Shown here: positions 1 through 63,785 of the stretch, piece by piece
How the letters are laid out: each line of letters starts with the position of its first letter
Numbering within the stretch: the first letter of the stretch is position 1
IMG/VR virus record: IMGVR_UViG_3300032157_000216
Span: 1-63,785 of that record
DNA length: 63,785 bases
Reading direction: 5' to 3' (one strand)
DNA from: a virus
Lineage: Duplodnaviria; Caudoviricetes
The notes under the pieces: model-generated
Databases searched by the model: none
What the model saw: only the letters and a program-made list of their open reading frames with translations
Told to the model about the DNA's origin: nothing
Made by a program: the position numbers and the translations under genes

Positions 1-642
1 TGATGCTGGAGTATCATGATGATTCCTATGCCATCCTTCACCAGCTTGTAAAAATCCTAATAACGGAACATTCTTAGGACCATTTTTATCATGACAAAAA
101 ATATTAATAGATGAACCTGCTGACCACATTAAAATTCCAGGAACAAGTAAAATAATCCAATATAAAAATACTGGAAGAAATATTAAACCTAACAAATGAG
201 CGGCAAACAAACCATATAGATAATACTTATGCTGGAATACATACCACGGCTTTCTTAAAAGATCCGGAACATATCTTATAATATTTACTTCGCCGGTTGG
301 GTTCCAATATATGCTAAACTTACTCCTAATCAAAGGATTATGTGGATCTTTTTCTGTATCTGAAAATCTATGATGCATTCTATGTAATGCTGCCCATGCC
401 AGCGCAGATCCTGATGCTCCTAACCATGAGACTAAAATTAGAATTTTTTCCATTACAGGATTTATTTCATTCTTATGAGCTGCGGTTCTATGATAGAATG
501 CTGTTCCACATGCTCCAACAAAAATTATCTGACAGATAATTATCACAGGTATAGTCATAAGTATCGGAAAATAAAATAATCCAATAAAAAACATGATGTG
601 AATATACACTTGTAAGAGTGTTAATAATTTCCTATAATCCAT
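1..642 (-). CDS. Delta-9-type fatty acid (acyl-CoA/acyl-lipid) desaturase, 3' end outside window
   Basis: Not in the ORF track. Manual translation from ATG at 642 (MDYRKLLTLLQ...) gives three His boxes, YHRTAAH, HRMHHRFSDTEKDPH and GEGWHRNHH, plus hydrophobic segments. Confidence 0.9.
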   Translation of the reverse strand, partial: MDYRKLLTLLQVYIHIMFFIGLFYFPILMTIPVIIICQIIFVGACGTAFYHRTAAHKNEINPVMEKILILVSWLGASGSALAWAALHRMHHRFSDTEKDPHNPLIRSKFSIYWNPTGEVNIIRYVPDLLRKPWYVFQHKYYLYGLFAAHLLGLIFLPVFLYWIILLVPGILMWSAGSSINIFCHDKNGPKNVPLLGFLQAGEGWHRNHHDTPAS

Positions 643-649
643 ACCGTAT

Positions 650-1384
650 TTATCGAACTAATTTATACAAAGAATCTTTCCATTTATCAACATCGGGGAT
701 ACCTTGAACTATTAATATAATTTTCGGTTTCACTAAATCTGCGCCATGTAGGAATTCACCATTGCTCATAACAAATGTATTCGAATCTTTTGGTAAATTT
801 ACATAAATTTTATCTTCTTGTGGAATATGTTCTAAAATATATGTTTGGTGCGGAATAACATCTATCTTTGTTATGGGGGGTTGAAAGAAACTTTCTTTTG
901 TCCAAGGCAACATATAAAATGTAGGCATTTCATTTGTATCCCACAACATAACGCGCAATGAATTAGGCCAAGGATACATTGTTGGATAAGGGTCTAGATG
1001 TGGCGGAACATCTTTTATATTCATCGACAATCTTATGTTGTCTATCCTGTTGAAGGGCATTGCTGATCTAATTCTTTCAAACATATTTGGAAAATAATCA
1101 GACCAATCGTTTATACCATATGGAAAATCTTTATGAATTGCGTCTTGACCATATTCTTTTGATGACCAAATACCTACACTTTCCCATACAGCAGATTTAC
1201 CCATTATAGATTTTTCTTTATTCCATAAATCCCAAAATAAATTCCAATCATCTGGTTCAATTTTAGATATGGGTAATACAATGTATGGAATATTAGTTAA
1301 AATAGAATCTATTTCAAGAATTTCTGGACATATTGGTGGAATTATTCCATTTGTAAATCTCTGAAGAAATTTTACATCTATCAT
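650..1384 (-). CDS. Hypothetical protein, possible DSBH/2OG-Fe(II) oxygenase-like
   Basis: 244 aa ORF with PPHLD and a distal HGA (HxD...H pattern). Confidence 0.5.
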   Translation of the reverse strand: MIDVKFLQRFTNGIIPPICPEILEIDSILTNIPYIVLPISKIEPDDWNLFWDLWNKEKSIMGKSAVWESVGIWSSKEYGQDAIHKDFPYGINDWSDYFPNMFERIRSAMPFNRIDNIRLSMNIKDVPPHLDPYPTMYPWPNSLRVMLWDTNEMPTFYMLPWTKESFFQPPITKIDVIPHQTYILEHIPQEDKIYVNLPKDSNTFVMSNGEFLHGADLVKPKIILIVQGIPDVDKWKDSLYKLVR

Positions 1385-1938
1385 ATCATAGCTGTAAGTT
1401 GAATTTGTATTAAATCATAATTTTCAGATTTAGAAATTGCACCATGTGCCATTAATGTAGGATACATAATAAATTCTGTTTTTCCAGGAATTCCGATCTG
1501 ATGAGATCCATCTTTCTGGCTCGACATAAACACCATTCCGTCAGATCCACTAACAACAATAGAAAGTATCGGTAATTCTCTTCCTATATCACCTTTATTA
1601 AGATCTGTATGCATCGGAACTATGGTATTTGAAAAAACACGTATTGCATTCATTAATGGTCTGTATTGTTCTATTTCTAATAAACGATAAATTTTTAATG
1701 TATTTCTAAGAGAAAAATTAAATACAGACATCATTGGTTTGCCATCATTTGTTCTTACAAGGTTATTATATCCTTGTTGAAAAATATTATGATAATCAAA
1801 TTCATGAGCATACTCGCCTACAGGATATGTAAGAAGGTAACTTACATTATTTTCGATATCAGAAAACTGAGAATTAAAAATAACAGAAAGTTTATTTCTA
1901 ATATCATCTGTTACTTTAACAACATTGTCAATAACCAT
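1381..1938 (-). CDS. Hypothetical protein, possible DSBH/2OG-Fe(II) oxygenase-like
   Basis: 185 aa ORF with PMHTD and a distal HGA; overlaps its neighbours operon-style. Confidence 0.5.
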   Translation of the reverse strand: MVIDNVVKVTDDIRNKLSVIFNSQFSDIENNVSYLLTYPVGEYAHEFDYHNIFQQGYNNLVRTNDGKPMMSVFNFSLRNTLKIYRLLEIEQYRPLMNAIRVFSNTIVPMHTDLNKGDIGRELPILSIVVSGSDGMVFMSSQKDGSHQIGIPGKTEFIMYPTLMAHGAISKSENYDLIQIQLTAMI

Positions 1939-2465
1939 TGTTTTGTTCCATTAAAAATTACAGGCTCATCTGTAGGTGTAAATGCATCTTTACCAAATAT
2001 TTTAGGAAGATGATATTTCGTTGTTATATCAAATAACTGTTTATTATATTCATTGAATGATAAAATTACAGATGAACATCCGAGAATTTTGGCTCTCTCT
2101 ATTTGATATTTAGTATTATATTGATGTATATATGATTTACTTCCGAGACCTGTATGTACTGTTCTAGTTTTAGAAAACATTCTGAATCCAGCCTGATAAA
2201 TCATACAATCATGATAATCTCTTATCATACCACCAGAACCGGCCCAGATTTTATCATCAACATATATTAATTGATAAGAATCTAATTTGTCATTTAATAT
2301 AGAATTTATCAAACTCCAATCATGTTTTCTTCCATAATTTTCAGGTAAATATTCTAAATCTACCTCAAATGTATCACATAATTCTTTCTCTAGAATAGAT
2401 AAAAAAGAATCTTTATTTTCCTTTGACAGTGTAAGTAATCTAACATCATTCATTAAATTTATCAA
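1911..2465 (-). CDS. Hypothetical protein (weak GNAT-like impression)
   Basis: 184 aa ORF packed in the operon; no diagnostic motif. Confidence 0.5.
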   Translation of the reverse strand: MINLMNDVRLLTLSKENKDSFLSILEKELCDTFEVDLEYLPENYGRKHDWSLINSILNDKLDSYQLIYVDDKIWAGSGGMIRDYHDCMIYQAGFRMFSKTRTVHTGLGSKSYIHQYNTKYQIERAKILGCSSVILSFNEYNKQLFDITTKYHLPKIFGKDAFTPTDEPVIFNGTKQWLLTMLLK

Positions 2466-4107
2466 CTAATATTCCAAGACTTAAAATCTGAGTTAATAGA
2501 ATTCGATTTGGTGGCAAGTCTGTTAAAATTCGATTTATATATTCGATTAATTTTCCTTTCTTAAAAATTCCTAAATTATGTAATTTGTCATTCTCAAATA
2601 TATATTGATGAAATAAATAAATCCATTCAGAATTTATTTTTGGAGATGTAAATGGCCTTTTAGGAATATCTGCCAATATTGGATTCCATTTTCTAACGAT
2701 ATTCCTTAAAACACTTTTAGATGGATAATTAGCAGATTCTAAGTTCTCTATAGAATTTACATAATTGACTAAATTTTTATCTAGATAAGGATATCTATGT
2801 TCCTGACCTAGAGAAGCTGATTGTGAATCACCTAATAATTTAAGACCATATTCAGACAACCAATATTTATAATACAGATCTCGAGAAGATCCATTTGATT
2901 CTTTCAAAATACATTCTAAATCAAAAATCTCTTTAATATCATCAGATAATAGATCAAAAACCTCTTTTCCTGTTCTAGAACTATCTATTATAAATTGATA
3001 ATCATTATCAGTATGAAAATGAGAATATCCATAGAATAATTCATCAGCACCATCCCCAGTCATACAAACTTTATATCCTTGTTTAATCATTTCCCGGTTT
3101 ACTAGATACTTTCCAACGGCATGAGGATTGATAGATAAATTTTCCGAATTTAATACAACCGTTGGAAAATATGAAATTAGGTCTCTATCAGAAACATCAA
3201 CAAATGTGGTTGATATGCCATGTAAATTACAGAAATTATTTATGTCTTTTGATTCAGAGTATTCTGATCCAGGAAAATCAATACTAAAACATCCAAATTT
3301 AACATTATTCTTTTTCAAATAATAAGCAATAGATGATGAATCAATTCCACTACTAAGAACTACTGCTAAATTCTGGTATTTAGGCACTCTCTTAAGAATA
3401 GACGATTCAAGAAAGTATTCAATTCCTTCAATGTGTTCATGAATACGATCAGTTTTTATTTTGTATGCTTCTATTGAAGTATTTAAACTAGAATCAACCG
3501 TAAGTATATGACATGGTGGTATTGTATATACATTAGAAAATAAAGTTTTTCCATTAGGAAGACATTGACTAGATAGACAAAACATACATGATTTCTTATC
3601 TATCTGTAAATCAATATCAAAAGCAGATAATGCTTTTATCGTTGACGAAATTAGAAATTGTTTTTCGCTAATATAATATCGTAACGGTTTAGTCCCAAAA
3701 GAATCTGTAGCGCAAATCCAAGTTTTAGATATTGTATTATATACGACGAAACAAAATTCACCATTTATATATTTTATAAAATCTTTTCCTCTCCAATGTA
3801 TGCCATGAATGATTACTTCTGAATCAGAATCTGTTTCAAAAGTATAGCCTCTTGTTTCAAGTAAGTATCTTAATATCTTATAATTGTAAATTTCCCCATT
3901 TACACAACCAACTAAAGATTTATCATTACTCCATAATGGTTGTGAGACTAAAGATGGAGAAGATATTGATAATAAGGTATGACCTAAAAACACATTATCT
4001 ATTTTTACATAATTTCGTGAATCAGGACCCCTATCTGAAAGTAAATTAAGAGCGGAAATTATCTTATTATCAGAAACACTTTTATTTCCACAAATAATTC
4101 CGCACAT
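2446..4107 (-). CDS. asnB: Asparagine synthetase B-like glutamine amidotransferase
   Basis: N-terminal MCGI (Ntn Cys), RGPD, NGEIYN, SDSEV, PP-loop SSGIDSS, TGDGADELFYGY and RYPYLD. Confidence 0.9.
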   Translation of the reverse strand: MCGIICGNKSVSDNKIISALNLLSDRGPDSRNYVKIDNVFLGHTLLSISSPSLVSQPLWSNDKSLVGCVNGEIYNYKILRYLLETRGYTFETDSDSEVIIHGIHWRGKDFIKYINGEFCFVVYNTISKTWICATDSFGTKPLRYYISEKQFLISSTIKALSAFDIDLQIDKKSCMFCLSSQCLPNGKTLFSNVYTIPPCHILTVDSSLNTSIEAYKIKTDRIHEHIEGIEYFLESSILKRVPKYQNLAVVLSSGIDSSSIAYYLKKNNVKFGCFSIDFPGSEYSESKDINNFCNLHGISTTFVDVSDRDLISYFPTVVLNSENLSINPHAVGKYLVNREMIKQGYKVCMTGDGADELFYGYSHFHTDNDYQFIIDSSRTGKEVFDLLSDDIKEIFDLECILKESNGSSRDLYYKYWLSEYGLKLLGDSQSASLGQEHRYPYLDKNLVNYVNSIENLESANYPSKSVLRNIVRKWNPILADIPKRPFTSPKINSEWIYLFHQYIFENDKLHNLGIFKKGKLIEYINRILTDLPPNRILLTQILSLGILVDKFNE

Positions 4108-4110
4108 TAT

Positions 4111-4752
4111 TCACGCCTTTATTGATTCAATGTAATAAATCAATCGTCCCTCTGTTGGATGACGATATTCTCCAAGAAAATGATTTATTATCTTCAATCC
4201 CGAATCATTAATCATTTTTTCAAATGTAGGTATTCCAGATGCCCAAGAAAATTCTTGTAATATTATAGATCCATTATCTGCTAAATAATTCACAGCATTT
4301 GAGTAAAAATTTATATGTATTTCCCAATTTTTATCCAAATATTTTCTAGGATCTTGCTTCATAATATATTGATAATAAGCATGTTCAGTAAAATGTGGAG
4401 GATTAGAAACAATTAAATCAAATCTTTTATCCTTTGGAATATTATCAAAATTATAAGAATTATATATAGATATCTTCTGATCTAAATTCGAATTTTTAGC
4501 AGACCACCGACATTGTTCTAATGCCGGTTCATAAATATCTGAAAAGGATACTTTTTTAGCAAGTCCTACACCGAGTATAGAATACCCAATAAATCCAGGA
4601 CCACTGCACCATTCTAAACATTCATTAAATATTCTATTAGGATGTAATCTTTGTATAGATGTAATATAATCATCTTTAAATAATATACCACCACCGTCAG
4701 TTTCTTTGGTATATTTTACATTAATACCATAACAATCAATAAATTGTTCCAA
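4111..4752 (-). CDS. Class I SAM-dependent methyltransferase (PrmC/small-MTase-like)
   Basis: Motif I-like LEWCSGPGFIG and FDLIVSNPPH. Confidence 0.85.
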   Translation of the reverse strand: MEQFIDCYGINVKYTKETDGGGILFKDDYITSIQRLHPNRIFNECLEWCSGPGFIGYSILGVGLAKKVSFSDIYEPALEQCRWSAKNSNLDQKISIYNSYNFDNIPKDKRFDLIVSNPPHFTEHAYYQYIMKQDPRKYLDKNWEIHINFYSNAVNYLADNGSIILQEFSWASGIPTFEKMINDSGLKIINHFLGEYRHPTEGRLIYYIESIKA

Positions 4753-4821
4753 TAAATTCTCCGAATTCTTATAATTATTTAGTCAAAAATAAATACCATT
4801 ATCACAACTAACATAGACATT

Positions 4822-5205
4822 TTATGATTTTTTAATTATCCACCGATCTTTTATCTTGCACGCAAACCCATCTCCTTCAAAAATCTTCTTACCTATGATT
4901 ATTGAATGAATAAAACTCTTGCAAACTGGTTTATTTGGTTGTTTTCTAGAAATAATTGTTGTCTTTCCAATAATAGTTGAACCTGGGCTCGACCATTCAA
5001 CCATACCTAATTCATCTATATTGTTTAATGCAAAATCAAATGCCTTAAAATATACTAAAATATCGTAATCATCTATAGTATTTGCAAAGTCATTACGCGA
5101 ATTCTTAAAAATAACTTCAAAACTTCTATTATCAGTTATACTGACATCAGCTGCGTGAGCCATGGCACTAAACAATAGAAATAATGTGTAGAAAATTTGT
5201 TTCAT
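4822..5205 (-). CDS. Secreted protein, 17-kDa surface-antigen-like domain
   Basis: Start moved to MKQIF (signal peptide ending AHA), downstream of a consensus promoter; W-x-S-P...C-K-S-F...G-F-A-C...W pattern; paralogue of the next gene. Confidence 0.6.
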   Translation of the reverse strand: MKQIFYTLFLLFSAMAHAADVSITDNRSFEVIFKNSRNDFANTIDDYDILVYFKAFDFALNNIDELGMVEWSSPGSTIIGKTTIISRKQPNKPVCKSFIHSIIIGKKIFEGDGFACKIKDRWIIKKS

Positions 5206-5242
5206 AAAAAAAGGGCGATGCACTATTATAGCACATCGCCCT
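5206..5242 (-). terminator. Rho-independent terminator
   Basis: AGGGCGATG / CATCGCCCT stem followed by a T run on the minus strand. Confidence 0.7.
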
Positions 5243-5253
5243 AGACTTGTCAA
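5225..5253 (-). promoter_or_regulatory. Sigma70-type promoter overlapping the terminator
   Basis: TTGACA-17 nt-TATAAT, perfect consensus. Confidence 0.8.
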
Positions 5254-5276
5254 GAACAGTGAATTTAGTTTCTATA

Positions 5277-5663
5277 TTATTTACTTATTACCCATTGCCC
5301 ATCACTAATACAAACAATGGCGTTGCCTTCATATTTCTTATCTTTAATAGACAATGTTTCCATAAAATTTCTACAAGCGGTATCTTTTTCTTCTTTAGTC
5401 GATAACATAACTACCTTTCCAGTTAAATCTGGATTTGGGCTGGTCCATTCCACCTCACTCTGATCCATAATGTTCATTAGAGCATACTCTAATCCTTTAA
5501 TGTGTATGTAAAAATCATATTCAGATAATGATTTATCAACAGATTCATAAGAATTTCCAAATATAAATTTCAAACTTTCCCTATCATTTAATCTCGGTCC
5601 ATCTGCCGCATAAGCAATAGACGAAAACATTAATAGAAGCGGAATTATGTATGTATATTTCAT
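5277..5663 (-). CDS. Secreted protein, 17-kDa surface-antigen-like domain
   Basis: Signal peptide ending AYA; WTSP...CRNF...GNAIVC...GQW pattern. Confidence 0.6.
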   Translation of the reverse strand: MKYTYIIPLLLMFSSIAYAADGPRLNDRESLKFIFGNSYESVDKSLSEYDFYIHIKGLEYALMNIMDQSEVEWTSPNPDLTGKVVMLSTKEEKDTACRNFMETLSIKDKKYEGNAIVCISDGQWVISK

Positions 5664-5674
5664 TAAAAATCCTT

Positions 5675-5700
5675 AAAAAAGTGCAACCGAAGTTGCACTT
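5675..5700 (-). terminator. Rho-independent terminator
   Basis: AAGTGCAAC-TTCG-GTTGCACTT followed by a T run. Confidence 0.85.
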
Positions 5701-5719
5701 ATTTATAGACGAAGTCTAT

Positions 5720-6556
5720 TTAGTTCTTTGTATATCCTGTAATACCTAATGCCGAGGCTGTTTGTTCATCAAGCTCGTCGTGTTGTCCAAGACCGTTGTC
5801 TGCCCTGAATTTATTCATAGCTGCAACAACATCAGGAGTAATTTCTGGTGTCATTGGACCAGCATAGTATCCTTTGGCCTTTAATGAAGACTTGAGTTCT
5901 CTTGGATCACATGTATACTTACCGCATGTTCCTTCTTCCCACTTCATATAACCAGGTTGAATGAGTTTCTTGGTTTTAAACTTCATGAATTCTGGTGGAA
6001 TCTCAGTTGTAAGAAGTTTTGGACCAGTTACTAACCTTCTAACTATGATCTGTTGAACTTCTGGTGGTAGAGATGTGGTTGTTGCTGTTGGTTCTTTATC
6101 AATTACTTGTTTAGTAATTGTCTTAAAAACTGGTGGATGTGATTTGAAGCAAGCTTGTTCACAAGATTTTCTCCAATCTGCATCAGAACCTTTATAGTGA
6201 TGTGGTTTGGCTGGACAGCAATCTACCTTCCAGAAACTTTCTGCAGGTTGAATTTCAATTTTTTCAGTAACATTCTTAAATGTTGCTTGAGAAACTCTAA
6301 TCTCATCAACTCCATCACGAACAGTTACATTAACTGTTTCATTTCTGAAGACTGCTGGAGTTACAGCGAATCTCCTATACCCTTCTTTAATAACAACGGA
6401 AATCTCACCTTGTTCCCAAGTAGGTGGATAGAACTTATGTATATAACATTGTCCTGGTTTTGGATTCAGTGGCAAGGATCCATCTCCTTCAGCTGCAAAA
6501 GCTGATGCACCGAATACAAACGATAACAGAACTGGAATTAACTTCACTAATTTCAT
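5720..6556 (-). CDS. Secreted protein with C-terminal peptidoglycan-binding domain
   Basis: Signal peptide; C-terminal LKAKGYYAG...AAMNKFRADNGL...TASALG resembles PG_binding_1. Confidence 0.7.
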   Translation of the reverse strand: MKLVKLIPVLLSFVFGASAFAAEGDGSLPLNPKPGQCYIHKFYPPTWEQGEISVVIKEGYRRFAVTPAVFRNETVNVTVRDGVDEIRVSQATFKNVTEKIEIQPAESFWKVDCCPAKPHHYKGSDADWRKSCEQACFKSHPPVFKTITKQVIDKEPTATTTSLPPEVQQIIVRRLVTGPKLLTTEIPPEFMKFKTKKLIQPGYMKWEEGTCGKYTCDPRELKSSLKAKGYYAGPMTPEITPDVVAAMNKFRADNGLGQHDELDEQTASALGITGYTKN

Positions 6557-6637
6557 ATTTATTCCCCCAAATCAAGTGATTCACTGACATGGTATTTATC
6601 AATTGGAGACAAAAATATGATTAATTGGTATGATAAT

Positions 6638-6712
6638 TGGAGCCGCCTAAAGGAATTGAACCCTCATCCCAAAGTTCGTAGCTTTGTATACTCTCCATTG
6701 TACTAAGGCGAC
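6638..6712 (-). tRNA. tRNA-Arg(ACG)
   Basis: Cloverleaf; CAAAG-CTACGAA-CTTTG; encoded CCA. Confidence 0.9.
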
Positions 6713-6716
6713 ATAT

Positions 6717-6792
6717 TGGCAGGGGATGTCAGGATCGAACTGACGCGTACCGACTTCAAAGGCCGGGGCCTTAACCGCTTGGCGAATCCCCA
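6717..6792 (-). tRNA. tRNA-Gln(TTG)
   Basis: Cloverleaf; CCGGC-CTTTGAA-GTCGG; CCA. Confidence 0.95.
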
Positions 6793-6801
6793 ATAATAAA
6801 T

Positions 6802-6867
6802 CAGAATGCAGTTTTTTACGTTTGATTTTCAGTCAAATTTTATGTAATTTTTGCAGGATGCATTCTT
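6802..6867 (-). ncRNA. CAGCAA-scaffold RNA copy E1, carrying a Phe(GAA) anticodon stem-loop
   Basis: AAG-AATGCATC-CTGCAA...TTTGA-CTGAAAA-TCAAA...TGCATTCTG. Confidence 0.75.
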
Positions 6868-6878
6868 TAGAATGAAAA

Positions 6879-6961
6879 CAGAATTCTTGTAACAAGCCCT
6901 GTTACAGGCCTGCTTGGAGTTGAACCAAGTTTATCCATAGGATGTTGCTGGAAGAATTCTT
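6879..6961 (-). ncRNA. CAGCAA-scaffold RNA copy E2, carrying a T-arm plus hairpin
   Basis: AAG-AATTCTTC-CAGCAA...CTTGG-TTCAACT-CCAAG...GAATTCTG. Confidence 0.75.
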
Positions 6962-6967
6962 TAAATT

Positions 6968-7044
6968 TGGTACCCCACCTCGGATTCGAACCGAGAACCA
7001 ACAGATTTTAAGTCTGTCCGCACTACCAATTAGCGTAGCAGGGC
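6968..7044 (-). tRNA. tRNA-Leu(TAA), short variable loop
   Basis: ACAGA-CTTAAAA-TCTGT; 5-nt variable loop; CCA. Confidence 0.9.
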
Positions 7045-7053
7045 AAAATAAGT

Positions 7054-7224
7054 GTCGAATATATGATTTATTTTAGGTAGCTCCTGCAGTGGACTTTTAT
7101 CTACCCTCACATGGTGTTCCCTTGATTAAGATGCCCTTAATATGTTCGGGAGTTTAAATCAGCCACGACAGAAATTTCCATCGAGTTTAAATTGACGTCA
7201 TCTCGATCTTTCCATATATTCAAC
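7054..7224 (-). ncRNA. Putative structured ncRNA of unknown family
   Basis: Terminal stem GTTGAATATATG / CATATATTCGAC with internal hairpins; no ORF. Confidence 0.5.
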
Positions 7225-7233
7225 TGGAAACTG

Positions 7234-7869
7234 TTATACTCTACCTTTTTTCCAGCCAGGTAAAATATCTATATCTTTCTTTACTTTCTTATTTATAATA
7301 CCATCTGTAATCCACATAGTACCATATTGTGAACTTTTCTCTCCACAACTTTGTGGACGCGGACCGGACATTTTCTTTTTTGTTTCATCAGTATGTTTCT
7401 TACCTTTAAAACTTGGTTCCCACCAAATGCCGCCGTGTTCCTTATATTTTTCTTTAAATACCTCGACACCTTTTTTATTTTGATTCTGCATTCTTTCTTT
7501 ATACGTCTTCAGTTCATCTCCCTCTAGAGATTTAACCTTATCGCTGAATGCCTTACCACCCAGTGTTGCTCCGCGAACACTATCTTCACGAACAAAACCT
7601 CCACGACCTCCCGGCTTTAAGTTGTAAACTTCCGGGTTTTTAAGAAACTCCTCATTTACAACAACTCTTTCTTTTAAAAGAGCAGATTCATAATCATCAA
7701 AATATTCTAAAATCTCTTTTTTAAAATTCTCTCTACCATATTTCTTAATAGCGTATCGAATTCTTTTTCCAGAACCCAGATACATATTATCTGTGGTTTT
7801 TGCTTTATGGATCCCAATATAAATCTTATTATTAATAAGATTGGTAGTTTTATACAAGTAAATAATCAT
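7234..7869 (-). CDS. GIY-YIG free-standing homing endonuclease (Seg-like, NUMOD3-type repeat)
   Basis: IYLYKTTNLINNKIYIG, YLGSG, YN and KGKKHTDETKKKMS. Confidence 0.9.
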   Translation of the reverse strand: MIIYLYKTTNLINNKIYIGIHKAKTTDNMYLGSGKRIRYAIKKYGRENFKKEILEYFDDYESALLKERVVVNEEFLKNPEVYNLKPGGRGGFVREDSVRGATLGGKAFSDKVKSLEGDELKTYKERMQNQNKKGVEVFKEKYKEHGGIWWEPSFKGKKHTDETKKKMSGPRPQSCGEKSSQYGTMWITDGIINKKVKKDIDILPGWKKGRV

Positions 7870-7894
7870 ACTTGTATTTATCTTTTTCCCAATG

Positions 7895-7983
7895 AGGCCA
7901 GGGTTGGATTCAAACCAACGATGTATACCAAGGTAGTTTCCCGCTTTGCAGACGAGTGCATTCGATCGCTTTGCTACCTGGCC
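7895..7983 (-). tRNA. tRNA-Cys(GCA) with long variable arm, CCA not encoded
   Basis: GGCCAGG/CCTGGCC acceptor, T73, CTCGT-CTGCAAA-GCGGG, about 20-nt variable region. Confidence 0.8.
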
Positions 7984-7985
7984 AT

Positions 7986-8366
7986 TTACTCTACTTCTTC
8001 ACCCAATTCCTCTTTCAGTTTCTTAAACATCTTGAGTTTGGACTCTCTATCTTTCAATTCTTTCTTCATCTTACGTGTAAGAGCTGCATCTTCACGCTTT
8101 TTCTTTTCTTCTGCTTCTCTTATTTCTTCTGCTTTCGAAATAGCAAGATAATCTTTAATTGTCTTGGCAACAAATGCTTTTGTATCAACTGGACGTTCTA
8201 AAAGTTGAAAATTCAACTTCTGAGAAGCAAATTTTAAAGTTCTGAATTCTTCATCAGATACTTCTTCCCAATCTGTAATTGATTCGACGATCTTATGATA
8301 GTCATCATCGTATTCTCCGGAGCAGTAAAACTCACGCGAGATAATAATTGCTATCTTATGTGACAT
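7986..8366 (-). CDS. Hypothetical protein with coiled-coil C terminus
   Basis: 126 aa ORF with an AGGAG RBS. Confidence 0.75.
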   Translation of the reverse strand: MSHKIAIIISREFYCSGEYDDDYHKIVESITDWEEVSDEEFRTLKFASQKLNFQLLERPVDTKAFVAKTIKDYLAISKAEEIREAEEKKKREDAALTRKMKKELKDRESKLKMFKKLKEELGEEVE

Positions 8367-8385
8367 ACTATCTCCTTAATAAAGT

Positions 8386-8449
8386 CAGAGTGCGCTTTCT
8401 TTTCAAGATAATGGTTTGAAATTTTTAATTGTTTGCGGTAAACACTCTT
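8386..8449 (-). ncRNA. CAGCAA-scaffold RNA copy E3, carrying a degenerate hairpin
   Basis: AAG-AGTGTTTA-CCGCAA...TTTCAA-ACCATTATC-TTGAAA...GCACTCTG. Confidence 0.7.
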
Positions 8450-8457
8450 TAGAAACT

Positions 8458-8541
8458 TGGTGGAGATAGCTGGAATCGAACCAACCGGGCGTTAACAGGT
8501 GATTTACAGTCACCCCCTGCTCCATACAGGTCTACATCTCC
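8458..8541 (-). tRNA. tRNA-Tyr(GTA)
   Basis: GGTGA-CTGTAAA-TCACC; extended variable region; CCA. Confidence 0.85.
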
Positions 8542-8547
8542 AAATTC

Positions 8548-8678
8548 AGTCGGTAATACGTTACCAGCGTGGAAAAGCATACAACTTATTCCAATAATAG
8601 GGCAATGGCTACACGTGGAATTGACCATTGCGTGTCCACTCGGCCGGAATTACTTCCGCGCATTCATCCACGACGACT
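8548..8678 (-). ncRNA. Putative structured ncRNA abutting the tRNA-Lys 3' end
   Basis: Nested stems AGTCG/CGACT, CGTGGA/TCCACG, CGGAA-GTAA-TTCCG and GCAATGG/CCATTGC. Confidence 0.55.
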
Positions 8679-8752
8679 TGGTAGGGCTGCAAGGAATCAA
8701 ACCTTGGTAGATCGGTTAAAAGCCGACTATTCTATCATTGAATTACAACCCC
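8679..8752 (-). tRNA. tRNA-Lys(TTT)
   Basis: GTCGG-CTTTTAA-CCGAT; CCA. Confidence 0.9.
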
Positions 8753-8922
8753 GAAACTGACATTCTACGTTTGATTTCAATGTGAATATCATAATATGTC
8801 ATTCCCATTTCCTTCAAGTAGGAAAACTCATCAACTGCTTCATAATGATTCCACTTCACAAACTCTTCATAGAGTTTAAGTAGTTCATCACCCGATAACT
8901 CTCTTAGTTCTTTGTTTGTCAT
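8743..8922 (-). CDS. Small hypothetical protein
   Basis: Start moved to MTNKEL because the longer ORF runs through tRNA-Ser. Confidence 0.55.
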   Translation of the reverse strand: MTNKELRELSGDELLKLYEEFVKWNHYEAVDEFSYLKEMGMTYYDIHIEIKRRMSVSGL

Positions 8923-8935
8923 TATTACTTTTATT

Positions 8936-9026
8936 TGGCGGATGACCGGGGGGTCGAACCCCGAAACCTGTTCATCACAAGTCGACAGTTTAGCAAACTG
9001 CTCCAATACCATTATGGGAGTCATCC
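8936..9026 (-). tRNA. tRNA-Ser(GCT)
   Basis: GCAGT-TTGCTAA-ACTGT; long variable arm; G73; CCA. Confidence 0.9.
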
Positions 9027-9034
9027 AAAATTCT

Positions 9035-9167
9035 TGCTGCCCTAAGGAGGAATCGAACCTCGAGTGTATCAGACTCTGAACCTTACCTTGTACCTACTAA
9101 GTGTTCAGTACTCTTTCCCTGATACGTACGAAATACGTACTAACCCTTCAGCGGTTCACATGGGGCA
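9035..9167 (-). ncRNA. Enlarged tRNA-like RNA without a normal anticodon loop
   Basis: Acceptor-like ends, T-arm GAGG-TTCGATT-CCTC, extra hairpin, long interrupted central arm. Confidence 0.6.
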
Positions 9168-9173
9168 TATGTA

Positions 9174-9491
9174 TTATAACTTGTCCGGGTACTTAGAGTC
9201 AAGTACATCAACCGCATGAAACGGACTTGTTCCAATGTCAAGGACTTGAATATTTATAAATCCATTCTCCTCTGTGATCAAACTGTCCTTCGAATCGATT
9301 GATCCACGATACTTGTCATGACCTTTCTTATTCATAAGATCGCCTGTAGCAGGATCAATCGATCCCCATTCAGTCTTGACATTACCCATTGGTTCAACAG
9401 CATAGGTTTTTCCTGTACGAGTAGAATGAATGATGAAACGTCCCGTCTCATCTGTGTTCGTTAAGAATTTTTGTCTTACGTCTTGTCTCAT
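9174..9491 (-). CDS. Hypothetical protein
   Basis: 105 aa ORF with a GAAGGGA RBS. Confidence 0.75.
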   Translation of the reverse strand: MRQDVRQKFLTNTDETGRFIIHSTRTGKTYAVEPMGNVKTEWGSIDPATGDLMNKKGHDKYRGSIDSKDSLITEENGFINIQVLDIGTSPFHAVDVLDSKYPDKL

Positions 9492-9516
9492 ACCATTTCC
9501 CTTCTGTTAAAATCCC

Positions 9517-9614
9517 TGTTCTACAGGTCTTGAACCTGTTACAACGAAGCTTATCGTTACACTTACTTCGCATTAGCTGCATTCTCTGGGGGTAACGCTC
9601 CAGCAAGCAGAACA
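9517..9614 (-). ncRNA. tRNA-like RNA
   Basis: TGTTCT/AGAACA terminal stem, T-arm ACAGG-TTCAAGA-CCTGT and two non-canonical arms. Confidence 0.5.
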
Positions 9615-9618
9615 TTTC

Positions 9619-9695
9619 TGGCAAGGCCTCTCGGACTCGAACCGAGGCATTCATGGCTCAGAACCATGCCGCTCTTCCCCTTAAGCTACGACCCA
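9619..9695 (-). tRNA. tRNA-Gln(CTG), weak acceptor stem
   Basis: CATGG-TTCTGAG-CCATG; G73; CCA. Confidence 0.75.
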
Positions 9696-9701
9696 ATAAA
9701 C

Positions 9702-9777
9702 TGGAGCTCCTAGGGGGAATCGAACCCCTCCTTTACACCTTGAAAGGGTGTCGTCCTCACCAATAGACGATAGAAGC
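9702..9777 (-). tRNA. tRNA-Glu(TTC)
   Basis: ACACC-CTTTCAA-GGTGT; CCA. Confidence 0.9.
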
Positions 9778-9784
9778 ATATACA

Positions 9785-10537
9785 CTAATCTAGACTTCCT
9801 GTAAAGTCCTTCGGAACAAAATGTAGAAAGACTCCTAAAGCACTTTCAAATGAATTAGGCATTGGATCTCTCCAATGTGGATCACGGGTTCCTGAATACA
9901 ACACTGCATCACCTGCGTCAAGTTCAACTCGATTTACTATCTGTTCACGTTCGATAAACAATGGCCATTCTCTTAATGAAATATTTGGTTTACCTTGTAG
10001 CATCATTGAGATATTATATTCACATTGTGGTCGATCAGTATGCTTAGGTAATACAGCACCAACCACATAAGCTGCGGTGAATGCATAACTTGCCTTGATA
10101 GGTTTATCTACGATATAATTTATCATCGTTTCAACATTCTGATGAATCAATCTCATCAACGGTAAGTTATGAACCCACAATCGTTTAGATATATGTCCAA
10201 ATTTGTGTAATTCCGGTTTTAACCAAAAATGATGAGCCATCACAGTTTCAGCATACTCTTTAGTTATCAACTGTGGTATCCTTACCCAACCTTGATTTCT
10301 CATCTGTTCGCGTAACTCTTCCCATGAAAGTCGTCCTTCGGGATTTTGATGCCTGAGGATAAATTCTAATTTCCCTTCCTCAAATGGGGAAGGATACCAT
10401 CCTTGGTAATAAGAATCATAAATCCAAATAATTGGTTTAATTAAGGAATCACTAATGGCCTGGTAATCAACACGATGTGCATTTTTGACGTCGAGTGGAA
10501 CATCATCAGATGTCTGAATTATGTATGTACTCATCAT
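9785..10537 (-). CDS. 2OG-Fe(II) oxygenase
   Basis: LPKHTDRPQCEY, GDAVLYSG, PHWR and FLHF; start placed 5 nt after GATAAATA. Confidence 0.8.
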   Translation of the reverse strand: MMSTYIIQTSDDVPLDVKNAHRVDYQAISDSLIKPIIWIYDSYYQGWYPSPFEEGKLEFILRHQNPEGRLSWEELREQMRNQGWVRIPQLITKEYAETVMAHHFWLKPELHKFGHISKRLWVHNLPLMRLIHQNVETMINYIVDKPIKASYAFTAAYVVGAVLPKHTDRPQCEYNISMMLQGKPNISLREWPLFIEREQIVNRVELDAGDAVLYSGTRDPHWRDPMPNSFESALGVFLHFVPKDFTGSLD

Positions 10538-10551
10538 AATTCTATTTATCA

Positions 10552-10623
10552 TGGCAAGGGCGGTGAGAATCTAACTCACTCCGACAAGGTTCAAAGCCTT
10601 GCGTCGCTACAAGCGTCACCCCA
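10552..10623 (-). tRNA. tRNA-Gln(TTG), compact non-canonical fold
   Basis: GCAAGG-CTTTGAA-CCTTGT 6-bp stem; 3-nt D loop; CCA. Confidence 0.7.
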
Positions 10624-10629
10624 ATTGTT

Positions 10630-10707
10630 TGGTATTCCCATCGGGATTTGAACCCGACTTTCCACCTTGAGAGGGTAGCGTCCTAAATGCCACTAGACGA
10701 TGGGAAT
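10630..10707 (-). tRNA. tRNA-Glu(CTC)
   Basis: CTACC-CTCTCAA-GGTGG; CCA. Confidence 0.9.
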
Positions 10708-10711
10708 GTAA

Positions 10712-10784
10712 TGGACCCTCGTGAAGGACTCGAACCTTCGTAAGTCGATTTCGTAGACCGACCACCAAATCCATTGGACGAGAG
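10712..10784 (-). tRNA. tRNA-Arg(ACG), compact non-canonical fold
   Basis: GTCGGT-CTACGAA-ATCGAC 6-bp stem; no acceptor-D linker; CCA. Confidence 0.7.
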
Positions 10785-11031
10785 ATTATTCGTTATAATG
10801 TCTGCAGAGATTTCTTCTCTGCATCATAAATTCTCTTTCAAGGCGTTCGACATCTCCATCATTTTGTGGATTGCCGGAAGTGATATATCTTTCCAAATCA
10901 TTTCTTATGATCGGATCATTAAACACACTTTTAAAAAATTCAATTATACTTTTCAACATATAAATCTCCTCAGTGTTTATACTGAGTATTTACCGATTTA
11001 CATGCTGCACTGCAACAAAATAGGCAAATTT

Positions 11032-11105
11032 TGGTGATGAGTACAAGAATCGAACTTGTGAATCTACCTTATGAGAGTAGCGTTATACCACTTAACTAAA
11101 TCATC
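11032..11105 (-). tRNA. tRNA(CAT), Met or Ile2
   Basis: CTACT-CTCATAA-GGTAG; CCA. Confidence 0.85.
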
Positions 11106-11111
11106 AATGTT

Positions 11112-11186
11112 TGGAGCGGGATGCGAGGATCGAACTCGCAACTAAACCTTGGCAAGGTCTCGTGTTACCACTAGCACCAATCCCGC
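11112..11186 (-). tRNA. tRNA-Gly(GCC)
   Basis: AGACC-TTGCCAA-GGTTT; GCG acceptor; T73; CCA. Confidence 0.95.
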
Positions 11187-11197
11187 AATGTTCTCTA

Positions 11198-11226
11198 ACT
11201 ATACGACTTATATAGACACATGTCAA
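11198..11226 (-). promoter_or_regulatory. Sigma70-type promoter directly upstream of tRNA-Gly
   Basis: TTGACA-17 nt-TATAGT. Confidence 0.75.
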
Positions 11227-11232
11227 CTGATT

Positions 11233-11763
11233 TTAAATCTTTACAAACTGTTTATCTTCTTCTAATAAAATTGATTGATAATAATCACACTCGTGACCAT
11301 ATGTAATTAAATTCCTTTGTCTAAGAATACCATAAATCTTATCCCATGGTTCCCTGAACGCAAGTTTTAATACAAGCCTATCGCGTGGTTCAGGTTCGAC
11401 ACTATGAATCTTTGAACCAACATCAATCAAAGCACATTCATATGCATATGAACATCCATTTATACGAATGGTGGGCATCCAATCATCTATTAGATTGATA
11501 TTGATACCAACTATTCTATCTATGTCAATATGTTCCGGTAATCTTGTATTCTTATATTGAAATGAAAATCTAGGTAATACATTTAATCCATATAAACCCA
11601 TATCTTGTAAAACAGGATTAACTAATTCCTTACCACCGAATAATTTTAGCCAATAATGTATTTCGCTACCCGAAGTTTGATGATGACGGGCTTTTAGAAA
11701 ATTCTTAAAGAAATATTCTCTTAATATTTGTTTATTGGCGTAATAATTTATGAAACAAAACAT
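11233..11763 (-). CDS. Hypothetical protein, DSBH/2OG-Fe(II)-like
   Basis: LPEHID...IHSV...RLVLK. Confidence 0.55.
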   Translation of the reverse strand: MFCFINYYANKQILREYFFKNFLKARHHQTSGSEIHYWLKLFGGKELVNPVLQDMGLYGLNVLPRFSFQYKNTRLPEHIDIDRIVGININLIDDWMPTIRINGCSYAYECALIDVGSKIHSVEPEPRDRLVLKLAFREPWDKIYGILRQRNLITYGHECDYYQSILLEEDKQFVKI

Positions 11764-12208
11764 CACTAATCTCTTCAAATGTCTTATCAAAGACACTTAT
11801 TTTAAATAATAACCTGTCAGATGAAACATTCAATACAGCATGTTCTACCTGAGTGTTTAATAAACCTGTTTTATAATAACAATCAAATTCTCTAAAATTT
11901 ATAACATCTAAATTATCTGATAAAAGAAAATTAAAACTACAAAGTGTTCCTCTATCTTTATGAAAACCTAGTGAAAATCCTGGCCTCTGAATATAAAATC
12001 TTGGTCTACAGTCTTTCAAATCAAATAATTTTTGAAAATGATCAGATAGTTCTTGAGCATATCCTGTATTGACTCTTTTTATTGCCCAACCATCAAACAC
12101 ATCGCCATTGAGAGGATCGACAAAAGGTTCATAACCTTCCATATCAGACGCTTGAGTTAATAATAACTCTTTATCAAAATCAAAATCAAATTCAATAATT
12201 GGCAACAT
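11732..12208 (-). CDS. Hypothetical protein, DSBH/2OG-Fe(II)-like, paralogue of its neighbour
   Basis: LGFHKD...EHAV...RLLFK. Confidence 0.55.
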   Translation of the reverse strand: MLPIIEFDFDFDKELLLTQASDMEGYEPFVDPLNGDVFDGWAIKRVNTGYAQELSDHFQKLFDLKDCRPRFYIQRPGFSLGFHKDRGTLCSFNFLLSDNLDVINFREFDCYYKTGLLNTQVEHAVLNVSSDRLLFKISVFDKTFEEISDVLFHKLLRQ

Positions 12209-12220
12209 ATGATATTTATC

Positions 12221-12290
12221 TGGAGGTAAGTAAGGATCGCGAATCCTCTCGCCGGGTGCGACCCAGCTCGTCCGCTGTCAACGACTTACC
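12221..12290 (-). ncRNA. Non-canonical tRNA-like RNA (nominal anticodon CGC)
   Basis: GGTAAGT/ACTTACC acceptor, mini D arm, GCTGG-GTCGCAC-CCGGC, T-loop TTCGCGA, TCCA end; lacks G3:U70. Confidence 0.55.
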
Positions 12291-12296
12291 ATAATA

Positions 12297-12389
12297 TGGC
12301 GGGTGAAGGGTCGTGTCGATCGCCTACCGGCTCATCACCGATACACTAGTTTTCAAGACTAAGACTGGGGCCGCCCAGCATCATCACCC
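12297..12389 (-). tRNA. tRNA-Ser(TGA) with 8/4-type, tRNA-Sec-like body
   Basis: 8-bp acceptor, D arm GCTGGG-CGGC-CCCAGT, TTAGT-CTTGAAA-ACTAG, long V arm, bulged 4-bp T stem, G73, CCA. Confidence 0.75.
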
Positions 12390-12445
12390 ATAAAAAGGAA
12401 GATCATAAAGCCATGCGACATCACGGCGCCTCTATGACCTATTAT

Positions 12446-12522
12446 TGGTACCTGGATAGAGAATCGAACTCTACTAATCCCATTTGTAAGAAGGGTGGCT
12501 TCACCAGCTGCACTCTCCAGGC
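12446..12522 (-). tRNA. tRNA-Val(TAC)
   Basis: Loop CTTACAA; CCA. Confidence 0.85.
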
Positions 12523-12532
12523 ATTGTTTGTT

Positions 12533-12602
12533 TACGCATTGCAGGATTCGAACCTGCGTCCCCACCGGGTCTGGTGGCGTTCTACCTTTGAACTAAATCC
12601 GT
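12533..12602 (-). ncRNA. tRNA-like RNA with a 6-nt loop in place of the anticodon loop
   Basis: Canonical D and T arms; CCACC-AGACCC-GGTGG; no CCA. Confidence 0.6.
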
Positions 12603-12684
12603 CTCTATATAAGACTGTCCCATACTATCAGGCGTGGAAGTGATACCTTCTCGCAGAGGGGAATATTAACACAGTCTTAGTGAA

Positions 12685-12760
12685 TGGTACCGATGACTGG
12701 GTTTGAACCAGCGACGCACAACTTTTCAAGCTGCCGCTCTACCAACTGAGCTACATCGGC
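12685..12760 (-). tRNA. tRNA-Phe(GAA)
   Basis: GCAGC-TTGAAAA-GTTGT; CCA. Confidence 0.95.
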
Positions 12761-12768
12761 ATAAATTT

Positions 12769-12845
12769 TGGTGGACACATGAGGGAATCGAACCCTCGAC
12801 ATCCTACTTGCAAGGCAGGCGTTCTCCCAACTGAACTAATGGCCC
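12769..12845 (-). tRNA. tRNA-Ala(TGC)
   Basis: CCTGC-CTTGCAA-GTAGG; G3:U70; CCA. Confidence 0.9.
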
Positions 12846-12995
12846 ATATCTAAAAAATCTACTAACTATTGCCACCTGTCCCCGGATCTATAATAATCGT
12901 CCCCGGGTTTGGACTTACACCGTGCTAACAGGCTATTTATCGGCAGAACTTTAACCATTAACCTGAGCTATAGTAGCAGACCCAGCGCCTGGTGG

Positions 12996-13559
12996 TCAAC
13001 CTGGCTTGTTTGCTGTTCTTTTTCGTTCTCTTATCCAAAGTGCAGCAATCCATTTTTCGCCTTTGGTAACAAGTCTGCCATGATGTGCAGTTGAACTTTT
13101 TATCTTCAAATCTGGATTGCTATAATCAAAGAAGAGAAATTTACCTTCTTCGGGTTCAACCCAAACATTGAGCAATGGAAAATCTGTAGCACCACCTTCA
13201 AAATTATCATTAAGATAAATTATTATTGTTGCTATTCTATTACCATTTTCCTCACACGCCTGCAGAGCTTCGAAACTTTTGAAAAAATCAGAATGAAGTT
13301 TAAATTCATCACCCATTTTATATCGGATAACTTCTAAGTCTTCAAATCGATCTTTATCTATTTCTAATATAGAACTGATTCTATCACAAATTTTTGATAC
13401 AAGTAAATTATTACTATCAGTTCTAGCACTCCATGATCCTCTCATTCCTTTCGGAATAGCGCCATATCCAGAGTAACTTAATAACGTGGAGTCTCTTAGC
13501 TTGTCTTTATATTCTTCAATTAAAGACTGACATTCTTCATGTGTAAGAAAATTCATCAT
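12996..13559 (-). CDS. Prolyl 4-hydroxylase-like 2OG-Fe(II) oxygenase
   Basis: FLTHEEC, RY..GDEFKLHSD, RIATIIIYLND.FEGGATDFP and H.GRLVTKGEKW. Confidence 0.9.
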   Translation of the reverse strand: MMNFLTHEECQSLIEEYKDKLRDSTLLSYSGYGAIPKGMRGSWSARTDSNNLLVSKICDRISSILEIDKDRFEDLEVIRYKMGDEFKLHSDFFKSFEALQACEENGNRIATIIIYLNDNFEGGATDFPLLNVWVEPEEGKFLFFDYSNPDLKIKSSTAHHGRLVTKGEKWIAALWIRERKRTANKPG

Positions 13560-13608
13560 TGTCTTAACAAGAGGAGATTCTCGATATAGTAAACTCTGAC
13601 ATTAAATG

Positions 13609-14181
13609 TTAATTTATTTTTCTCTTTGCTAATTCTTCTGCGTGCATTGGTCCTAACGGTTGCCCATCATAGGCAATAGTTGCACTAGACATAAAATTAT
13701 TCTTACTAACCCATTGTTCAATACTTAAAAAACATACACCACGGTCAAAAGTTCTAATAGAATGATACTCGCCGGGAATTAGTTTAAGACCATAATCTAA
13801 AAATTGATAATGAGGTTTATTTATATCCTTAATATCATCATTAAGCCTTCCAACAGAAGCTAATGATTCATATTCAAGATCAGCTATACCATCTATTTCT
13901 TCCGGTGTTTTACCTCTTAATCCAAACATTTCTCCGGAAACGAAAATAATTATATTGTTGAAATCAATGTGTTTATGCGGAGGGAAATATGAATTTGGTT
14001 TCATTAAATAATATTCGACCTGAAATACATCTTGTCGAAAAATTATTGAACTATAAGTTGTATCTGTCACATATACCCTGGCATCGACCGGAGGATAGAT
14101 TGGTGTCCCCATTGATAGGTACCAATCTGTAAATTCTTCAATCGATGCCCAAGTTTCAGGAATTGTATCCTTATCTTTCAT
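13609..14181 (-). CDS. Cupin-like hypothetical protein
   Basis: FPPHKH...PGEYH. Confidence 0.6.
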   Translation of the reverse strand: MKDKDTIPETWASIEEFTDWYLSMGTPIYPPVDARVYVTDTTYSSIIFRQDVFQVEYYLMKPNSYFPPHKHIDFNNIIIFVSGEMFGLRGKTPEEIDGIADLEYESLASVGRLNDDIKDINKPHYQFLDYGLKLIPGEYHSIRTFDRGVCFLSIEQWVSKNNFMSSATIAYDGQPLGPMHAEELAKRKIN

Positions 14182-14188
14182 AGGCAAA

Positions 14189-14365
14189 TCAATAAGTTGA
14201 TACTGGAGTTACCGGTGCAGTCGGTGCTGGACCTAAATTGATATTTGATGTTCTATCAAGATGTACAACTTTAAATGCAGGAGGAAGTGTATTTTTTGGC
14301 ACTTCTTTCTCTTTCATATTTCTTTCTATTTCTCTCTTGGCAATCTCATTATATTGAATATCCAT
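14189..14365 (-). CDS. 58 aa protein with a Pro-rich C terminus
   Basis: Manual translation MDIQYNEIAKRE...NLGPAPTAPVTPVSTY; fills the gap between two genes; AAGGAAG RBS. Confidence 0.65.
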   Translation of the reverse strand: MDIQYNEIAKREIERNMKEKEVPKNTLPPAFKVVHLDRTSNINLGPAPTAPVTPVSTY

Positions 14366-14366
14366 T

Positions 14367-15746
14367 TTACACTTCCTTATTGATGAAATATTTATTTCCT
14401 ATTTCTTCTCTATTTATCTTTGTAAATCCCCAACGCCGTTCCATACAATGCCAATTGCTACAAGGGTCATATAATGAGGTGTGATTTTTACCACATTTTG
14501 CGGTATACTCAAAAATATCTTCTAATCCCAATTGTATGATAGCATCAACAATATGATATTTCTTTAGAAGTAAGAATGGTAATCTCACATAATCAGGAAA
14601 ATTTGTTGGCCTTACTGGCCCACCATCGAGCCCACTCCCTGGACCGGGTATTTCATTAGAACCCGAAAAGAGAAACATATTATTAGAATATTTTCGTTTT
14701 TCATCAATATTAGTGAAATAATTATGTAACCCGGGTGGAACCTGATCCTGAGGAATTCTATCTACGGGTCCAGGATGAGTTGTAAGTTTTAAAATGTTAC
14801 CATTAACCTTATTTCTAATAATATCAATCATTAGTTCAGCATTGGCTTTATCATCGGTAATTGCTTGACTGTTGAGACTACCGTTATCGCTTGTAATCAT
14901 TATCGGTTTTATGAAATAAGGTACAACCTGTTGGCTATTAAGCCCTCCTAGAATATACAATAATAAAGAGCTATCCATTCCACCGGTAAATCCGACGATT
15001 ATAGTATTATCCGGTTCACGATTCACTGGCAATTCTACTTTCATTATCCGTCTATCGTTTTCCGGACCAACTTCTAGTTCAAACGACGTATCAACAAGTG
15101 GTGGATAAATTATAGGATTTATGTCAACATATTTACTATGATCTAAAAACAATGTAGTTCTTGAATATTCTCTAATCCAAATTGTAGCAAGCCATTTCTC
15201 ACCTTTAGTGACAAGTTTTCCACAATGTTCTGATGCCCGTTTTACGAACGGGTCTGGATCACTGTAATCAAAGTATAGAATACTTCCCTTTTTAGGAGAA
15301 ACCCATAATCTTAACCAAGGAAAATCTGTATCTCCACCTTCAAAATCATCATTGAGATACATCAAAACTGTTGCAATTCTATAACCACCTTTTTCAATAT
15401 TTTTAGCACCATTAGGCCCAGTAATATAATCGGTGTGTCTCTTAAATTCTTCACCAGGAAGATATCTTATAACAGTAATTTTATCAAATCTCGATTTATC
15501 AATTCCTATAATTTTAGAAATTTTATCTCTTATCTGTATACCTATTAAACTTTCATCATCTACAAACGATGCTGAACAATTTCTATGTTTAATAGAAACT
15601 TCAGGATCACCAGAATCTCCATAAATCTTACCGGGTACTAGGTTTGCTCTTGCTTCTTCTATTAATGAATTACATTCCTCATCAGTAAGAGCATTCTCCA
15701 TTAATTTAACTGGTGGTGTTATTCTTAATTCTTGAAATTCTGGCAT
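14367..15746 (-). CDS. Fusion of a prolyl 4-hydroxylase-like oxygenase and a QueC-like PP-loop ATPase domain
   Basis: N half HTD...HCG...KGEKW; C half FTGGMDSS and a Cys-rich tail KC-x10-CSNWHCMERR. Confidence 0.75.
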   Translation of the reverse strand: MPEFQELRITPPVKLMENALTDEECNSLIEEARANLVPGKIYGDSGDPEVSIKHRNCSASFVDDESLIGIQIRDKISKIIGIDKSRFDKITVIRYLPGEEFKRHTDYITGPNGAKNIEKGGYRIATVLMYLNDDFEGGDTDFPWLRLWVSPKKGSILYFDYSDPDPFVKRASEHCGKLVTKGEKWLATIWIREYSRTTLFLDHSKYVDINPIIYPPLVDTSFELEVGPENDRRIMKVELPVNREPDNTIIVGFTGGMDSSLLLYILGGLNSQQVVPYFIKPIMITSDNGSLNSQAITDDKANAELMIDIIRNKVNGNILKLTTHPGPVDRIPQDQVPPGLHNYFTNIDEKRKYSNNMFLFSGSNEIPGPGSGLDGGPVRPTNFPDYVRLPFLLLKKYHIVDAIIQLGLEDIFEYTAKCGKNHTSLYDPCSNWHCMERRWGFTKINREEIGNKYFINKEV

Positions 15747-15782
15747 AATAATCCCTGTTTAAGGTATTTATCTATATATTTT

Positions 15783-15859
15783 TGGTACCCCCGGTTGGAT
15801 TCGAACCTACAACCAATACTTTTTGAGAATATCCGCACTACCGATTAGCGTACGGGGGC
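15783..15859 (-). tRNA. tRNA-Leu(CAA), short variable loop
   Basis: ATATT-CTCAAAA-AGTAT; CCA. Confidence 0.9.
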
Positions 15860-15868
15860 ATAATAGTT

Positions 15869-16036
15869 AACTCTATGGGTTAGCTTCCATCCCTGCTTCC
15901 ACCAGAACAGCAGGGTGTCAAGGTTCCGCCCAAATGGGCAAAGAAGATTGAGTATGGTTCCCCAATCTCAACGGATTGCTAACGCCTCCACAGCGGTTTC
16001 AAACTGCTACACTCCCTGTAGCCCGGCCATAGAGTT
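15869..16036 (-). ncRNA. Putative multi-hairpin ncRNA of unknown family
   Basis: Perfect 10-bp terminal stem AACTCTATGG/CCATAGAGTT enclosing four or more hairpins. Confidence 0.65.
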
Positions 16037-16074
16037 TTTGAAATTTGGAGCCGGCACGTGGATTCACACGTGGA

Positions 16075-17052
16075 TCATCCGGCATTATCTCTTCTTTGTT
16101 GTTTAAGTAAACGATGTTCAGTCTGTTCAATGTATCTCATAATTTCTTGATACATTATTTTATGAAATCTCTTAAACACAGCATATTCTTTATAGTTATC
16201 AGGATTGTGAAATTTATTATTCACATACCATCTTAATTCCTGTGGTAATTCTTTTTTATATTCAGGAAAATGTCGTACATCCATATCATCTAAATCTGCA
16301 TTTTCAATAAACTTTAATGCTTCTTGTTGAGCAAATGCAGGTATTTCCTGAGGACTGGCCCTATATATCTTATCTTCTTCTGGAGTAGTCTCTTCACCAC
16401 GATGCATCTTGCTGATTATCGAATGAAACTTTTCTTTATTTGGTTCAAGATAACTTCTATATTCGGTACGTCCTCTACCTTGTCTCGATTGAGCTGAATG
16501 TTGCATAACATGCACAAGTTCATGCACAACTATCGATATTAATTTGTTTATCTCGCTATCTAATGAGCTTTTATAATACAAACCATAGTTATCTACCGTT
16601 TTGAAGGATCTAAACATTGTTTCAACTATTTTATGTTCCTCTTCGACATTATCTAATGTAACTTGATACATTGATTCAGATATTTCTTTTGCTAAATCAC
16701 TAAGATGGTTATTATTTATTGCCATATCGGTGCCGGATGCATAGCCACCGGTCTTCATATCTTCAAATCTAACACGGCAATCAATGCCAGTATGTGCTTT
16801 TATGATATTTGAAATGCCTTGAGATACCCTTACATCAAGTTGTTCCTTCAACCACTTCTCAACAAACTCCATTGGTTTAGACAATGAAACATTTTTATTT
16901 GCTTCTTCCTTTATTTCAGGATCAAGCTGTGGTTCTTTATAACCTATCTGATGAACACTATCTAAAATCTCGCTCTTTATTTCCTTTTTCAAAGAATTTC
17001 TCAAAGTGGTTGCACTAATCGCTTCAGATAATGAAAAATCAAATAATCTCAT
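16075..17052 (-). CDS. Hypothetical protein with a HExxH zinc-metallopeptidase motif
   Basis: VVHELVHVMQ and a distal EIPAFAQQ. Confidence 0.65.
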   Translation of the reverse strand: MRLFDFSLSEAISATTLRNSLKKEIKSEILDSVHQIGYKEPQLDPEIKEEANKNVSLSKPMEFVEKWLKEQLDVRVSQGISNIIKAHTGIDCRVRFEDMKTGGYASGTDMAINNNHLSDLAKEISESMYQVTLDNVEEEHKIVETMFRSFKTVDNYGLYYKSSLDSEINKLISIVVHELVHVMQHSAQSRQGRGRTEYRSYLEPNKEKFHSIISKMHRGEETTPEEDKIYRASPQEIPAFAQQEALKFIENADLDDMDVRHFPEYKKELPQELRWYVNNKFHNPDNYKEYAVFKRFHKIMYQEIMRYIEQTEHRLLKQQRRDNAG

Positions 17053-17079
17053 ACTGCTATTTATCAGTATTTTATTGTT

Positions 17080-17155
17080 TGGACGCTCGGGTGAGAATTT
17101 AACTCACACAATACCGTTTTGCAGACGGCCCCGTTAAACATTCCGGCACCGAGCG
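17080..17155 (-). tRNA. tRNA-Cys(GCA)
   Basis: GCCGT-CTGCAAA-ACGGT; T73; CCA. Confidence 0.85.
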
Positions 17156-17161
17156 ATTAAT

Positions 17162-17235
17162 TGGGGTGAGGGTGGGTTACGATCCCACGCCCGTCGTTTC
17201 ACAGACGACAATTCTGCCATTAAACTAACCTCACC
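17162..17235 (-). tRNA. tRNA-His(GTG)
   Basis: GTCGT-CTGTGAA-ACGAC; G-1:C73; CCA. Confidence 0.9.
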
Positions 17236-17242
17236 ATAATCT

Positions 17243-18016
17243 TTATTGATAATTTTCTGGTTGCATTATCCAGATATCATCTGTTAACCTTCTTGGATCT
17301 TCAAACCAACCATATGGCATCTTGAAATCTCCGTTAAGTCCCCAACCGGTTCCCCAAGAGTTTCTAACCCATACATATGGTTCTTTAACATCTCTTTCAT
17401 CATAACCAACTGCGGTTACAGCATGGCCGCCAACAATATAATCTTCGTCTGTTGGTAATCTAACCCATCCTGTTGTCGCAACTTCATCGCTCATAAAATA
17501 TTCAGGGACTGAGAATCCAAACACAACAGGTATTCTCAATGCCAATGCTGTCTTTATATCAGTGATGGTATCTAATCTTTGATAAGATCTAATCATCGGA
17601 GGTATAAGTTTAGCATTTTTATACGCTCTTGTCGACGGTTTCCTTGCAAATCTTTCAATGATGTATGGCCAAACTGCCTCAGTTGCTACGCCATACTTAC
17701 AAATACCTTTGATGACATCACGAATATATGCACCATCATCGTACTTTGTATTATTTTCTATTTTTCGAGCAGTATAATACGCCATCAACCTAGAATATTG
17801 AACACCTGTGCCCAATATTATTTCTAATGCTGTGGTTGCTGCATTTCCGGTGCAGGAACCTAACTGACCTTGATCTTCAACTTGATTATTTACACTCAAT
17901 GGAGCAATATAATCAGGAAGTATTACCGCTGAAGAGGCAGTAAAGAGCTTATCTCTATGATCTGCTACCTCCGGTTTCCATTTAAATACACGTGGTTTAA
18001 GCATGATGGCCTCCAT
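17243..18016 (-). CDS. Papain-family (C1A) cysteine peptidase
   Basis: DQGQLGSCTG, GGHAV and RNSWG..WG..G. Confidence 0.9.
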   Translation of the reverse strand: MEAIMLKPRVFKWKPEVADHRDKLFTASSAVILPDYIAPLSVNNQVEDQGQLGSCTGNAATTALEIILGTGVQYSRLMAYYTARKIENNTKYDDGAYIRDVIKGICKYGVATEAVWPYIIERFARKPSTRAYKNAKLIPPMIRSYQRLDTITDIKTALALRIPVVFGFSVPEYFMSDEVATTGWVRLPTDEDYIVGGHAVTAVGYDERDVKEPYVWVRNSWGTGWGLNGDFKMPYGWFEDPRRLTDDIWIMQPENYQ

Positions 18017-18052
18017 ATAAATTATTATTTATATGAATGACCTAAAATAAAA

Positions 18053-18156
18053 CAGGTTGTTGTTGCTAACCCGGGACTCGAACCCACGCAACACCCCCAG
18101 CGGGACAGGCACGAAAAGTTTTGGCTCGTATATTTTTGTTTGCTGTAATCAACCTT
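18053..18156 (-). ncRNA. CAGCAA-scaffold RNA copy E4, carrying hairpins and a T-loop module
   Basis: AAG-GTTGATTA-CAGCAA...TGTTGC-GT-GGG-TTCGAGT-CCC...GCAACA-A-CAACCTG. Confidence 0.7.
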
Positions 18157-18167
18157 CAGAAACTAAA

Positions 18168-18287
18168 CAGGATACCTTTTTAGATAGGCTATCAACCTAT
18201 TGCCAAACCATTTGGCGTACAACGCAGAAGCGTAGTGTTGGAATTGAACCAACTAGTCTTATTAAGACTTTTGCTGCATGTATCCTT
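18168..18287 (-). ncRNA. CAGCAA-scaffold RNA copy E5, carrying a circularly permuted tRNA-Ile(GAT)
   Basis: Inside the AGGATAC/GTATCCT stem the order is T arm, acceptor 3' strand, TTCT, acceptor 5' strand, D arm, anticodon arm. Confidence 0.75.
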
Positions 18288-18292
18288 CAAAC

Positions 18293-18369
18293 TGGTACCC
18301 CCGGAGAGATTCGAACTCCCATCCAACACGTTCTAAGCGTGTCCGCACTACCAATTAGCGTACGGGGGC
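18293..18369 (-). tRNA. tRNA-Leu(TAG), short variable loop
   Basis: ACACG-CTTAGAA-CGTGT; CCA. Confidence 0.9.
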
Positions 18370-18534
18370 AAAATAATTTTCGGAATAGCGGCGATGTAAG
18401 GTCACATACCTAGTCACATAATCCTGTTGGTCTGTTGTGTGGCCACACAACATTCCACGTTTGTTTCGAAGTAGGTACCCGTCTACCAGCCCATGTGGAC
18501 CCAATAGAACATCCTCGTATACTTCAAATTATAT

Positions 18535-18610
18535 TGGCCCGACCTCTCTGTTACGATCAGAGTTCTCATGTTCTTCAGACATGCGTGAGGACCACCTTCA
18601 CCAAGGTCGG
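18535..18610 (-). tRNA. tRNA-Phe(GAA), divergent body
   Basis: CATGT-CTGAAGA-ACATG; T-loop ATCGTAA; G73; CCA. Confidence 0.8.
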
Positions 18611-18613
18611 ATA

Positions 18614-18687
18614 TGCATACCATCGAGGATTCGAACCCCGACTTTAAGGTTTTGGAGACCCAACGACTGCCGTTATCTTAATGGTAT
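18614..18687 (-). tRNA. tRNA-Trp(CCA), CCA end not encoded
   Basis: Loop CTCCAAA; ATACCAT/ATGGTAT acceptor; G73. Confidence 0.8.
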
Positions 18688-19311
18688 ATTTTTCTTTATA
18701 TAATCCCAACTCAACTGAGTTTTATCTAGGATCATAATCATTATTTTATTTTGTTCTATTACTCTTTCAATCTTTTCTTTATCTAAAATGCGAACATACG
18801 GATTCTTCGGATCTAGATATAGATCATAATCTATTAAATAAAAATCAGGATAATATCTTCTCTTTTGATTATTTAAATCAAAATAAAGCAATGGTGATGG
18901 TCTATTCCATCTAACTTTATTTTTATCTAAATCAATCGCTAATTCATATTCCCAGTTTGATTCAAATCTAACACCATTATACAAAATTCTTTTAGATGCT
19001 GTATAACGATTTTCCATCTTACTCTGCATTATAGACGATATTCTTTCTTTACATTCCAAAGTATGAGGAGTTCTATGTGGAATATATTCACCAATTCGAA
19101 TCTTTTCTTTAAAAGTTAAAGATCCCTGCATTATACTTTCATCAGTAAACTTAGTTTTACCTTTTTTAGATGATATTTTTCCCTTCATCCCATTCACATA
19201 ATTTCTATTTGGATTTATCGGGCAACACCTTTCGTGATTTCTATGACTATTCTCATTATGACATTCTTTATCACAAAATCTACATGATAACATTAACTTC
19301 TCCGGTAGCAC
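18673..19311 (-). CDS. Putative free-standing PD-(D/E)xK (TnsA-like) endonuclease
   Basis: N-terminal CxxC...H...C; FESNWE, YYPDFYL and LYLDPK. Confidence 0.75.
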   Translation of the reverse strand: MLPEKLMLSCRFCDKECHNENSHRNHERCCPINPNRNYVNGMKGKISSKKGKTKFTDESIMQGSLTFKEKIRIGEYIPHRTPHTLECKERISSIMQSKMENRYTASKRILYNGVRFESNWEYELAIDLDKNKVRWNRPSPLLYFDLNNQKRRYYPDFYLIDYDLYLDPKNPYVRILDKEKIERVIEQNKIMIMILDKTQLSWDYIKKNIPLR

Positions 19312-19421
19312 AGTTATTTATCATAGACCGCTGTGCTACCGAGATATATTTGAATCAGGCTTCACACCTAAATTGTCTGTTGCCTAGTGCATTATTCAGG
19401 CTTACAGATAACCCCTCGATT

Positions 19422-19497
19422 TGGCTCCGCAAGAACGATTCGAACGCTCCTCACTTGGTTAACAGCCAAGGGTACTCACCGAGAATACGATTGCGGA
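19422..19497 (-). tRNA. tRNA-Asn(GTT)
   Basis: CTTGG-CTGTTAA-CCAAG; G73; CCA. Confidence 0.9.
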
Positions 19498-19508
19498 ATT
19501 GAATTATC

Positions 19509-19574
19509 TGATGTATATAGGAATCGAACCTAGACTTGGCTTTAGTTCAGCTTTGCCGTCCACGGCATACATCA
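19509..19574 (-). ncRNA. Miniature tRNA-like RNA or tRNA pseudogene
   Basis: TGATGTAT/ATACATCA terminal stem and TAGG-TTCGATT-CCTA T arm; degenerate anticodon arm; no CCA. Confidence 0.5.
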
Positions 19575-19578
19575 TATT

Positions 19579-19652
19579 TGGTAGGTCTTGAAGGAGTCAA
19601 ACCTTCGTAGGCCGCCTATCAAGCAGCTATTCTATCATTGAATTAAAGACCC
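19579..19652 (-). tRNA. tRNA-Ile(GAT)
   Basis: GCTGC-TTGATAG-GCGGC; CCA. Confidence 0.9.
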
Positions 19653-19743
19653 AAATTGGTGCCGAGCCAGGACTTAATGCATTACAGAAAGGGCCTGGCC
19701 TACCGGCGATCTGCTGAATGCAGTAACCTTTCTTGCTAAATTT

Positions 19744-19819
19744 TGGAGCAGGTGGCGGGAATCGAACCCGCGCCTTTAGTTTGGAAGACTATGATGCTAC
19801 CATTAGACACCACACCTGC
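19744..19819 (-). tRNA. tRNA-Gly(TCC)
   Basis: Loop CTTCCAA; T73; CCA. Confidence 0.9.
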
Positions 19820-19945
19820 ATATTCGTGCCTGGACTTAGTAACGCGCCTAACAGACTTGCGCGACTTACGGACGAGTATACATGTACAAGGTCTACTCGT
19901 CTATCTTTTGTTCTTACCAAGCCCTTTCGAGCTTGGATTTTTCAT

Positions 19946-20974
19946 TTAGACCGGAGCACCGATCCAAATCATCAGGCCCATGCCCTTGGTAAGCTTACGG
20001 TTAACCGACGTCGATTGGACGTAGATTTCATAGTTACCATGCTGGCCCGGAGCAACCTTAACATCACCGGAATGCGGCAAGCCGAGAAGATCACGCGCAC
20101 CATATCCGCTGTAAACAGCACCAGTCGTCTTATCACGAACGGCAATCTGTTTATAGCCTTGAACAGTTTCGGTCTTCTTCAGTTCATAAAATGCACAACC
20201 CTTAACAAAGGTAACGCCTTGATCATTCACGAAGTCACGAATCTGGCAACCGTCCCACTGAGCATCCACTTCATACACATCCACCTGCTTAGAAATATCA
20301 ACCAGAGTGGCTTTTACTTCCTTCAGGCTGACATTACTCATGTCAGTATAGAATTTGTCAGTGCTCCTTACACCAGTAGCACGAGCTGCATAGAAGCCCT
20401 TGAACGCACTCTTGGTAGCAGCGGTAGAAACTTGAACACCACGTTCAGATTGTTCCCATTCCTGAATGTTACCATCAGGAATACCATATTGGGTAAGCGA
20501 ACGCTTATAACCCTTCGGTACACGGAACACAAACGTCCAACGATCAGTTGCTTGAAGTTCCTTGATCATCTTTGCAACGGATGAACCCGAATGCTTACAG
20601 CTTGCATTTTCCTCACCATCAGTGGTGGTAAACACAACAAAAGAAACATCAGGATCATCGGCATCCGGAACAGCTTTCAATTGCTCAACCAAGTCACCCA
20701 CCGCATCAAACAACGGAGTTCCGTGGCCCCTGGCGCTATAACTCGATTCGGTAATCGGCTTCAACGCAGTGACAGACGAATTCTTGATAACGGTACGTAC
20801 CTGATTGGTATTACCATATCCAAGTTCAACAACCGATACAATAGTATCGATGCCATGATTGGCTGCTTCCTCTTTGATCGACACAATGTTATCATTGTAG
20901 TCACGTGCGGCGTGACGTGCAATAGTAGCCATCGAGCCGGAGTGATCTCGTGCAAAACCAATGTAGTTCTTCAT
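19946..20974 (-). CDS. von Willebrand factor A (vWA) domain protein
   Basis: MIDAS motif DHSGSM, GTPLFDAV and TDGEEN; GAAAGG RBS. Confidence 0.85.
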   Translation of the reverse strand: MKNYIGFARDHSGSMATIARHAARDYNDNIVSIKEEAANHGIDTIVSVVELGYGNTNQVRTVIKNSSVTALKPITESSYSARGHGTPLFDAVGDLVEQLKAVPDADDPDVSFVVFTTTDGEENASCKHSGSSVAKMIKELQATDRWTFVFRVPKGYKRSLTQYGIPDGNIQEWEQSERGVQVSTAATKSAFKGFYAARATGVRSTDKFYTDMSNVSLKEVKATLVDISKQVDVYEVDAQWDGCQIRDFVNDQGVTFVKGCAFYELKKTETVQGYKQIAVRDKTTGAVYSGYGARDLLGLPHSGDVKVAPGQHGNYEIYVQSTSVNRKLTKGMGLMIWIGAPV

Positions 20975-21006
20975 GTATACCTTTCTGTGTAGTAATGTAC
21001 TCTCTT

Positions 21007-21035
21007 ACTATACAATAAGTACATCACTTTGTCAA
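21007..21035 (-). promoter_or_regulatory. Sigma70-type promoter of the vWA gene
   Basis: TTGACA-17 nt-TATAGT. Confidence 0.75.
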
Positions 21036-21547
21036 CTGGTGTCGCTAATTCGTTTTAATGCTTTTCGCCCCTTGCCTTTATTCTTAGCACCAAAAGTTGG
21101 TGTTTGTGAATGGCAATTTGGACACAATAATCTAACGTTAGATGGCAAATTATTATTTGAAAATCCATTGATATGATCTAAATGAAGACTCAATGGTTCT
21201 CCCGACCAATCTGATATTCCACATTTCATACATTTGTATCCAAATCTTTCAATTAAGACTTGTTTTATTGTCGAATTTTCTACTAATTCGCCTTTATCAA
21301 ATTTTTCTGATCTTCGTTTTTTACAAGTATCTATTCTTTGTTCTACATTCTTAGACACCAATAATGATTTTTCTGTCCTAATCTTATTAGTCTTTCTATT
21401 AGACTCTAATAGTCTAGAGGATTGTTTAGCCGAAATAGATTTCTTTAGTTTATCTTTATCTGTCCATGTTCTACTATTAGCACATTTTCTACAACAATAA
21501 ACCCCAGGCTTATTATGTAAATTTGGACATTTAGGACATTGTTTCAT
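21032..21547 (-). CDS. HNH homing endonuclease
   Basis: CMKCG, LHLDHING..NN...N.RLLCPNCH. Confidence 0.9.
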   Translation of the reverse strand: MKQCPKCPNLHNKPGVYCCRKCANSRTWTDKDKLKKSISAKQSSRLLESNRKTNKIRTEKSLLVSKNVEQRIDTCKKRRSEKFDKGELVENSTIKQVLIERFGYKCMKCGISDWSGEPLSLHLDHINGFSNNNLPSNVRLLCPNCHSQTPTFGAKNKGKGRKALKRISDTS

Positions 21548-21601
21548 AATCGAACTCCGATAAAAAGTTAATACACTATTTATCTAAGTTCGATTAACAT
21601 T

Positions 21602-21722
21602 TGGTGTCGCTGGACGGAGTCGAACGCGTCATCACTTCCTTATGATGGAATGATTTTGATTGCTGTATGTATCCTTGTCAGGATCACTTTCTTTAAGTGT
21701 GTTACCCTTACACTACAGCGAC
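21602..21722 (-). tRNA. tRNA(CAT) interrupted by a 46-nt permuted CAGCAA-scaffold copy (E6)
   Basis: Removing 21651-21696 gives a 75-nt cloverleaf with CTTCC-ATCATAA-GGAAG and CCA. Confidence 0.75.
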
Positions 21723-21824
21723 ATTATTGGAGCACCTATCTAATATAGTTAATAGAGACTAGGGAAGGAGCATTGATTGAGAGGGCCTATCTAATATAGA
21801 TTAGAGATCGATAGGCTCAAATTT

Positions 21825-21900
21825 TGGTGGGTTGCCAGGGAGTCAAACCCTGCTGAGTCTCCTTAAGAGGGAGGTACATCTGTCGCTCTGTCAACAACCC
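21825..21900 (-). tRNA. tRNA-Lys(CTT)
   Basis: CTCC-CTCTTAA-GGAG; CCA. Confidence 0.85.
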
Positions 21901-21904
21901 GAAA

Positions 21905-21979
21905 TGGTATCGCGTACGGGAATCGGACCCGTCTACACTGGTTGAAAGCCAGTTGACCTCACCAAAAGTCAAACGCGAT
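21905..21979 (-). tRNA. tRNA-Glu(TTC), second copy
   Basis: ACTGG-CTTTCAA-CCAGT; CCA. Confidence 0.85.
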
Positions 21980-21985
21980 GTAATG

Positions 21986-22060
21986 TGGATCACCCAGCTG
22001 GGTTCGAACCAGCATCCTGAGGGCCAAAACCTCATGTCCTACCAATTAGACGACAGGTGA
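21986..22060 (-). tRNA. tRNA-Gln(TTG), third copy
   Basis: TGAGG-TTTTGGC-CCTCA; CCA. Confidence 0.8.
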
Positions 22061-22067
22061 ATAAATT

Positions 22068-22141
22068 TGGTCCCTCCGCCAAGAATTGAACTTGGAATTA
22101 GCGATTATCGGTCGCTTAGTATACCATTTACTTAAAGAGGG
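22068..22141 (-). tRNA. tRNA-Ile(GAT), second copy (C33)
   Basis: AGCGA-CCGATAA-TCGCT; CCA. Confidence 0.85.
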
Positions 22142-22146
22142 AAATC

Positions 22147-22220
22147 TGGTCAGTCTAGCAAGAATCGAACTTGCGCTTCCACGCTCCGAAGGTGGGATGA
22201 TACCATTTCATCATAGACTG
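22147..22220 (-). tRNA. tRNA-Pro(CGG)
   Basis: Loop TTCGGAG; C1:G72; A73; CCA. Confidence 0.85.
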
Positions 22221-22322
22221 AAATAAAAACTGTTAGGTTCGACTTTCATCACATACCATCGTGTTATACTTACGTAGAGCGAACCGGGATAGTATCGACT
22301 TTATAATTACTCTAACAAAACT

Positions 22323-22396
22323 TGGTCAGGGTAGGTGGAATCGAACCACCGTCGTCCGGTTCCAGGCCGGGGAGTCTACCATTGATTTACACCCTG
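22323..22396 (-). tRNA. tRNA-Pro(TGG) (C33, A37)
   Basis: CCGG-CCTGGAA-CCGG; CCA. Confidence 0.85.
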
Positions 22397-22415
22397 AATA
22401 TAGATAAATATCATT

Positions 22416-23033
22416 ATGAACTTATCTGAAATACGATCACATCCTGATCAAAATCCAAAACTTAAAACTATCGACGTTATAAAACAAAATGAAAAAATAT
22501 ATGGCGATAAACTATTTGTTCATTTTAGTCGAATTGATAAACTTGGAATAAATCCAAATTATGGCTGGGAATTTACACCAGCTGGTCTCTATGCTAGATC
22601 AGTTGAAGAAGCACTTCATGATCTACAAAGTAATTATTTCTATGATCAATATAAATTTGCAACACTTCTAACATTCAGTTCATCTGCAAAAATACTCAAC
22701 CTTTCATCTACAAATCAAAATACATTAAACAATCTTATGAGATTAGCTTATGATTTCTATAAGAAAAAAACGAATATTACTGATAAAAATGCTAAACCAT
22801 TCTTGGATATGAATGTCAGAGAAACATGGCATAAAATTGCAGGAATCTTTATGGATCTCTGGGACAAAGATCAACGAAGTCCTTTCTACTGGAATGCAAT
22901 CGTTCGTAAATTAGGATATAATGTCTTAATGGATAATGACGGAATCATTCATGAAGATCACACCACTCAAGTTGTATTCTTAACACCAGACTCTTATAAA
23001 GTTATCACACAAGAAATAATTAGAAGAAAATAA
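22416..23033 (+). CDS. Hypothetical protein, antisense to the tRNA cluster
   Basis: 205 aa ORF starting 5 nt after GATAAATA. Confidence 0.7.
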   Translation: MNLSEIRSHPDQNPKLKTIDVIKQNEKIYGDKLFVHFSRIDKLGINPNYGWEFTPAGLYARSVEEALHDLQSNYFYDQYKFATLLTFSSSAKILNLSSTNQNTLNNLMRLAYDFYKKKTNITDKNAKPFLDMNVRETWHKIAGIFMDLWDKDQRSPFYWNAIVRKLGYNVLMDNDGIIHEDHTTQVVFLTPDSYKVITQEIIRRK

Positions 23034-23035
23034 AT

Positions 23036-23109
23036 TGGAGCCCCATGACCGAATCAAACGATCGTCCTCTGACTACAAAACAGTTATTCTATCACTGAAC
23101 TAATAGGGC
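23036..23109 (-). tRNA. tRNA-Thr(TGT)
   Basis: Loop TTTGTAG; CCA. Confidence 0.85.
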
Positions 23110-23115
23110 ATTATT

Positions 23116-23523
23116 CTAACACCGACCGAAAATGTCGGATTTTATTTCTTTTTCTAACATTCTCAATTTCGAATGTTTTGATAAAGCTTCTTTAACAATC
23201 GGAGTGTTCATTACAGTTTCATGAATTTCGTTATGTCTTTTTTTATTTTCTAATTCTAATGGAGTACCATACATAATCTCATCCCATGACATTCCAAATT
23301 CTTTTTCTACTATAACATTTGATTCAGACTCGGAGAAACCTAAATTACCTAATTCACCCAATCTTCTCAAACATTTTAATGATCGACTAAATGTAATGTT
23401 ACTTATATCGAGTTCTCTCCTTAATTCCATTAATTTCTGTAATTCTACATTATTCTCAATCTTTTTATGTAAAAAAATTACTCTCTTCCTTAATTTAAGA
23501 ATCTTCTTTTCTTTTCTTTGCAT
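23116..23523 (-). CDS. Hypothetical protein
   Basis: Start at MQRKEK preceded by GGAG. Confidence 0.6.
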   Translation of the reverse strand: MQRKEKKILKLRKRVIFLHKKIENNVELQKLMELRRELDISNITFSRSLKCLRRLGELGNLGFSESESNVIVEKEFGMSWDEIMYGTPLELENKKRHNEIHETVMNTPIVKEALSKHSKLRMLEKEIKSDIFGRC

Positions 23524-23560
23524 ACACTTCTCCGTATTGCAAATATTTAGCAAACTAAAA

Positions 23561-23617
23561 CAGAGTACACATTTGGCTTCATTTACAGTGAATTTTTGGA
23601 TTGCTGAAGGTACTCTT
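23561..23617 (-). ncRNA. CAGCAA-scaffold RNA copy E7, carrying a Tyr(GTA) anticodon stem-loop
   Basis: AAG-AGTACCTT-CAGCAA...TTCA-CTGTAAA-TGAA...GTACTCTG. Confidence 0.8.
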
Positions 23618-23623
23618 TAAACT

Positions 23624-23699
23624 TGGCGCCGCTGAAGGGAATCAAACCCTCCTAAATCCGCTAGACAGGCGGTTGCACTCATCAGAATGCGACAACGGC
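23624..23699 (-). tRNA. tRNA-Asp(GTC) (T37)
   Basis: CCGC-CTGTCTA-GCGG; G73; CCA. Confidence 0.85.
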
Positions 23700-23708
23700 A
23701 TGATAAAA

Positions 23709-23763
23709 CAGTGTTCTTATTTTCAATTAAAAGTTGAATTTTGAATTTGCTGAACGAACACTT
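23709..23763 (-). ncRNA. CAGCAA-scaffold RNA copy E8, carrying a Lys(TTT) anticodon stem-loop
   Basis: AAG-TGTTCGTT-CAGCAA...TTCAA-CTTTTAA-TTGAA...GAACACTG. Confidence 0.8.
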
Positions 23764-23789
23764 TAGAAAACTTTATTGTATTGTAGTAT

Positions 23790-23948
23790 TTGTCAGGTTA
23801 TTGTTCTACAACATTACGACGCAACATTAGGCAGGATTTTCACCCTTTCGCAACCGCGCGCCTAACTCCACTGCTCGATACCACCACCTAGTTTACATGT
23901 ATAGAAACAGTTGCGTTATATATACACAACACTAGGCTGTCCGGACAA
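23790..23948 (-). ncRNA. Putative structured ncRNA
   Basis: TTGTC.GG / CC.GACAA terminal stem; CCTAG/CTAGG and TTAGGC/GCCTAA arms. Confidence 0.45.
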
Positions 23949-23954
23949 TAAATA

Positions 23955-24029
23955 TGGTGGAGGCCGTCGGTATCGAACCGAACTAGACAGCAATCTTGCA
24001 AGGATCACCCGCAGCCCTCTGCTGCCCCC
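23955..24029 (-). tRNA. tRNA-Ala(TGC), compact non-canonical fold
   Basis: G3:U70, A73, no acceptor-D linker, GTGATC-CTTGCAA-GATTGC 6-bp stem; CCA. Confidence 0.75.
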
Positions 24030-24040
24030 ATAAATAAAAT

Positions 24041-24172
24041 TCTTGAGACTATTTTTCAATAGTTGTCGTCTCGAAAGAGCGAGTTTTAACAAACCATACT
24101 TCACGTTAAAACCAGTGCCTGGCTTTCGCCGGCATCGTTACTTGGGACTCTAGCACTTCGTCTATCTCAAGA
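24041..24172 (-). ncRNA. Putative structured ncRNA
   Basis: TCTTGAGA/TCTCAAGA terminal stem; two GAAA-capped hairpins; GTTTTAAC/GTTAAAAC arm. Confidence 0.55.
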
Positions 24173-24177
24173 AAAAT

Positions 24178-24262
24178 TGGTGGACCCTGATAGATTTGAA
24201 CTACCGAAACCAGAAGGTGCCATCTTCACTGATGGTGGGTTTGCCCGCTCCCCTAAAGGCCC
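24178..24262 (-). ncRNA. tRNA-like RNA with an Ala-type acceptor and a 6-nt loop
   Basis: GGGCCTT/AGGGTCC (G3:U70), A73, CCA; CCATC-AGTGAA-GATGG. Confidence 0.65.
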
Positions 24263-24269
24263 ATAAACT

Positions 24270-24357
24270 TGGTGTGTCTTGATGGAATCGAACCACTTGC
24301 CTACCTCCCACCTTATTTTGGCTACAGTTTTACAGACTGCAAGCGGGGACAAGACAC
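24270..24357 (-). tRNA. D-armless tRNA-Tyr(GTA)-like gene
   Basis: 8-bp acceptor, TGCAGT-CTGTAAA-ACTGTA, large V loop, 4-bp T stem; CCA. Confidence 0.7.
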
Positions 24358-24520
24358 ATAAACATAATATTTCTTAAAAACTAATTCATAATTCTTAAAA
24401 AATATGCATACACGTCGTATGCCTGTCTCTTGATAGTTGATACTATCTCCAGAACCCCCTGCTCATTGCTGCGCTTTATTATAGTGTATTGCTGTTATAC
24501 AGGTATACTTACACTCTTTT

Positions 24521-25075
24521 CTATTCGTTTACGGAATAGAAAATATTTAAGGAAGTCGTAACATCAATCTTAAACCATTCGCCAACTCTTTTAAGAGTAG
24601 ACAGATTCATTTTATCTATGATAAAAGATTCCATCTTTCTACGATCAGTTACCCATCGAAGTCCTACAATAGCATATCGTTTTTCAGGATCATATTGATT
24701 ATAGACGCTAAGTCTCTTTTCATAATCAAAAGCCATTCCAACTTTGACCCAACCTGGAAATGATTCATTCTCAATCAAATAAACAAAACCTTCTTTAATC
24801 AAAGTCTGTTCACCGTGAACTCGAATTTCGTCTTTATATTTTTGACGATTATCCAGGAGTTTTCTATATAATATTTCTTCGTTAGTAACCATTGGTTTAG
24901 TTACTGGTCTTACTTTCTCCTTAAAATTTACAATTCTCTTCTTAGATTCGATTATCTTAATCTTATCTTTCTTTTTCTTCTTAAGTTGCCCAGTTTCGAT
25001 CAAAAATCTATTATGGATCTTTGTTTTATAGTAAAGATCAGCATAATTACCAATGCTCGAAATTTTCTTACTCAT
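24521..25075 (-). CDS. T5orf172-type (GIY-YIG superfamily) protein
   Basis: GFVYLIEN..FPGWVKVG.A....KRL..YN and GEWF; start moved to MSKK, downstream of the terminator. Confidence 0.75.
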   Translation of the reverse strand: MSKKISSIGNYADLYYKTKIHNRFLIETGQLKKKKKDKIKIIESKKRIVNFKEKVRPVTKPMVTNEEILYRKLLDNRQKYKDEIRVHGEQTLIKEGFVYLIENESFPGWVKVGMAFDYEKRLSVYNQYDPEKRYAIVGLRWVTDRRKMESFIIDKMNLSTLKRVGEWFKIDVTTSLNIFYSVNE

Positions 25076-25088
25076 ATATTTAATATCA

Positions 25089-25120
25089 ACAAAAAAGCCG
25101 CTTAGTTTCCTATGCGGCTT
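25089..25120 (-). terminator. Attenuator terminator
   Basis: AAGCCGC...GCGGCTT followed by TTTTGTT; its 5' arm is shared with the antiterminator. Confidence 0.85.
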
Positions 25121-25151
25121 CCTTTTATAAGTGTTCTGGATACTTTTATCT

Positions 25152-25313
25152 TTAGTTTCCAGACTCCTTGTAGAAGGAAGCCATCGTAATTGGATCTTGT
25201 TCATTACTAGGTGTGAACCCAAACGACCAATAACCTTTGCCGGCGCAGAGGCGCTTGGAGGCTAAGGCCACCATATGCATCTCATTAGCAGTTTTCAGTT
25301 GTCGTTCAATCAT
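25152..25313 (-). CDS. Putative 53 aa attenuator leader peptide containing all 20 amino acids
   Basis: MIERQLKTANEMHMVALASKRLCAGKGYWSFGFTPSNEQDPITMASFYKESGN; its 3' codons form one arm of an antiterminator. Confidence 0.7.
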   Translation of the reverse strand: MIERQLKTANEMHMVALASKRLCAGKGYWSFGFTPSNEQDPITMASFYKESGN

Positions 25314-25430
25314 TTTAGTCTTTCAAAATCTCAAGTTAAGTTAAGGTTTGTAAACTTTCGTTTACATAAAGTTATTTATCATCTTAGGTAAAAACACCGT
25401 ATTATTTGTGTCTTTTCCCATCAAGCCGCA

Positions 25431-25459
25431 AGTTTAACAAGTTATAGTTAGTCTGTCAA
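25431..25459 (-). promoter_or_regulatory. Sigma70-type promoter (proximal) for the leader and tRNA cluster
   Basis: TTGACA-17 nt-TAAACT followed by GC-rich TGCGGC. Confidence 0.75.
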
Positions 25460-25523
25460 GTTACTCAAGTTATCTTCTTAGAGACAGACATATTGCTTGC
25501 GCTATATTTATTTATCATCTGTG

Positions 25524-25552
25524 ATTCTAACGTTGTTTTAGATAGGTGTCAA
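25524..25552 (-). promoter_or_regulatory. Sigma70-type promoter (distal) for the leader and tRNA cluster
   Basis: TTGACA-17 nt-TAGAAT. Confidence 0.75.
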
Positions 25553-25822
25553 GCTCAATTTACGCTTGGCTTTAAAGTTTTTACTCATTTATTTATTCAA
25601 CAGCACCATAAAACAACAGTAACAAATAGCGATAGAGGACGGCAACATACCGTTACACCCTGCCTACTTCATATCTTTTTACCCTGGCAGCTATTTGTAT
25701 TATGCACACTACACACTAATATGTCTAGTGTTCATCAAAACCATCTTGCTTTGTATTGGTCCCGGAGTTTGACGTTACTCTATCCGAACTCGAACATACG
25801 CCGCAACAAGTCTCTACTATAT

Positions 25823-26506
25823 TTATACAGTTGTGCTCTTGTCAACTACTTCAGCAACTTCAGTTGGTTTCCATTCAAAAACAGAAGTTCCAATATGATA
25901 AATCTCTCTTGAGGCATCACAATCAACAGCAATAATATACCCAAATTCAATTAATTTTCGACAGAAATTAAAATCTTCACCGAGATAATCATTAATTTCA
26001 GCATCATATGTTATTGGAAACCAAGGCTTTTGAACATCATATAATACACTAGTCTTTACCAGAGCGCATCCTAAACCAACACCCTCAACAGAAATAATTC
26101 CAGTTTCGTCAGTACTAATAAATGAATTCCAATTTCCAAGTTCACTATAAGCAACACATTTTCTAGGCAATGTTCTAGTAGAATAATTACAGGCTATAAA
26201 ATCGAGATTATGTGATAGTAAAGTTTCGCCAATTGTCTTTGGAAACATCATATCACTGTCTAACCAAAGTATATGAGTTGCTCCAATTTCTAATGCCTTA
26301 TCAGCTATCTTTTCTCTTTGATTACCAATGAGCGTTCCCATATTAAATTCGACCTGTGTATCAATTCCACGACGTGCATGATACTCGACAATCTCTTGTA
26401 AACAATATGCAAAATGACTATACATCATATCTCTACAAGGAACACCGAGAAGAATTTTAACCTTTGGTTTTGATAAAGTTGGAATAAAAGTATCTTGTAT
26501 ACTCAT
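25823..26506 (-). CDS. GT-A fold glycosyltransferase-like protein
   Basis: HILWLDSDM (DxD), GLGCALVK and GEDFNFC. Confidence 0.75.
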   Translation of the reverse strand: MSIQDTFIPTLSKPKVKILLGVPCRDMMYSHFAYCLQEIVEYHARRGIDTQVEFNMGTLIGNQREKIADKALEIGATHILWLDSDMMFPKTIGETLLSHNLDFIACNYSTRTLPRKCVAYSELGNWNSFISTDETGIISVEGVGLGCALVKTSVLYDVQKPWFPITYDAEINDYLGEDFNFCRKLIEFGYIIAVDCDASREIYHIGTSVFEWKPTEVAEVVDKSTTV

Positions 26507-26982
26507 TTGTGTCTTGGCATATTTTCTGGAATTGGTGCAATCGACATCGCTTCAGCATATGATGAAATCATTACCAATTTAGTTGTAATTCCAGCTGCAA
26601 TTTGCATTATCATTCTGAAATCTTCTTCCTCAACACATAATAGCAACTCTAATGTTTCAGGACGAATTCTACCATACGAATTAATTTCAATTGCTGATCT
26701 TCTTGCAAGTTCATTTATCCAATATTTAGATTCAACAAACTCAAGATCATTTAGCTCATTCTTATCATATTCTGATAACTTATCATCAATCATCTCGATT
26801 AACTTGATATATTCTTTTTTCTTATATTCAAATTTTGTTTCTGCAAGAGCAGAAGTTGCTAACTCTTTTCTTTTTAAAAGATCAGCAATCATATGTGGAA
26901 CAGAATGATGTGCTCCAATTATAAATGTATCAAAATAATATTGAGTTGAAGGGATATCTATTAAAGGATTAGATGTACTCAT
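26503..26982 (-). CDS. Hypothetical protein
   Basis: 159 aa ORF overlapping the glycosyltransferase start by 4 nt. Confidence 0.7.
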   Translation of the reverse strand: MSTSNPLIDIPSTQYYFDTFIIGAHHSVPHMIADLLKRKELATSALAETKFEYKKKEYIKLIEMIDDKLSEYDKNELNDLEFVESKYWINELARRSAIEINSYGRIRPETLELLLCVEEEDFRMIMQIAAGITTKLVMISSYAEAMSIAPIPENMPRHK

Positions 26983-27016
26983 AGTTATATTTATACTTAA
27001 TCAAACAGATCAAGTA

Positions 27017-27217
27017 TTAATATGTGAACGGAGTAGTGCGACCACCAAAGGTCGCACTAAAGGCTGTATTTATGGCACCACGACCAATCTGTGCATTGAG
27101 GCTTATACCTGCTGAACCACCGAAACTAACATTCTGACCTCCAGGTGCTACATTATTATATGCTTGGCCAGCCCTACCCATAGAAATTTGAGATCCACTT
27201 GGTGGTAAAACACCCAT
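27017..27217 (-). CDS. Small Gly-rich protein, probably virion-associated
   Basis: 66 aa ORF with a GAGGA RBS directly after the fibre gene. Confidence 0.65.
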   Translation of the reverse strand: MGVLPPSGSQISMGRAGQAYNNVAPGGQNVSFGGSAGISLNAQIGRGAINTAFSATFGGRTTPFTY

Positions 27218-27220
27218 ATA

Positions 27221-30200
27221 TTATCCTCTCAAAGACTTAATTTCGACTTTAAGACTTTCAACTTTTTCGTTAAGCTCTTTTATTGCTTCAATTAGAAGAC
27301 CAACCATATTACCGTATGCAACAGTTTTTTTATCTACTATATCATCTTCTTTAGGTGGTTCGGCTCCGGGACCTATGATAGAAACAACTTCTGGTAAAAT
27401 TTCTTCAACCTCCTGAGCTATAACACCAATATGTCTTTTAGTATCATCACCTAAATCAGTTCTATTAAATGATACTCCTCGAAGTTGTAAAACTTTATTT
27501 AGTGCATCAGGTATAACTTCGATATTTTTCTTTACTCTAATATCAGAATAAGCTATCACATCACCGCCTACAACTAAACTTGAAGAAGGCATACTATAAT
27601 TTACACTATCAAAATATAAATATCTACCAGTATTACCGAGAAAGATAACACCTGTCGCTGGGCTTGATGTTCTCGAAACATTAATATCACCTGCCGTACC
27701 ATTTGGGCCTGATGCTCCAACACCAAGAGAATTTAGTATCTGAACTCTACCATCATATGTTACTGTAAATACCGCCGATGTGGCACCATTGGCAACAACA
27801 AGTGAAAGGTTTCCGCCGGCGGCTGAACCATTATCCCAATTTAAATAAACAGTATTACCAGTGCCCGCAGCATTAATATGAAAATTAGGTGTTAAGCGAA
27901 TTGCATTATTTGTTGGTGTAAGACCGCCTATTGTTGTAATAGATCCACCGATCGAAAGACCACCCTTTGTATAAAAGTTACCAGAAGTATCACTTTGAAA
28001 TCTATATACGCTTGTACCATCAGACCAGCCACCAAGTCTAAACCAATTATCAGAGTCAAGACCCATATTTAATCCAAAAGCTGTATTACGAAATGATAAA
28101 GTTCCGGTGGAAGTCGTTGGTGACCCTGTAATTAAATATCCGGAGTTAGTATTAACTCCTACAGCACCAGTAGTGCTAAAATACTGAACACCGGTCCAAG
28201 TATTAGATGATGCTTGGGCAGTTGCTGATAATGCATTTGTTGATGATGAAGTTCCAGATAATGTTGCGGTAATTGTACCAGCAGAGAAATTACCGCTTGA
28301 ATCACGTATTACAACCTTACTTGCTGTATTAGCACTTGCTGTATCATTCAATGTCAATACCTGATACCAATTCATAGCTGTAGTACCAAGAGTATCTGTT
28401 GTCTTAAATGTGGTAGCAAATTTCAAACCACCCTGTGCTGTTCCTTGATCAATATTAACTGCGCCACCTCCAATTTCAGAAGAGGTATCAGCATCTGTCG
28501 TTCTAGTTAAAAGAATTGCTGAGCCAACACCAGACACAACATAAATTCCATTATCATTAGCACCAGTACCAGCGACACCACTGGTACTATCTTTAACAAG
28601 AATACGATCATTATTAGCAAATGTAATACCATCAATTGTTAATGCAGTTCCACCAACAGTAAGTGTAGTCGCGGTGCGAGCCGTTATTACTGTCACCGCG
28701 GTAGTTGCTGCTTTGACAGATTTCTTTACCCAAGAGTCTGGAAGATATGTAAGATCAATAGTTGCCCAAGTCGGTGCGGACGCCACATTACTTATTAGAA
28801 CTTGATTTTGTGTACCAGCTGCTGTACTTCCATATTGAGTTGCACTTGAACCATAAATCACTCCACCTGCGACTGGAGCGGCAGAACCCGAATAGATAGT
28901 TCCGGTTGTTGGTAAGGTAATACTAGTTGTATTGGTAACATTAAGTGTGGTAGCGAATGCACCAGTTGTGGTAAGATTACCAGCAAGTGTAATTGTTCTG
29001 CCTGTGTTGGCAACACCAGTACCACCATATTGTCCAGCAATCACACTTGCATTCCAAGTACCTGTAGTAACTGTACCTAAAGTAGTAAGAGATGCAGATC
29101 CAGCAAGAGGTGAAGCTCCAAGTGTATTATATGAAAGAGTTTGTGCGGTACTACCATTAAATGTAGTACCTGATGCAGCACCAGAACCACTGTTATTCAT
29201 CGTCAATGCATTTGTTGTATTCGCAGTGATTGTAATATCTGCAGATCCATTGAATGAAACTGTATTGATAAGCCTTGCAGTTTGTAAAGTAGTCGCGGTG
29301 GTAGCATTACCAGTTAATGCGCCCGTGAAAGTTGTAGCCGAAACAGATGTAAGTCCAGACGGAGTGCTTGACCATGCAGGTGCTGATGCACCACCGATTA
29401 GTACCTGACTTGCTGTTCCGGCAGTCAGGAATGCAGTTGTATTTGCAGCTGATTGATATACTAATGCTCCTGTTGTTCCACCTGTTATATTTGTTGCAGA
29501 TGATGCTGAAATTGTAGCAGTTGAAACTGCTGTAATCAATCCTTTAGCATTTACGGTAATAATAGGCACCACTGTGGCTGAACCAAATGAACCTGTGTTC
29601 GAATTGACTGTTGCAAGTGTTAATGGAATTGATGCTGCGGCTGATCCATCGAAAGTACCCGATGTACCAGTTGCATCACCAGTTGCAGAAATTGTTCTAC
29701 CAGTTTGTAAAGTTGTTGCAGTTGTTGCATTTCCAGACAATGCTGCTGTAATAGTACCGGCTGCAAAATTTCCGCTTCCATCACGTAATACAAGTTTATT
29801 AATAGTATTGGTACTTGTAGCATCATTTGAACTTAAGAGTTGATACCAATTCATTGCTGTAGTGCCAACTGTACTTGTTGTCTTGAAATCGTTAGTGAAA
29901 ACTAATCCACCATTAACTGTTCCTTGGTCAACATTAACTGTTGCACCACCCAATTCACTTGCCGTATCAGCATCTGAAGATCTAGTGAAAACAACTGATG
30001 TTCCAATACCAGATACGACATAAATACCGTTATCATGAAGACCAGAACCAGTTCCGCTGGTGCTATTCTTAACTAAAACACGATCACCGTTTACTAACGC
30101 TACACCATCATACGTAAGGGCAGTTCCACCAATTGTTAATGTGGTTGCTGTTCTTGCTGTAATTGGTTGAATCGCTGTAGATGCAACACGTACTGCTTTC

Positions 30201-31258
30201 TTTACCCAGGCATCCGGAATATATGTTAAATCGAGAGTTGTCCAGGTCGGTGCTGCTGCTGCGTTACTGGTTAATACTTGATTCTGTGTACCGACCGCCG
30301 TACTTCCATACTGAGTTGCACTTGAACCATAAATCACTCCACCTACAACCGGAGCGGCAGAACCCGAATAGATAGTTCCGGTTGTTGGCAAAGTTATCGA
30401 TGTGTTACCAGTAATAGTAAATGTAGTTGTGAATGCTCCAGTAGTAGTTAATTTTCCACCAAGTGCTAAATTGGCTGCTGCAAGATTTCCTGTTACAGTT
30501 AAATTTCCGGAATCAGTCAATGTTAATATAATTGTACTATATGCACTATTACCAACTTCTAAATTACCAGAACTAGAACGAATATATTTGTTCGGGGTAC
30601 CACCAGTTCCTACTAGTTTTATATTAGGACCATTTGCACCTAGATCGGTAACAGTTATAGAACCTGTTGAACCGGAAGTGGTTACAGATACTATACCCCC
30701 AAAATTATGTGTTCCTGCGGTATAAGAAATGAAACCAGTATCTACAGTCGAATTAGTATTAGTAGCACCAATAAACCCTTGTCGGATACCACCAGTTGCT
30801 GACATAAATTCGAGAAATCCCGAAATTGTAGCATTACCTGGTTGCATATTAATAAATCCATCTGTAGAAGTAGAAGATCTTGCTTGTACAATAGTTCTAC
30901 CTGTAATAGTTCCCGGAACTATCAATCCAGAATTATTCAATGTGGCAATATTGGTTATACCAGAATACCATTTATGTGATGCTGTTGCATCCTTTACAGA
31001 ATACCACATCGCATCGGTTTCGATACCAAGAGCATAATCTACCGAAGAAGCACCAACAGAAGGATATAAAACTAATTTCGTACCGGCACTTCGTGTATTA
31101 AATGTTGGAGGACCAATTCCGCTTGTGGTCCAAGTTATAGGAACGCTAAGTGATATATTAGAAGAGGTATCAACTTGCCACGCAACACCATTCCATTTCC
31201 ATGTTGTGCCGCTAAATGTATATAGCTGGTTTAATGCCGGAGAACTAGGAAAATCCAT
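27221..31258 (-). CDS. Tail fibre protein with a C-terminal intramolecular chaperone (peptidase S74) domain
   Basis: Thr/Gly/Ala-rich repeats; YSDIRVKKNI, GVIAQEVE and VAYGNMVGLLIEAIKEL. Confidence 0.85.
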   Translation of the reverse strand: MDFPSSPALNQLYTFSGTTWKWNGVAWQVDTSSNISLSVPITWTTSGIGPPTFNTRSAGTKLVLYPSVGASSVDYALGIETDAMWYSVKDATASHKWYSGITNIATLNNSGLIVPGTITGRTIVQARSSTSTDGFINMQPGNATISGFLEFMSATGGIRQGFIGATNTNSTVDTGFISYTAGTHNFGGIVSVTTSGSTGSITVTDLGANGPNIKLVGTGGTPNKYIRSSSGNLEVGNSAYSTIILTLTDSGNLTVTGNLAAANLALGGKLTTTGAFTTTFTITGNTSITLPTTGTIYSGSAAPVVGGVIYGSSATQYGSTAVGTQNQVLTSNAAAAPTWTTLDLTYIPDAWVKKAVRVASTAIQPITARTATTLTIGGTALTYDGVALVNGDRVLVKNSTSGTGSGLHDNGIYVVSGIGTSVVFTRSSDADTASELGGATVNVDQGTVNGGLVFTNDFKTTSTVGTTAMNWYQLLSSNDATSTNTINKLVLRDGSGNFAAGTITAALSGNATTATTLQTGRTISATGDATGTSGTFDGSAAASIPLTLATVNSNTGSFGSATVVPIITVNAKGLITAVSTATISASSATNITGGTTGALVYQSAANTTAFLTAGTASQVLIGGASAPAWSSTPSGLTSVSATTFTGALTGNATTATTLQTARLINTVSFNGSADITITANTTNALTMNNSGSGAASGTTFNGSTAQTLSYNTLGASPLAGSASLTTLGTVTTGTWNASVIAGQYGGTGVANTGRTITLAGNLTTTGAFATTLNVTNTTSITLPTTGTIYSGSAAPVAGGVIYGSSATQYGSTAAGTQNQVLISNVASAPTWATIDLTYLPDSWVKKSVKAATTAVTVITARTATTLTVGGTALTIDGITFANNDRILVKDSTSGVAGTGANDNGIYVVSGVGSAILLTRTTDADTSSEIGGGAVNIDQGTAQGGLKFATTFKTTDTLGTTAMNWYQVLTLNDTASANTASKVVIRDSSGNFSAGTITATLSGTSSSTNALSATAQASSNTWTGVQYFSTTGAVGVNTNSGYLITGSPTTSTGTLSFRNTAFGLNMGLDSDNWFRLGGWSDGTSVYRFQSDTSGNFYTKGGLSIGGSITTIGGLTPTNNAIRLTPNFHINAAGTGNTVYLNWDNGSAAGGNLSLVVANGATSAVFTVTYDGRVQILNSLGVGASGPNGTAGDINVSRTSSPATGVIFLGNTGRYLYFDSVNYSMPSSSLVVGGDVIAYSDIRVKKNIEVIPDALNKVLQLRGVSFNRTDLGDDTKRHIGVIAQEVEEILPEVVSIIGPGAEPPKEDDIVDKKTVAYGNMVGLLIEAIKELNEKVESLKVEIKSLRG

Positions 31259-32676
31259 TAGAACAAGAGTATCCTAAAGAGTGTTGGTTGTGTTGCTGTA
31301 ATATAATATATCCAGCGAATAACTGTTGCACCATCTGTATATACAATATCAAACAACCGATCTCCTATCGCCGCAGCTCCTTGTGTATACCAGAGATGTG
31401 AAACTGCGTCTAAATTGTAACCAGGAACATCAAAAGCCACTATACGACCAGTTGTTAGCATCGCATAGATCTTATCTTGTATATAAGAATAAGATGTACC
31501 AGCCACCATCGTATCAACTTTTGGAGCGTATGCAATATCATTCTCCCATGCGTTTGTAGTGATGTTGTATCTATCCATCACAGCAGTAGTACCACGAAAT
31601 GAATAGATAAAATTACCATTCAAGAAACCCAATGGTTGAGTGGTAGCACTTTCATCTTTCCAAGCAGGATTTGTGACATCATAAATCCAAGTAGCACTCA
31701 TACCAGCAACAGCCGCGCCGGCTCTTGCCACACCCGGAGACACAGTAGCCCATGAGTTACCAGCAAGGCTATATTTGTACATTGTTATTGCGTTATTCCC
31801 CAAGAAATAAAGATTATCATCGTTACCTTCAATTACGTATTCTGATGTAGCATCAGGTGTTATAGTCCACGCAACAGAAACAGTTAATGCTGTCGCCGTA
31901 TTCGATGAAATTGTTCTGAATTGACCTGCTCCTGTACCAGCAGTAATTCGAGTTTGGTAATTTGTCCAAGTATTAACAACCCAGTTCTTGCTGGTGTTAT
32001 TGAGAGTTGTTGTTGTGTTCGTACCAGTTGATGTACCTGTAACGAAGCTTATCCATCCGCCCGGTGTTGACACTAACTTTCCATCTGTACCAATCGTTGC
32101 TGGAAGGCCAGTTTGAGTTGCATTAGTCCAAACGTTAGTTGCGAAATCATAATATTTGAAGGAACCAGCGGCTAAAGTACCGGCGTTTATGACCCAGACG
32201 CGCCCGCTCATGATAATGAATTCTGAAGCAGTTGTAATGGTTGTCAACGTCGTGGTGAATGTAACAACGGAGTTAGCACCAACGGTATTCGACTTAATAG
32301 TTGCTTCAGTACCAGCATTAGGTCCAGCGATAAAACGAACCTTATAACCATCCAGACTGCGTTGGATGTTTAAGTTTGTCGTCATTGTTGTGGTTGTGCC
32401 AGCAGTTGGGAAGCCGCGCGGACCGTAGATATGACGAGCACCACAAGAACCGGCACCAAAAGTACCAGCTAAAGCCGGTGATGGAAGTTGGATCCAACCG
32501 TCTTCGGTTGGATCATACATGTATGCTGTGGTCGCATTGACAATGTAGAATTGGTATTGATCTCCCGAATTGCTGGAAACAACAAACGAACCGGCCTGTG
32601 AGTTCACAGGAGCTAAGTTGCACATTTCCCATTGCTTGCGGTCTAATATTCTTCTAAGATTTACTGTTGTTGGCAT
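31258..32676 (-). CDS. Kelch-like beta-propeller virion protein
   Basis: Repeated Y..Y......W blades; located in the fibre operon. Confidence 0.6.
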   Translation of the reverse strand: MPTTVNLRRILDRKQWEMCNLAPVNSQAGSFVVSSNSGDQYQFYIVNATTAYMYDPTEDGWIQLPSPALAGTFGAGSCGARHIYGPRGFPTAGTTTTMTTNLNIQRSLDGYKVRFIAGPNAGTEATIKSNTVGANSVVTFTTTLTTITTASEFIIMSGRVWVINAGTLAAGSFKYYDFATNVWTNATQTGLPATIGTDGKLVSTPGGWISFVTGTSTGTNTTTTLNNTSKNWVVNTWTNYQTRITAGTGAGQFRTISSNTATALTVSVAWTITPDATSEYVIEGNDDNLYFLGNNAITMYKYSLAGNSWATVSPGVARAGAAVAGMSATWIYDVTNPAWKDESATTQPLGFLNGNFIYSFRGTTAVMDRYNITTNAWENDIAYAPKVDTMVAGTSYSYIQDKIYAMLTTGRIVAFDVPGYNLDAVSHLWYTQGAAAIGDRLFDIVYTDGATVIRWIYYITATQPTLFRILLF

Positions 32677-32677
32677 A

Positions 32678-32956
32678 TTAGCTCACTATGATTTGATTAC
32701 GAATTGCGTTAGCGCCAATCATTATTTGTTCATATTGATCATACTGTGCATTGGTACTACCAATAGCGGCAATGTTACTCAATGTAGAAACTGTAGTAAC
32801 TGTTGTCACAGTACCAGACGAAATTACAGTTCGCAAGTTACCACCAGAATCGGGATAGGTGCGCCCCAAAGATGAAGAAAGTTGTTCGAGATAGATTGCG
32901 ATCCTCTGAAGTGTTTCATCAAGAGCGATATCAGCAAATGCGTTTTTTAATGTCAT
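32678..32956 (-). CDS. Small hypothetical virion protein
   Basis: 92 aa ORF with a GAGGA RBS. Confidence 0.65.
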   Translation of the reverse strand: MTLKNAFADIALDETLQRIAIYLEQLSSSLGRTYPDSGGNLRTVISSGTVTTVTTVSTLSNIAAIGSTNAQYDQYEQIMIGANAIRNQIIVS

Positions 32957-32969
32957 TATTTGTCCTCAA

Positions 32970-35900
32970 TTAAACTATATTTATCCAGAAGGTAAAGTCC
33001 TCACCTGTATCACCTAACCCTGTCTGAACCCATAGATATGCTGATTCAATAGTTGGTTGTGCATCTTGTATAAACAACGGCGTAGTTGGAACTGAAAATA
33101 CTGGACTTTTTCCAAATTCAACCCATTGAGCTGAACTACCATCATTAAAATAGGTATATAATATTCCATCAGAATCATTTAGCCATCTATCACCATCTAT
33201 CGGATTTATTGGAACTGCAACAGAATATGTAAATCCACCTTCTGTGGAACTAACAGAATACCATGCGGTTGTTGTGCCTGCTGTAAAAAGTTTTGCTTCT
33301 CCTGCTGATAAAGATATTGAAGTATTTACAGTTCGACCATCAATAGATGCTCCTGAAGCTGGATAAACATTAACCGGATTAGCCGTTCTATTTGATAATG
33401 CAATGGTACGACCTACGGTTGCTGTCGGTAATGTAACACCGCCCGGATTGTTCACATTAACAGTAATTATGCTGAAATCACTAGTTAAGGCACCCTGTCC
33501 TTGAGCGTTTGTTCCTGCTGTAACTGTAGCCGATACACCAACTGTACCAGCGTTAATCTGTGGTGCTGTTAATGTTTTATTGGTTAATGTTTCAACACCG
33601 TCTAAAGTAGCTAATGTTCCTGTAGTTGGTAAGGTAACGCTGGTATTATTAGTTACAATTAAATTGGTTGTGAAGGCTCCGGTGGTTGTAAGATTACCAC
33701 CAATTGTAATTGTCTTACCTGTATTGGCAACACCCGTTCCACCATATTGTCCAGCAATAATACTACCGTTCCATGTACCAGAAGTAATTGTACCAACAGT
33801 GGTAATACTAGAACTACCCGCGGCAGGAGCAGCATATGTTGAAAAATTTCCAGCATGTAACATTATCCGCCAATTTGTCCAAGTATCAACTGTTGTGAAA
33901 CCTGTTACTTTTCTAAAATATATGGATTCATCGACACCGGTTGTCGAATGAAGTTGAAAAGTTCCTGCATCGGATGAACTTCCAGAATTCCGTCTAGATT
34001 CAATTGTATTACCAAATTCTGTTGGAAAATTTACACTGGAGGTAGTGTTTACAAAGGTAGTTACACCAACTCCTCTATCTACGTTAGCATCTGTTGCGGC
34101 TACCTGTTGAAGTCTATTTGCAGTACCTGCAGTTCCAGTAATGCTAATAGCCCAGGATCCTGTTGCTCCTGTTCCTGTTGTGGTAACCAAGGTTCCTGAT
34201 GCCGGCAAGGTAACGTTAGTATTAGCACCAACCGTTAAAGTAGTAGTAAAAGCACCTGATGTTGTAAAGTTACCGCCAATGGTAATAGTTCTGCCTGTAT
34301 TAGCGACACCAGTTCCACCATATTGACCAGCAATAATACTTCCATTCCATGTTCCAGAAGTAATTGTACCAACTGTAGCAATAGAACCAGATCCAGCAAG
34401 TGGAGATGCACCGATTGTATTATAACTAATAGTTTGTGCGGCACTACCGTTGAATGTAGATCCAGATGCGGCACCTGCACCGCCATTGTTCATTGTTAAT
34501 GCATTTGTGGTATTCGCTGTGACTGTAATATCTGCAGATCCGTTAAATGAAACACCATTGATAAGCCTTGCTGTTTGCAAAGTGGTTGCAGTGGTGGCAT
34601 TTCCACCAATACTCAAACTTGCTGCTGTACCCGTTAAGCTAGTGCCTGCTCCAGAGAACGTACCGGCCGTCATTGTACCTGAAATTGTTACCGCACTTGG
34701 TAAACTAAATGTCACTGCACCAGTAGCGGCTGATACAGCAATTTGACTGGCTGTACCTATTGCAGATGTTACACCTGTATTTCCAATTGTTACGTTACCT
34801 GTCGCACCAGATACACTAATACCTGTACCGGCAATATTACTCAAAACACCTGTATTAGAAATTACATTACCTGTAATATCAATTCCAGTACCTTCAGTAA
34901 AAGTCCCTGGACCCGATAATTGAGTAAAGACAAGACCTGTTGTTCCTATTGTAATTGGTGCTGCTGTTGTTAGCACCCAGTTAGTTCCAGCAAGTGTTCC
35001 CGATGAAATAAATGTAAAATCACCACCATCAACTTCACCAGAAGGAGAATTATCAAAATCAGTTGCTCTTGTTAGAATAGTTGCAGAAGTTCTTACATAG
35101 ATACCATTATTGGCTTGAGTTGCTTCATCTTTAACTAATATACGGTTACCGTTTGTTGTTGCAAATCCGCCGATGGTATTAAAGTTACCTGTGGTTGTTA
35201 ATGTTGCTCCAACACCGGCTGTTCCGTTTGCATAGGTAACTGTTCCTCCCGAAGAAACTGCAAGAGTGGCGGTAGTTGCTGTGTTACAAGAAGCTTTTGC
35301 GGCCAATCCTGCAGCTACGCTATCAACATATTGTTTCGTTGCTGCACCCAATGCGGCAACAGGATCAGCACTCAATACTAACAAACCAGTCATTGTATCA
35401 CCGTTCTTATTGACAGGTGTAAATCCTAATGCTGTTGTAATATCTGCTGCTAATACAGCTGAAGTTGTTGTTGTTAAACCTTTACCGTTAACAGTTATCT
35501 TCCTGAATGTATCAGACTGTGGAGAAGCATTAACTGTAGCAAGAGTTAGTGCTGAGGAAACATCTGTTGAGCCATTAAAACTTACCGTCCAGGTTGCGTC
35601 GCCCGATGCAGAAATATTTCTTGCAGTTGTTAATGTTGCAGCACTACCAGTAACACTAATGCCCCAGGATCCTGATGCGCCCGTGCCCGTAGTTGATGGC
35701 GCACCAATAGTATTATATGAAATAGTTTGAGCCGCGGCACCAGTATAAGTAGTTCCTGATGCTGCACCGGAACCACTATTATTCATTGTTAATGCATTTG
35801 GATTAGCTGCTGTAATTGTAATATCAGCAGATCCATTGAATGAAACTCCGTTAATAAGTCTAGCTGTTTGAAGTGTTGTTGCTGTAGTAGCATTTCCAGA

Positions 35901-38900
35901 TAATGCTGCTGTAATTGTACCAGCAGCAAAGTTTCCACTTCCATCTCGTTGAACAACCTTATTGGCTGTGTTAAGACTTGTAGCATCATTTGAACTTAAA
36001 AGTTGATACCAATTCATTGCTGTGGTACCAACAGTGCTGGTTGTCTTGAAGTCATTAGTGAAAGTTAATCCGCCATTAACCGTACCTTGATCAACATTAA
36101 CTGTTGCTCCACCTAATTCACTCGCTGTATCAGCATCAGCAACACGAGTAAATACAACCGAAGTACCAATTCCAGATACAACATAAATGCCATTATCGTG
36201 AAGACCGGAACCAGTGCCGCTGGTGCTATTTTTAACTAATACTCGATCACCATTGGCTAATGCCACACCATCATATGTTAACGAAGTTCCACCAATTGTT
36301 AATGTGGTTGCGGTTCTAGCAGTGATTGGTTGAATTGCTGTAGATGCAACTTTTACAGCTTTCTTTATCCATGCATCTGGAAGATATGTTAAATCAAGTG
36401 TTGTCCAAACTGGAGAGGTAGTACCAGTGCTGGTTAATGATTGTCCCGTTGTTCCTGCTGCTGTGAATAAGGTGGTACTCGGTGCCGATTGATAAGGAAC
36501 TGAGCCTGCTACACCACCAGCTAAATTAGCCACAGTAGTAACTGACAATGAAGAAGTGGTAACAGCGGTAATCAAACCTTTAGCATTTACAGTTATTATT
36601 GGTATTAACGTGCTTGATCCAAATGTTCCTATATTACTATTAACTGTTGCAAGTGTTAACGGAATTGTTGCCGCTGCCGAACCATCAAATGCCGCTGATG
36701 TACCAGTACCGTCACCCGATATACTAAATGTTCTACCAGTTTGTAAAGTTGTTGCAGTTGTCGCAGATGTTGCAGTTGTCGCAGATGTTGCATTTCCAGA
36801 TAATGATGCTGTAATAGTACCTGCGGAAAAATTACCCGAGCTGTCACGTATAACAAGTGTGCTAGGAGTATTAGCCGATGCGACGGCAGTTCCTGTTACT
36901 GTACCATTTATAATTGGAGAAGTTAATGTTTTACCAGAAAGAGTTTCTGTTCCAGTTGTTGTTGAACCACGGTACCAAGTATCTGTGTTTCTAGAGCGCC
37001 ACCACAGTTGATCAGTGCTGGTTCCCATAAGTTCGAAACCACGCTGAGTAACATCTCCGCCTCCCATGCCGAATAGATAACCTTGACCTGTTGCTGTTGG
37101 TGGACTAGTTGAAGTGCTTAGGTTGACAAATTTTGTTTCATATACTAAGATATATGTAGTGAAATCATGAGCAACATATGGGTTTAACGATGATCCCATT
37201 GGCTTCGTTGCAATAACAGTTCCAGAAACCGGAAGTGTCAATGATGTTGATCCTGTTGCAGTGAGAGTGATTGGACCGCCACCAGAAAATGTAACGTTAC
37301 CTCCGGTCGTTAAGTTACCAGCAAGTGTAAACGTCCTGCTTCCGTCAAGAAGATCAAAGAACAATGTACGATCAGCAGTGAGTGTTCCACCATGACGAAT
37401 ACCAAAGTTGAATGCACCTGTACCGGTATTGCGAAGTCTTAGATCACCACCCAGTACAGTAATATCTCCGCCGAGTGTCACATCAGTAGAAAAAGATGCT
37501 GTACCAGTAACTTGAAGTTTATTAGTAAGGTCGTCATTATTACTACCCATAAGGATACGACCAACATTTGATATTTGATATGCCGGAGTTGCTGTTGCTG
37601 TAGAAAAACTCAGAGTACCAGTCGGAGTACCGGTTGTCGGAACAGAAAACATAATAATAGAGGTGGCTGCTGTTCCTCCAAGACCGTGCATATCAAGAGT
37701 CATAGATGTGAACGAGCCGGCATCAAATACAGCCCAAACAGATACAGATCCATCCGCTTCTGTGTAAATATCAATATGTGATTGACGTGGTGCGCCCTTC
37801 TCGTATTGTACGGTTAGGGCATTTCTATTACTTGCAAGAATTCTAAATGTTGTCTTATTCAAAGAACTCCAGCCAGAATCAAATACACCATCGATCACTA
37901 AATGATCGAAAGTACCACCAGTAGAGATAGGTAACGTTGCAATTTTATAATTCGTTAATGCTCCGCCTGAAGCAACAAATTTAACGCCAAGAACTGCTCC
38001 ACCTGTGCCAGCATTATTCGTAGCGCCCGAACTAACATATGCTGGGAAAGTTGAATTAATAGCACCAGCAACCTGTAACTGATGAATACCATCATCAACT
38101 GTGGTGTTGATAAGAACGCGGCCGCCACGACGAATTGTTAAGCGATCTGCACCTGTTTCTGTAATTCGGAATGTACCTTCACCATTGCCTGTACCGGCAC
38201 CAGAACCATTAACATTGCCGCCACCAACAACAACTTGCCACTGTCTATCAAATGAACCGCCAGCAGTAGATCCGAGCTGGAGTGTGGCATTATTCGTACT
38301 ATTATTAATTGAAATATCAATAGTTGAACCAGCAGTACCATTTAGAACATTAAATCTAGTAGTAACTTCAGAAGCCTCATTAGATACACCTTGTGTCCCA
38401 ACTTTGAATCTAGCACTGTTTGGATTCGCTGTTGTCCCAACTAATAGGTTACCAGTATATGTCAATCTCATACGTTCGGTATTCGCAGTTGCTACAACAA
38501 AATCAGGTTGATTAGAAAACGCTAACTGGGATTCTGAATAAAGATAAACTCCTTTTGCACCTTCTGTGGCATCACTTTCAAAACTCTGTTTAAATGCAAT
38601 ACCGAGTCGACGAGTTGCAACCGTTGCATCAGTGTTTGAATGACGAATCGTCATTAATTCATTGTACGAACCGGCGGCAGAACCTGTTGTTACTTCTACC
38701 TTTGGTATTACACTAGCAAAAGGTCCGCTTGCGAATAAAGTTGTTGGAGATGCACCTGCACCAAGATTCCAGTCACCATTTGCGTCTAATCTACCACGAG
38801 ACCCACTGTTTGACCAAAAATCCATATATTCATTTGCAGTTGAACTACCACGAATAAAACTGAGACCAGCAGCCATAGTTCCTGCGCCTGTAAAGCGTGT

Positions 38901-40364
38901 ACCAAAGCTTGCAATTTCTTGACCGGAAGCATTAGTATTAGATCCATTTGCTGCCCACAATTTAAAGTTAGTGTCAGCGCCTGTACCCATGCTGGCCAGT
39001 TGAGCTGTTTGAGTAAGTGCCGTTGTTGATGACATTGCTAATGTACTGGTAAAGTTCGATGCTGCAATAGAATTTGTAGCTTGCTTCCAGATACGAGCCT
39101 GCCATACATCACCGGCGGTACCAGTAGTTGTAGTAAATGCAACTACAATACCATTACTTAATGTTGTATTACCGGTTGTAATTGGGAGACCTGATGCCAC
39201 AATCGGCCCAGTGTTATATGAGCCAGTTCCATGAGAGAATGTTGTTCCACCTACATCAATCTTAATCCAAATTACATCACCGAGACCACCACCGGTATAA
39301 CCCGATACTGTAAACACTGTAAGATCAAGTGTACTACCAATAATACGAAGCTTAGATAAAGTATTAAAAAATTGTTGAAATTGTAATGTTGTTCCAGTTC
39401 CCGGATTGGCTGTTGAATAATAAATTCCAGATGATTGTGATAATGCTGCACGTAAATCAATACTTGTTCCTAAAAATCTAAGTGATTTACCACCCATCCA
39501 CAATGGAACCCACAAACCATTTGCACCTTGATGATCTGTGAAACGCCATTGAAACATATCCGAAGGTGAATCAGGGTTGTCGTACATCGTGAACTCATAC
39601 ATCGTCTGATCAGATAATGTTTCTGTGACAGAAATACCGGCGCCATCTGTAGAACGAGTAAATGTGAAACCATTAGAAAAACCAATACCAGGATCAGCAA
39701 TTGTCAAGAAGTTATTCTGACCAGCCATACCGGTACCCATTGTTAATGGACCCCTGGTAGATAAAGAACCAAATGGATTCAATGTCATTGTATTTGTGAT
39801 GCCACTGTACCACTTAAAGTTACCATTTGTTGTATCGGAAGCACTAAACCACAAGGCTCCCGATTCAGCACCTATTCCATAATCAACAGCAGTTCCAGAT
39901 AATGTTTCATAAAGAACAAGTTTAGTACCAACACTTCTAGTAGTAAACGTTGGAGCTCCAAGCCCGATAGCATTGAAGTCAATCCAATTCATTGTTGAAC
40001 CATTAAGATTCAATGATGGAACAGTTGTGCTACCAGTAGCGGTAATTGTCTGTGGTCCAGTGAAAGTATTAGAACCAGTTGTAGCTCTATCAGCAAATGA
40101 TAAAATACCTGTACCATCAGTTATAAGAACTTGTCCGCTGAAACCAGTACCTGTTGGAATTGTGAGATTGTTTAATTTAGGAGCTAACCATACGCCGCCA
40201 ATTCGAGTGTTAAGCTTATTCGTTCCGTTATCAAGCCAATAATCTCCATTCTTAATAGTATTTGAACCAACTGGATCAACTGAACCTTGATAGATTGTGG
40301 TACCGGCTTTACCAATCGTGAAGGCTGGTACACTCGTGCCTTTGGCATTGATTGTAACTGACAT
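32970..40364 (-). CDS. Very long (2464 aa) tail fibre / adhesin-like protein
   Basis: Thr/Gly/Ser-rich; shares repeated modules with 27221-31258. Confidence 0.85.
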   Translation of the reverse strand: MSVTINAKGTSVPAFTIGKAGTTIYQGSVDPVGSNTIKNGDYWLDNGTNKLNTRIGGVWLAPKLNNLTIPTGTGFSGQVLITDGTGILSFADRATTGSNTFTGPQTITATGSTTVPSLNLNGSTMNWIDFNAIGLGAPTFTTRSVGTKLVLYETLSGTAVDYGIGAESGALWFSASDTTNGNFKWYSGITNTMTLNPFGSLSTRGPLTMGTGMAGQNNFLTIADPGIGFSNGFTFTRSTDGAGISVTETLSDQTMYEFTMYDNPDSPSDMFQWRFTDHQGANGLWVPLWMGGKSLRFLGTSIDLRAALSQSSGIYYSTANPGTGTTLQFQQFFNTLSKLRIIGSTLDLTVFTVSGYTGGGLGDVIWIKIDVGGTTFSHGTGSYNTGPIVASGLPITTGNTTLSNGIVVAFTTTTGTAGDVWQARIWKQATNSIAASNFTSTLAMSSTTALTQTAQLASMGTGADTNFKLWAANGSNTNASGQEIASFGTRFTGAGTMAAGLSFIRGSSTANEYMDFWSNSGSRGRLDANGDWNLGAGASPTTLFASGPFASVIPKVEVTTGSAAGSYNELMTIRHSNTDATVATRRLGIAFKQSFESDATEGAKGVYLYSESQLAFSNQPDFVVATANTERMRLTYTGNLLVGTTANPNSARFKVGTQGVSNEASEVTTRFNVLNGTAGSTIDISINNSTNNATLQLGSTAGGSFDRQWQVVVGGGNVNGSGAGTGNGEGTFRITETGADRLTIRRGGRVLINTTVDDGIHQLQVAGAINSTFPAYVSSGATNNAGTGGAVLGVKFVASGGALTNYKIATLPISTGGTFDHLVIDGVFDSGWSSLNKTTFRILASNRNALTVQYEKGAPRQSHIDIYTEADGSVSVWAVFDAGSFTSMTLDMHGLGGTAATSIIMFSVPTTGTPTGTLSFSTATATPAYQISNVGRILMGSNNDDLTNKLQVTGTASFSTDVTLGGDITVLGGDLRLRNTGTGAFNFGIRHGGTLTADRTLFFDLLDGSRTFTLAGNLTTGGNVTFSGGGPITLTATGSTSLTLPVSGTVIATKPMGSSLNPYVAHDFTTYILVYETKFVNLSTSTSPPTATGQGYLFGMGGGDVTQRGFELMGTSTDQLWWRSRNTDTWYRGSTTTGTETLSGKTLTSPIINGTVTGTAVASANTPSTLVIRDSSGNFSAGTITASLSGNATSATTATSATTATTLQTGRTFSISGDGTGTSAAFDGSAAATIPLTLATVNSNIGTFGSSTLIPIITVNAKGLITAVTTSSLSVTTVANLAGGVAGSVPYQSAPSTTLFTAAGTTGQSLTSTGTTSPVWTTLDLTYLPDAWIKKAVKVASTAIQPITARTATTLTIGGTSLTYDGVALANGDRVLVKNSTSGTGSGLHDNGIYVVSGIGTSVVFTRVADADTASELGGATVNVDQGTVNGGLTFTNDFKTTSTVGTTAMNWYQLLSSNDATSLNTANKVVQRDGSGNFAAGTITAALSGNATTATTLQTARLINGVSFNGSADITITAANPNALTMNNSGSGAASGTTYTGAAAQTISYNTIGAPSTTGTGASGSWGISVTGSAATLTTARNISASGDATWTVSFNGSTDVSSALTLATVNASPQSDTFRKITVNGKGLTTTTSAVLAADITTALGFTPVNKNGDTMTGLLVLSADPVAALGAATKQYVDSVAAGLAAKASCNTATTATLAVSSGGTVTYANGTAGVGATLTTTGNFNTIGGFATTNGNRILVKDEATQANNGIYVRTSATILTRATDFDNSPSGEVDGGDFTFISSGTLAGTNWVLTTAAPITIGTTGLVFTQLSGPGTFTEGTGIDITGNVISNTGVLSNIAGTGISVSGATGNVTIGNTGVTSAIGTASQIAVSAATGAVTFSLPSAVTISGTMTAGTFSGAGTSLTGTAASLSIGGNATTATTLQTARLINGVSFNGSADITVTANTTNALTMNNGGAGAASGSTFNGSAAQTISYNTIGASPLAGSGSIATVGTITSGTWNGSIIAGQYGGTGVANTGRTITIGGNFTTSGAFTTTLTVGANTNVTLPASGTLVTTTGTGATGSWAISITGTAGTANRLQQVAATDANVDRGVGVTTFVNTTSSVNFPTEFGNTIESRRNSGSSSDAGTFQLHSTTGVDESIYFRKVTGFTTVDTWTNWRIMLHAGNFSTYAAPAAGSSSITTVGTITSGTWNGSIIAGQYGGTGVANTGKTITIGGNLTTTGAFTTNLIVTNNTSVTLPTTGTLATLDGVETLTNKTLTAPQINAGTVGVSATVTAGTNAQGQGALTSDFSIITVNVNNPGGVTLPTATVGRTIALSNRTANPVNVYPASGASIDGRTVNTSISLSAGEAKLFTAGTTTAWYSVSSTEGGFTYSVAVPINPIDGDRWLNDSDGILYTYFNDGSSAQWVEFGKSPVFSVPTTPLFIQDAQPTIESAYLWVQTGLGDTGEDFTFWINIV

Positions 40365-40494
40365 AAGTTCTCCCGTTCAGGTTTTACCCTGTCTAGCATT
40401 GATGCTAGTCATCTCTTATTCATTATTTATCAATAAATAGAATTATTACATTTGTATAAAATCATTTTAGATAAATACATGAATAAGGAGTTAT

Positions 40495-41871
40495 ATGGGT
40501 AGAATTTCACTTTGGAATCCAGTTAAAGGGGCAGATTATTTGTTCGTAGATCAAACTATAGGTGAAAACTTTAGAATTTCTGGAGATGCAGTTTTAGTAC
40601 ATATGTATGAAGGACCAACAACTGATGCACAAGGAAATCCTAATCCAGGTATCGGTTCAATTCAGGATGTTCTTTTTCTTACTAATACCAATCGCATATA
40701 TAATCCAAATGTTATTGAACTAAGAGGTCATCATGAACCACAGGATGTGACTTATGATCTTTCACAGTTTGGTGTATTCTTAAGTTCAGATGTAATTCGT
40801 ATTACATTTCATTATAATGATATGCTCGATGCGTTAGGAAGAAAACTTATTGCTGGAGATGTTTTAGAGTTTCCAAGCATGAGAGATGTTCCAATCTTTG
40901 ATAATGCAGTCGGTATAAATAGATATTACGCTGTTCAAGATGCTCTATATGCTGCCAAAGGATATGGACAAAAATGGTTCCCACACATTTGGTTGGTGAG
41001 AGCAAAACAAATGACTTCGTCCCCAGAATTTTCTCAGATTATTGATCAGGCAGGATCAGGACAAACTGCTGGAGGTGTAGGACAAGGTATTGGTGTAATG
41101 CCACCAGGCTTCACTGATACATCAGATCCAAGTGGTAATCCGGGAATAGGATGTGATCCAAATATTAGAAACTCATTAGACTTATTCTGCGAAATTATTA
41201 AGATTGGTGATGAAGTTGTAGCAGAAGCACAAAGAAATGCTTTCTTTGATCCTAAATTCTTTGAAAGTGCAAATCTTTATATCTATTTGGATCCTAATAC
41301 CGGGGATCCAAATGATCAAACCACATGGTATCCTATAATAGGTAGTAACTATTTTAGTGGAGATGGTGCTCCACCAAACTTATCAACAAACAATCTTCAG
41401 AACTTGGTACCGTCGGGGCCACTTGTTGGTGCTGGTGTTTCTTTTCCAGAAGGAATGACAGATGGACAATACTATTTGAGGCTTGATTATTATCCAGAAA
41501 GATTATTCCAAAAACAAGGTAACTGTTATAAACTTATCGAGGTAAATGTTTTGAAAATATGGACTGCATACAACAGAGTGCTTGATACATTCATTGATAA
41601 CAATAGAGATACTGTTCTGTCTGATGGAACTATTATTCCAGAAAAACAAGCCATATCTCAAGTTATAAAACAAAAAGTTGATTTATATGCAGCAAGAAAA
41701 GTTAAAGTTCTTGCCGATGAAAAGGTACGTTCTGATGAAGCTGAAAGAAGAGCAGCACTTCGAGGGAATAGTTCTAACGAAGGCGCACCGGGCATTCCAC
41801 CGCAAGGAACTCCTATTCCAGGAGTGGGAGATCCCATTATAAATCCTAACGATCCATTCAATAACATATAA
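40495..41871 (+). CDS. Putative neck / head-closure protein (T4 gp14-like)
   Basis: DLSQFG.FL..D.I.I.FH motif, GDVLEFP; position before the gp15-like gene. Confidence 0.6.
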   Translation: MGRISLWNPVKGADYLFVDQTIGENFRISGDAVLVHMYEGPTTDAQGNPNPGIGSIQDVLFLTNTNRIYNPNVIELRGHHEPQDVTYDLSQFGVFLSSDVIRITFHYNDMLDALGRKLIAGDVLEFPSMRDVPIFDNAVGINRYYAVQDALYAAKGYGQKWFPHIWLVRAKQMTSSPEFSQIIDQAGSGQTAGGVGQGIGVMPPGFTDTSDPSGNPGIGCDPNIRNSLDLFCEIIKIGDEVVAEAQRNAFFDPKFFESANLYIYLDPNTGDPNDQTTWYPIIGSNYFSGDGAPPNLSTNNLQNLVPSGPLVGAGVSFPEGMTDGQYYLRLDYYPERLFQKQGNCYKLIEVNVLKIWTAYNRVLDTFIDNNRDTVLSDGTIIPEKQAISQVIKQKVDLYAARKVKVLADEKVRSDEAERRAALRGNSSNEGAPGIPPQGTPIPGVGDPIINPNDPFNNI

Positions 41872-42721
41872 GAGGTAGACTTGAATAATCTTTATCTCTT
41901 ACATAGAGAAATTTATATCCTTTAGATATAATTAATCTCTCTTTTATTTTTAGTAATCCAGGACATCTTTTTTCTTGTAAATTTTCTATATACCAAGATT
42001 TTATCTCAATAATATATTCATCATCTAAAATATAATCTGGAGCATAGAAATTATATGGATAATCTTCGGAGGTAAAACACGGAGAATTTTTAATTCTCAA
42101 TAATAGATTGTTTTTTTCACAAAATTCTAAAAAATCTAATTCATAACTTGATTGATAAATTAAATTTGTATCTTTATATTTCTTTTTCTTAAATCTTGTT
42201 TCTTTATTATGTAATCCTAATTCGCTATTTTTAATATATGTTTCTTTTTTCTTTAATTGACAATCTTCAATATAATTTGGATTATTATCTTTAAATCTCT
42301 TACTCCTCTTTTTTTGTTCATTTGAACCAATATATCTTTCCTTAAAATATTTCTTTACACATAGGTCTAATCCAGATTTGTGTTGTTCTTTTGCTTTATC
42401 TGATTGTGATTTTCTATATTCAGCGCTTCTATCAGATTCAAGAAATTCCCTTGATGCTTTTATTCTCTTTTCCTGAAAATCTTTATTATTTAAATTTAAG
42501 TTTCTCATTGTATTTGAACGCAGGTCTTTTGCTGCTGAAGACATTAATGGAGCATTAGGAAATTTTTCTTGATATTCTTTTTTTGTAATATTGTAATTTT
42601 TCTTTAATGTTCTTTCTTGTATAATCTTTCTCTTACTTCCGTCTATTAGACAAACTATTAATTCATAGGTATGGTCAGGAAAATTTATATCTATATCTTT
42701 TGGGTTAGGTCCATTATACAT
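41858..42721 (-). CDS. Putative free-standing PD-(D/E)xK (TnsA-like) endonuclease
   Basis: YQSSYELDF and YAPDY......IIEIK; very AT-rich; inserted antisense between structural genes. Confidence 0.75.
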   Translation of the reverse strand: MYNGPNPKDIDINFPDHTYELIVCLIDGSKRKIIQERTLKKNYNITKKEYQEKFPNAPLMSSAAKDLRSNTMRNLNLNNKDFQEKRIKASREFLESDRSAEYRKSQSDKAKEQHKSGLDLCVKKYFKERYIGSNEQKKRSKRFKDNNPNYIEDCQLKKKETYIKNSELGLHNKETRFKKKKYKDTNLIYQSSYELDFLEFCEKNNLLLRIKNSPCFTSEDYPYNFYAPDYILDDEYIIEIKSWYIENLQEKRCPGLLKIKERLIISKGYKFLYVRDKDYSSLPLICY

Positions 42722-42811
42722 TTTTTTAGATCGCCTTATTTGTGTATCGTAAATTATTTATCATCAATAAGATAAATAGTCGTATATTATTGATTAAGGA
42801 GTTTCCATCCA

Positions 42812-44254
42812 ATGGATTTCTTTTATGACGGCCAAATTCGTCGTTATCTCGTCCAATTTCAAAGAATTTTCTCTGATATAAAAATCAGAAATGGCCCCGA
42901 TGCGAATGGACTTTATACAATTCAAAGAGTTCCAATCTTATATGGTGATCCATCTTGGGTTGTAGCACAACTTATCAAAGGCGGTAGTGAAAATACATTA
43001 TTACCATCTCCATTGTTCAGTTATTGGATTGATAGCATTGATATATCTCCAAAGCGTAGACAAGATACTCAATATGTCGGTAAGTTATCCACAGTAGAAA
43101 GAGAGTTTACTGGTAGCGAGTATACCAATCAACCCGGTGTAAGGCAGGATGTAGAAAGATATATGCCTGTTCCATATGATGCGACATTCAAACTTGATCT
43201 ATGGACAACAAACGTAAATACCAAACTCCAAATTGTAGAACAAATTCTAACAATTTTCAATCCATCTGTACAAATTCAACAGAATAGTAATATTCTCGAT
43301 TGGACAAGTATTTTTGAAGTTTGGTTAGAAGGATACACTTGGACTAATCGTTCTATTCCACAGGGCGGGGAAGATGTCCGTGACGTCACAAGTTTCAAGT
43401 TTAAGGTTCCAATTTGGATCAATCCACCTGCTAAACTTAAGAGAAGTGGTCTTATTGCTCAGATTGTTGAAAGAGTTTATAATGTAGCAGATGTTGATTA
43501 TGTTAGGGATCATCTTGATAAAGAATATGACCCATTCTCGTGCTTTGATAACATACCAATACAGATTGTTACCACTGAAGGAAACCATAAGATCTCTGTA
43601 GAGAGAAGTGGCGCTATTGAGAAAATCACATTGCTTAACGAATTTGGGCAGGCGGATCCGCTACTTAGTTGGTTCGACCTCATACAAAAATACGGGCAGA
43701 TTACACCGAATATCACTAAAATTCGGCTAAAACTTGACCCTGATCTTGACGTCACAGACACAGACGTTATAGGCGGCATAGAGCAAGATCCTGATCATCA
43801 AAATGTCTTGTTTTTTACGCCTGATTTAGATACATTACCACCAAATACAATTCTGCCTATTACAGCTATCATTGATCCTGCAGAAGTATGGCCGGGAAAT
43901 GGATTACCATTGGCCGCTTCTGGTCAAAGGTATTTGTTGACTTCTTCGACAAGTGCAGGAGAGGAGCCTGCAATTCCTCCAAATGTTCCCACAAATCCTT
44001 GGGGACAATTTATAATTGCTTATCCAAATGATATTATTGAATATAACGGTATAGGTTGGAGAGTTGTATTTGATTCACAAAATTCTACTGGTGTAAATTA
44101 TGTTATAAATAATGCAAACTCGAGCCAATACCAATTTAATTCTGAAACTCAAGAATGGACATATACCTATTATGGACAATATGGTCCCGGCTATTGGCGC
44201 ATAGATAATATAATACATGCACCAGATGGAACAACAGTTCACAACTACGAATAA
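42812..44254 (+). CDS. Tail completion / sheath stabiliser (T4 gp15-like)
   Basis: FFYD.QIRRY..QF..IFS.I, VPI.YG, MPVPY and QI.EQIL..FNP. Confidence 0.8.
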   Translation: MDFFYDGQIRRYLVQFQRIFSDIKIRNGPDANGLYTIQRVPILYGDPSWVVAQLIKGGSENTLLPSPLFSYWIDSIDISPKRRQDTQYVGKLSTVEREFTGSEYTNQPGVRQDVERYMPVPYDATFKLDLWTTNVNTKLQIVEQILTIFNPSVQIQQNSNILDWTSIFEVWLEGYTWTNRSIPQGGEDVRDVTSFKFKVPIWINPPAKLKRSGLIAQIVERVYNVADVDYVRDHLDKEYDPFSCFDNIPIQIVTTEGNHKISVERSGAIEKITLLNEFGQADPLLSWFDLIQKYGQITPNITKIRLKLDPDLDVTDTDVIGGIEQDPDHQNVLFFTPDLDTLPPNTILPITAIIDPAEVWPGNGLPLAASGQRYLLTSSTSAGEEPAIPPNVPTNPWGQFIIAYPNDIIEYNGIGWRVVFDSQNSTGVNYVINNANSSQYQFNSETQEWTYTYYGQYGPGYWRIDNIIHAPDGTTVHNYE

Positions 44255-44678
44255 GACAGGCGTTGGTACAATCTTTGTTTCAACTAAAACACATCGAATT
44301 CTTTTAAATCTCCGGGCCCCACATAAGACACATTCTATGTGTTGGTCATTGTGGGGTGGAATGATTGAAAATGGAGAACAACCTAAGGATGCATTACTCA
44401 GGGAACTAACTGAAGAAATGGGAAGTGTACCTGATATTGAAAAGATTTATCCTTTTGACGTTTATCAAAGTAGAGATAAACATTTCAAATATTACTCATT
44501 TGTTAGTGTTGTTGAAGATGAATTTATACCAGTGCTAAATTCAGAAAGTTGTGGCTATTGTTGGATTGATCTCGGAGAGTGGCCGAAGCCGATGCATCAA
44601 GGTGCTAAGATAAGTTTCTGTAGTTTGAAATCTATCGAAAAGATTAAACTAATAATCAATCAACATCCTATCTCTTAA
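44217..44678 (+). CDS. NUDIX hydrolase
   Basis: Nudix box GGMIENGEQPKDALLRELTEEMG. Confidence 0.9.
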   Translation: MHQMEQQFTTTNKTGVGTIFVSTKTHRILLNLRAPHKTHSMCWSLWGGMIENGEQPKDALLRELTEEMGSVPDIEKIYPFDVYQSRDKHFKYYSFVSVVEDEFIPVLNSESCGYCWIDLGEWPKPMHQGAKISFCSLKSIEKIKLIINQHPIS

Positions 44679-45294
44679 CTTTGTAAACTATTTCAAAATC
44701 TGAACATTGTGCAAACATATCGGGTGTTAGCTTTTTATTAGCCACCACCATCTTTTCAAATTCTACAAAATCAGTTTTATAATTTGGTTCACCCGATAAT
44801 GCAAGACGAACAAGTTCTACACAATTAATTTCTTTATCACTTTTTAAATCAAATAGATTATCATATGGACGACCAAAATATGTTTTCGATCTGTCAAGTG
44901 CTGCGGTCCATTCATCAATTGTCATACTCTTCGGTTTAATAAGTGCAACAGCATCTACAGCACCAAATACCTCTTCAAAATTTGAATAACGAACGCCGGT
45001 TCCTACAGCTTCAATAAAACGATAATCATCATCTGTCTTAACAGTATCTTCGAGATTCATAAGTACATGACTATAAAATCCCCATTTCTGAGTTAAAAGA
45101 AAATTACCCAATACAATAAAAAATGTTGTCGCATAATTACTCTTTCGAGTTGCTATAACATAATAATCTTTTGCAAGTCGTTCCTTAAGAGCAATTTTAT
45201 CTTCTGGAGATATTGGGTGTTTTTGTTCCCAATGAAATTTAGTTAATAATTTAATAAACCAAATCTGTACTTTTTGAAAAAATGTATATTGCAT
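44668..45294 (-). CDS. Permuted papain-like (YiiX/YebB, NlpC/P60) amidase family protein
   Basis: YSHV, IEA, GRPYD, NCVELV and TPD, with His preceding Cys. Confidence 0.75.
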   Translation of the reverse strand: MQYTFFQKVQIWFIKLLTKFHWEQKHPISPEDKIALKERLAKDYYVIATRKSNYATTFFIVLGNFLLTQKWGFYSHVLMNLEDTVKTDDDYRFIEAVGTGVRYSNFEEVFGAVDAVALIKPKSMTIDEWTAALDRSKTYFGRPYDNLFDLKSDKEINCVELVRLALSGEPNYKTDFVEFEKMVVANKKLTPDMFAQCSDFEIVYKVKR

Positions 45295-45320
45295 GATATA
45301 CCTCCAGTGTTTTTATGCCT

Positions 45321-47720
45321 TTACGGTGAAATTTCCATTATAGTAAATCTACCAATATTTGCCGTGCCACCATATGCAGCGGTTCCTGGCGTACCCGGAA
45401 CCCCATTAATAGTAATTGCTTGAGTTGCGTTAGGTCCCATTCTTCCAGAATATGTCCTTACAGTGGTTGAACCTGAAACCTGTGATGTTATTACATTAAA
45501 TTGTCTTCCTTCACCTGTGTTTGTAGTCCAACCTACCATCGAAGCACCGATACAAGTTGTACCATTAAATGTTGCTACTGTGGTATATAAATCAGTTGTA
45601 CTGGCTGTTGAATAGAACCCTGTAGAAGTTATAACAATGGTGCTTGTTGCCAATATCGGTGTAAAAGCTTGTGTCCAAATTTGTGTACCTTCTGTTGATA
45701 AGGGAGCGGTATTATCAAATGGTATTATTGTTCCTGCTACAGGTGTAAAATTCGAGAAAGGTATATTTCCAATAACTTGTTGAATTACTGTTCCGCTAGG
45801 AACCCAAGCAGTTCCTGTATAAGTTTCATTTCTACCAATGGTTGTATTGAAACGCATCATTCCAACTGTTGGAACTGCCGGACGCTGTGCAGTAGTTCCA
45901 GTTGGTAATGTTACTGATCCTGTTCCCGGTAATACTGGATCAGTTGTTACACCAACTGTAATGGAACCGGCAGCATTGATTACTGAAATTGCTGTACCAG
46001 CGGTAACAGTTTTATATTCAAAGGCAGTTGCACCTGTATTCACACCAACAATTTGATTTGCTATTCCTAATGTTGTTAAATTTGTACCACCATTTACTAC
46101 AGGTAGTGTTCCAGTAACATGAGTTGTAAGTCCAATCTTTCCATAGCTTGGTGCTGCACCGACTCCACCCGAAATTAAAGCATTACCAGTAGCTACATCT
46201 GCTAATTTCGATAATGCTGTTGTTGTTGATGCAAAAAGAATGTCACCAATTACATATACAGTTTGTCCGGTACCACCACTAACGGCATTTAAAGTTCCTG
46301 TAATAGTTAAATTCGGTGTCGAAGTTGGAGTTGTAATTGTGTTCGTAAGTCCAGTCGTTCCTGCAGCACTTGTTACTGTTGTAACTGTTCCGCCACCACC
46401 CGTTGCTGAAATTGTTGGATTACCTGCAACTCCATCACCATTGGTAATAGAAATTCCTGCACCAGCAGTTAATGTTCTATTTGCAAATGTACCTACTCCT
46501 GTTTTTGTTATTATTCCTACAGGAAGAGAATCAAGACTAGAAACAAGTGAATTTTGAAGAAAAGTTAAATGATAATATTCATCAATTGTTCCGCCTTGTA
46601 ATCCACCAAGTTCATTGTGAGGTGTAACTGCACCTCCGGTAAAGACTACATTAAATGCGCTACTAATTTCTGCAAATGTTGCTGTATTTCTCTCAATAAT
46701 TATACGACCAAGAAGAACTGCTGTTAATAATGTGTTTGGTGGATTCGGCGGCGGTTGGCTTGCTTGAGAATTAACTAAACTTGTATTAGTTATACCATAA
46801 ACAACATTTAACCCACCATCTGATGACAGATAAATCCAATGAGTACCAAAGGCTTTATTACTGAGATTCGCAAGTCCTGTATTTGGATTATTATATTGTG
46901 CATTATTTATTTGTGTCTGTCCGGGAACAGAAACCCAAGTTGTTGGATTACTTCTATACCAATATGTAAATGTATCACCGGTGGCAGTATTTTTCGCTGA
47001 GTACGAAAGTCGATCAATTCCTTCCCAAAATACACCATCACTAATAGCAAAATTTCTTGTTCCCGTTGCAGATATTGCAGCACCACTTTCATGCTGGAAA
47101 GGGTTTACTGTCTGAAATCTATTAATTATACCGACAAACGAATTATCAAGTTTAAGACGTGTCCACTGATTAATTGTAAGTGTTGTTCCACTACGATATA
47201 CCTGCCCTATAATAACCTTATTTGCGGTAAAGTCGGGACCTGCAATAGCAACAATCCTAATATTTCCACCATTATAATCAACAAAGATATTATTTAATGC
47301 ATTATCAATTAATGGAACAACAGGTGTTGCAGGAAAATCTAAGAAAAACAAACGACTTAAGGTCGAATCAACTGGGTGAATCATTCCTGTTCCACCAGAG
47401 ACAGCAATTGTTCCATCACCATTATCGGTAAATTCACCGCCGGTAAATGTTCCACGAGATCCCATAATATCTATAAAGTTTTGTATAGTCTTATAGGTAG
47501 ATCCCGGAAGATATAATGCATCAGTATAATTAGTCCATTGAATTCCTTGGAATACTTCAAATCTATCTAGATCAGTATTATATCTAATTGTTCCATTAAT
47601 GGCCGCAACCGGACGTTGGGCAGTTGTTCCTATTGAAATTTCTAAACCACCTGTGCCACCAATGGTTAATACATTGGTGGCATCAGGTGTGATAGTTTCT
47701 GTTGTGAAATTAAAATCCAT
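45321..47720 (-). CDS. Virion structural / fibre protein
   Basis: MDFNF start shared with the next gene; GTTAQRP...G.IRYN repeats. Confidence 0.75.
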   Translation of the reverse strand: MDFNFTTETITPDATNVLTIGGTGGLEISIGTTAQRPVAAINGTIRYNTDLDRFEVFQGIQWTNYTDALYLPGSTYKTIQNFIDIMGSRGTFTGGEFTDNGDGTIAVSGGTGMIHPVDSTLSRLFFLDFPATPVVPLIDNALNNIFVDYNGGNIRIVAIAGPDFTANKVIIGQVYRSGTTLTINQWTRLKLDNSFVGIINRFQTVNPFQHESGAAISATGTRNFAISDGVFWEGIDRLSYSAKNTATGDTFTYWYRSNPTTWVSVPGQTQINNAQYNNPNTGLANLSNKAFGTHWIYLSSDGGLNVVYGITNTSLVNSQASQPPPNPPNTLLTAVLLGRIIIERNTATFAEISSAFNVVFTGGAVTPHNELGGLQGGTIDEYYHLTFLQNSLVSSLDSLPVGIITKTGVGTFANRTLTAGAGISITNGDGVAGNPTISATGGGGTVTTVTSAAGTTGLTNTITTPTSTPNLTITGTLNAVSGGTGQTVYVIGDILFASTTTALSKLADVATGNALISGGVGAAPSYGKIGLTTHVTGTLPVVNGGTNLTTLGIANQIVGVNTGATAFEYKTVTAGTAISVINAAGSITVGVTTDPVLPGTGSVTLPTGTTAQRPAVPTVGMMRFNTTIGRNETYTGTAWVPSGTVIQQVIGNIPFSNFTPVAGTIIPFDNTAPLSTEGTQIWTQAFTPILATSTIVITSTGFYSTASTTDLYTTVATFNGTTCIGASMVGWTTNTGEGRQFNVITSQVSGSTTVRTYSGRMGPNATQAITINGVPGTPGTAAYGGTANIGRFTIMEISP

Positions 47721-47735
47721 TAATTAACCCTTAGT

Positions 47736-50384
47736 TTAGTTTGTTACTTCAGTCGTTTGAACTGTTGCAACCCAATTAATTGTTTTAGCAGCTTCACCAG
47801 TAACCTGAACAGCTAATGCACCAGTAGTAAGATTTACAGAAACTGTTGCATCCCATGGAGTATCTGTTTCTCCAATGGTTGTCTTAGATGGTGTTCCGAC
47901 AAATGTTACAGATCCTGTGGTAGTATCTTTCTTTGCAACTCCGAGGAATTTAAAGCCGGCGCCGCCACCGACGTCGTCTGTTCTACGACCACCCACATAA
48001 ATGTCAAAGACAAATAATGAATTATCAGGAAGAACAATTTGTTCTGTGAGTCCATCAAGGAATAATTCAGTTATTGTGGCATCTGTTGTAGCATTACGCA
48101 AAACATAAATACCGTGTTGTGCGTCACCAGGTACGGCAAAACTACCATTTGCATAAGCTTTTTGCCCATAAATTCGTGCAAATGCGCCATCTCCCTCAGC
48201 AAAACTACCTGTAGCTTCAGCTGTTGAACCAGAACCTATTGCTACTGCATTATCGCCAGTAGCAGAAGGAGAAACAGGAGTTACAGGGTTTTCTTTGTAA
48301 AGTTGAATTGCACCGCTTATATCATCTATTGTTAATGCACGGAAGGTTGGTTCAGCATCAACTCCTGTTGCCGGTCCTGCAAATACAGTATTGGCTACCT
48401 GTGTAAGTAGAGTGATAGATGCTGTTACATCACCTGTTGTTGCTACTGTTGGAACAGTTGTATAAATCGGAACTACAGAATCATCTGTTAAGATTACCGA
48501 CAATACACCAGTGTTATTGAATGTTACTACATTAGCACCATGAACAACAGATATACCTGGACCAGCAGATAATGTTTTATATTCGGCTGCTGTTGCTCCA
48601 GCATTTACACCAAGAACTTGATTTGCAGTTCCAAGAGCTGTTAATCCAGTACCACCACTTGCCACATTTAATGTTCCGGCTAATGTAATCACACCTGCTG
48701 ACGTTACTGGTCCACCAGATGTTGTCAATCCAGTTGTGCCACCCGAAACATCTACAGAAGTTACTGTTCCAACATTTCCTGCTGTACTAATTGTAATTGT
48801 TCCAGGACCATTAGTAATTGTGACACCAGTGCCAGCAGTAAGCGTATTTGGCACTGGAGCAAGACCGGTGGCACCAATAAGTACCTGTCCATCTGTTAAT
48901 GCAACACTTGTTAAATCACCAACATCATCAATATAAACAATACTAAATGGATCAAATCCTGAAACATTTATAATTCCAGGAATTTCTAAAATAGCTGGTA
49001 AACTTAATGTAACAGCACCGGTTGTTGGTGATACATCAATTTGACCCGGTGTTCCTGTTACTGATAATACACCTGTATTAGCAATCGTAATTGATCCGGA
49101 GGCACTTGTAATTCCGATACCTGCTCCTTGAGTTAAGGCTGCTGGTACATATGCACCACTGGTCTGACCTATAAGTACCTGGCCTGCCAAAGGTGCTGTT
49201 GTAGTTCCTGTACCACCCAATGTAGTTAATACAGGAGATGTTAAAGAAAATTCAGTTCCAGTTAATGTTAATCCAGTACCTGCGGTATAAGTTCCTGCGG
49301 CGGAGAATTGAGACCAAACAATAGATGTGGTACCTATTGTAATAGGACCTTGAGTTATTTGAGCCCAGGATGTTTTTCCATTAAGTGTTCCAGATTCAAC
49401 AAAAACAAAAGCACCGACTAATTCATCACCTGTATCAGAATCAGAAGACCTAACCCATGCACCTGCTGCTGCATCATAAATACCATTTTCCGTATCATTG
49501 GTTTGATTCTTAACAAGTACACGATTACCAGCTACAAGAACAATACCATCAACAGTTAATAAACCACCTGTTACTAAATCAATGTTTCCATCTGCTGCTG
49601 TAGTTGCTGCTATTACAGCTTCTTTGAAATTAAATCCTTGTGCAACGGCATCAACATAAGCTTTATTTGCAGCATCTGTTCCTGCTGTCGGTGCATCAGG
49701 TAAAGTAACAACTGTTCCAGTAGACATAACAAGACTACCAGTCATTGTATCACCATCGACATTTACATAAATATCGTCAAGTATTGTAGTAATATCACCG
49801 GAAACAACCGCAGATGTTGCTGTTACACGACCAAAAGTATCAGTTGTAATTTTTACAAATGCATCTATTACTGGAGTTCCTACTGTAGCAAGATTTATTG
49901 TTGGATTACCTAAAGTACCATCACCATTTGTTACAACTATATTGCCAGCCGTACCGGTAATTGTTACTGGTATAACACCACCAGCACCATCACTTACAAG
50001 AATGCCTGCCGGGCTATTAACAATATCAGTAAGACTTTCATCTAATGTAAGTGTGATTGTACCAGAACTTGTGATTGGTGAACCAGTAACTGTTATTCCA
50101 TCTGGACTGGCGATCGCAACAGAAGTTACTGTTCCTCCACCCGATGTCGGTTGAACCCAAGCAGTTCCATTATAATATTCAATTACATTTGACTCAGAAT
50201 TGTATCGAGTCATACCCGCAGCAGGAACCGCCGGTCTTTCTGCTGTTGTTCCTGAATTAAGTTTAAGAGCACCAGTGCCGACAACAGTTAGGACACCAGC
50301 CTGACCACCAAGTGGTGGAAGTGTTGTTACATCTAAGGTTTGAAGCCCACCACTAATCGTACCCGTATCAAAATTGAAATCCAT
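47736..50384 (-). CDS. Virion structural / fibre protein
   Basis: GGTVTSV repeats, AANKAYVD and RVLVKNQ..ENGIY module. Confidence 0.75.
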   Translation of the reverse strand: MDFNFDTGTISGGLQTLDVTTLPPLGGQAGVLTVVGTGALKLNSGTTAERPAVPAAGMTRYNSESNVIEYYNGTAWVQPTSGGGTVTSVAIASPDGITVTGSPITSSGTITLTLDESLTDIVNSPAGILVSDGAGGVIPVTITGTAGNIVVTNGDGTLGNPTINLATVGTPVIDAFVKITTDTFGRVTATSAVVSGDITTILDDIYVNVDGDTMTGSLVMSTGTVVTLPDAPTAGTDAANKAYVDAVAQGFNFKEAVIAATTAADGNIDLVTGGLLTVDGIVLVAGNRVLVKNQTNDTENGIYDAAAGAWVRSSDSDTGDELVGAFVFVESGTLNGKTSWAQITQGPITIGTTSIVWSQFSAAGTYTAGTGLTLTGTEFSLTSPVLTTLGGTGTTTAPLAGQVLIGQTSGAYVPAALTQGAGIGITSASGSITIANTGVLSVTGTPGQIDVSPTTGAVTLSLPAILEIPGIINVSGFDPFSIVYIDDVGDLTSVALTDGQVLIGATGLAPVPNTLTAGTGVTITNGPGTITISTAGNVGTVTSVDVSGGTTGLTTSGGPVTSAGVITLAGTLNVASGGTGLTALGTANQVLGVNAGATAAEYKTLSAGPGISVVHGANVVTFNNTGVLSVILTDDSVVPIYTTVPTVATTGDVTASITLLTQVANTVFAGPATGVDAEPTFRALTIDDISGAIQLYKENPVTPVSPSATGDNAVAIGSGSTAEATGSFAEGDGAFARIYGQKAYANGSFAVPGDAQHGIYVLRNATTDATITELFLDGLTEQIVLPDNSLFVFDIYVGGRRTDDVGGGAGFKFLGVAKKDTTTGSVTFVGTPSKTTIGETDTPWDATVSVNLTTGALAVQVTGEAAKTINWVATVQTTEVTN

Positions 50385-50396
50385 TTTACATTTTCC

Positions 50397-51638
50397 TTAG
50401 TTTGTAATTTCTACTGTTTCTACCAATGCGAGCCAACGAATTATTTTAGAATTTTCCCCAGTAACAAGTATTCTAAGTGCTCCATTTACAGTATTAGCAT
50501 TTATATTTATATCCCAACTTGGATTTGACTCCGCTAACACTATTTTATTCACCGCTCCTTGAATTGTTGTTGTAGCTACACCCGAGCCTCTGTAAATAAC
50601 TCCAGAGGCTGTGTACCCTGCATGACCATCTCCTAAATCTGTCCTGTGTCCTGTTACGGTAATTTTGAAGGTCCAAGTTGAATTATCAGGTAAATTCAAT
50701 CGTACCGTACCACCAGTTCCATCAACAAAAAGTTCTTGTGGAATATTACTAGTGGTATTACCACGTAATAAATATCGACCAGTTTGAGCATCACCGTTAT
50801 TAGAAAATCTTCCACTAGCTTGAACTACGCCACCCGGTGTTCTAGCCAATGATTGAAGCCCAATAGCAAGCGAACCTTGTGCAGATGTTGCTGTTTCTGC
50901 TCCTGAACCTATTGCTACAGAATTTGTTGCGGCCGCTACAGGTGCTGTAAATCCATTAATCTTTTCATCATATAAATTAGCCTTGGTTGCTACAACCGCC
51001 CAAACAGCACCATCATAAAAATAAATTCCATCACCATTAGTAACCGCACGATCAATGTAAATCGCACCTAAGGTATCAGTTCCTGTAGGAACTCCCGAAC
51101 CTTCTCTGATACTCGGAGCACCACCTGCATTGATAACTTGCAAGGCATTCGTGACATTTCCTAAACCTACTTGTGATGGCGTAATAGAAATGCTAGAGGT
51201 AGATGCAGAAGTTATTATTCCTTTGTCATTTACTGTAAAAACTCCTACGGCTGAAGATGATCCGTATGTTGCTGGAATCACACTCGATAATGGAAGATCA
51301 ATATCAAAGGTTCCATCGATTGTGATTGGGCTCGGAGTCCCCGAAATAGAAATACTAGATCCTGAACTAATAAGTCCAATTGATGTTACAGTTCCACCGC
51401 CGCCGGTAACAGGAACCCATTCTCCATCTGAGCGTAAGAAGTTAGTTTGGACTGGGCCTGCTGCAGGAACAACACCGGGTATTGTAGATGAGAAACCATT
51501 TACAGTTACTAGAATATTTCCAGAACCGGTAATAGGACTATTGTCAATAATCAATGAGTCTGCATTAGTGCCGGCTGTGATAACTCCAACCGAAGTTACA
51601 GAGCCAGCTTTTAATAATTCGCTAACCTTAATTGCCAT
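50397..51638 (-). CDS. Virion structural / fibre protein
   Basis: C-terminal domain paralogous to that of 47736-50384. Confidence 0.7.
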   Translation of the reverse strand: MAIKVSELLKAGSVTSVGVITAGTNADSLIIDNSPITGSGNILVTVNGFSSTIPGVVPAAGPVQTNFLRSDGEWVPVTGGGGTVTSIGLISSGSSISISGTPSPITIDGTFDIDLPLSSVIPATYGSSSAVGVFTVNDKGIITSASTSSISITPSQVGLGNVTNALQVINAGGAPSIREGSGVPTGTDTLGAIYIDRAVTNGDGIYFYDGAVWAVVATKANLYDEKINGFTAPVAAATNSVAIGSGAETATSAQGSLAIGLQSLARTPGGVVQASGRFSNNGDAQTGRYLLRGNTTSNIPQELFVDGTGGTVRLNLPDNSTWTFKITVTGHRTDLGDGHAGYTASGVIYRGSGVATTTIQGAVNKIVLAESNPSWDININANTVNGALRILVTGENSKIIRWLALVETVEITN

Positions 51639-51682
51639 ATTATGCTAAATCTCCATTATTGTCAGGAAATGCCATAGATAGG

Positions 51683-52237
51683 TTACCATGGTGTGGTTCC
51701 CGCCGGGCTGAACAGTGGTGCCATGATCGAAACAACTTTGGGTGAATAGCACGTGGCAAACGGAAAGTAAGTGCCTGCCGCTAATACCACGGTGCGTTTC
51801 TCCACGCCATCGAGATATAGAGAAGTCGTGTTGGTGCCGAAGTTAAACGATACTCCCACCCGAACTGCTGCTGGTCCGTAGACAGATCCAGCATTAAACG
51901 AGCCGGTTGATCCGTCCCTATAATAAAAACCACCGGGCGAAAACAGGACATAAGTTCCACCCTTCGTAGTTTCCAAGCCATTACCCAACGCCGTGGTGGC
52001 GGTGCAAATGCCTACACCTAAATTGTTATTGGAACCGTCAGCGTCGGTGGCGAATTCTATATAAGGCCACCCCGAACTTTTCGTTCTGATACCTTTCACA
52101 CAGTTATTCGTAGACGCACCCCCGGTGGCAGTAGTATCTCCGTTACTCAAACTTAAATTGATACCTTTGTTTGCCGGGTCCCATGTATTGAGTGCTACTA
52201 TCGGAGTAAACCTGTATGGATTAACAATCATCGACAT
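51683..52237 (-). CDS. SPRY/concanavalin-like domain protein
   Basis: TWDPANKG..LSLSNG, SSG..Y.E, VGV, Y..G and YFP pattern. Confidence 0.6.
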   Translation of the reverse strand: MSMIVNPYRFTPIVALNTWDPANKGINLSLSNGDTTATGGASTNNCVKGIRTKSSGWPYIEFATDADGSNNNLGVGICTATTALGNGLETTKGGTYVLFSPGGFYYRDGSTGSFNAGSVYGPAAVRVGVSFNFGTNTTSLYLDGVEKRTVVLAAGTYFPFATCYSPKVVSIMAPLFSPAGTTPW

Positions 52238-55200
52238 TTAAACGTTTCCTATCAGAGTAACTTTCAAACCTTTGGCCGTACCATCTCCAACTTGATCAAC
52301 ATCTATAGTCATTTCATCATCATTTGCAAGGGCTGTTATTGAAAGCACTGGAAGTATAGCTGCTGTAAAACTAGTTTTTTCAGTATTATCTATTGTTAAT
52401 TTCGTACTAAAAACTGTTGTTCCATTTTGTTTTACATTCATTGTTAAGATTGTTCCACTAGTTTGAGCTGTAGTCAATGACCCACGAATAGATGTAAGCG
52501 TCATTGCATACGGCATACGGAAAGTTACCTTTGCAGTTCCAGTTGTAATTGCAGTTGTTTCATCACCACAAGCTACAATTATGGAATTTTTAATTAATTG
52601 ATCACCGGTATTTGTACCTGAACTTGATCCGCTAAAGTTACTTGCAGTTAATGTACTGGTAGATGATAAGGTTCCTGTCACTGCAAGACCGGCAGATGTC
52701 CATCGAGATTTTTCTACACCACCAATAGACATTGTTACATTACCAGCAGAGGGAAGAGCTAAACCAGAGGTAGTTTCGCCACTAAATGCATAACTTGGAA
52801 TAGCTATAGATGGTCCACTAGCACGCAACTTTCCAATAACTATTGTATCCCCGCCATCCCACCTCATAGCTTCTGAACCACCTGTAGAAATACTTACAAT
52901 ATTGCTTGCACTAGCATAAAGCCCGGTATTGGTACCACCTGTAAAAGCATATGTTGGTGCTGAATTTGTACCATTTGGTCCTCTAAAAGTTCCAAGTGTA
53001 ATAATATTGCCAGAAGCATCAAGTCGAAGTCTTTCTGTACCATTAGTAGTAAAACTAATAACATCTGCAGAATTCCAATACATACCTGTATTTGGATCAG
53101 TAGTAAAAGATAATGATGGTGCTGATACGGAACCAGCACCTAAAACAATATTTCCACCATTAGTAGGTGTTAAATCAATCCAACTGCCATTACGAATATA
53201 TAACTTATTATTTGTGGTGTCATAAACTATCGGAACATTACCAGTCAGACTCTGGGCCGGGGTGCCGGTAGGAGCGCCAGCGACAGTCGGAATTTCAAAA
53301 AATCCTCCAATAGCAGCATTAGCTAGAACAACACCTGTTCCATTAGCATATATATTTCCCCGAGCGGAAGTACCTGATCCTCCTGTAAACTGAATAGCAC
53401 CACCAAAAGCAGAACTACTTGTGCCTCCCACGATTGTCACAAGTCCGCCATTACCGACATTATTATTTGTTCCACCTTGAATTGTTACAATTCCAGGAGT
53501 GGAACCGGCCTGTCCTCCTTGAACTGTAACATTTCCTCCGGTTCCACTAGTACCAGCACCACCACCCAACAATGTTGCGGTACCACCAGAAGACGTTGTA
53601 TTAAGGGCATCGCCACCCCTCAATATGGCGGTACCACCAGGTCCGCCACCTGCATTGCCATTTCCACCAGAAAGAGTTATATTACCAGCATTGAATCCTG
53701 CGCCGCTTTGACCTCCTCTTACAATCGTATTACCACCTGCACCAGTGGCTCCACCTGTACCACCTGTAATAGTCACCCCGCCTCCAGCGTTGGCACTGGT
53801 GCTCGATGTTCCACCCGTTACAGTCGCATCACCACCTTGTGCTGCATTTGTACCTTGAACTGCTGTAGGAACGCCGGCACCTCCCGATGTATCAATCCAA
53901 GCTGTATTACCAATATTACGAATATATAACTTATTACCAGTTGAATCGTATATCATCGGTACTTGGCCGACGGCAAGATTTGCCGGGACACCAGTCGGAG
54001 TACCTGCAACAGCTGGAATAGTAATAAATCCACCGGTAGTGGTAGTTGCTAATGTACCACCAGATATACCGCCTATGTTTACATTTCCTCTTACACCACT
54101 AGATGCAGGAGCACCACCAAAAATCGAAATATTTCCGCCAACACCTGTCGTGCCGCCACCTTGTCCAGCAGTTAAAGTTATATTTCCTCCCGACGAGTTA
54201 GTACCACCAGTTCCACCAGTTAGAACTATATTACCGGCAGGACCTGTTCCAGATGCACCTGATGTAAGAATATTAACATGACCACTTGAACTTGCTCCAG
54301 TTCCCGATGGACCGCCTTGAAGATAAAGTGAACCACCTGTTACTGTAGACACAGAATTTCCGGGCTGTATAAATAAATCCGATACATTATTACCACTACC
54401 ATCCGGTGTTATTATTCCAGCAATTGACCCTGGAACACCTAATATTAGTCTGCCTCCTGCCGGTACCTTATTAAAAGAAAATCTTGCATCACCGGCAAAT
54501 ACACCACCATCATTAAACTGAACGTTTGTATTAGCACCACCTGGCGTACCTCCGCCGCCGGTTCCACTTGATGCTGCGGTAATTAATCCTTTCTCATTAA
54601 CAGTTATAGTTGCATTTGTAAATGTTCCTACATTTGCATTTGAATTTTTAAGAATTGTCGGAACTGTGCCTGTGCCTGTGCCTGTTACATCACCTGTTAA
54701 TGTAATTGATGATATACTAATATCATTCCAGAGTACCGGTAAACCGGGTCCCGCTGAAGTTAATACCTGCCCAGCAAGACCTGGATCTTCATCGAGTTCT
54801 AATTCACCAGTATTAAGAAGACCGAAATGTATAGTTTCGTTTACATCATCGGCCTTAATAAAAAATGAACCAGCCAATTGAAGTGTTGAATTATTACCAA
54901 CTATTCTTCCTCTAAGGTAGGCTGAATAAATTGCCGGATCCCTAACATTTTCATTATTGACAATAAATTGATCTTGTAGATCTCCACCACCATTTATTGC
55001 CTGTTGTCTGCCAGCTTGATATCCAATAAGTATATTGTTATCTCCGGTTACAACATCTCGACCAGTTTCTATACCAACAAAAACATTATTACTACCTGTT
55101 GTAGCATTACCACCAGCAAGTGCTCCAATTATAACATTTCCTGTACCACCCGAAAAGTTAACTCCTGCACTCGGACCAACAAAAATATTCTTATTACCAC

Positions 55201-55633
55201 TAAGTGAATCTATAAATATGTCGCTGACAGAAAATCTATCAGTTGAGTTTAACTGAAATGTAATTTGATTACCATTTATTATTAAATCTTCAGGATTTGC
55301 ATCTATTACTGCTGTACCAGTTCCTTCAATAATCAGCGAAGGTGTATGTATAATTAAATCTTCACCGTCAGTGTCAATAAATGCTGTTCCGGCAGCTTCA
55401 ACTGACATAGTTCCTGTATTAGGATCAAATTGAAATCTTGGATCTGATGTAATTCCAAGTCCAGTTCCAAAAGCAACCTCATTTAGTGGTAATACTCCAC
55501 CCCCACCACCAGATCCATTTGTTGCCGCAGTAATTCTACCTGCAGAATCTACAGTAAGGTTGGCCGATGAATAACTTCCCGGTGTAACTCCAGTATCTGT
55601 TAACTGATTACTTTGAATTTTTTGTTGTGCCAT
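52238..55633 (-). CDS. Gly-rich fibre / virion protein
   Basis: GG.I.L.GG repeats and APS.SF..D.NTG.Y repeats. Confidence 0.75.
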   Translation of the reverse strand: MAQQKIQSNQLTDTGVTPGSYSSANLTVDSAGRITAATNGSGGGGGVLPLNEVAFGTGLGITSDPRFQFDPNTGTMSVEAAGTAFIDTDGEDLIIHTPSLIIEGTGTAVIDANPEDLIINGNQITFQLNSTDRFSVSDIFIDSLSGNKNIFVGPSAGVNFSGGTGNVIIGALAGGNATTGSNNVFVGIETGRDVVTGDNNILIGYQAGRQQAINGGGDLQDQFIVNNENVRDPAIYSAYLRGRIVGNNSTLQLAGSFFIKADDVNETIHFGLLNTGELELDEDPGLAGQVLTSAGPGLPVLWNDISISSITLTGDVTGTGTGTVPTILKNSNANVGTFTNATITVNEKGLITAASSGTGGGGTPGGANTNVQFNDGGVFAGDARFSFNKVPAGGRLILGVPGSIAGIITPDGSGNNVSDLFIQPGNSVSTVTGGSLYLQGGPSGTGASSSGHVNILTSGASGTGPAGNIVLTGGTGGTNSSGGNITLTAGQGGGTTGVGGNISIFGGAPASSGVRGNVNIGGISGGTLATTTTGGFITIPAVAGTPTGVPANLAVGQVPMIYDSTGNKLYIRNIGNTAWIDTSGGAGVPTAVQGTNAAQGGDATVTGGTSSTSANAGGGVTITGGTGGATGAGGNTIVRGGQSGAGFNAGNITLSGGNGNAGGGPGGTAILRGGDALNTTSSGGTATLLGGGAGTSGTGGNVTVQGGQAGSTPGIVTIQGGTNNNVGNGGLVTIVGGTSSSAFGGAIQFTGGSGTSARGNIYANGTGVVLANAAIGGFFEIPTVAGAPTGTPAQSLTGNVPIVYDTTNNKLYIRNGSWIDLTPTNGGNIVLGAGSVSAPSLSFTTDPNTGMYWNSADVISFTTNGTERLRLDASGNIITLGTFRGPNGTNSAPTYAFTGGTNTGLYASASNIVSISTGGSEAMRWDGGDTIVIGKLRASGPSIAIPSYAFSGETTSGLALPSAGNVTMSIGGVEKSRWTSAGLAVTGTLSSTSTLTASNFSGSSSGTNTGDQLIKNSIIVACGDETTAITTGTAKVTFRMPYAMTLTSIRGSLTTAQTSGTILTMNVKQNGTTVFSTKLTIDNTEKTSFTAAILPVLSITALANDDEMTIDVDQVGDGTAKGLKVTLIGNV

Positions 55634-55687
55634 ATGGTAAACCTATTGTTTTCTATATTTATCAAAAATACAGAAATAAAGGATTCA

Positions 55688-55713
55688 CAAAAAAAGGCCC
55701 GAAGGCCTTTTTT
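55688..55713. terminator. Bidirectional Rho-independent terminator
   Basis: A run-GGCC-CGAA-GGCC-T run. Confidence 0.85.
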
Positions 55714-55727
55714 GAAGCATATTAAAA

Positions 55728-56921
55728 TTATGCAAATCCATAAATTACAACATCAGATCCTGGTGCTATACCATTATTGAAAGTAATTTGAAATGGTCCG
55801 GTAACCGTGTATTCTTTTGTTGCTCCTTCTTGTTGAAATATTCCGTTAACAAATACTTGTAGATAACTCTTTGTACCAGATTTTGGAACAGTTCTAATCA
55901 TTGTATCAAAAACTGTTTGTCCTGGAGATGCTGGAAATTCTTGATAGTCAGGTGTATTTGTATTACGCCATTGACTATTAGTATAGAAATAAACCTTATT
56001 ATCAACTAAATCCACAGTGATAGGAGTCTTACCTTGAACTGGTCCCGTATTACCAATTGGAACAATCGGTATACCAACAGGCATACCGGGCATACTATTT
56101 AAATATAAAAATTGAGTAACATCGGTAACTTGTAAACCGAAATTTCCACCTATTGAAACATTTCCTTGAGTGTCTAACAAAAGATTAGAAAAACCAGCAC
56201 CAGTACTTCCACCAACACCGTTTGTAATATAAAACGGTACATGTGTACCTGATCCTCGAACAAAATTCTGAATGCCACATGCTCTATCATTAATAAAGAA
56301 TCCAGAACCTGCACAGTCTACACCCGATTCTTTATTTTCAAGTGACCAAGCTGCGGTTGAACTAGTACCATCCGGTCTTGCAATAATAACTGTCTGATTA
56401 TCTACAGCACCTGTTTTAAATGTAGTTCTAAAGGTCGAAGCTGGATTACTAAAATCACCAAGAATCTTATTACTACCACCATTTAATGCAAGACTGCCAA
56501 GTAATATAATATTTCCAGGTGTATTAACTGACAATGGAGTAATATCTCCGAGGCCGACAGATATATCTCCACCGGATGTAATAGGTCCACCCACTGATGT
56601 AATACCACTTAATCCAACAATACCAACACTTGTTACACTACCGCCACTTGATCCGCTCATAACTGAAGTTATTCTGCCTGTAGAATCAACAGTGAGGTTA
56701 GAATTTGTGTATGAACCAGGCATTACTCCTGTGTTTGATAAGGTAGTAGTAACAATATTATTTAAACCTTGACCAGTTACATCACCTATTAAAGTAACAT
56801 TTGGAAGTTCAAAGAATTGTAAGGTATCAAGATCTTGAACTCCTAAATACATTCCTGGAACCGGTGTCACAGAACCGTCGGGCCATGATACACCATTTAA
56901 AACTGTTCTACCATTTGCCAT
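55728..56921 (-). CDS. Virion-associated protein
   Basis: LSNTGV.PGSY...LTVD..GRIT motif and a C-terminal VFVNG..Q module. Confidence 0.7.
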   Translation of the reverse strand: MANGRTVLNGVSWPDGSVTPVPGMYLGVQDLDTLQFFELPNVTLIGDVTGQGLNNIVTTTLSNTGVMPGSYTNSNLTVDSTGRITSVMSGSSGGSVTSVGIVGLSGITSVGGPITSGGDISVGLGDITPLSVNTPGNIILLGSLALNGGSNKILGDFSNPASTFRTTFKTGAVDNQTVIIARPDGTSSTAAWSLENKESGVDCAGSGFFINDRACGIQNFVRGSGTHVPFYITNGVGGSTGAGFSNLLLDTQGNVSIGGNFGLQVTDVTQFLYLNSMPGMPVGIPIVPIGNTGPVQGKTPITVDLVDNKVYFYTNSQWRNTNTPDYQEFPASPGQTVFDTMIRTVPKSGTKSYLQVFVNGIFQQEGATKEYTVTGPFQITFNNGIAPGSDVVIYGFA

Positions 56922-56957
56922 GATAATCCTCCATTAATACTATATTTATCGGAAAAT

Positions 56958-56984
56958 AAAAAAAGGACTCCGAAGAGTCCTTTT
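56958..56984 (-). terminator. Terminator after the major capsid gene
   Basis: GGACTC-TTCG-GAGTCC followed by a T run. Confidence 0.9.
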
Positions 56985-57011
56985 AGATTTTTTACTAATC
57001 CTGGAGTCGGA

Positions 57012-58184
57012 TCAGTAAAATTTGAGAGTACTCGAATCTATCCCAACCTTGGATAGATAGTCAGCTGCGTTACCAAACGAATTTGCTGTATTGGTAAGTT
57101 CCAAATATCCATAACGTGTCATGAACGAAACAACAGGCTCAAAAGTCTGTGGATCCATAACTGGACCAACGCTCATTAATGGAATGTATGGGCAGTAGTA
57201 AGCTGCGGCATCTGTTTCTGTTGGGCCTTTGTAGCCAATAAGAACTGCTTCACCATCGCTTGCATACTGGTCAACATAAACACGCATGGTGCTATTCAAT
57301 GTACCAACAAATTTTGTATTTGTTGGAGCTTCGAATGTACCTTCTGTGGTGCGTGCGAACGAAGATGTAGTAGCTGTCTGGAGGATTGTCAACGCTGTTG
57401 GCGAAACAACTGCCCAGTTAGCTGCACCACGACGTGTACGTGCTGCAATTAGGTTAGCTTGTTGATTGATCATAACTGCAAGGGCAGCATGTTCATCACC
57501 TACATATGTTGCTGTTCCAGATACGGCTGCTTGGTTGAATGTTGTTGGAGCAACAGGAACCAATGCGCGAAGTTTGAACAACATTTCTTGGTCGATTTCA
57601 ACTGTAATTTCTTGTGCGAGTGCCTGCATAATTTCAGCTTCGATGTCAATTCCATGAATTGCATTAGCATCTTGTGCTGCCTCGAAAGTCCAACGTGCCG
57701 ATAGCCTACGTGTACGGGCCTCAACTGTTTCTTTCAAGATTTGGATGCTAACTTTGTTACCTGGTACACCTTCAAGACGCGCTGTTGCTGCTGCGCCTGG
57801 ATCTGCGACTACTTCGTTACCCGAATATGCTTTAGCAATTTCGAATGGGCCAAGTGCTTCTGTACCAGCTGTAACACCAGCTGCTGTGTTTGCGTAACGT
57901 ACACGCAATGTGTGAATTTGACCGACTGGACCTGTCATAGGCTGAACACCCATGATTTCGTTTGCAATAACGGTTGGCATCACACGTCTAATAAGTGGTA
58001 GCATGACTTTGTTAAGTACAGCGATGTTACCTGCTTGGGTTGCGCCTGCGGTTGCCGATTCAGCTAAGTACCTACGAGTGTTTTCAAACACTACGTCCAT
58101 AGACTGACGACGGGTTCCTTTAAGGCCTTCTAAAAGGGCTTCTTTGGTGTTTGCCCAGTTTGATTCAAATAGCTTTGTTGCCAT
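57012..58184 (-). CDS. Major capsid protein (T4 gp23-like)
   Basis: GVQPMTGPVGQI, R.L.A.WT.E.AQD..A.HG.D.EAE, YCPYIPL and FMTRYG. Confidence 0.95.
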   Translation of the reverse strand: MATKLFESNWANTKEALLEGLKGTRRQSMDVVFENTRRYLAESATAGATQAGNIAVLNKVMLPLIRRVMPTVIANEIMGVQPMTGPVGQIHTLRVRYANTAAGVTAGTEALGPFEIAKAYSGNEVVADPGAAATARLEGVPGNKVSIQILKETVEARTRRLSARWTFEAAQDANAIHGIDIEAEIMQALAQEITVEIDQEMLFKLRALVPVAPTTFNQAAVSGTATYVGDEHAALAVMINQQANLIAARTRRGAANWAVVSPTALTILQTATTSSFARTTEGTFEAPTNTKFVGTLNSTMRVYVDQYASDGEAVLIGYKGPTETDAAAYYCPYIPLMSVGPVMDPQTFEPVVSFMTRYGYLELTNTANSFGNAADYLSKVGIDSSTLKFY

Positions 58185-58201
58185 TGTAAGTTTCTCCTAG
58201 A

Positions 58202-59323
58202 TTACTTTCTAATTCCGGCTAAGGACAAAATATGCTTTAATTCAGATGTCTCTTCTGAAATCTCTTCTTCTTGAGCGGTTCTCGCTCTATCGCCTGTCTT
58301 GGCTGACAATGTCGCCTCAGTTAACTGAGTCTTTTGTGGCTCAGGTTTACGTACAGCGGCTTCATTTAGAACGCTAGGCAAATACTTGTTGTATTGGCTT
58401 TGCAAATTCTTTGTCTGGACCGATTCAAGCAATTCTTTCATTACTACTTTCTTGTCCTTAGACAACGGAGCAAGTAATTCGCTCATAACTTTCTGTCTTT
58501 CAACAAGATCTTGAGTTGCTCTCAACTTGGTATCTAATCCTTCCATCAAGCTCTTGCTCTTCTTGGCAGATTCTGTTAGAGTAGCTAGTTCCTTGTTCTT
58601 AGATTCGACGACCTTTTGTAGCTTCTTAAGCTCTGTACCTTCATTTAGGTACGAAGTCATAAATTCAGCAGCAACGCTTTCGAAAATCTTACGACCAAAA
58701 TCGTTTTCACGGGCAACACGAATGTCTTCCTTGAATTGACCAATTTCTGTGCGTAGAGTCTTTTCAATATTAGACTCAATGATTTGTGCGGCGCGCTTGA
58801 TAAATTGTGCCTTTGTTTCTTGTAGCTTCAGCTTACCTTCGGTAACCATTTTGACTTTTTGTTCCACTAAGGACTTTTTGTCAGCACGGAATTCACGGAT
58901 TTCTTCTGCTAGTTGCTTCAATAAGAAGTTTTCTAGTTTTACGAAGTTTTCTTTCATTACCTTTTTCTCAGCATAGAACTCTTTCATTTCTTTAGCTACG
59001 GCTTCTGTGATGAATTTGTTTAACATTCCTGTGTGCTCAGTCAGTTTACGCTTGTAGGCGACCCTTTCTGTGACAAGTTTTCTCTTGTCTTCGGCGAATT
59101 CTTCGAGTTCAACGCGGACTTTATCTGTTAAGAAACGATCCATAGATTCCACTAGAACACCTTTGTCATGTTCAAACTTACGTGCGAATTCCTCGCGGAG
59201 TGTCGACGCAACTTCTTCACGAGCTTCGGTTAGTCTAGATTCCCACAAACCAATAATTTGATTTCTGATATCTTCGGATAATCCAACGCTTTCGCTCAAG
59301 ATCTCATCAATTTTTTTTGCCAT
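58202..59323 (-). CDS. Prohead core scaffold (T4 gp22-like)
   Basis: Glu/Lys coiled coil lying between the protease and capsid genes. Confidence 0.85.
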   Translation of the reverse strand: MAKKIDEILSESVGLSEDIRNQIIGLWESRLTEAREEVASTLREEFARKFEHDKGVLVESMDRFLTDKVRVELEEFAEDKRKLVTERVAYKRKLTEHTGMLNKFITEAVAKEMKEFYAEKKVMKENFVKLENFLLKQLAEEIREFRADKKSLVEQKVKMVTEGKLKLQETKAQFIKRAAQIIESNIEKTLRTEIGQFKEDIRVARENDFGRKIFESVAAEFMTSYLNEGTELKKLQKVVESKNKELATLTESAKKSKSLMEGLDTKLRATQDLVERQKVMSELLAPLSKDKKVVMKELLESVQTKNLQSQYNKYLPSVLNEAAVRKPEPQKTQLTEATLSAKTGDRARTAQEEEISEETSELKHILSLAGIRK

Positions 59324-59335
59324 CTTGAGTTCCCC

Positions 59336-59980
59336 TTAAATTTTCAACTCGTTGATAAATTTCTGAATATCTTTTACAAGCTGTTTCTGTGCTGCGGCTT
59401 CAGTTAATGCAGACCTTGCGGTATCCATCACATTATGACCACCTTTCATGTTGTAAAGACTTTCATATATTGTTCTAGGAAACGCATTAGGAGCACTTGG
59501 TTGTGCAACGATGTCAACAGTGATAATCTCGAAATCCGAAACTGCACCATCATCACCAACATTTCCAGAACCACGGGAAGAAACGCCCAGCTTTGCGCCC
59601 GATTGAAGCAATGTCTTAACTATGCCTCCCATCGGAGTTGGGACAATTTTCAACTTACCGTATCCATCTGCACCTTCCATCCACATTTCTGTGATAAGGT
59701 GACTCACGCGGTCCAAGTTAATGGAGAGCTCTTCCGGATGGTCGAGTTCTCCCATTACTGATTGACCGCCGCTTAATTTCTCAGTAATTGAATTTACAGC
59801 CCTTGCAATTTCACGAACAGGATAAACACGTTGGTTTTGATTTCTTACGTCACCCTGAATAAAGATCCCTTTCATACAGAGATCTTTACCACCCATCTTG
59901 TTATCTTCTTCTAAAAGTTGTACGTGTGCCCTATCAAATGAAAGGTACTCGTATAATTTATTTGCCATGGCCATCATCAA
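59336..59980 (-). CDS. Prohead maturation protease (T4 gp21-like)
   Basis: GELDHP, VSH.I, GVSSRG.G and DIVAQPSAP.A. Confidence 0.95.
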   Translation of the reverse strand: MMMAMANKLYEYLSFDRAHVQLLEEDNKMGGKDLCMKGIFIQGDVRNQNQRVYPVREIARAVNSITEKLSGGQSVMGELDHPEELSINLDRVSHLITEMWMEGADGYGKLKIVPTPMGGIVKTLLQSGAKLGVSSRGSGNVGDDGAVSDFEIITVDIVAQPSAPNAFPRTIYESLYNMKGGHNVMDTARSALTEAAAQKQLVKDIQKFINELKI

Positions 59981-59984
59981 TCCC

Positions 59985-60989
59985 TTAAGTTGGCTTCTTG
60001 GTTAGAGGAGACTTTGTAAAACCTTCACCTGCAGACTTTCCGCCGGTCCACTTTGCAGTGGTATCAGCATGAACACTATTTTTCTTAGGCTCAACTTTTA
60101 CATTGTCAGAAGGTGTATCATTCTTTGCGGAATCACCCTTCCACTTTCCATATTCGCCGCCGGTAGGTCCACCGCCTAGAATATTTTTCGCTGTGCCACC
60201 ATAATCCTTACGAGTTGGGGCATGTGTATAAGGAGACTGAGTTTGTTCAGCACCAAGTGGTGTATTCTTACCAGTACCAACTAAACCTGCCTTACCTTTT
60301 TGACCAGTATCAGCAACTTTATTTAGAAACTGTGTTTCTTCATCTACTTTCTTATCTTTCTTTGCATCTTTCTTCTGTGGTGCAACTTCTAGCTTCTTGT
60401 CCTTCTTTTTCTCGAACATTGTTGCTACAACTTCACCGACGACTTTCTCTTCACCGCCCATACCGCCCATATCAGGTGCGCCACCGCCGAAGTCATCTTC
60501 ACCACCAAAATCATCAGCAGGTTCAACTTCATCTCCACCGAACTCATCACCTGCTAAATCAGCATGTTCTGGCTCTTGCATTTCTTCACCCATTAGTGCG
60601 TCAAATTCTGCACGAAGTTCAGCAAGTTGAGACTCTAGATCTTCAACACGATCTTCAACGCTTCCTTCATCTTCGCCGCCTTCTTCATCTCCGCCAAACG
60701 GATTATCTCCATCTTCATCTTCGCCGTCTTCATCATCGGCTTCATCTCCACCAGCTTCACCACCGTTTTCTTCATCGGAATCAACTTCTTCCTTATCGGA
60801 AGCAATTTCATCGGTAAAATCTTTATTTGGTTCACCACCGACATCATCCTCTTCTTCTACGATTGTTTCGTAAATTACGCGAGCTTTCTCTACAATGATT
60901 TGGTGAAGAAGTTCAGCTGCCTGGTCAGAGTCTTCTGATAAGAGAAGATCCAAAACCGTTTCAAGCTTTTTTTGTTGTGACATGCCCAA
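59985..60989 (-). CDS. Acidic prohead core-like protein
   Basis: Asp/Glu/Gly-rich; lies between portal and protease. Confidence 0.7.
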   Translation of the reverse strand: MGMSQQKKLETVLDLLLSEDSDQAAELLHQIIVEKARVIYETIVEEEDDVGGEPNKDFTDEIASDKEEVDSDEENGGEAGGDEADDEDGEDEDGDNPFGGDEEGGEDEGSVEDRVEDLESQLAELRAEFDALMGEEMQEPEHADLAGDEFGGDEVEPADDFGGEDDFGGGAPDMGGMGGEEKVVGEVVATMFEKKKDKKLEVAPQKKDAKKDKKVDEETQFLNKVADTGQKGKAGLVGTGKNTPLGAEQTQSPYTHAPTRKDYGGTAKNILGGGPTGGEYGKWKGDSAKNDTPSDNVKVEPKKNSVHADTTAKWTGGKSAGEGFTKSPLTKKPT

Positions 60990-61158
60990 TCTCTCCTTGA
61001 TTAGTTAAAGTTCTAAAATTCCACACACAGTGGTATTCTAGGTATTTAACCTGGAGAAGGGAAATATAGTTGAATATAGCCTAAAAAGAGACTATTTTTG
61101 AAAAAGACGTAGTCTAGCTAATATTTAGCCTCGGTCGACAAGAGATAAAAAACTGCTT

Positions 61159-61383
61159 TTATAGCCCACCAGGTGCTGCGCCTTCTTCAGGTGGTGGAGC
61201 ATACATATCTGGGAGAAAAGTGAGATGCTGCGCTGTTTCATACTTTTCAGCATCTCTGGCTTTCCTAAGTTTTTGAAGATGAAGCATAGTCAAGCGTGGA
61301 CGACGTGTATCATCCATTTTTGCTTTTCCCAATTCATCATCGGCTGGGTCATAATATTCAACGAGGAGATCTTTTGCTTTCAT
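61159..61383 (-). CDS. Small hypothetical protein of the head module
   Basis: DTRRPRLT..L.KLRK; start 5 nt after GATAAATA. Confidence 0.7.
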   Translation of the reverse strand: MKAKDLLVEYYDPADDELGKAKMDDTRRPRLTMLHLQKLRKARDAEKYETAQHLTFLPDMYAPPPEEGAAPGGL

Positions 61384-61394
61384 ATCTATATTTA

Positions 61395-63179
61395 TCAAGA
61401 TCCGAAATTATCTACTTCAGTGTCTGAGACTTCTGCTCCGCCTTCTGGTGCCTCACCGCCCTCTTCACCCTCTGGTGCCATATCATCTATTCCGGAACTT
61501 GTGATTCCTACATCAGATAAGCCTGCCGCTGCGGTATCGCCACCGCCCATATCTCCGCCCATGCCGCCTCCCATTCCACCACCGAGACCTCCACCCATGC
61601 CACCGCCACCAGCACCTCCGGCGCCGCCTGGACCAAATGTCTTGGTAAGGCGACTGCGTTCTTCTTTCCACATACGCTCATTTTCTTCAAGCTCTGCTTC
61701 AGTCCAACCAAGATAACGTTTCAATATAAAACGTTTAGAAACAAAAGAAATATCTGTTAATGCAGTGAAAGTATTAATCTTTGCAGAATCAAGTTCAAGC
61801 TGACGATATTCAGAGAATGATTGTGCTGGTGTAAACGCAAGTTCAAATAAACTATTATCAATAGTTATACCACGACGCTTTAAGAAAAGTTTAAATTCTA
61901 AATCGATAGGATCAATAATCTGCTGTTGGTGACGAGTAATAACCTTTGCAAATCTAAACTCTTGCATAAATGCTGAGCCAACTCTACCATCACTAACTGC
62001 TGTTGTTCCATCTTCCGGACCTGTCGGCAAATACGAACTCGGAACACCCAAGGCACGCAACATCTTATTGTTGAAATACTTCAAATCGTCAATATCGCCT
62101 AAGTTCTCACCGCCCGGTAATACTTCAACTTTAGATCCACGGCCTTCACTTGTTACAGCAAAGAAATAATCTTCCAAAATAGACATAGGATTATATGTTG
62201 AGTCAACCACATTAGCTCCGCCGCCAGTTCTACTTGGAATGCGTTTCTGCTGTACTTCATAACGAACACGTTCAAGATACTGTTGTGCCTTGTTCGGTGG
62301 CATAGTACCTACGTCAATAAAAAACACACGACGCTCTGGCGCACGGTGGACTCGATAGATCAAAATAGAATCTTCTAAGAGCTCTTTTTGCTTATAAACC
62401 TTATAAATTTGCTCTAAGATGCTAAGACCGAAGGGCCATGCAGCATTCATGCCGTCGGATAACGACAATTGCACAATATGTTCGGCGTCGATTGCTGTAG
62501 CTGCACCATCTTGATAATTTGCTGTTCCTGCTCCTCCATAACCTGCAGAAATGTAATTTACATTACCCTGCATTGGTGGAGAGAATACAATACTATTGGA
62601 ACCAAAGGCCTCATTAGAAAGTCTATTTAATTGATTTGTTGCAACCAATCCTTTGATATTTAAATCAATATCTTTAACAAAATATGATTCAATTTTCTTA
62701 CCATTAGATTCATTCACAATAACTTTTTCTACTTTAGCTGGATCAATCCAGTACAGTACAAATGTTTCTGGATCACGTAAAAAGAATTGATCTCCGTACA
62801 CAAGCGTTGAACGAAACATTGACCAAATGCGCTTATTCAATTTATTAAGTCTGCACCACTGACTTAAAGTTTTTTCTAAAATCTGAATTTCAGAAGGTGT
62901 TGGTTCATCATTATATTTTAGAATTAATGGTAATTCTGTTACGCCATCTGGTTCTGTACCAAAGTCAGCAAGAGTATCTAAAGCCGCATGAATTTCATGA
63001 TCGAAATTCATTTGATCATAAACTGCGTATCTTTGTAATCTATCAGGAGGACCTGCATAAACTTCTGGAAGCCAATTGCTATATTTCGATGTAGAAGCAT
63101 AGGCTGACGTCCCGTCAAGTGTCCTTTGATTTACTGGTAAAACCGAATTAACAGGTTTAAAAAATTTACGCCATGTCAT
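61395..63179 (-). CDS. Portal protein (T4 gp20-like)
   Basis: LLED..LIYR..RAPERRVF.IDVG.MP, EDYF and LPGG.NLG.IDD..YF. Confidence 0.95.
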   Translation of the reverse strand: MTWRKFFKPVNSVLPVNQRTLDGTSAYASTSKYSNWLPEVYAGPPDRLQRYAVYDQMNFDHEIHAALDTLADFGTEPDGVTELPLILKYNDEPTPSEIQILEKTLSQWCRLNKLNKRIWSMFRSTLVYGDQFFLRDPETFVLYWIDPAKVEKVIVNESNGKKIESYFVKDIDLNIKGLVATNQLNRLSNEAFGSNSIVFSPPMQGNVNYISAGYGGAGTANYQDGAATAIDAEHIVQLSLSDGMNAAWPFGLSILEQIYKVYKQKELLEDSILIYRVHRAPERRVFFIDVGTMPPNKAQQYLERVRYEVQQKRIPSRTGGGANVVDSTYNPMSILEDYFFAVTSEGRGSKVEVLPGGENLGDIDDLKYFNNKMLRALGVPSSYLPTGPEDGTTAVSDGRVGSAFMQEFRFAKVITRHQQQIIDPIDLEFKLFLKRRGITIDNSLFELAFTPAQSFSEYRQLELDSAKINTFTALTDISFVSKRFILKRYLGWTEAELEENERMWKEERSRLTKTFGPGGAGGAGGGGMGGGLGGGMGGGMGGDMGGGDTAAAGLSDVGITSSGIDDMAPEGEEGGEAPEGGAEVSDTEVDNFGS

Positions 63180-63194
63180 GCTTCTTTCCTTTTA

Positions 63195-63785
63195 TCATGC
63201 TTGCATCTGAGTAGCCATAAGAATCTTTTCATTGACTGAAAGCAGTCTATTAGAATTTTCATAAATTTGTTGCAAAATTGTCCCCTGATCCTTCAATACG
63301 CTATTTATATCGGATAAATCAATCACGGTGTTGGTACCGGAGTGACTAGATTTACCTGGAGTGTTACTTGAGGACCCACCCATTCCTTGTTCATCCGGTG
63401 TTTCCGCTGATGAACCGCCAATCGAGGATCCTGAAGGTCCACTAATAGTACCCCAATTTTGATATAATCCATACCCTGCACCTGCCACTCCACCGAGGGC
63501 GGCCCCGATCGCGGTTCCTGGTCCAGGGGCAATCATGCTTCCAATTAATGCACCTGTACTTCCTAAAGACAAGGCACTCGAGGCTATAGAGGCCGTTGCC
63601 GCCGCTTGTTCATGTCCTGCTTCTGCTAATTCGTCAGCAGCCATATCGAGGGCAAATCCGCCAATTAAACCACCTACACTTCCGGCAATCTTTCCTTTAG
63701 GGACACCACCACCTCTGGGACCTCCACCACCTCTCGGGCTTCCTCCCCTTCCTCGATTACCCCTTCCTCGGCCGCCGCGACCGCG
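63195..63785 (-). CDS. C terminus of a long Gly/Ala-rich protein (tape-measure-like), 5' end outside window
   Basis: The frame stays open to the window edge; RGG-rich stretch then GA.IG..I.PG.GTAIG. Confidence 0.55.
   Translation of the reverse strand, partial: RGRGGRGRGNRGRGGSPRGGGGPRGGGVPKGKIAGSVGGLIGGFALDMAADELAEAGHEQAAATASIASSALSLGSTGALIGSMIAPGPGTAIGAALGGVAGAGYGLYQNWGTISGPSGSSIGGSSAETPDEQGMGGSSSNTPGKSSHSGTNTVIDLSDINSVLKDQGTILQQIYENSNRLLSVNEKILMATQMQA

Follow-up and report, generated by a model that had tools for sequence, protein, structure and literature searches.

The tRNA island

The window (the whole 63,785-nt stretch of DNA analysed) comes from a jumbo myovirus that has not been cultured, and it contains the tRNA island of that virus. 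By CheckV's estimate the 63.8-kb record is 19% complete, which implies a genome of roughly 330 kb. The major capsid protein shares 79% identity with its counterpart in Pseudomonas phage PA5oct.

ARAGORN called 29 tRNAs with default settings, and the Rfam tRNA model generated 28 matches at gathering score (30 when the record was searched on its own). The union of the two programs is 35 well-supported tRNA genes between 6638 and 24262. Lowered ARAGORN thresholds raised the number in the island to 36, then 39. Up to seven weaker tRNA-like genes, including a weak match to the tRNA-Sec model (24273-24358, 27.1 bits), extend the minus-strand span to 6638-24358. A first-pass annotation had counted 38 tRNA genes, which falls in the supported range of 35-42. 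It had also described them as co-oriented, serving all 20 amino acids and duplicating anticodons on dissimilar bodies. All 35 are indeed on the minus strand, their 27 distinct anticodons cover 20/20 amino acids, and the eight same-anticodon pairs are just 52-63% identical.

tRNA and tRNA-like genes
24273-24358 (-) tRNA-like, weak; tRNA-Sec model, below cut-off; 87% identity in L012
24178-24262 (-) tRNA-like, long variable arm, CCA encoded, 6-nt 'anticodon' loop; ARAGORN
23955-24030 (-) tRNA-like (TGC), weak; ARAGORN at ps90 only; 75% identity to L046 tRNA-Ala
23624-23699 (-) tRNA-Asp(GTC), between scaffold RNAs C and B; Rfam 36.7 bits, ARAGORN ps95
23036-23109 (-) tRNA-Thr(TGT); Rfam 44.9 bits, ARAGORN ps95
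22323-22396 (-) tRNA-Pro(TGG); ARAGORN, Rfam 48.5 bits
22147-22220 (-) tRNA-Pro(CGG); ARAGORN, Rfam 50.9 bits
22068-22141 (-) tRNA-Ile(GAT); ARAGORN, Rfam 48.7 bits
21986-22060 (-) tRNA-Gln(TTG); ARAGORN, Rfam 54.1 bits
21910-21978 (-) tRNA, loop CUUUCAA (Glu-UUC); Rfam only, 36 bits
21825-21900 (-) tRNA-Lys(CTT); ARAGORN only; 79% identity to L009 tRNA
19744-19819 (-) tRNA-Gly(TCC); ARAGORN, Rfam 39.3 bits
19579-19652 (-) tRNA-Ile(GAT); Rfam 53.7 bits, ARAGORN ps95
19508-19574 (-) tRNA-like element, weak, 67 nt; ARAGORN at ps90 only
19422-19497 (-) tRNA-Asn(GTT); ARAGORN, Rfam 46 bits
18615-18687 (-) tRNA-Trp(CCA); ARAGORN, Rfam 43.4 bits
18535-18610 (-) tRNA-Phe(GAA), second copy; ARAGORN only
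18293-18369 (-) tRNA, Leu anticodon (TAG), short variable arm; ARAGORN, Rfam 57.6 bits
17163-17235 (-) tRNA-His(GTG); ARAGORN, Rfam 41.5 bits
17080-17155 (-) tRNA-Cys(GCA); ARAGORN, Rfam 55.2 bits
15783-15859 (-) tRNA, Leu anticodon (CAA), short variable arm; ARAGORN, Rfam 47.9 bits
12773-12845 (-) tRNA-Ala(TGC); ARAGORN, Rfam 53.2 bits
12685-12760 (-) tRNA-Phe(GAA); ARAGORN, Rfam 64.5 bits
12533-12602 (-) non-decoding tRNA look-alike, loop of 6 nt, CCA not encoded; Rfam 52 bits
12446-12522 (-) tRNA-Val(TAC); Rfam 33.9 bits, ARAGORN ps95; 91% identity in L055
12297-12389 (-) tRNA-Ser(TGA)-like, weak; ARAGORN ps90; 84% identity in L010
11112-11186 (-) tRNA-Gly(GCC); ARAGORN, Rfam 51.2 bits
11032-11105 (-) tRNA-Met(CAT); ARAGORN, Rfam 62.8 bits
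10712-10784 (-) tRNA-Arg(ACG), second copy; ARAGORN only
10630-10707 (-) tRNA-Glu(CTC); ARAGORN, Rfam 51.2 bits
10552-10623 (-) tRNA-Gln(TTG)-like, weak, reduced D arm; Rfam 24.8 bits, ARAGORN ps95; 85% identity in L010
9702-9777 (-) tRNA-Glu(TTC); ARAGORN, Rfam 53.5 bits
9619-9695 (-) tRNA-Gln(CTG); ARAGORN, Rfam 34 bits
9038-9111 (-) tRNA-like (CAG), weak; ARAGORN at ps95 only
8936-9026 (-) tRNA-Ser(GCT); ARAGORN, Rfam 43.9 bits
8679-8752 (-) tRNA-Lys(TTT); Rfam 61.7 bits, ARAGORN ps95
8458-8539 (-) tRNA-Tyr(GTA); ARAGORN, Rfam 32.8 bits
7894-7983 (-) 90-nt tRNA, GCA anticodon, long variable arm, no encoded CCA; ARAGORN, Rfam 50.9 bits; 92% identity in L010
6968-7044 (-) tRNA, Leu anticodon (TAA), short variable arm; ARAGORN, Rfam 53.3 bits
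6717-6792 (-) tRNA-Gln(TTG); ARAGORN, Rfam 48.9 bits
6638-6712 (-) tRNA-Arg(ACG); ARAGORN, Rfam 52.4 bits

The anticodon-less tRNA mimics reported earlier were recovered. The look-alike at 12533-12602 has a copy in L010 that also has a 6-nt loop, with another sequence and a covarying stem, so the design is kept. The loop at 24178-24262 is likewise 6 nt; its L009 counterpart (82% identity) has an 8-nt loop.

Protein genes

The island is broken up by 19 minus-strand ORFs, homing endonucleases among them. These 19 ORFs were absent from the first-pass description of the 'cluster'. The phrog_26613 ORF served as the query for relatives.

ORFs in and beside the island
25152-25313 (-) 53-aa ORF in the leader-to-tRNA gap; ORF list
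24521-25222 (-) T5orf172-domain ORF, endonuclease-like; PF10544 E = 3.6e-07, phrog_5032
21032-21547 (-) HNH homing endonuclease; PF01844, phrog_10822 E = 4.9e-26
19946-20974 (-) function-unassigned ORF; phrog_26613
18673-19311 (-) endonuclease-like; phrog_15137 E = 9.2e-16
17243-18016 (-) papain-family peptidase; PF00112 E = 4.3e-14
14367-15746 (-) 2OG-Fe(II) oxygenase; PF13640
12996-13559 (-) 2OG-Fe(II) oxygenase, paralogue; PF13640, repeat family D1
9785-10552 (-) ORF of a PHROG family labelled 'ferrochelatase'; phrog_2954 E = 4.2e-28
7234-7869 (-) GIY-YIG / NUMOD3 homing endonuclease; domain match, phrog_314 E = 4.1e-40

Promoters and leader

The island is made up of five or more transcription units, which follow sigma-70-type promoters of near-consensus sequence. 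Sites with 11/12 consensus bases occur five times on the sense strand, including one at 25845, and not at all on the other (expected 0.45 +/- 0.66); 0/300 simulations reached five. Three of them (25552-25524, 21035-21007 and 11226-11198) had been noted in the first-pass annotation, and each is present with 11/12 consensus bases.

Promoter-like sites and hairpins
25524-25552 (-) P1, island head, TTGACA, 17-nt spacer, TAGAAT; 11/12 consensus bases
25431-25459 (-) P2, TTGACA, 17-nt spacer, TAAACT, with TG; 10/12 consensus bases
25385-25417 (-) weak hairpin then U run (probable 'attenuator'); predicted fold, whole leader z = -2.62
24406-24422 (-) terminator-like hairpin then U run, before the first tRNA-like gene; sequence scan
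21007-21035 (-) internal promoter-like site; 11/12 consensus bases
11198-11226 (-) internal promoter-like site; 11/12 consensus bases
9173-9202 (-) internal promoter-like site; 11/12 consensus bases

The leader consists of a conserved promoter pair with a GATGATAAATAA box after each promoter. L009, L011 and L012 carry both P1 hexamers unchanged, the P1 block is 74-85% identical in 6/10 related records, and the -35 hexamer of P2 is kept in relatives. Around the 53-aa ORF, identity over 25281-25088 is 75-80% in the same three contigs.

The leader had been read as an attenuator that makes the locus inducible, with a sensor role. The analysis gave no support for that reading. Only two G-C pairs occur in the hairpin that separates the second promoter from the second box (about 25417-25385). 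Its sequence lacks conservation in L009, L011 and L012, and in 5/6 relatives with the leader the conserved block does not include it. The leader region gave no match to a riboswitch or T-box family, two ORFs (the 53-aa ORF and the T5orf172 gene) intervene before the first tRNA-like gene, and the island is served by five or more strong promoters. For the terminator-like hairpin at 24422-24406, blastn found no counterpart in relatives. The simplest account of expression is constitutive transcription from several promoters, without sensor gating.

A new RNA family that displays tRNA parts

The spaces between tRNAs hold a genuine and new RNA family, here called scaffold RNAs, that displays tRNA parts on a common stem. 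Each member runs from AAAG through a covarying stem of 5-7 bp, single-stranded UUCAGCAA, an A-rich stretch, a variable insert and the return strand of the stem to CUGUUUU. AAAG, UUCAGCAA and CUGUUUU are invariant. The model R1 gave 23 matches in the window and close relatives, 20 more in 8/45 pattern-matched viral loci, and 25 in five whole records (G006-G010). With filters off, the whole window gave five matches at E < 0.05, all on the minus strand and all in the island. The closing stem is paired in 98.8-100%, and 3 to 5 of its 7 pairs change on both sides, a level reached by 0/500 shuffles. A MAFFT alignment and two model-fitted ones agree on this.

Scaffold RNAs were found inside the tRNA arrays of 11 related jumbo-phage contigs. 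24/25 matches in the five whole records lie in or beside tRNA arrays, and 31/41 unique matches abut a called tRNA (-8 to +15 nt). The earlier pairing of tRNAs and scaffold RNAs as joint components is thus upheld, as they travel together in the 11 contigs. Leader and scaffold also occur together, although only within one syntenic clade, so the association between them is not independent.

The inserts are of three types. Some are a hairpin whose 7-nt loop has the canonical anticodon form (C-U-NNN-A-A), others are a T-arm or elbow, and some inserts of relatives are a whole tRNA body, circularly permuted and with its acceptor end capped. Read by eye, C-U-NNN-A-A loops occur in about 17/30 simple members; the same frame is present in 23/39 of the phage's own tRNA or tRNA-like genes. 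Thirteen kinds of triplet are displayed (GUA, UUU, UGU, GAA, CAA, UGA, GUU, CAU, GAU, UAC, GAC, GUC and CUU). The loops stay constant on varying stems, as with CUUUUAA on four different stems.

Scaffold RNAs in the window
23700-23772 (-) C, insert loop CUUUUAA (Lys-UUU look-alike); R1 76.1 bits, RF01414 23.8 bits
23552-23626 (-) B, loop CUGUAAA (Tyr-GUA look-alike); R1 77.7 bits
21601-21722 (-) element F, tRNA body with a 57-nt module replacing the anticodon arm; Rfam tRNA 33.7 bits
18164-18290 (-) E, five-hairpin insert; pattern match
18044-18165 (-) E2, insert with T-loop-like hairpin; R1 35.9 bits, default filters
8377-8458 (-) D, insert hairpin with conserved 9-nt loop; R1 68.8 bits
6877-6970 (-) A, three-hairpin insert including a T-arm look-alike; R1 24.9 bits (E = 0.014), pattern match
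6793-6876 (-) H, loop CUGAAAA (Phe-GAA look-alike); R1 71.3 bits, RF01414 25.3 bits

The eight copies counted earlier correspond to seven free-standing copies and one built into a tRNA body, with the fold backed by covariation. They fill slots between tRNAs, 0-3 nt from their neighbors. The order C/tRNA-Asp/B is repeated in L011, L039, L046 and L049. The insert of E includes a T-arm look-alike and a hairpin loop, UUGAUAG, identical to that of tRNA-Ile 19579; its L012 counterpart scores 35.9 bits with R1, and the hairpin stems, read by eye, differ in sequence and keep their pairing. E2 has counterparts in L010, G007 and G008, and with R1 filters off it scores only 13.1 bits over part of the element. 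The 9-nt loop of D also occurs in L010 and L011, and the hairpins of A covary with those of its L011 counterpart.

Element F, whose Rfam match (21605-21722) is the 36th tRNA match, keeps the acceptor, D and T arms and CCA. In its module AAAG precedes a first hairpin, and CAGCAA a second, which resembles an anticodon arm. The element is kept in L009-L012 with a covarying acceptor stem and a varying 'anticodon' (CAU, UAC, GAC, GUC), and its design is also found in G006.

A possible role as tRNA mimics

As an overall explanation we favor a multi-promoter tRNA island with co-transcribed tRNA-mimic RNAs, at a probability of roughly 40%. Scaffold RNAs would be transcribed jointly with the tRNAs and released by tRNA-trimming enzymes, RNase P acting at the 5' end of the downstream tRNA and 3' processing after the upstream CCA. 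The products, about 60-130 nt long, would be stable and non-chargeable, and their conserved stem and motif would confer stability or a protein handle. Phage tRNAs are described as countering tRNA-cutting defences (PMC11464382, PMC11555353). The scaffolds might act in trans as mimics that occupy tRNA-recognizing proteins, most plausibly host anticodon nucleases, while the ordinary phage tRNAs would serve translation. Their position within tRNA arrays and their tRNA-part-like inserts make this decoy idea reasonable, and we hold it tentatively, as somewhat improbable. A further point in favor of decoys comes from the C-type hairpins, in which UUU or UGU followed by U39 gives UAAU; the phage's own tRNA-Lys, tRNA-Asn and tRNA-Thr have UAAC, UAAC and UAGU. 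For the earlier idea that they are repair parts, no accompanying RNA ligase or RtcB was found; the ligase search was run without a positive control.

Several features argue against decoys. The insert hairpin stems are A/U-rich and dissimilar to true anticodon stems, and most displayed triplets are A/U-rich, favored by base composition alone. The AriB model predicts that D-loop contacts are also required, and a bare hairpin has no D loop. Some members are not anticodon-arm-like: D with its 9-nt loop, L054:839, L055:1505 and two L042 copies (short loops). Positional counterparts swap 'anticodon' (UUU/UGU; GUA/GAA/CAA), changes that could come from drift and fit equally with an arms race.

A role in cis, as 5' stabilizers, would also suit the scaffolds, since 3/7 free-standing window copies stand before ORFs instead of tRNAs.

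In sequence and in fold the scaffold family bears the hallmarks of the Class I RNAs of dictyostelids (Rfam RF01414), with scores of 24-38 bits that lie under the RF01414 cut-off; scaffold B scores 31.3 bits over the full model. With this resemblance in its favor, the role of the stem and motif may be a conserved one that need not concern phage defence. The resemblance was unexpected; to our knowledge Class I RNAs are known from social amoebae only. The YrlA model gave 36.8 bits (E = 2e-4) for one permuted tRNA body, L049:9878-10009.

The phage and its tRNA genes

The completeness of the 63,785-base IMG/VR record was estimated at 19% by CheckV, equivalent to a genome of roughly 330 kb. Outside the tRNA island the record encodes a T4-type major head protein, portal, tail sheath and tail fibres. 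Compared with the head proteins of Pseudomonas jumbo phage PA5oct and Sinorhizobium phage Phosso, this head protein shows 79.2% and 71.4% identity, respectively. The island DNA gave no megablast match to isolate phages, and in a distant blastn search of 17900-25600 against isolate phages the HNH gene alone matched. A search of sequencing runs listed a single DNA run, which may be where the contig came from, and no RNA run.

tRNA genes were accepted when they scored at least 29 bits, the RF00005 gathering score, or were called by ARAGORN at default settings. ARAGORN identified 29 genes, the Rfam gathering score 28, and an own-record search 30. The union comprises 35 tRNA genes between 6638 and 24262, every one on the minus strand, in line with the co-orientation that the first-pass annotation had described. 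A 36th tRNA match (33.7 bits) was element F at 21605-21722, in which a tRNA body is interrupted by a 57-nt insert. Six more candidates score under the tRNA thresholds, and lowering the ARAGORN thresholds raised the island calls to 36, then 39. A 40th call, at 46983, sits in a coding region and was set aside.

The claim that all 20 amino acids are covered was borne out, with 27 anticodons represented. The duplicated anticodons on dissimilar bodies were recovered as well, as 8 same-anticodon pairs with only 52-63% identity. The CCA end is encoded in 32/39 tRNA or tRNA-like genes. Anticodons are kept in the related-phage counterparts, even in the oddest genes, which argues that most of the tRNA genes are not pseudogenes. 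A non-decoding tRNA look-alike is also present: the gene at 12533-12602 has a 6-nt loop and lacks CCA, and its counterpart in the related locus L010 keeps the design with another loop sequence and a covarying stem.

Several genes in the set have unusual bodies:

6968-7044, minus strand: 77-nt tRNA, leucine anticodon UAA
15783-15859, minus strand: 77-nt tRNA, leucine anticodon CAA
18293-18369, minus strand: 77-nt tRNA, leucine anticodon UAG
7894-7983, minus strand: 90-nt tRNA, cysteine anticodon GCA

The three leucine genes are paralogues, 73-75% alike over 100 nt. Their variable region is short, 4-5 nt, where bacterial tRNA-Leu has a long arm; they carry A73, encode CCA and have counterparts in the related loci L010, L012 and L055. 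In the cysteine gene the variable arm is long, the D stem measures 3 bp and CCA is not encoded. Its L010 counterpart shows 92% identity, and an ordinary tRNA-Cys is present at 17080-17155. A 136-kb relative (G002, to which the loci L010 and L015-L017 belong) contains 55 Rfam tRNA matches across ~62 kb (73.9-135.9 kb), far above the window's number.

A covarying RNA family within the tRNA array

Eight scaffold RNAs carrying tRNA parts had been proposed, and the total found agrees with this: element F plus seven copies that stand free (A, B, C, D, E, E2 and H). Read on the sense strand, the scaffold consists of AAAG, an arm of 5-7 nt, UUCAGCAA with an A-rich stretch behind it, an insert that varies, the complementary arm and CUGUUUU.

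A covariance model of the family, R1, was built from eight copies. C-GCAA is invariant in the eight seed sequences, whose consensus is UUCAGCAA. R1 identified 23 matches in the window and close relatives, 20 further matches in 8/45 viral loci bearing a 20-base pattern (none in the other 37), and 25 matches in five whole records (G006-G010). The family is present in 11 viral contigs in total, and across all of them the UUCAGCAA motif is invariant and single-stranded. An R1 search of PA5oct and Phosso gave no match, and blastn of the triad C, tRNA-Asp, B against isolate phages found nothing at E <= 0.01. When the whole window was searched with filters off (E < 0.05), only five R1 matches were obtained, all on the minus strand within the island. 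Copy E was identified by pattern match only, and E2 reaches 35.9 bits only under default filters. At least 120 stretches of bacterial and archaeal genomes match the family pattern. 80 of these were scored with R1, and the sole stretch to obtain a score (39.4 bits) was taken as chance; it has no adjacent tRNA and its arms are poorly complementary.

The MAFFT seed alignment shows the closing stem fully (100%) paired, with 3/7 pairs changed on both sides. In two model-fitted sets the stem is 98.6-98.8% paired, with four or five of the seven pairs doubly changed. This covariation was reached by 0/500 shuffles in each alignment, and sliding the partner strand abolishes pairing. At the base of the stem, the A-U and G-C pairs never vary (23/23 and 20/20 sequences). 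Among the 32 simple members, the median length is 58 nt (35-72) and the median GC content 0.31 (0.19-0.46), while nine other members have long inserts (77-123 nt). The predicted pairing probability is 0.36 in the motif versus 0.50 overall.

These properties bear on whether the elements are debris, either decaying tRNA fragments or an inverted-end selfish repeat spread by homing endonucleases. Endonuclease genes are interspersed in the island and several tRNA-like genes are degenerate, both of which fit such an origin. However, the arms differ among copies yet remain complementary, with G-U pairs on the sense strand only, which argues for selection at the RNA level rather than for conserved inverted repeats. 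An inverted-repeat mobile element was ruled out because the arms covary and are not conserved. The hairpin stems of the scaffolds bear no relation to the anticodon stems of the phage itself, which means that the inserts are not gene fragments, and non-coding gaps in the island are conserved equally to or above coding DNA. We consider an origin as debris very improbable.

Rfam 15 models of self-cleaving ribozymes (hammerhead, HDV-like, twister, pistol, hatchet and others) gave no match at E <= 1 or at E <= 10. An HDV-like fold was evaluated by eye and rejected, as the ~17 nt from the 5' arm to the insert are too few for a P3 hairpin and a P1 return strand.

A more distant tRNA-rich relative (G005) has no scaffold RNAs. 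It encodes a tmRNA at 9084-9443 of its locus L019 (minus strand), which scores 109.3 bits with the beta_tmRNA model and 115 bits with the permuted-tmRNA model, both over the cut-off.

Resemblance to dictyostelid Class I RNAs

RF01414, the dictyostelid Class I RNA, was the only non-tRNA Rfam family that recurrently matched the scaffold elements. It matched three window members (31.3, 25.3 and 23.8 bits) as well as 11 members spread over six related loci (23.9-38.1 bits), the best being 38.1 bits at L011:8104-8158. Each of the 14 matches extends over the full model (1-56) and falls exactly on an R1 match, and all of them fall short of the 41.5-bit gathering score. RF01414 gave no match at E <= 10 in 66.5 kb of control DNA from related phages that lacks R1 matches and includes a tRNA-rich stretch.

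According to the excerpted text of Kjellin et al. 2021 (PMC7919456), the ends of Class I RNA are joined by a 6-bp stem of which only the structure is conserved, an ~11-nt motif lies beside the 5' arm, and the remainder is variable. The RNAs start with AAG and end with CUGU, the G pairing with C, and measure ~60 nt (42-65 nt) with a GC content of 32-41%. They are bound by the RRM protein Rnp1A. The same excerpts report that no Class I genes were found outside the Dictyostelia, and they describe the class as confined to Dictyostelia and connected with the multicellularity of this group (PMC7919456).

The phage family resembles this description in most respects. Its ends are joined by a stem (5-7 bp in the phages, 6 bp in Class I) with compensatory changes, and an ~11-nt, mostly unpaired motif ending in CAGCAA lies beside the 5' arm. 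AAG and CUGU flank the element in sequence, with G paired with C, the ends of the phage RNA itself being predicted only. The remainder is variable and A/U-rich, and several, often clustered, copies occur per genome. The median of 58 nt and the less-paired motif also agree, and the median GC content of 0.31 is just under the Class I range. The phage motif differs in being one A short (CUU-CAGCAA) against the model CUUACAGCAA. The phage genes are butted against tRNAs in arrays, whereas Class I genes are free-standing eukaryotic genes whose DUSE promoter element lies ~60 nt upstream. Finally, the phage variable part holds tRNA-like modules, and a U run follows CUGU.

No paper was found in the literature linking the phage scaffold family with Class I RNAs. 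The likeness may reflect shared ancestry, transfer or convergence. A phage family with the same stem, motif and termini puts in question whether Class I RNAs occur only in the Dictyostelia, and it offers a simple bacterial system for the role of the stem and motif. If the likeness is convergent, a compact RNA design would have been selected twice.

The inserts resemble parts of tRNAs

Simple members have as their insert an A/U hairpin of 4-6 bp. About 17/30 simple members have, by reading, a 7-nt loop of the form C-U-NNN-A-A, a frame also found in 23/39 of the phage's own tRNA or tRNA-like genes. The triplets displayed by simple members are GUA, UUU, UGU, GAA, CAA, UGA, GUU and CAU. Scaffold E has GAU, element F and its counterparts have CAU, UAC, GAC and GUC, and CUU occurs in the anticodon arm inside L049:9878-10009. 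The loops persist while the stems change, and counterparts at the same position may differ in triplet (UUU/UGU; GUA/GAA/CAA). C-type hairpins display UUU or UGU, then U39, and carry a UAAU element. The phage's own tRNA-Lys, tRNA-Asn and tRNA-Thr are without it, having UAAC, UAAC and UAGU, respectively.

T-arm or T-loop look-alikes are found among the additional hairpins of A, E and E2, whose stems differ between the window and a relative with pairing kept. Relatives contain larger modules. An elbow insert, in which a T arm is joined to a D arm, is present at L054:2986-3110 and G008:21974-22097, and a whole tRNA, circularly permuted and capped at its acceptor stem, is present at L049:9878-10009 and L015:15616-15755. 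An intron reading of element F was rejected because in five genomes its insert retains the motif of the family together with an anticodon-like hairpin that changes. The most interesting result of this study is a new phage RNA family, supported by covariation, that shows tRNA parts on a scaffold with the hallmarks of Class I RNA.

The largest modules recall a second known design. L049:9924-9986 matches the YrlA model RF02553 with 36.8 bits (E = 2e-4). As in YrlA and Y RNA, the terminal stem bears a domain resembling a tRNA, in which T and D arms are present and the acceptor end is closed; since that end is closed such modules cannot be charged. The layout of L015:15616-15755 is the same by eye. 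Unlike YrlA, the stem motif is another one, the best score is 36.8 bits against a gathering score of 69, and most phage members have a hairpin only; no member with a full tRNA body was seen in the window. The RF02553 match in the window (26 bits) lies across a tandem tRNA pair.

The scaffolds could be modular ribonucleoproteins of the Class I or Y-RNA type. The stem, termini and UUCAGCAA would bind a dedicated host or phage protein, and the tRNA-like module would tether it to the tRNA-handling or translation machinery rather than act as a decoy. The point-by-point match to Class I RNAs, which the excerpted account describes as protein-bound through Rnp1A (PMC7919456), argues for such a role, as do the RF01414 matches on 3 window and 11 relative members and the YrlA design of the permuted tRNA-body members. 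Against it, every Rfam score is under the curated cut-off and no candidate partner gene was found. A TROVE/Ro60/Rsr gene was found in 0/10 records, including the complete G006 (CheckV 100%), in a search in which positive controls matched, and no RRM_1 gene was found in the five records G000, G002, G006, G007 and G008. While we treat this protein-handle role as a serious rival, we think it unlikely.

Position in the arrays and a possible role as tRNA mimics

The position of the family in the arrays is fixed. 31/41 unique scaffold matches abut a same-strand ARAGORN tRNA within -8 to +15 nt (19 upstream, 23 downstream). The order C, tRNA-Asp, B is repeated in the window and in L011, L039, L046 and L049. 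In these four relatives tRNA-Thr comes directly next, and L009 retains tRNA-Asp, B and tRNA-Thr. In G006-G010, 24/25 matches lie in or beside tRNA arrays. The preceding 60 nt are occupied by a tRNA gene in 19/41 members, which makes a dedicated promoter at ~60 nt unlikely.

A position this close to tRNAs raises the possibility of cis punctuation. The scaffolds would be structured spacers that isolate tRNA folds, set RNase E or RNase P sites and shield downstream mRNA 5' ends; they would have no function after release, and the anticodon-like loops would merely be stable U-turn loops. The scaffolds sit 0-3 nt from tRNAs. AAAG often follows directly on a tRNA CCA and a short AGUUU-like spacer, the A/U-rich 5' flank is conserved, the 3' end is a U run, and B, D and E2 lie directly upstream of ORFs. 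All of this is consistent with such a role. However, a spacer has no need of an invariant single-stranded UUCAGCAA in 11 contigs, of loops conserved better than stems, or of permuted tRNA bodies and elbow modules as inserts, and most tRNA junctions in the island are without any scaffold element. A processing or stability role in cis is a serious rival, and a conceivable one, though the odds are against it.

Our preferred reading is that the scaffold RNAs act in trans as tRNA mimics. They would be co-transcribed with the tRNAs and, from the known maturation of bacterial tRNA precursors, probably released when RNase P cuts the downstream tRNA and the upstream tRNA is trimmed at its 3' end. Once free, they would serve as mimics that cannot be charged and that occupy proteins recognising tRNAs, anticodon nucleases being the most plausible. 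We give this reading a probability of roughly 30-40%. The scaffold stems do not resemble those of tRNAs, most of the triplets are A/U-rich and some members are not anticodon-like, all of which count against it. So does the modelled requirement of AriB for D-loop contacts as well, as the excerpted report has it (PMC12409363).

Phage T4 provides a precedent for the arrangement. Its tRNA cluster comprises 8 tRNAs, the stable RNAs C and D (species 1 and 2) and the SegB endonuclease, and the small stable non-tRNA RNAs are processed from the same precursors as the co-oriented tRNAs. In both phages non-tRNA small RNAs lie among co-oriented tRNA genes, with homing endonucleases inside the cluster. The numbers differ, T4 having 8 tRNAs and 2 RNAs where the island has about 35 and 8, the T4 RNAs being compared by description. 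To our knowledge, the T4 RNAs do not share the AAG / CAGCAA / CUGU scaffold. SegB is linked to tRNA anti-defence in the excerpted text of PMC13096335.

Phage T5 provides a comparison for function. Its tRNAs neutralise PARIS and Retron-Eco7, and the targets named in the excerpts of these studies are Lys-UUU, Thr-UGU, Asn-GUU and Tyr-GUA (PMC11464382, PMC11555353, PMC12409363). As far as those excerpts go, the named target triplets are the ones most often displayed by the scaffold hairpins. Unlike the scaffolds, the T5 RNAs are presented there as working, cleavage-resistant replacement tRNAs; the scaffolds cannot be charged and would be baits. Large tRNA arrays in phages tend to be attributed to codon supply and, lately, to escape from tRNA-cutting defences. 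We know of no phage for which a bait mode has been shown.

Extended to its full form, the mimic reading would mean that a jumbo-phage clade encodes a new class of anti-defence RNA. A Class-I-related scaffold would display anticodon arms, elbows or capped tRNA bodies as non-chargeable nuclease baits, while nuclease-resistant phage tRNAs sustain translation. We hold this broader proposal to be doubtful. If true, non-chargeable tRNA-part RNAs would add a second, bait-type layer to the escape from tRNA-cutting defences. The family is a concrete set of ~60-nt RNAs that can be tested against PARIS, PrrC and the retron/Septu effector nucleases.

Promoters, leader and interrupting genes

Five promoter-like sites matching 11/12 consensus positions were identified, the sites named in the first-pass annotation among them; they are listed first, followed by three further features:

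25845, sense strand: promoter-like site
25552, sense strand: promoter-like site
21035, sense strand: promoter-like site
11226, sense strand: promoter-like site
9202, sense strand: promoter-like site
25552-25431: leader with two promoter-like sites, each followed by a GATGATAAATAA box
25417-25385 (approximate): leader hairpin
24422-24406: terminator-like site

The expected number of 11/12 promoter-like sites on the same strand is 0.45 +/- 0.66 (first-order Markov), and five were reached in 0/300 runs.

The first-pass annotation had proposed a single inducible rescue system, in which a leader or attenuator senses tRNA depletion and turns on the tRNA pool together with decoy or repair RNAs. Its underlying observation was largely right, and a replacement pool plus tRNA-part RNAs is a reasonable reading. 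The tRNAs and scaffold RNAs do co-occur, the leader block is 74-85% identical in 6/10 related records, where it always heads the array, and the fold of the entire leader is modestly better than that of shuffled sequence (z = -2.62). Conservation in the leader, however, concerns two promoters and two GATGATAAATAA boxes, with the hairpin excluded. The hairpin is weak, with two G-C pairs, and lies outside the conserved block in 5/6 leader-bearing records. A search of 6000-26500 for T-box, riboswitch or other cis-regulatory Rfam families (E <= 1) gave none but chance-level plastid UTR matches on tRNAs. Between the leader and the first tRNA-like gene lie two ORFs, one of 53 aa and one encoding a T5orf172 protein, and the terminator-like site, which is not conserved.

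We found no evidence for a sensor in the leader, and the inducible sensor is unsupported. Four more strong promoters feed the island, and 19 minus-strand ORFs, absent from the earlier account, interrupt it, four of them of endonuclease type. As to repair, no RtcB gene was found, and a T4 RNA ligase 1 search gave no match either here or in the control genomes. The predicted co-occurrence of leader and scaffold RNAs holds to the extent that the leader heads the array in 6/10 records, but it amounts to synteny inside one clade. Taken as one inducible system, the proposal is highly unlikely.

The products of the island ORFs include:

GIY-YIG/NUMOD3 endonuclease
HNH endonuclease
T5orf172 protein
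another endonuclease-like protein
two 2OG-Fe(II) oxygenases
papain-type peptidase

The two oxygenase genes are paralogous and are marked by a 240-nt direct repeat of 71% identity (13015-13254 and 15157-15396). The sole long plus-strand ORF in the island, at 22416-23033, is putative; it encodes 205 aa and has no Pfam or PHROG match.

On the minus strand the GATGATAAATAA box is found twice, at 25505-25517 and at 25371-25383. Over 18-23 nt, the latter copy and its flanks show 96-100% identity with the related records G001, G003 and G008. The ATAAATA core of the box is reminiscent of T4-type late promoters.

Five ORF-free gaps in the island are predicted to fold strongly. They are outside the scaffold family and have no Rfam match:

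15860-16074, minus strand: folding gap, -76.1 kcal/mol over 215 nt
18370-18534, minus strand: folding gap
24031-24177, minus strand: folding gap
8540-8678, minus strand: folding gap
12846-12995, minus strand: folding gap

Some of these gaps are conserved above coding DNA, 18527-18415 being 95-98% identical to L010 and 24183-24037 being 85-89% identical to L010 and L012.

Follow-up and report, generated by a model that had tools for sequence, protein, structure and literature searches.

A large family of small structured RNAs was found almost only in viruses, mostly in bacteriophages; its members share a handle, a short stem with an adjacent single-stranded motif, which surrounds a variable cargo. 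The family is unannotated in the records examined. Eight copies, E1 to E8, are located in the window, the complete stretch of 63,785 nucleotides analyzed here, which comes from a soil jumbo myophage of about 350 kb. According to the reading preferred here, which has about an even chance of being correct, these are small structured RNA genes composed of two modules, a partner-binding handle and a cargo of tRNA parts that acts as decoy or adaptor, a function and a biogenesis that we infer. The features in the window are as follows.

6638-24358, minus strand: tRNA array containing all eight copies on the same strand.
6802-6867, minus strand: E1, short copy; stem AGAAUGCA/UGCAUUCU, CUGCAA motif, hairpin UUUGA-CUGAAAA-UCAAA with anticodon-like GAA; R1 67.6 bits, with E1 being a training sequence of that model.
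6879-6961, minus strand: E2, long copy; 9-bp stem AGAAUUCUU/AAGAAUUCU, CAGCAA; cargo of a small hairpin, the T arm CUUGG-UUCAACU-CCAAG and a hairpin with CUGUAAC in its loop; fold z -3.6; R1 31.4 bits, with E2 outside the training set; compensatory changes in the inner hairpin of the ortholog (L009:3988-4069).
8386-8449, minus strand: E3, short copy; stem AGAGUGU/GCACUCU with one G-U pair, CCGCAA, hairpin with the 9-nt loop ACCAUUAUC; a 9-nt loop is retained in orthologs.
18053-18156, minus strand: E4, long copy; 6-bp stem AGGUUG/CAACCU, CAGCAA, T-arm-like GGGUUCGAGUCCC in the cargo; ortholog L009:9383-9497; no thermodynamic support (z +0.83) and no match to model R1.
18168-18287, minus strand: E5, long copy; stem AGGAUAC/GUAUCCU enclosing a whole acceptor-closed tRNA body, composed of an extra hairpin, T arm, closed acceptor-like hairpin, D-like arm and anticodon-like arm (loop UUGAUAG); z -4.5, none of 200 shuffles folding equally well; R1 28.7 bits.
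21602-21722, minus strand: E6 host gene, a tRNA-like RNA read directly, in which the handle forms an additional arm; the acceptor GUCGCUG/CAGCGAC is open, ACCA is encoded, and a D arm, an anticodon-like loop (AUCAUAA) and a T arm with a bulge in its stem are present; uncalled by ARAGORN and by the Rfam tRNA model.
21660-21690, minus strand: E6 handle; hairpin AUCCU-GACA-AGGAU, followed by AC-AUA-CAGCAA.
23561-23617, minus strand: E7, short copy; stem AGAGUAC/GUACUCU, CAGCAA, hairpin UUCA-CUGUAAA-UGAA with anticodon-like GUA.
23709-23763, minus strand: E8, short copy; stem AGUGUUC/GAACACU, CAGCAA, hairpin UUCAA-CUUUUAA-UUGAA with anticodon-like UUU.

The motif AAG-N8-CNGCAA occurred 11 times in the window compared to 1.71 expected occurrences, and none of 100 shuffles reached 11. 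Eight of these sites are on the minus strand within the tRNA array, at the same coordinates at which an initial annotation had placed an eight-copy RNA family, and the stems listed there were seen exactly when the sequences were read. The remaining three sites (1060-1076, 28321-28337, 32921-32937) did not match model R1 as copies, and the first two fall within listed ORFs. A closing stem of 6 to 9 bp ending in CT-G was assigned by script to E1, E2, E3, E4, E5, E7, and E8, and the minimum-free-energy fold of each of these copies includes its closing stem. The architecture of these seven of the eight copies is a covarying 7-bp closing stem (AAG...CUG) with the adjacent UNCAGCAA strand around a variable cargo. 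The eighth copy, E6, belongs to a tRNA-like gene that encodes its own CCA end; here, the same stem is an internal hairpin located between the D arm and the anticodon arm, its halves linked by a GAYA loop and not forming RNA ends. E6 had been listed along with the closed copies, which had to be revised because the topology differs: the CUG arm is 5' of the AAG arm and an outer stem is missing. The arrangement recurs in a relative, whose ortholog (L009:2662-2778) differs in the acceptor and D stems by compensatory or G-U changes. That E6 differs in topology, that the short cargo is of the anticodon-loop type, and that the family closely resembles RF01414, treated below, had all escaped the initial annotation.

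The handle is a 7-bp stem that unites both RNA ends, in which pairs 1, 2, and 5 are A:U, G:C, and U:A while the other pairs covary freely. An A precedes the stem and a G follows it, and both are bridged by the GAYA loop in E6-type genes. The 5' strand continues from the stem into N-U-N-CAGCAA, the 3' strand contains an A-rich run before the stem, and U-rich sequence is located downstream. In an alignment of 38 sequences from 14 sources, which was fitted to the model, all seven stem pairs vary on both sides and 99.6% of the cells are paired, a combination not reached by any of 500 shuffles; the family is real and covarying, and it behaves as proposed initially, with a conserved handle on interchangeable tRNA modules. 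Orthologs retained their cargo while the stem changed, from AGAGUAC in E7 to AGACUAC in L009 and from AGUGUUC in E8 to AGAAUGC.

Unique copies in the script listing of IMG/VR contigs numbered 275, 199 of them short and 76 long. The search for this collection imposed AG, CNGCAA, and CTG, so that the conservation of these positions is ascertained rather than measured. Positions left free were nevertheless conserved: the upstream A in 210 of the 275 copies, U:A at pair 5 in 223, the T after CTG in 229, A as the second base of CNGCAA in 257, and U 2 nt before CNGCAA in 177. Model R1 matched four of five complete relatives and all of five further large viral records, and one giant-virus bin carries the family. 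With a strict pattern, the stem was fully paired in 44 of 50 matches in viral contigs but in only 4 of 69 in genome contigs, where about 1.4 were expected by chance, and 596 Gb of prokaryote genomes gave no evident sign of the family. Six R1 matches were present in Yersinia phage fHe-Yen9-04 and two in Serratia phage BF, unannotated in both; since these phages are cultured, the RNAs are accessible to bench experiments.

These data also bear on an origin of the copies as decaying tRNA pseudogenes or as recombination scars of the homing endonucleases of the array. Genes for GIY-YIG and HNH endonucleases are indeed scattered through the array and the cargo is tRNA-like, but the handle sequence is foreign to ordinary tRNAs, its motif is held in 275 copies from distant viruses, and covariation by compensatory stem changes is hard to reconcile with decay. 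This origin is extremely improbable.

The cargo of short copies often takes the form of an anticodon-like hairpin whose 7-nt loop is of the canonical YU-NNN-R-N type, with many different triplets. Such a hairpin was present in 96 of the 199 short copies, versus 4.75 in shuffles, and the canonical loop was absent from the other 103. Identical flanks carried changing triplets, UUU, UGU, GAU, and GUU in one group and GUA and GUG in another, with U33 and A37-A38 remaining constant. In the window, 4- to 5-bp hairpins with 7-nt loops are represented by E1 (CUGAAAA), E7 (CUGUAAA), and E8 (CUUUUAA). Together with the T arms in E2, E4, and E5, they bear out the initial claim of a tRNA-derived cargo. 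Short copies do not possess a domain with a T arm, a closed acceptor, and a D arm. Some nematode mitochondria possess tRNAs without D and T arms, and the short copies might likewise be genuine minimal adaptor tRNAs that are charged after addition of CCA. A 7-bp terminal stem with a 5-bp, 7-nt anticodon-like arm, U33, and a purine at position 37 would agree with this assumption. On the other hand, all ordinary tRNAs of the array that were read encode their CCA while short copies end in G-UUUU, the stem starts with A:U and G:C, no tRNA needs an invariant single-stranded CAGCAA, and about half of the short copies do not have the canonical loop, so that minimal tRNAs are very improbable.

Long copies contain GTTCRA in 40 of 76 cases, and their cargo is a circularly permuted tRNA body that runs from the T arm through a loop-closed acceptor to the D arm, as seen in L107:8430-8544, L116:8060-8195, L109:7473-7589, L204, and the Yersinia phage (308920-309037). 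Because a loop closes the acceptor stem, this body cannot be charged. ARAGORN and the Rfam tRNA model (RF00005) called none of E1 to E8. Compared to a tRNA, seven of the eight copies have either no acceptor or a closed one, and an open acceptor with CCA is limited to the E6 host gene; therefore, at least one member of the family may be a chargeable tRNA and not a decoy. The order of the arms is typical of circular permutation, the E6 host gene looks like a tRNA with CCA into which the handle was inserted, and the phages encode RtcB or Rnl1. Long copies could accordingly be split or permuted tRNA genes, in which cleavage at the handle, as a processing helix, and religation by one of these ligases yield functional tRNAs, and the short copies their decayed remnants. 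Yet, the permuted acceptor stems are closed by short loops and have no CCA, and 199 of the 275 copies are short, devoid of a tRNA body and nevertheless the best conserved. RtcB and Rnl1 occur in relatives with and without R1 matches, so that the ligases, suggested as informative neighbors in the initial annotation, do not track the family. Permuted tRNA genes are quite improbable, and nothing points to the splice signal that had also been considered.

The copies are linked to tRNA genes. E2, E3, E5, and E7 begin 5 to 8 nt past an encoded CCA end, and E1 and E4 begin 10 to 11 nt past the preceding copy. Among the 275 copies, 121 have a CCA at most 16 nt upstream and 20 the end of another copy at most 20 nt upstream; one copy in L205 is located directly downstream of a tmRNA. 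On the giant-virus contig, the tRNA ahead of each copy does not encode CCA; the copy begins 2 to 3 nt past the discriminator base of this tRNA and terminates in a run of 5 to 8 T. The position of the elements between tRNAs on the same strand, often 5 to 8 nt past CCA, and U-rich flanks (GUUU) that are alike after tRNA CCA ends and after the elements would also agree with a cis-acting punctuation of the polycistronic tRNA transcript, with folding insulators and cleavage signals that aid tRNA maturation and have no function once excised. Such elements would need neither a cargo with features of the anticodon loop or tRNA elbow that is maintained in orthologs nor a base-specific handle from enterobacterial phages through a giant virus. 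Moreover, the tandem copies E2-E1 and E5-E4 have no tRNA in between, and the E6 handle is an internal arm. Punctuation is rather unlikely.

As two-module RNA genes, the copies would be transcribed together with the immediately preceding tRNAs or tmRNA. Processing of the tRNA 3' end may free their 5' end, and their 3' end may arise in the U tract, through cleavage or termination. The handle would then bind one conserved partner, a protein or an RNA site; since it is the same in enterobacterial phages, soil jumbo phages, and a giant virus, this partner should be a universal cellular component or carried by the viruses. The cargo may occupy tRNA-recognizing proteins without entering translation, as a decoy or adaptor for enzymes recognizing the anticodon loop or the elbow of tRNAs. 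Candidate targets, following the logic of Y RNAs, are anticodon nucleases of host defense, modification enzymes, and repair enzymes, and it is again we who infer the role as nuclease decoy. Known targets of anticodon nucleases are the tRNAs for Lys, Tyr, His, Asn, and Glu, which would fit the most common cargo triplets. A handle that stays constant while anticodon arms or tRNA elbows are exchanged would be a general viral route to present nonchargeable tRNA parts, and would bear on how phages with tRNA arrays withstand tRNA-targeting host defenses.

Class I RNAs of dictyostelid social amoebae (RF01414) have been connected with multicellular development, and to our knowledge their function has been open for two decades. 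No Rfam family reached its gathering score with the handle RNAs, a search that the initial annotation had recommended. RF01414 nevertheless aligned over its full length (1-56) to all 20 short copies scanned with 23.1 to 34.4 bits (E3, 23.1; E8, 23.8; E1, 25.3; E7, 31.3), below its gathering score of 41.5 bits, and had no further matches in the about 140 kb scanned; giant-virus copies had no match at an E value of up to 5. According to Kjellin et al. (2021, PMC7919456), Class I RNAs of about 60 nt begin with AAG, end with CUGU, have a GC content of 32-41%, and are variable in their interior. Their 5' and 3' ends are joined by a short stem that covaries, and the 5' strand of this stem is immediately followed by an 11-nt motif with near-invariant T3, C6, C9, A10, and A11 that ends in CAGCAA. 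Candidates there needed at least 25 bits with the authors' own model, the genes have a DUSE promoter about 60 nt upstream, the RNA binds Rnp1A, and the paper reports these RNAs from no organism outside Dictyostelia (PMC7919456).

The viral short copies share the AAG start, the end-joining stem, CAGCAA, the CUGU end, the length of about 60 nt, the GC content of 32-41%, and the variable interior, and their closing stem is likewise conserved in structure and not in sequence (7 of 7 pairs, 99.6% paired). The handle matches defining features of RNAs thought to be lineage specific. In contrast to Class I, the viral linker from the stem to CAGCAA lacks one base compared to the Rfam consensus, the viral genes are tRNA linked instead of DUSE driven, the tRNA-like cargo is unreported for Class I, and an Rnp1A-type RRM protein was not found in five viral genomes (RRM_1, 0 of 5). 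Tentatively, and with odds somewhat against it, both groups could form one family, ancient or spread by viruses, with a handle docking on a partner common to bacteria and eukaryotes. If so, phages, a giant virus, and a eukaryote would have a small-RNA architecture in common, which is rare, and a horizontal spread, if it occurred, would link bacteria-infecting with eukaryote-infecting lineages via viruses. The amoebal RNAs would have originated from tRNA-linked viral RNAs presenting tRNA parts, or have given rise to them, which would point to a role in connection with tRNAs or translation, and the viral cargo would be the first concrete hint of the purpose of the handle.

An analogy to Ro60-bound Y RNAs, raised initially, held for the cargo and was not supported for the partner. 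YrlA is a bacterial Y RNA that mimics tRNA (RF02553), as described by Chen et al. (2014, PMC4201824). Like YrlA, the long copies combine an end-formed stem with a permuted tRNA-like domain, which is made up of a T arm, a closed acceptor-like stem, and a D arm, and L204:10670-10747 matched positions 23 to 87 of the model, the tRNA-like domain only, with 32.9 bits. This was the best score on any element; the gathering score of 69 was reached neither here nor in the window or six related loci. Unlike YrlA, the viral handle had no match to the Ro60-binding part of the model (positions 1-22, 88-114), most copies bear only an anticodon-like arm, and TROVE/Ro60 (PF05731) was absent from the window record and four complete relatives (0 of 5 genomes), with the control matching 2 of 14 genomes.

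Other viral RNAs resemble the family in part. The phage T4 rnaC and rnaD products (species 1 and 2 RNA) are also small non-tRNA RNAs within a phage tRNA cluster, with tRNA-like 3' parts and a GIY-YIG endonuclease gene alongside, but they have no handle, and R1 did not exceed 10.8 bits in any part of the T4 region. In the tRNA-miRNA units of murid herpesvirus 68, small RNAs are released by tRNA 3' processing. These units belong to another class of RNA and virus and share no sequence with the handle RNAs; the analogy is confined to biogenesis: the giant-virus copies, too, start a few bases past a tRNA and end at a T run.

The pattern AAG-N8-CNGCAA occurred 11 times in the window, compared to 1.71 expected occurrences. 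Eight of these matches were the copies E1 to E8 of the initial annotation (minus strand, between 6802 and 23763), every one on the tRNA strand. A closing stem of 6 to 9 bp, which begins at the AG of AAG and finishes in CU followed by G, was found in E1, E2, E3, E4, E5, E7, and E8, and the minimum-free-energy fold of each of them includes this stem. The fold z-scores were between −1.4 and −2.4 for the short copies (≤75 nt), −3.6 for E2, −4.5 for E5, and +0.8 for E4. The excess of matches and the seven stems indicate that the proposed eight-copy RNA family with paired stems is real. The outer closing stem assumed for all copies stood for these seven and not for E6, in which the two stem halves form an internal hairpin, AUCCU-GACA-AGGAU, followed by AC-AUA-CAGCAA. 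This hairpin is flanked by the D and anticodon arms of a tRNA-like gene, which was kept in the related contig L009:

21602-21722, minus strand: tRNA-like gene of the window containing E6
L009:2662-2778: E6-type gene with the handle loop GAUA

In the window gene, the acceptor stem is open, ACCA is encoded at the end, and a single base of the T stem is bulged; the changes in the acceptor and D stems between both genes are G-U or compensatory. The single-base bulge of the T stem is conserved between the two, and the anticodon-like triplet is CAU in the window and CAC in L009.

Contig L009, which was located via the neighboring papain-like protease gene, contained 7 motif matches compared to 1.48 expected. 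Its orthologs of E2, E3, E4, E6, E7, and E8 possess the same cargo, the variable tRNA-like interior, with a different stem, for instance AGACUAC/GUAGUCU instead of AGAGUAC/GUACUCU in E7 and AGAAUGC instead of AGUGUUC in E8. A covariance model, R1, trained on 8 short copies, recovered the untrained long copies E2 (31.4 bits) and E5 (28.7 bits) and missed E4 and E6 in the window. It yielded 17 matches in four of the five complete relative genomes, 6 in Yersinia phage fHe-Yen9-04, in which a script listed at least 12 copies, 2 in Serratia phage BF, and 1 to 4 in each of five further large viral records. All matches in the Yersinia and Serratia phages were within unannotated gaps of tRNA arrays. 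R1 did not match in PA5oct, Vibrio phage 2.275.O, Sinorhizobium phage Phosso, or the fifth complete relative, G005; divergent members could escape this model because its training copies are close to one another. In an alignment, fitted to the model, of 38 R1 hits from 14 sources, all seven stem pairs had changed on both sides and 99.6% of the cells were paired, a value reached by none of 500 shuffles. That the elements are pseudogenes is a less likely reading of such stems.

A strict 20-base pattern had 50 matches in the viral contig collection (viral_contigs), 44 with a fully paired stem. The same pattern gave 69 matches in 596 Gb of prokaryote genomes (genome_contigs), with a paired stem in 4 and about 1.4 expected by chance; none of these 4 was near a tRNA, and they were therefore judged to be chance matches. 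A second pattern was found in at least 120 viral stretches, with a stem of at least 7 bp in 57 of the 81 matches examined; its matches on the GVMAG contigs L304, L306, and L335 had unpaired stems and were discarded as chance matches. Among 275 unique copies listed by script, positions not imposed by the search were nevertheless conserved: an A before AG in 210, U:A as stem pair 5 in 223, A as the second base of CAGCAA in 257, a T after CUG in 229, and an A-rich run 5′ of the 3′ arm. The 3-nt linker is not followed by G-A, so that a K-turn was discarded as an interpretation. The family is widespread and occurs almost only in viruses, which goes beyond what the initial annotation had seen.

The cargo consists of tRNA parts. 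An anticodon-like hairpin (at least 4 bp, 7-nt loop Y-U-NNN-R-N) was present in 96 of the 199 copies of ≤75 nt, compared to 4.75 in shuffled interiors. The most common triplets were UUU (31), GUA (8), UGA (8), GUU (6), UUC (5), and UGU (4), followed by about twenty others, counts that are not independent because the unique sequences come from related viruses. Copies with identical flanks differ in the triplet alone (UUU, UGU, GAU, and GUU; also GUA and GUG), and in these triplet-swapped copies loop position 2 remains U and the triplet is still followed by two A's. It is less likely that the elements are armless tRNAs. The long copies contained a T-loop motif in 40 of 76 cases, and in several of them the order was T arm, loop-closed acceptor-like stem, UA, and D arm, as in the following copies:

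L107:8430-8544: long copy with permuted body
L116:8060-8195: long copy with permuted body
L109:7473-7589: long copy with permuted body
Yersinia phage, 308920-309037: long copy with permuted body

Such cargo represents a circularly permuted tRNA body, which would not be chargeable; a role of the elements as permuted tRNA precursors is less likely. The cargo of E5 is a whole acceptor-closed tRNA body plus an anticodon-like arm. The handle, which is the end-joining stem (AAG...CUG) with the adjacent CAGCAA strand, joins the tRNA-like body at differing places between copies and is an internal arm in E6, which speaks for the handle as an autonomous module.

The copies were linked to tRNAs. A CCA was located at most 16 nt upstream of 121 of the 275 copies, and in 20 more another copy ended at most 20 nt upstream; one widespread copy is directly 3′ of a tmRNA (L205). 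Contig L233 belongs to a giant-virus bin of IMG/VR (413 kb, 32 contigs), in which R1 found 4 copies, all on L233. Here, the tandem unit is composed of a repeated upstream block, a tRNA without encoded CCA, the element, which begins 2 to 3 nt past the tRNA discriminator base, and a run of 5 to 8 T. The conserved block of about 70 nt (AGAGGGAGAGG...GAGUCCCUCCUAUCAAG) ahead of each tRNA-element unit may be a promoter or leader:

L233:4190-4260: conserved upstream block
L233:4420-4485: conserved upstream block

The NCLDV capsid gene (139.8 bits) of the bin is on a different contig, and the bin assignment could be wrong; the genes of L233 itself are of the eukaryotic-virus type. L233 encodes a fused eukaryote-type topoisomerase II with 33 to 38% identity to fungal and protist Top2, a short rhodopsin, and a glutamate dehydrogenase. 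A protein atlas look-up of a giant-virus open reading frame gave no match.

The architecture is thus a base-specific end-joining handle with swappable cargo from tRNA parts and linkage to tRNAs. The RNAs would probably be freed from tRNA transcripts by tRNA 3′-end processing upstream, and their 3′ end probably results from termination in the downstream U tract or cleavage there. One putative, conserved partner is probably bound by the handle, and the cargo probably engages proteins that recognize the tRNA elbow or anticodon loops. The handle RNAs would then be non-chargeable decoys or adaptors, by analogy to the Y RNAs that tether Ro60. Triplets for Lys, Tyr, Asn, His, Thr, and Glu are prominent, which would agree with the tRNAs targeted by known anticodon nucleases. 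The rapid turnover of the triplet in otherwise constant copies is compatible with an arms race. Half of the short copies are without a canonical loop, and the CCA end of the E6 type is open; both speak against decoys or adaptors. Elements serving as cis-acting punctuation of the tRNA transcripts would be a less likely alternative to decoys or adaptors. Being carried by cultured phages, the family is amenable to experiment.

The Rfam search suggested in the initial annotation assigned no family to any element at gathering score and found only tRNAs in the window. One permuted long cargo (L204) matched the tRNA-like domain of YrlA (model positions 23 to 87, 32.9 bits), but the Ro60-binding stem of YrlA remained unmatched. 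T4 rnaC and rnaD were rejected as members, being unrelated. Of the gene neighbors proposed, TROVE/Ro60 was absent from five genomes, the window record and four complete relatives. RtcB was present in the five complete relatives and Rnl1 in the Yersinia, Serratia, Vibrio, and Sinorhizobium phages, but both also occur in records lacking R1 hits, so that neither RtcB nor the RNA ligase had a useful correlation to the family.

At a permissive threshold, the model of the Dictyostelium Class I RNA (RF01414) gave full-length alignments with all short copies scanned, of which 4 were in the window (23.1 to 31.3 bits), 10 in L009, L111, and L112 (25.7 to 34.4 bits), and 6 in L204, L209, L217, and L239. 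Apart from short copies, nothing was matched in about 140 kb; all elements scored below 41.5, the gathering score, and no giant-virus copy was matched at E ≤ 5. In the printed alignment, the stems were paired and CUU-CAGCAAU and the terminal CUG matched, with one base deleted. According to Kjellin et al. 2021 (PMC7919456), Class I RNAs start with AAG, end in CUGU, have their ends joined by a short covarying stem, contain an 11-nt motif adjoining the 5′ stem strand with T, C, C, A, and A nearly invariant, are about 60 nt long with a GC content of 32 to 41% and a variable interior, and exist in no other organism. As described there, they share with the viral family the AAG start, CUGU end, and covarying stem, as well as the length of about 60 nt, the GC range, and the variable interior. 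The C-A-G-C-A-A of the viral motif is matched, with a linker one base shorter than in the RF01414 consensus. In contrast to Class I RNAs, the viral family does not have the promoter context seen in amoebae, and five viral genomes contained no Rnp1A-type RRM protein. This likeness to an enigmatic class of amoebal RNAs was not anticipated and is statistically non-trivial; homology between both is possible, if rather doubtful. Full-text search uncovered neither papers connecting phages or giant viruses to Class I RNAs nor papers about jumbo-phage mimics of anticodon arms, and no earlier description of the family was found in Rfam or in the literature searched.

The window (63,785 bases, 19% complete by CheckV estimate) encodes a tail sheath, a portal, a major head protein, and a tail fiber with S74 chaperone. 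About 30 CCA-encoding tRNA genes are spread over its minus strand from about 6.6 to 24.4 kb. The major head protein is 80 to 99% identical to the best 80 of 243 related IMG/VR stretches, which include complete genomes of 347 to 385 kb, 79% to that of Pseudomonas phage PA5oct, and 68% to those of Serratia phage BF, Yersinia phage fHe-Yen9-04, and Erwinia jumbo phages. Hence, an uncultured jumbo myophage is the source of the window, which covers part of its genome. Sequencing runs containing its DNA (17900-24300 queried) were exclusively DNA metagenomes, labeled soil or groundwater. The phage collection contained no near DNA match to window positions 6600-9100 or to L295 and no match to the E8 copy in distant mode, and the similarity of L285 to cultured phages was rejected as an element match, being shared through tRNAs only. 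Open reading frames neighboring the elements encode homing endonucleases, 2OG-Fe(II) oxygenases, a papain-like protease, an asparagine synthase, a ferrochelatase-like protein, and unknowns, with no evident RNA-binding partner among them. The endonuclease genes among the tRNAs resemble the T4 tRNA cluster with segB, and the other annotated genes of the tRNA island look like auxiliary or host-takeover genes:

7234-7869, minus strand: GIY-YIG (SegE-like) gene between tRNAs
18673-19311, minus strand: endonuclease-like gene between tRNAs
21032-21547, minus strand: HNH gene between tRNAs
12996-13559, 14367-15746 (-): two 2OG-Fe(II) oxygenases
2446-4107: asparagine synthase
17243-18016: papain-family protease
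9785-10552: match to PHROG families with ferrochelatase annotation

Three further sites concern tRNA-like sequences:

23955-24035, minus strand: tRNA-like sequence starting with GGGGGC and ending in GCCUCCACCA, with a T arm (GGUUCGAUACC) and an aberrant middle
12533-12602, minus strand: ARAGORN tRNA-??? call, Rfam tRNA score of 52 bits
24178-24262, minus strand: ARAGORN tRNA-??? call

The first was called by neither ARAGORN nor Rfam, and its surroundings (23770-24180) are non-coding and structured-looking. The two others, with a 2-base “anticodon,” may represent tRNAs whose anticodon loops are unusual. The tRNA regions of complete relatives harbor GOLLD RNAs (212 and 199 bits) and permuted tmRNAs (122 and 82 bits), neither of which was found in the window at gathering score, and the tRNA region of the element-bearing contig L204 a group I intron (59 bits, gathering score 50):

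L109:815-1233 and L115:19065-19531: GOLLD RNAs
L115:10517-10908 and L108:9181-9384: permuted tmRNAs
L204:3462-3704, minus strand: group I intron

Follow-up and report, generated by a model that had tools for sequence, protein, structure and literature searches.

Anticodon-arm-like hairpins on a repeated RNA scaffold in the tRNA arrays of a giant soil phage, a possible family of tRNA decoys

The window (the whole stretch of 63,785 nucleotides that was analysed) belongs to a giant soil phage with a T4-type portal. Homing endonucleases are present in its tRNA arrays. Seven copies of a small-RNA scaffold were found in the window, in every case on the tRNA strand (Table 1). The minus strand is the reading strand of every tRNA gene and of the inner hairpins of E1, E7 and E8, which appear on the plus strand as reverse complements. 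The scaffold begins with AAG and the 5′ strand of a covarying closing stem of 5–8 bp, followed by an invariant U (position 8) and the motif C(A/C/U)GCAA (positions 10–15). After an interior that varies between members come the 3′ strand of the stem and CUG(U/A). The element length ranged from 53 to 136 nt. In E1, E7 and E8 the inner hairpin of the element is the anticodon-like hairpin.

Four of the seven copies started 8–11 nt past a tRNA 3′ end. E1 lay 9 nt before tRNA-Gln, and the 81-nt member stood in tandem with it, upstream of E1 and just past tRNA-Leu(UAA). E2 had tRNA-Tyr before it and an ORF after it. No promoter-like or terminator-like site overlapped E1, E7 or E8 among the 60 strongest promoter-like and 15 terminator-like sites listed, with 17 weaker promoter-like sites falling outside this list.

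Table 1 Scaffold copies, anticodon-arm-like hairpins and the intervening tRNA gene in the window.
Feature	Position	Strand	Description
E1 (64 nt)	6802..6865	(-)	G1 + 7 bp closing stem, UCCUGCAA motif, inner hairpin, CUG; R1 62.2 bits; RF01414 25.3 bits
Phe-like hairpin, inner hairpin of E1	6821..6837	(-)	TTTGA-CTGAAAA-TCAAA; 5 bp stem, loop CUGAAAA (GAA)
Long member (81 nt)	6879..6959	(-)	Scaffold with T-arm look-alike CTTGG-TTCAACT-CCAAG, then sealed 7 bp stem
E2 (62 nt)	8386..8447	(-)	Inner hairpin with conserved 9-nt loop ACCAUUAUC, not anticodon-like; 62.8 bits
Long member (102 nt)	18053..18154	(-)	T-loop-like hairpin (TTCGAGT); tandem, after the 18168..18285 member
Long member (118 nt)	18168..18285	(-)	Circularly permuted, acceptor-sealed tRNA-like body
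E7 (55 nt)	23561..23615	(-)	Scaffold with Tyr-like hairpin; 69.1 bits; RF01414 31.3 bits; follows tRNA-Asp
Tyr-like hairpin, inner hairpin of E7	23578-23592	(-)	TTCA-CTGTAAA-TGAA; 4 bp stem, loop CUGUAAA (GUA)
tRNA-Asp (anticodon GUC)	23627..23699	(-)	Between E8 and E7; RF00005 36.7 bits; missed by ARAGORN
E8 (53 nt)	23709..23761	(-)	Scaffold with Lys-like hairpin; 50.7 bits; RF01414 23.8 bits; precedes tRNA-Asp
Lys-like hairpin, inner hairpin of E8	23722-23738	(-)	TTCAA-CTTTTAA-TTGAA; 5 bp stem, loop CUUUUAA (UUU)

The initial annotation had placed three CU-NNN-AA hairpins at the positions now in Table 1, and all were found there when read on the minus strand. Their lack of D and T arms was borne out. 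Neither ARAGORN nor RF00005 (E ≤ 1) called a canonical tRNA at E1, E7 or E8, and each has an anticodon-arm-like hairpin only. The description of the hairpins as free-standing was wrong, because a closing stem of 6–7 bp with conserved flanks encloses each of them. The loops have the features of anticodon stem-loops (7-nt loop, pyrimidine-32, U33, triplet, purine-37 and a stem of ~5 bp). Full-length Lys(UUU), Tyr and Phe tRNAs are also encoded by the phage, and the hairpin stems are unrelated to the anticodon stems of these tRNAs.

Without their context, the three hairpins are not significant. The whole window had 23 CTNNNAA hairpins with a stem of at least 4 bp, compared to 3.4 ± 1.7 in 100 shuffles. 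By coordinate comparison, 13 of them coincided with the anticodon arm of a tRNA or tRNA-like gene, the other 10 with none. The inner stems of E1, E7 and E8 have 4–5 bp, nearly all A-U, and the fold z-scores were just −0.7 to −1.9. The minimum-energy folds reproduced the anticodon-like hairpin exactly as first drawn in none of the three: in E1 and E8 the stem register was shifted, with a 6-nt loop, and in E7 a different pairing replaced the anticodon-like stem. What makes the three hairpins significant is that all of them occupy the identical slot of a repeated scaffold.

The scaffold family was found in 10 related jumbo-phage records, including all three complete genomes of the clade (362–385 kb), and the covariance model gave 44 matches in the window and its relatives. 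In the closing stem, 99.2% of the cells were paired, against 12–47% in slid controls. Changes on both sides were seen in four of its six pairs and in three of the four pairs of the inner stem, counted on an alignment fitted to the model. Compensatory stem changes retained the loop, for example TTCAA/TTGAA versus TTACA/TGTAA. All 45 members had the U at position 8, which the search descriptor left free. AAG, CUG, C10, C13 and A14 were required by the descriptor, which in part explains why they do not vary. The nucleotide after CUG was A in 23, U in 21 and C in one of the 45 members. An RtcB RNA ligase was encoded by all three complete relatives.

The initial annotation had held that its reading would fall if homologue loops were not enriched for CU-NNN-AA. 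They are enriched: this loop was found in 18 of the 29 unique short members, which are related sequences in about six positional groups and not independent, versus 0.23 ± 0.48 (maximum three) in 1000 interior shuffles, a ~77-fold excess. Among the 7-nt loops of the interiors, 20 had the CU..AA frame and 14 were T-loop-like, every other frame occurring at most twice. The anticodon spectrum comprised seven triplets in one frame (including GUA, UUU, UGU, GAA, UCC and CCA), in 13 distinct stem/loop combinations. E1 and its positional counterpart in the complete relative G009 agreed at all 14 stem and frame positions and at none of the three triplet positions (GAA versus UUU). The UUU mimic of G009 contains the hexamer UAAUCA, reported as the AriB site of E. 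coli tRNA-Lys (PMC12409363). An anticodon-like loop was missing in 11 of the 29 short members. In one orthologue U33 is replaced by G (CGGUAAA), and another has a 6-nt loop. The enrichment supports the view that the hairpin loops behave as anticodon loops under selection.

The long members carried other tRNA parts, namely T-arms, sealed acceptor stems and D-arms. A T-arm, a loop-sealed acceptor and a D-arm were found together in L022 1443-1324, L122 10820-10932, L126 18194-18059 and window 18285-18168, and not in E1, E7 or E8. In the window member these were followed by an anticodon arm with the loop UUGAUAG at 18184-18200. Its acceptor has 7 bp with one mismatch, and ARAGORN called a tRNA-Ile(gat) in three of four versions after re-permutation. 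Across the re-permuted long members tRNA-Ile and tRNA-Met were called. The acceptor caps have just 3–6 nt. A free acceptor end is absent in every family member, so none should be chargeable. With anticodon arms in many of the short members and other tRNA parts in the long ones, the family reads as a collection of modules that mimic parts of a tRNA and could not be charged.

The scaffold showed an unexpected resemblance to the Class I RNAs of Dictyostelia (RF01414). All 12 RF01414 matches listed over the ~139 kb searched were members of the phage family, at 23.7–38.1 bits. Membership by score was not reached, the best window match having 31.3 bits and the best relative 38.1, with a cut-off of 41.5. 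The phage scaffold has several features in common with Class I RNAs as described in PMC7919456: the AAG start, a terminal CUG(U) whose C pairs with the 5′ G, a covarying closing stem of roughly 6 bp, and a length of ~55–60 nt with an interior that varies. Both also have a conserved motif, ending in CAGCAA, immediately after the 5′ strand of the stem. The Class I motif has 11 nt, adjoins the 5′ stem strand and has near-invariant T3, C6, C9, A10 and A11 (PMC7919456). The phage motif aligns to it with a one-nt deletion, U8 being present in all members without being imposed and C10, C13 and A14 being imposed by the descriptor. Unlike in Class I, CUGA was as frequent as CUGU at the phage 3′ end. 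Class I RNAs are nuclear genes of Dictyostelia with their own upstream promoter element (DUSE) ~60 nt upstream and are reported as unique to Dictyostelia (Kjellin et al. 2021, PMC7919456), whereas the phage elements appear to lack an independent promoter, abut tRNA genes and are carried by a bacteriophage and not an amoeba. We see only a slender chance that the two are evolutionarily related, via transfer between phages, amoebae of the soil and the bacteria that these amoebae feed on or harbour as symbionts.

We prefer to see the three hairpins as anticodon-arm mimics on a conserved small-RNA scaffold that would serve as competitive ligands for tRNA-part readers, a reading to which we give about an even chance. 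The scaffold would be a frame for interchangeable tRNA parts. Its cargo would form a series: an anticodon arm alone, a T-arm plus sealed acceptor, these two plus a D-arm, and a whole permuted tRNA body. Given their place between the tRNA genes, on the same strand, the elements most probably share transcripts with the tRNAs, and the end-processing of the tRNAs would release them as presumably stable RNAs. The mimics would then most likely compete for proteins that recognise tRNA parts, in the first place anticodon-directed defence nucleases of the host and in the second tRNA-modifying enzymes, with the triplet determining which protein is engaged. Conserved anticodon-arm look-alikes in a repeated RNA frame are thus possibly tRNA decoys, and it is plausible that they would act as such against defence nucleases that target tRNAs. 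Nothing points to the further suggestion of the initial annotation that the hairpins supply replacement loops. The tRNase biology that it cited agrees with the literature: tRNA-Tyr is depleted by retron-Eco7 PtuAB and PrrC170 is countered by phage tRNA-Lys (PMC11555353), and phage tRNAs are described as countering PARIS, PtuAB and PrrC (PMC11464382, PMC12409363, PMC11555353). AriB appears to require contacts beyond the anticodon arm (PMC12409363), so an arm-only mimic may not bind that nuclease class.

The family could also act as a tether, in the way a Y RNA links Ro60 to PNPase. The scaffold would be the handle for a protein in a Ro60-like role and the tRNA-like module would recruit a second tRNA-binding factor, the RNAs retargeting an enzyme and not titrating it. 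YrlA, as described by Chen et al. (2014, PMC4201824), has the same two-module design, being a modular ncRNA with its 5′ and 3′ ends paired in a stem, and its permuted tRNA mimicry (T-arm, loop-sealed acceptor and D-arm) resembles the long phage members. RF02553 gave partial matches of 39.5 and 35.8 bits inside long members of two relatives, and none at E ≤ 1 in the window family members. These scores are well under the gathering cut-off of 69, and membership in YrlA/Y RNAs by score was not reached. A TROVE/Ro60 gene (PF05731) was found in none of five phage records, including three complete genomes, while control genomes matched, the search covering phage-encoded Ro60. One of 45 members had the Ro60-binding motif GNCGAAN0-1G, and there it lay at position 38, away from the 5′ end. 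The phage family also differs from YrlA in its conserved handle, in being embedded in tRNA arrays, and in that an anticodon arm alone is the cargo of most members, whereas YrlA has no anticodon arm. The family is thus related in design to the YrlA Y RNAs, without Ro60 and the Ro60-binding motif, and we consider a tether unlikely.

Somewhat less probable is that the elements punctuate a long transcript containing both tRNAs and mRNAs, as structured spacers that guide cleavage by RNase E, RNase P or RNase Z or protect transcript ends, the tRNA-like parts being nuclease landing sites only. Their placement is in agreement with this: they start a few nt past a tRNA CCA end (25 of 45 members have CCA no more than 16 nt upstream), stop a few nt short of the next tRNA or ribosome-binding site, and have U-rich flanks. 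However, a spacer needs neither a canonical CU-NNN-AA loop, with the frame kept and the triplet swapped, nor a motif that is invariant and always equally far from the 5′ G.

Very improbable are working minimal or split tRNAs, with the short members as armless decoders and the long ones as permuted tRNA genes whose maturation would involve RNase P, the addition of CCA and RtcB. The near-perfect acceptor of the permuted window copy, the RtcB of the complete relatives and the cleavage of M. smegmatis YrlA by RNase P followed by CCA addition (PMC4201824) would fit, but T and D arms are missing from the short members, as is the encoded CCA that the window tRNAs have wherever their 3′ ends were read, the acceptor caps are short, and full-length Lys(UUU), Tyr and Phe tRNAs are already on the phage genome. 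Functionless decayed tRNA genes or chance A-T-rich hairpins are just as improbable and already disfavoured. In their favour, the hairpins are thermodynamically weak, ~3.4 of them are expected randomly in the window and the homing endonucleases of the arrays could break tRNA genes, but the scaffold is kept in 10 records with compensatory changes, CU-NNN-AA is far above shuffles and the stems are unrelated to those of the matching tRNAs of the phage.

Bacterial defences that cut tRNAs (PrrC, PARIS, retron-Eco7 PtuAB and Schlafen-type nucleases) are a fast-growing field, and to our knowledge replacement tRNAs are the sole phage RNA answer to them. Full-length phage tRNAs and the scaffolded mimics are alike in their location in phage tRNA-rich regions and in the anticodons reported (Lys UUU, Thr UGU, Tyr GUA). 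The former are described as complete, chargeable and replacing the cut host tRNA, whereas the mimics are non-chargeable and could act by binding only. Class I RNAs are abundant developmental ncRNAs, the mechanism of which has been open since 2004. If the scaffold were related to them, the phage family would be their first relatives beyond Dictyostelia and would offer a functional idea for Class I RNAs, as a protein-binding frame presenting tRNA-like hairpins. If the decoy reading is true, phages would have a second answer to tRNA-cutting defences, namely RNA decoys: single anticodon arms whose triplet changes while the loop frame stays constant, alongside tRNA bodies with sealed acceptors. Their handle-and-cargo design would then be a natural one that could be put to other uses.

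Three hairpins in the window, with Phe-like (GAA, element E1), Tyr-like (GUA, E7) and Lys-like (UUU, E8) loops, had been proposed as free-standing anticodon stem-loops acting as tRNase decoys. All three were found exactly where the initial annotation had placed them, on the minus strand, and no tRNA was called at any of them. The hairpins are thus real, but each forms the interior of a repeated element and is therefore not free-standing. By themselves, three CTNNNAA hairpins are unremarkable, because window shuffles yield 3.4 ± 1.7 of them; the 23 observed in the window are mostly true anticodon arms. The repeated element begins with UUU(C/U)UA-AAG, and a closing stem starts at the final G of this stretch. 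Counting from that G, a U is invariant at position 8 and C(A/C/U)GCAA occupies positions 10–15; next come an interior that varies, the second strand of the closing stem with a final C, then UG(U/A) and a tail rich in U. The seven window copies share the strand of the tRNA genes. Four begin 8–11 nt past a tRNA CCA end, and two lie in tandem behind another copy.

Table. Copies of the RNA family and accompanying features in the window and in loci (L) or genomes (G) of related phages.
Feature	Record	Position	Strand	Remark
Long member	window	6959-6879	minus
E1	window	6865-6802	minus
E2	window	8447-8386	minus	short, 9-nt loop
Long member	window	18285-18168	minus	anticodon arm kept
Long member	window	18154-18053	minus
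E7	window	23615-23561	minus
E8	window	23761-23709	minus
Short members with D-loop-like loop	L120; L124; L126	13764; 2652; 12253
UUU mimic of G009	L126	6875-6938
tRNAs found by RF00005 only	window	8682-8752, 12449-12522, 19582-19652, 21910-21978, 23039-23109, 23627-23699	minus
'tRNA-???' genes	window	12533-12602, 24178-24262		2-nt anticodons
342-aa ORF	window	19946-20974	minus	mid-array
G+C-rich intergenic stretches	window	about 12230-12440 and 12860-13000	minus
RtcB RNA ligase	G007	212810-213937
RtcB RNA ligase	G008	352957-354102
RtcB RNA ligase	G009	357384-358511
GOLLD RNA	L123	10815-11233		212 bits
GOLLD RNA	L126	9065-9531		199 bits
Permuted tmRNA	L126	517-908		122 bits
RNase P RNA-like	L123	8529-8864		86 bits, under cut-off of 100
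Group I intron	L005	8857-9066		77 bits
Dropped descriptor hit	window	19732
Dropped descriptor hits	L121	4921, 15066
Dropped descriptor hit	L123	4892
Dropped descriptor hit	L124	6828
Dropped descriptor hits	L006			two hits
Dropped descriptor hits	L007			two hits

Scanning about 327 kb with a descriptor of the scaffold, the interior being ignored, gave 54 unique hits. Nine were dropped as false, having stems of 5–6 bp, an upstream flank that was not U-rich, and no match to R1, a covariance model of the family trained on ten short members. The remaining 45 members divide into 29 short and 16 long ones. All 45 have U8 and A14 in the scaffold, and tRNA has its own invariant U and A at these two numbers; A14 was imposed by the descriptor, U8 was not. 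This match may reflect descent from tRNA, or coincidence.

The loops of the relatives bore out the predicted enrichment in CU-NNN-AA. Of the 29 short members, 18 had such a loop with a supporting stem of 4 bp or more, whereas shuffling the interiors 1000 times by dinucleotides gave 0.23 ± 0.48 (maximum 3). CUUUUAA occurred in six short members, CUGUAAA in five, CUUGUAA in four, and CUGAAAA, CUCCAAA and CUUCCAA in one each; CUCAUAA was found in two long members. These loops represent 13 distinct stem/loop combinations. The GUA triplet recurs in five unique sequences from five records, so the triplet is neither drawn at random nor fixed. By frame, the 7-nt interior loops comprised 20 CU..AA and 14 T-loop-like loops, with at most two in every other frame. 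When E1 is set against the G009 member that corresponds to it by position, stem and frame are alike at 14 of 14 positions and the triplet at 0 of 3 (GAA versus UUU). Other loops were found in 11 of the 29 short members. Four unique members, E2 and three from relatives, share a conserved 9-nt loop, ACCAUUAUC, and in three a D-loop-like loop (AAUUGGU) replaces the anticodon-like one, which fits the idea that any tRNA arm can serve as cargo. Two orthologues deviated, one with CGGUAAA and one with a 6-nt loop.

When 42 distinct sequences were aligned by fitting them to the model, 99.2% of the cells were paired; sliding the partner by 1–3 columns as a control reduced the paired fraction to 12–47%. 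Changes on both sides were seen at four of the six closing-stem pairs and three of the four inner-stem pairs, and compensatory stems surround a constant loop (TTCAA/TTGAA, TTACA/TGTAA, TCAAA/TTTGA). Judged from this alignment, the structure of the family is under selection. The thermodynamic signal by itself is weak (fold z-scores of −0.7 to −1.9), and the minimum-energy folds of E7 and E8 do not draw the anticodon-like hairpin. In the E7 fold, UUCA of the motif pairs instead with the inner stem's 3' strand; we rejected this pairing, as it is lost in a member with an altered inner stem (L004 8104).

The interiors of the long members hold T-arm look-alikes of the type GGTTCRANTCC and, directly after, a hairpin that is the counterpart of the acceptor stem, sealed by a loop of 3–6 nt. 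Some add 'UA' and a textbook D-arm, and one window copy retains an anticodon arm with the loop UUGAUAG. We cut members at the acceptor cap, rejoined them in tRNA order and submitted them to ARAGORN. This window copy was then called as tRNA-Ile(gat) in three of four trimmed versions and its L005 counterpart as tRNA-Met(cat) in one of four; four other re-permuted members gave no call. A free acceptor end is absent from all these RNAs.

Ten records carry the family: the window, G001–G004, the record of L025, G021, and the complete genomes G007–G009 (362–385 kb, with direct terminal repeats). R1 had 44 matches across the window and its relatives. It had none in Pseudomonas phage PA5oct and Xanthomonas phage XacN1, in the records of L006 and L007, or in G010 and G011. 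Of 22 portal relatives at a greater distance, 21 were likewise without a match, two complete genomes (480–519 kb) among them; these absences are soft, because just 150 first-look candidates were scored in large records.

The window itself, 63.8 kb long, is a virus contig from IMG/VR that CheckV rates as 19% complete. It encodes a T4-type portal (PF07230, 337 bits), by which the jumbo phage PA5oct is its nearest named relative (58% amino-acid identity). Comparing an 8 kb piece of the array with named phages by megablast gave zero matches. The public runs listed with this DNA were four soil or groundwater metagenomes, all DNA and none RNA. The tRNA array covers about 6.6–24.4 kb of the minus strand, with 29 ARAGORN calls; ARAGORN also reports two 'tRNA-???' genes. 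RF00005 added further tRNAs, including a Lys(UUU)-type and Asp(GUC). Scattered through the array are small ORFs for endonuclease-type genes (GIY-YIG/NUMOD3, HNH, T5orf172) and 2OG-Fe(II) oxygenases. A 342-aa ORF without Pfam match has relatives in other tRNA-rich phages, namely Caulobacter phage Cr30 (50% identity), Mycobacterium phage Myrna and Streptomyces phages; on reading, its N-terminal DHSGS...TDG seems to recall a vWA metal site. Searching for related loci with ORF 9785-10552 found none. Two G+C-rich intergenic stretches, where inverted repeats looked abundant by eye, gave zero Rfam matches at E ≤ 1 and may be further structured RNAs. The arrays of related genomes contain other RNAs, such as GOLLD.

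RF01414, the Dictyostelium Class I RNAs, was the sole non-tRNA Rfam family matched by short members. All 12 matches (23.7–38.1 bits) were family members, and none reached the 41.5-bit cut-off. Class I RNAs, as described in PMC7919456, are about 60 nt long, with an AAG start, a covarying 6 bp stem, an adjoining 11-nt motif ending in CAGCAA, a variable interior and a CUGU end whose C pairs with the 5' G. The phage family matches this published description in each feature, but its motif is one nt shorter (a deletion), CUGA endings are frequent and an own promoter is lacking. The meaning of the resemblance is uncertain; it could reflect chance together with A-T-rich composition, convergence, or transfer. 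The family shares the architecture of YrlA Y RNAs, in which a terminal stem is joined to a mimic of tRNA (PMC4201824), and the Rfam YrlA model partially matched two long-member interiors (39.5 and 35.8 bits versus a cut-off of 69). The defining partner features are absent from the phage family: a TROVE gene was found in 0 of 5 records, none of G007–G009 encodes TROVE/Ro60, and just one of the 45 members contains the motif bound by Ro60. A promoter or terminator reading was rejected, since no listed promoter- or terminator-like site overlaps E1, E7 or E8.

No description of the family was found in Rfam 15 or the literature searched; overlapping candidates may exist in the supplementary csRNA tables of PMC10690425 and among the Class I loci tabulated with PMC7919456. 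The initial interpretation was partly supported. As to function, a decoy role is a candidate that would be consistent with the non-chargeable design, the conserved frame with swapped triplets, the RtcB RNA ligase in all three complete relatives (426–431 bits) and the E8 group, whose two alternating triplets are the two of the cited literature; according to PMC11555353, retron-Eco7 PtuAB depletes tRNA-Tyr. Against it stand the weak mimic stems and, from PMC12409363, the apparent need of AriB for contacts outside the anticodon arm. The search for T4 Rnl1 (PF09511) had no match anywhere and was uninformative, the control genomes being equally silent. As a separate observation, the loop of the UUU mimic of G009 runs into the stem strand UCAAA, which creates UAAUCA, a hexamer reported around the AriB cut site in E. 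coli tRNA-Lys(UUU). The three hairpins belong to a modular family, specific to this clade, whose members present mimics of tRNA parts on a conserved scaffold and are consistent with candidate tRNA decoys.
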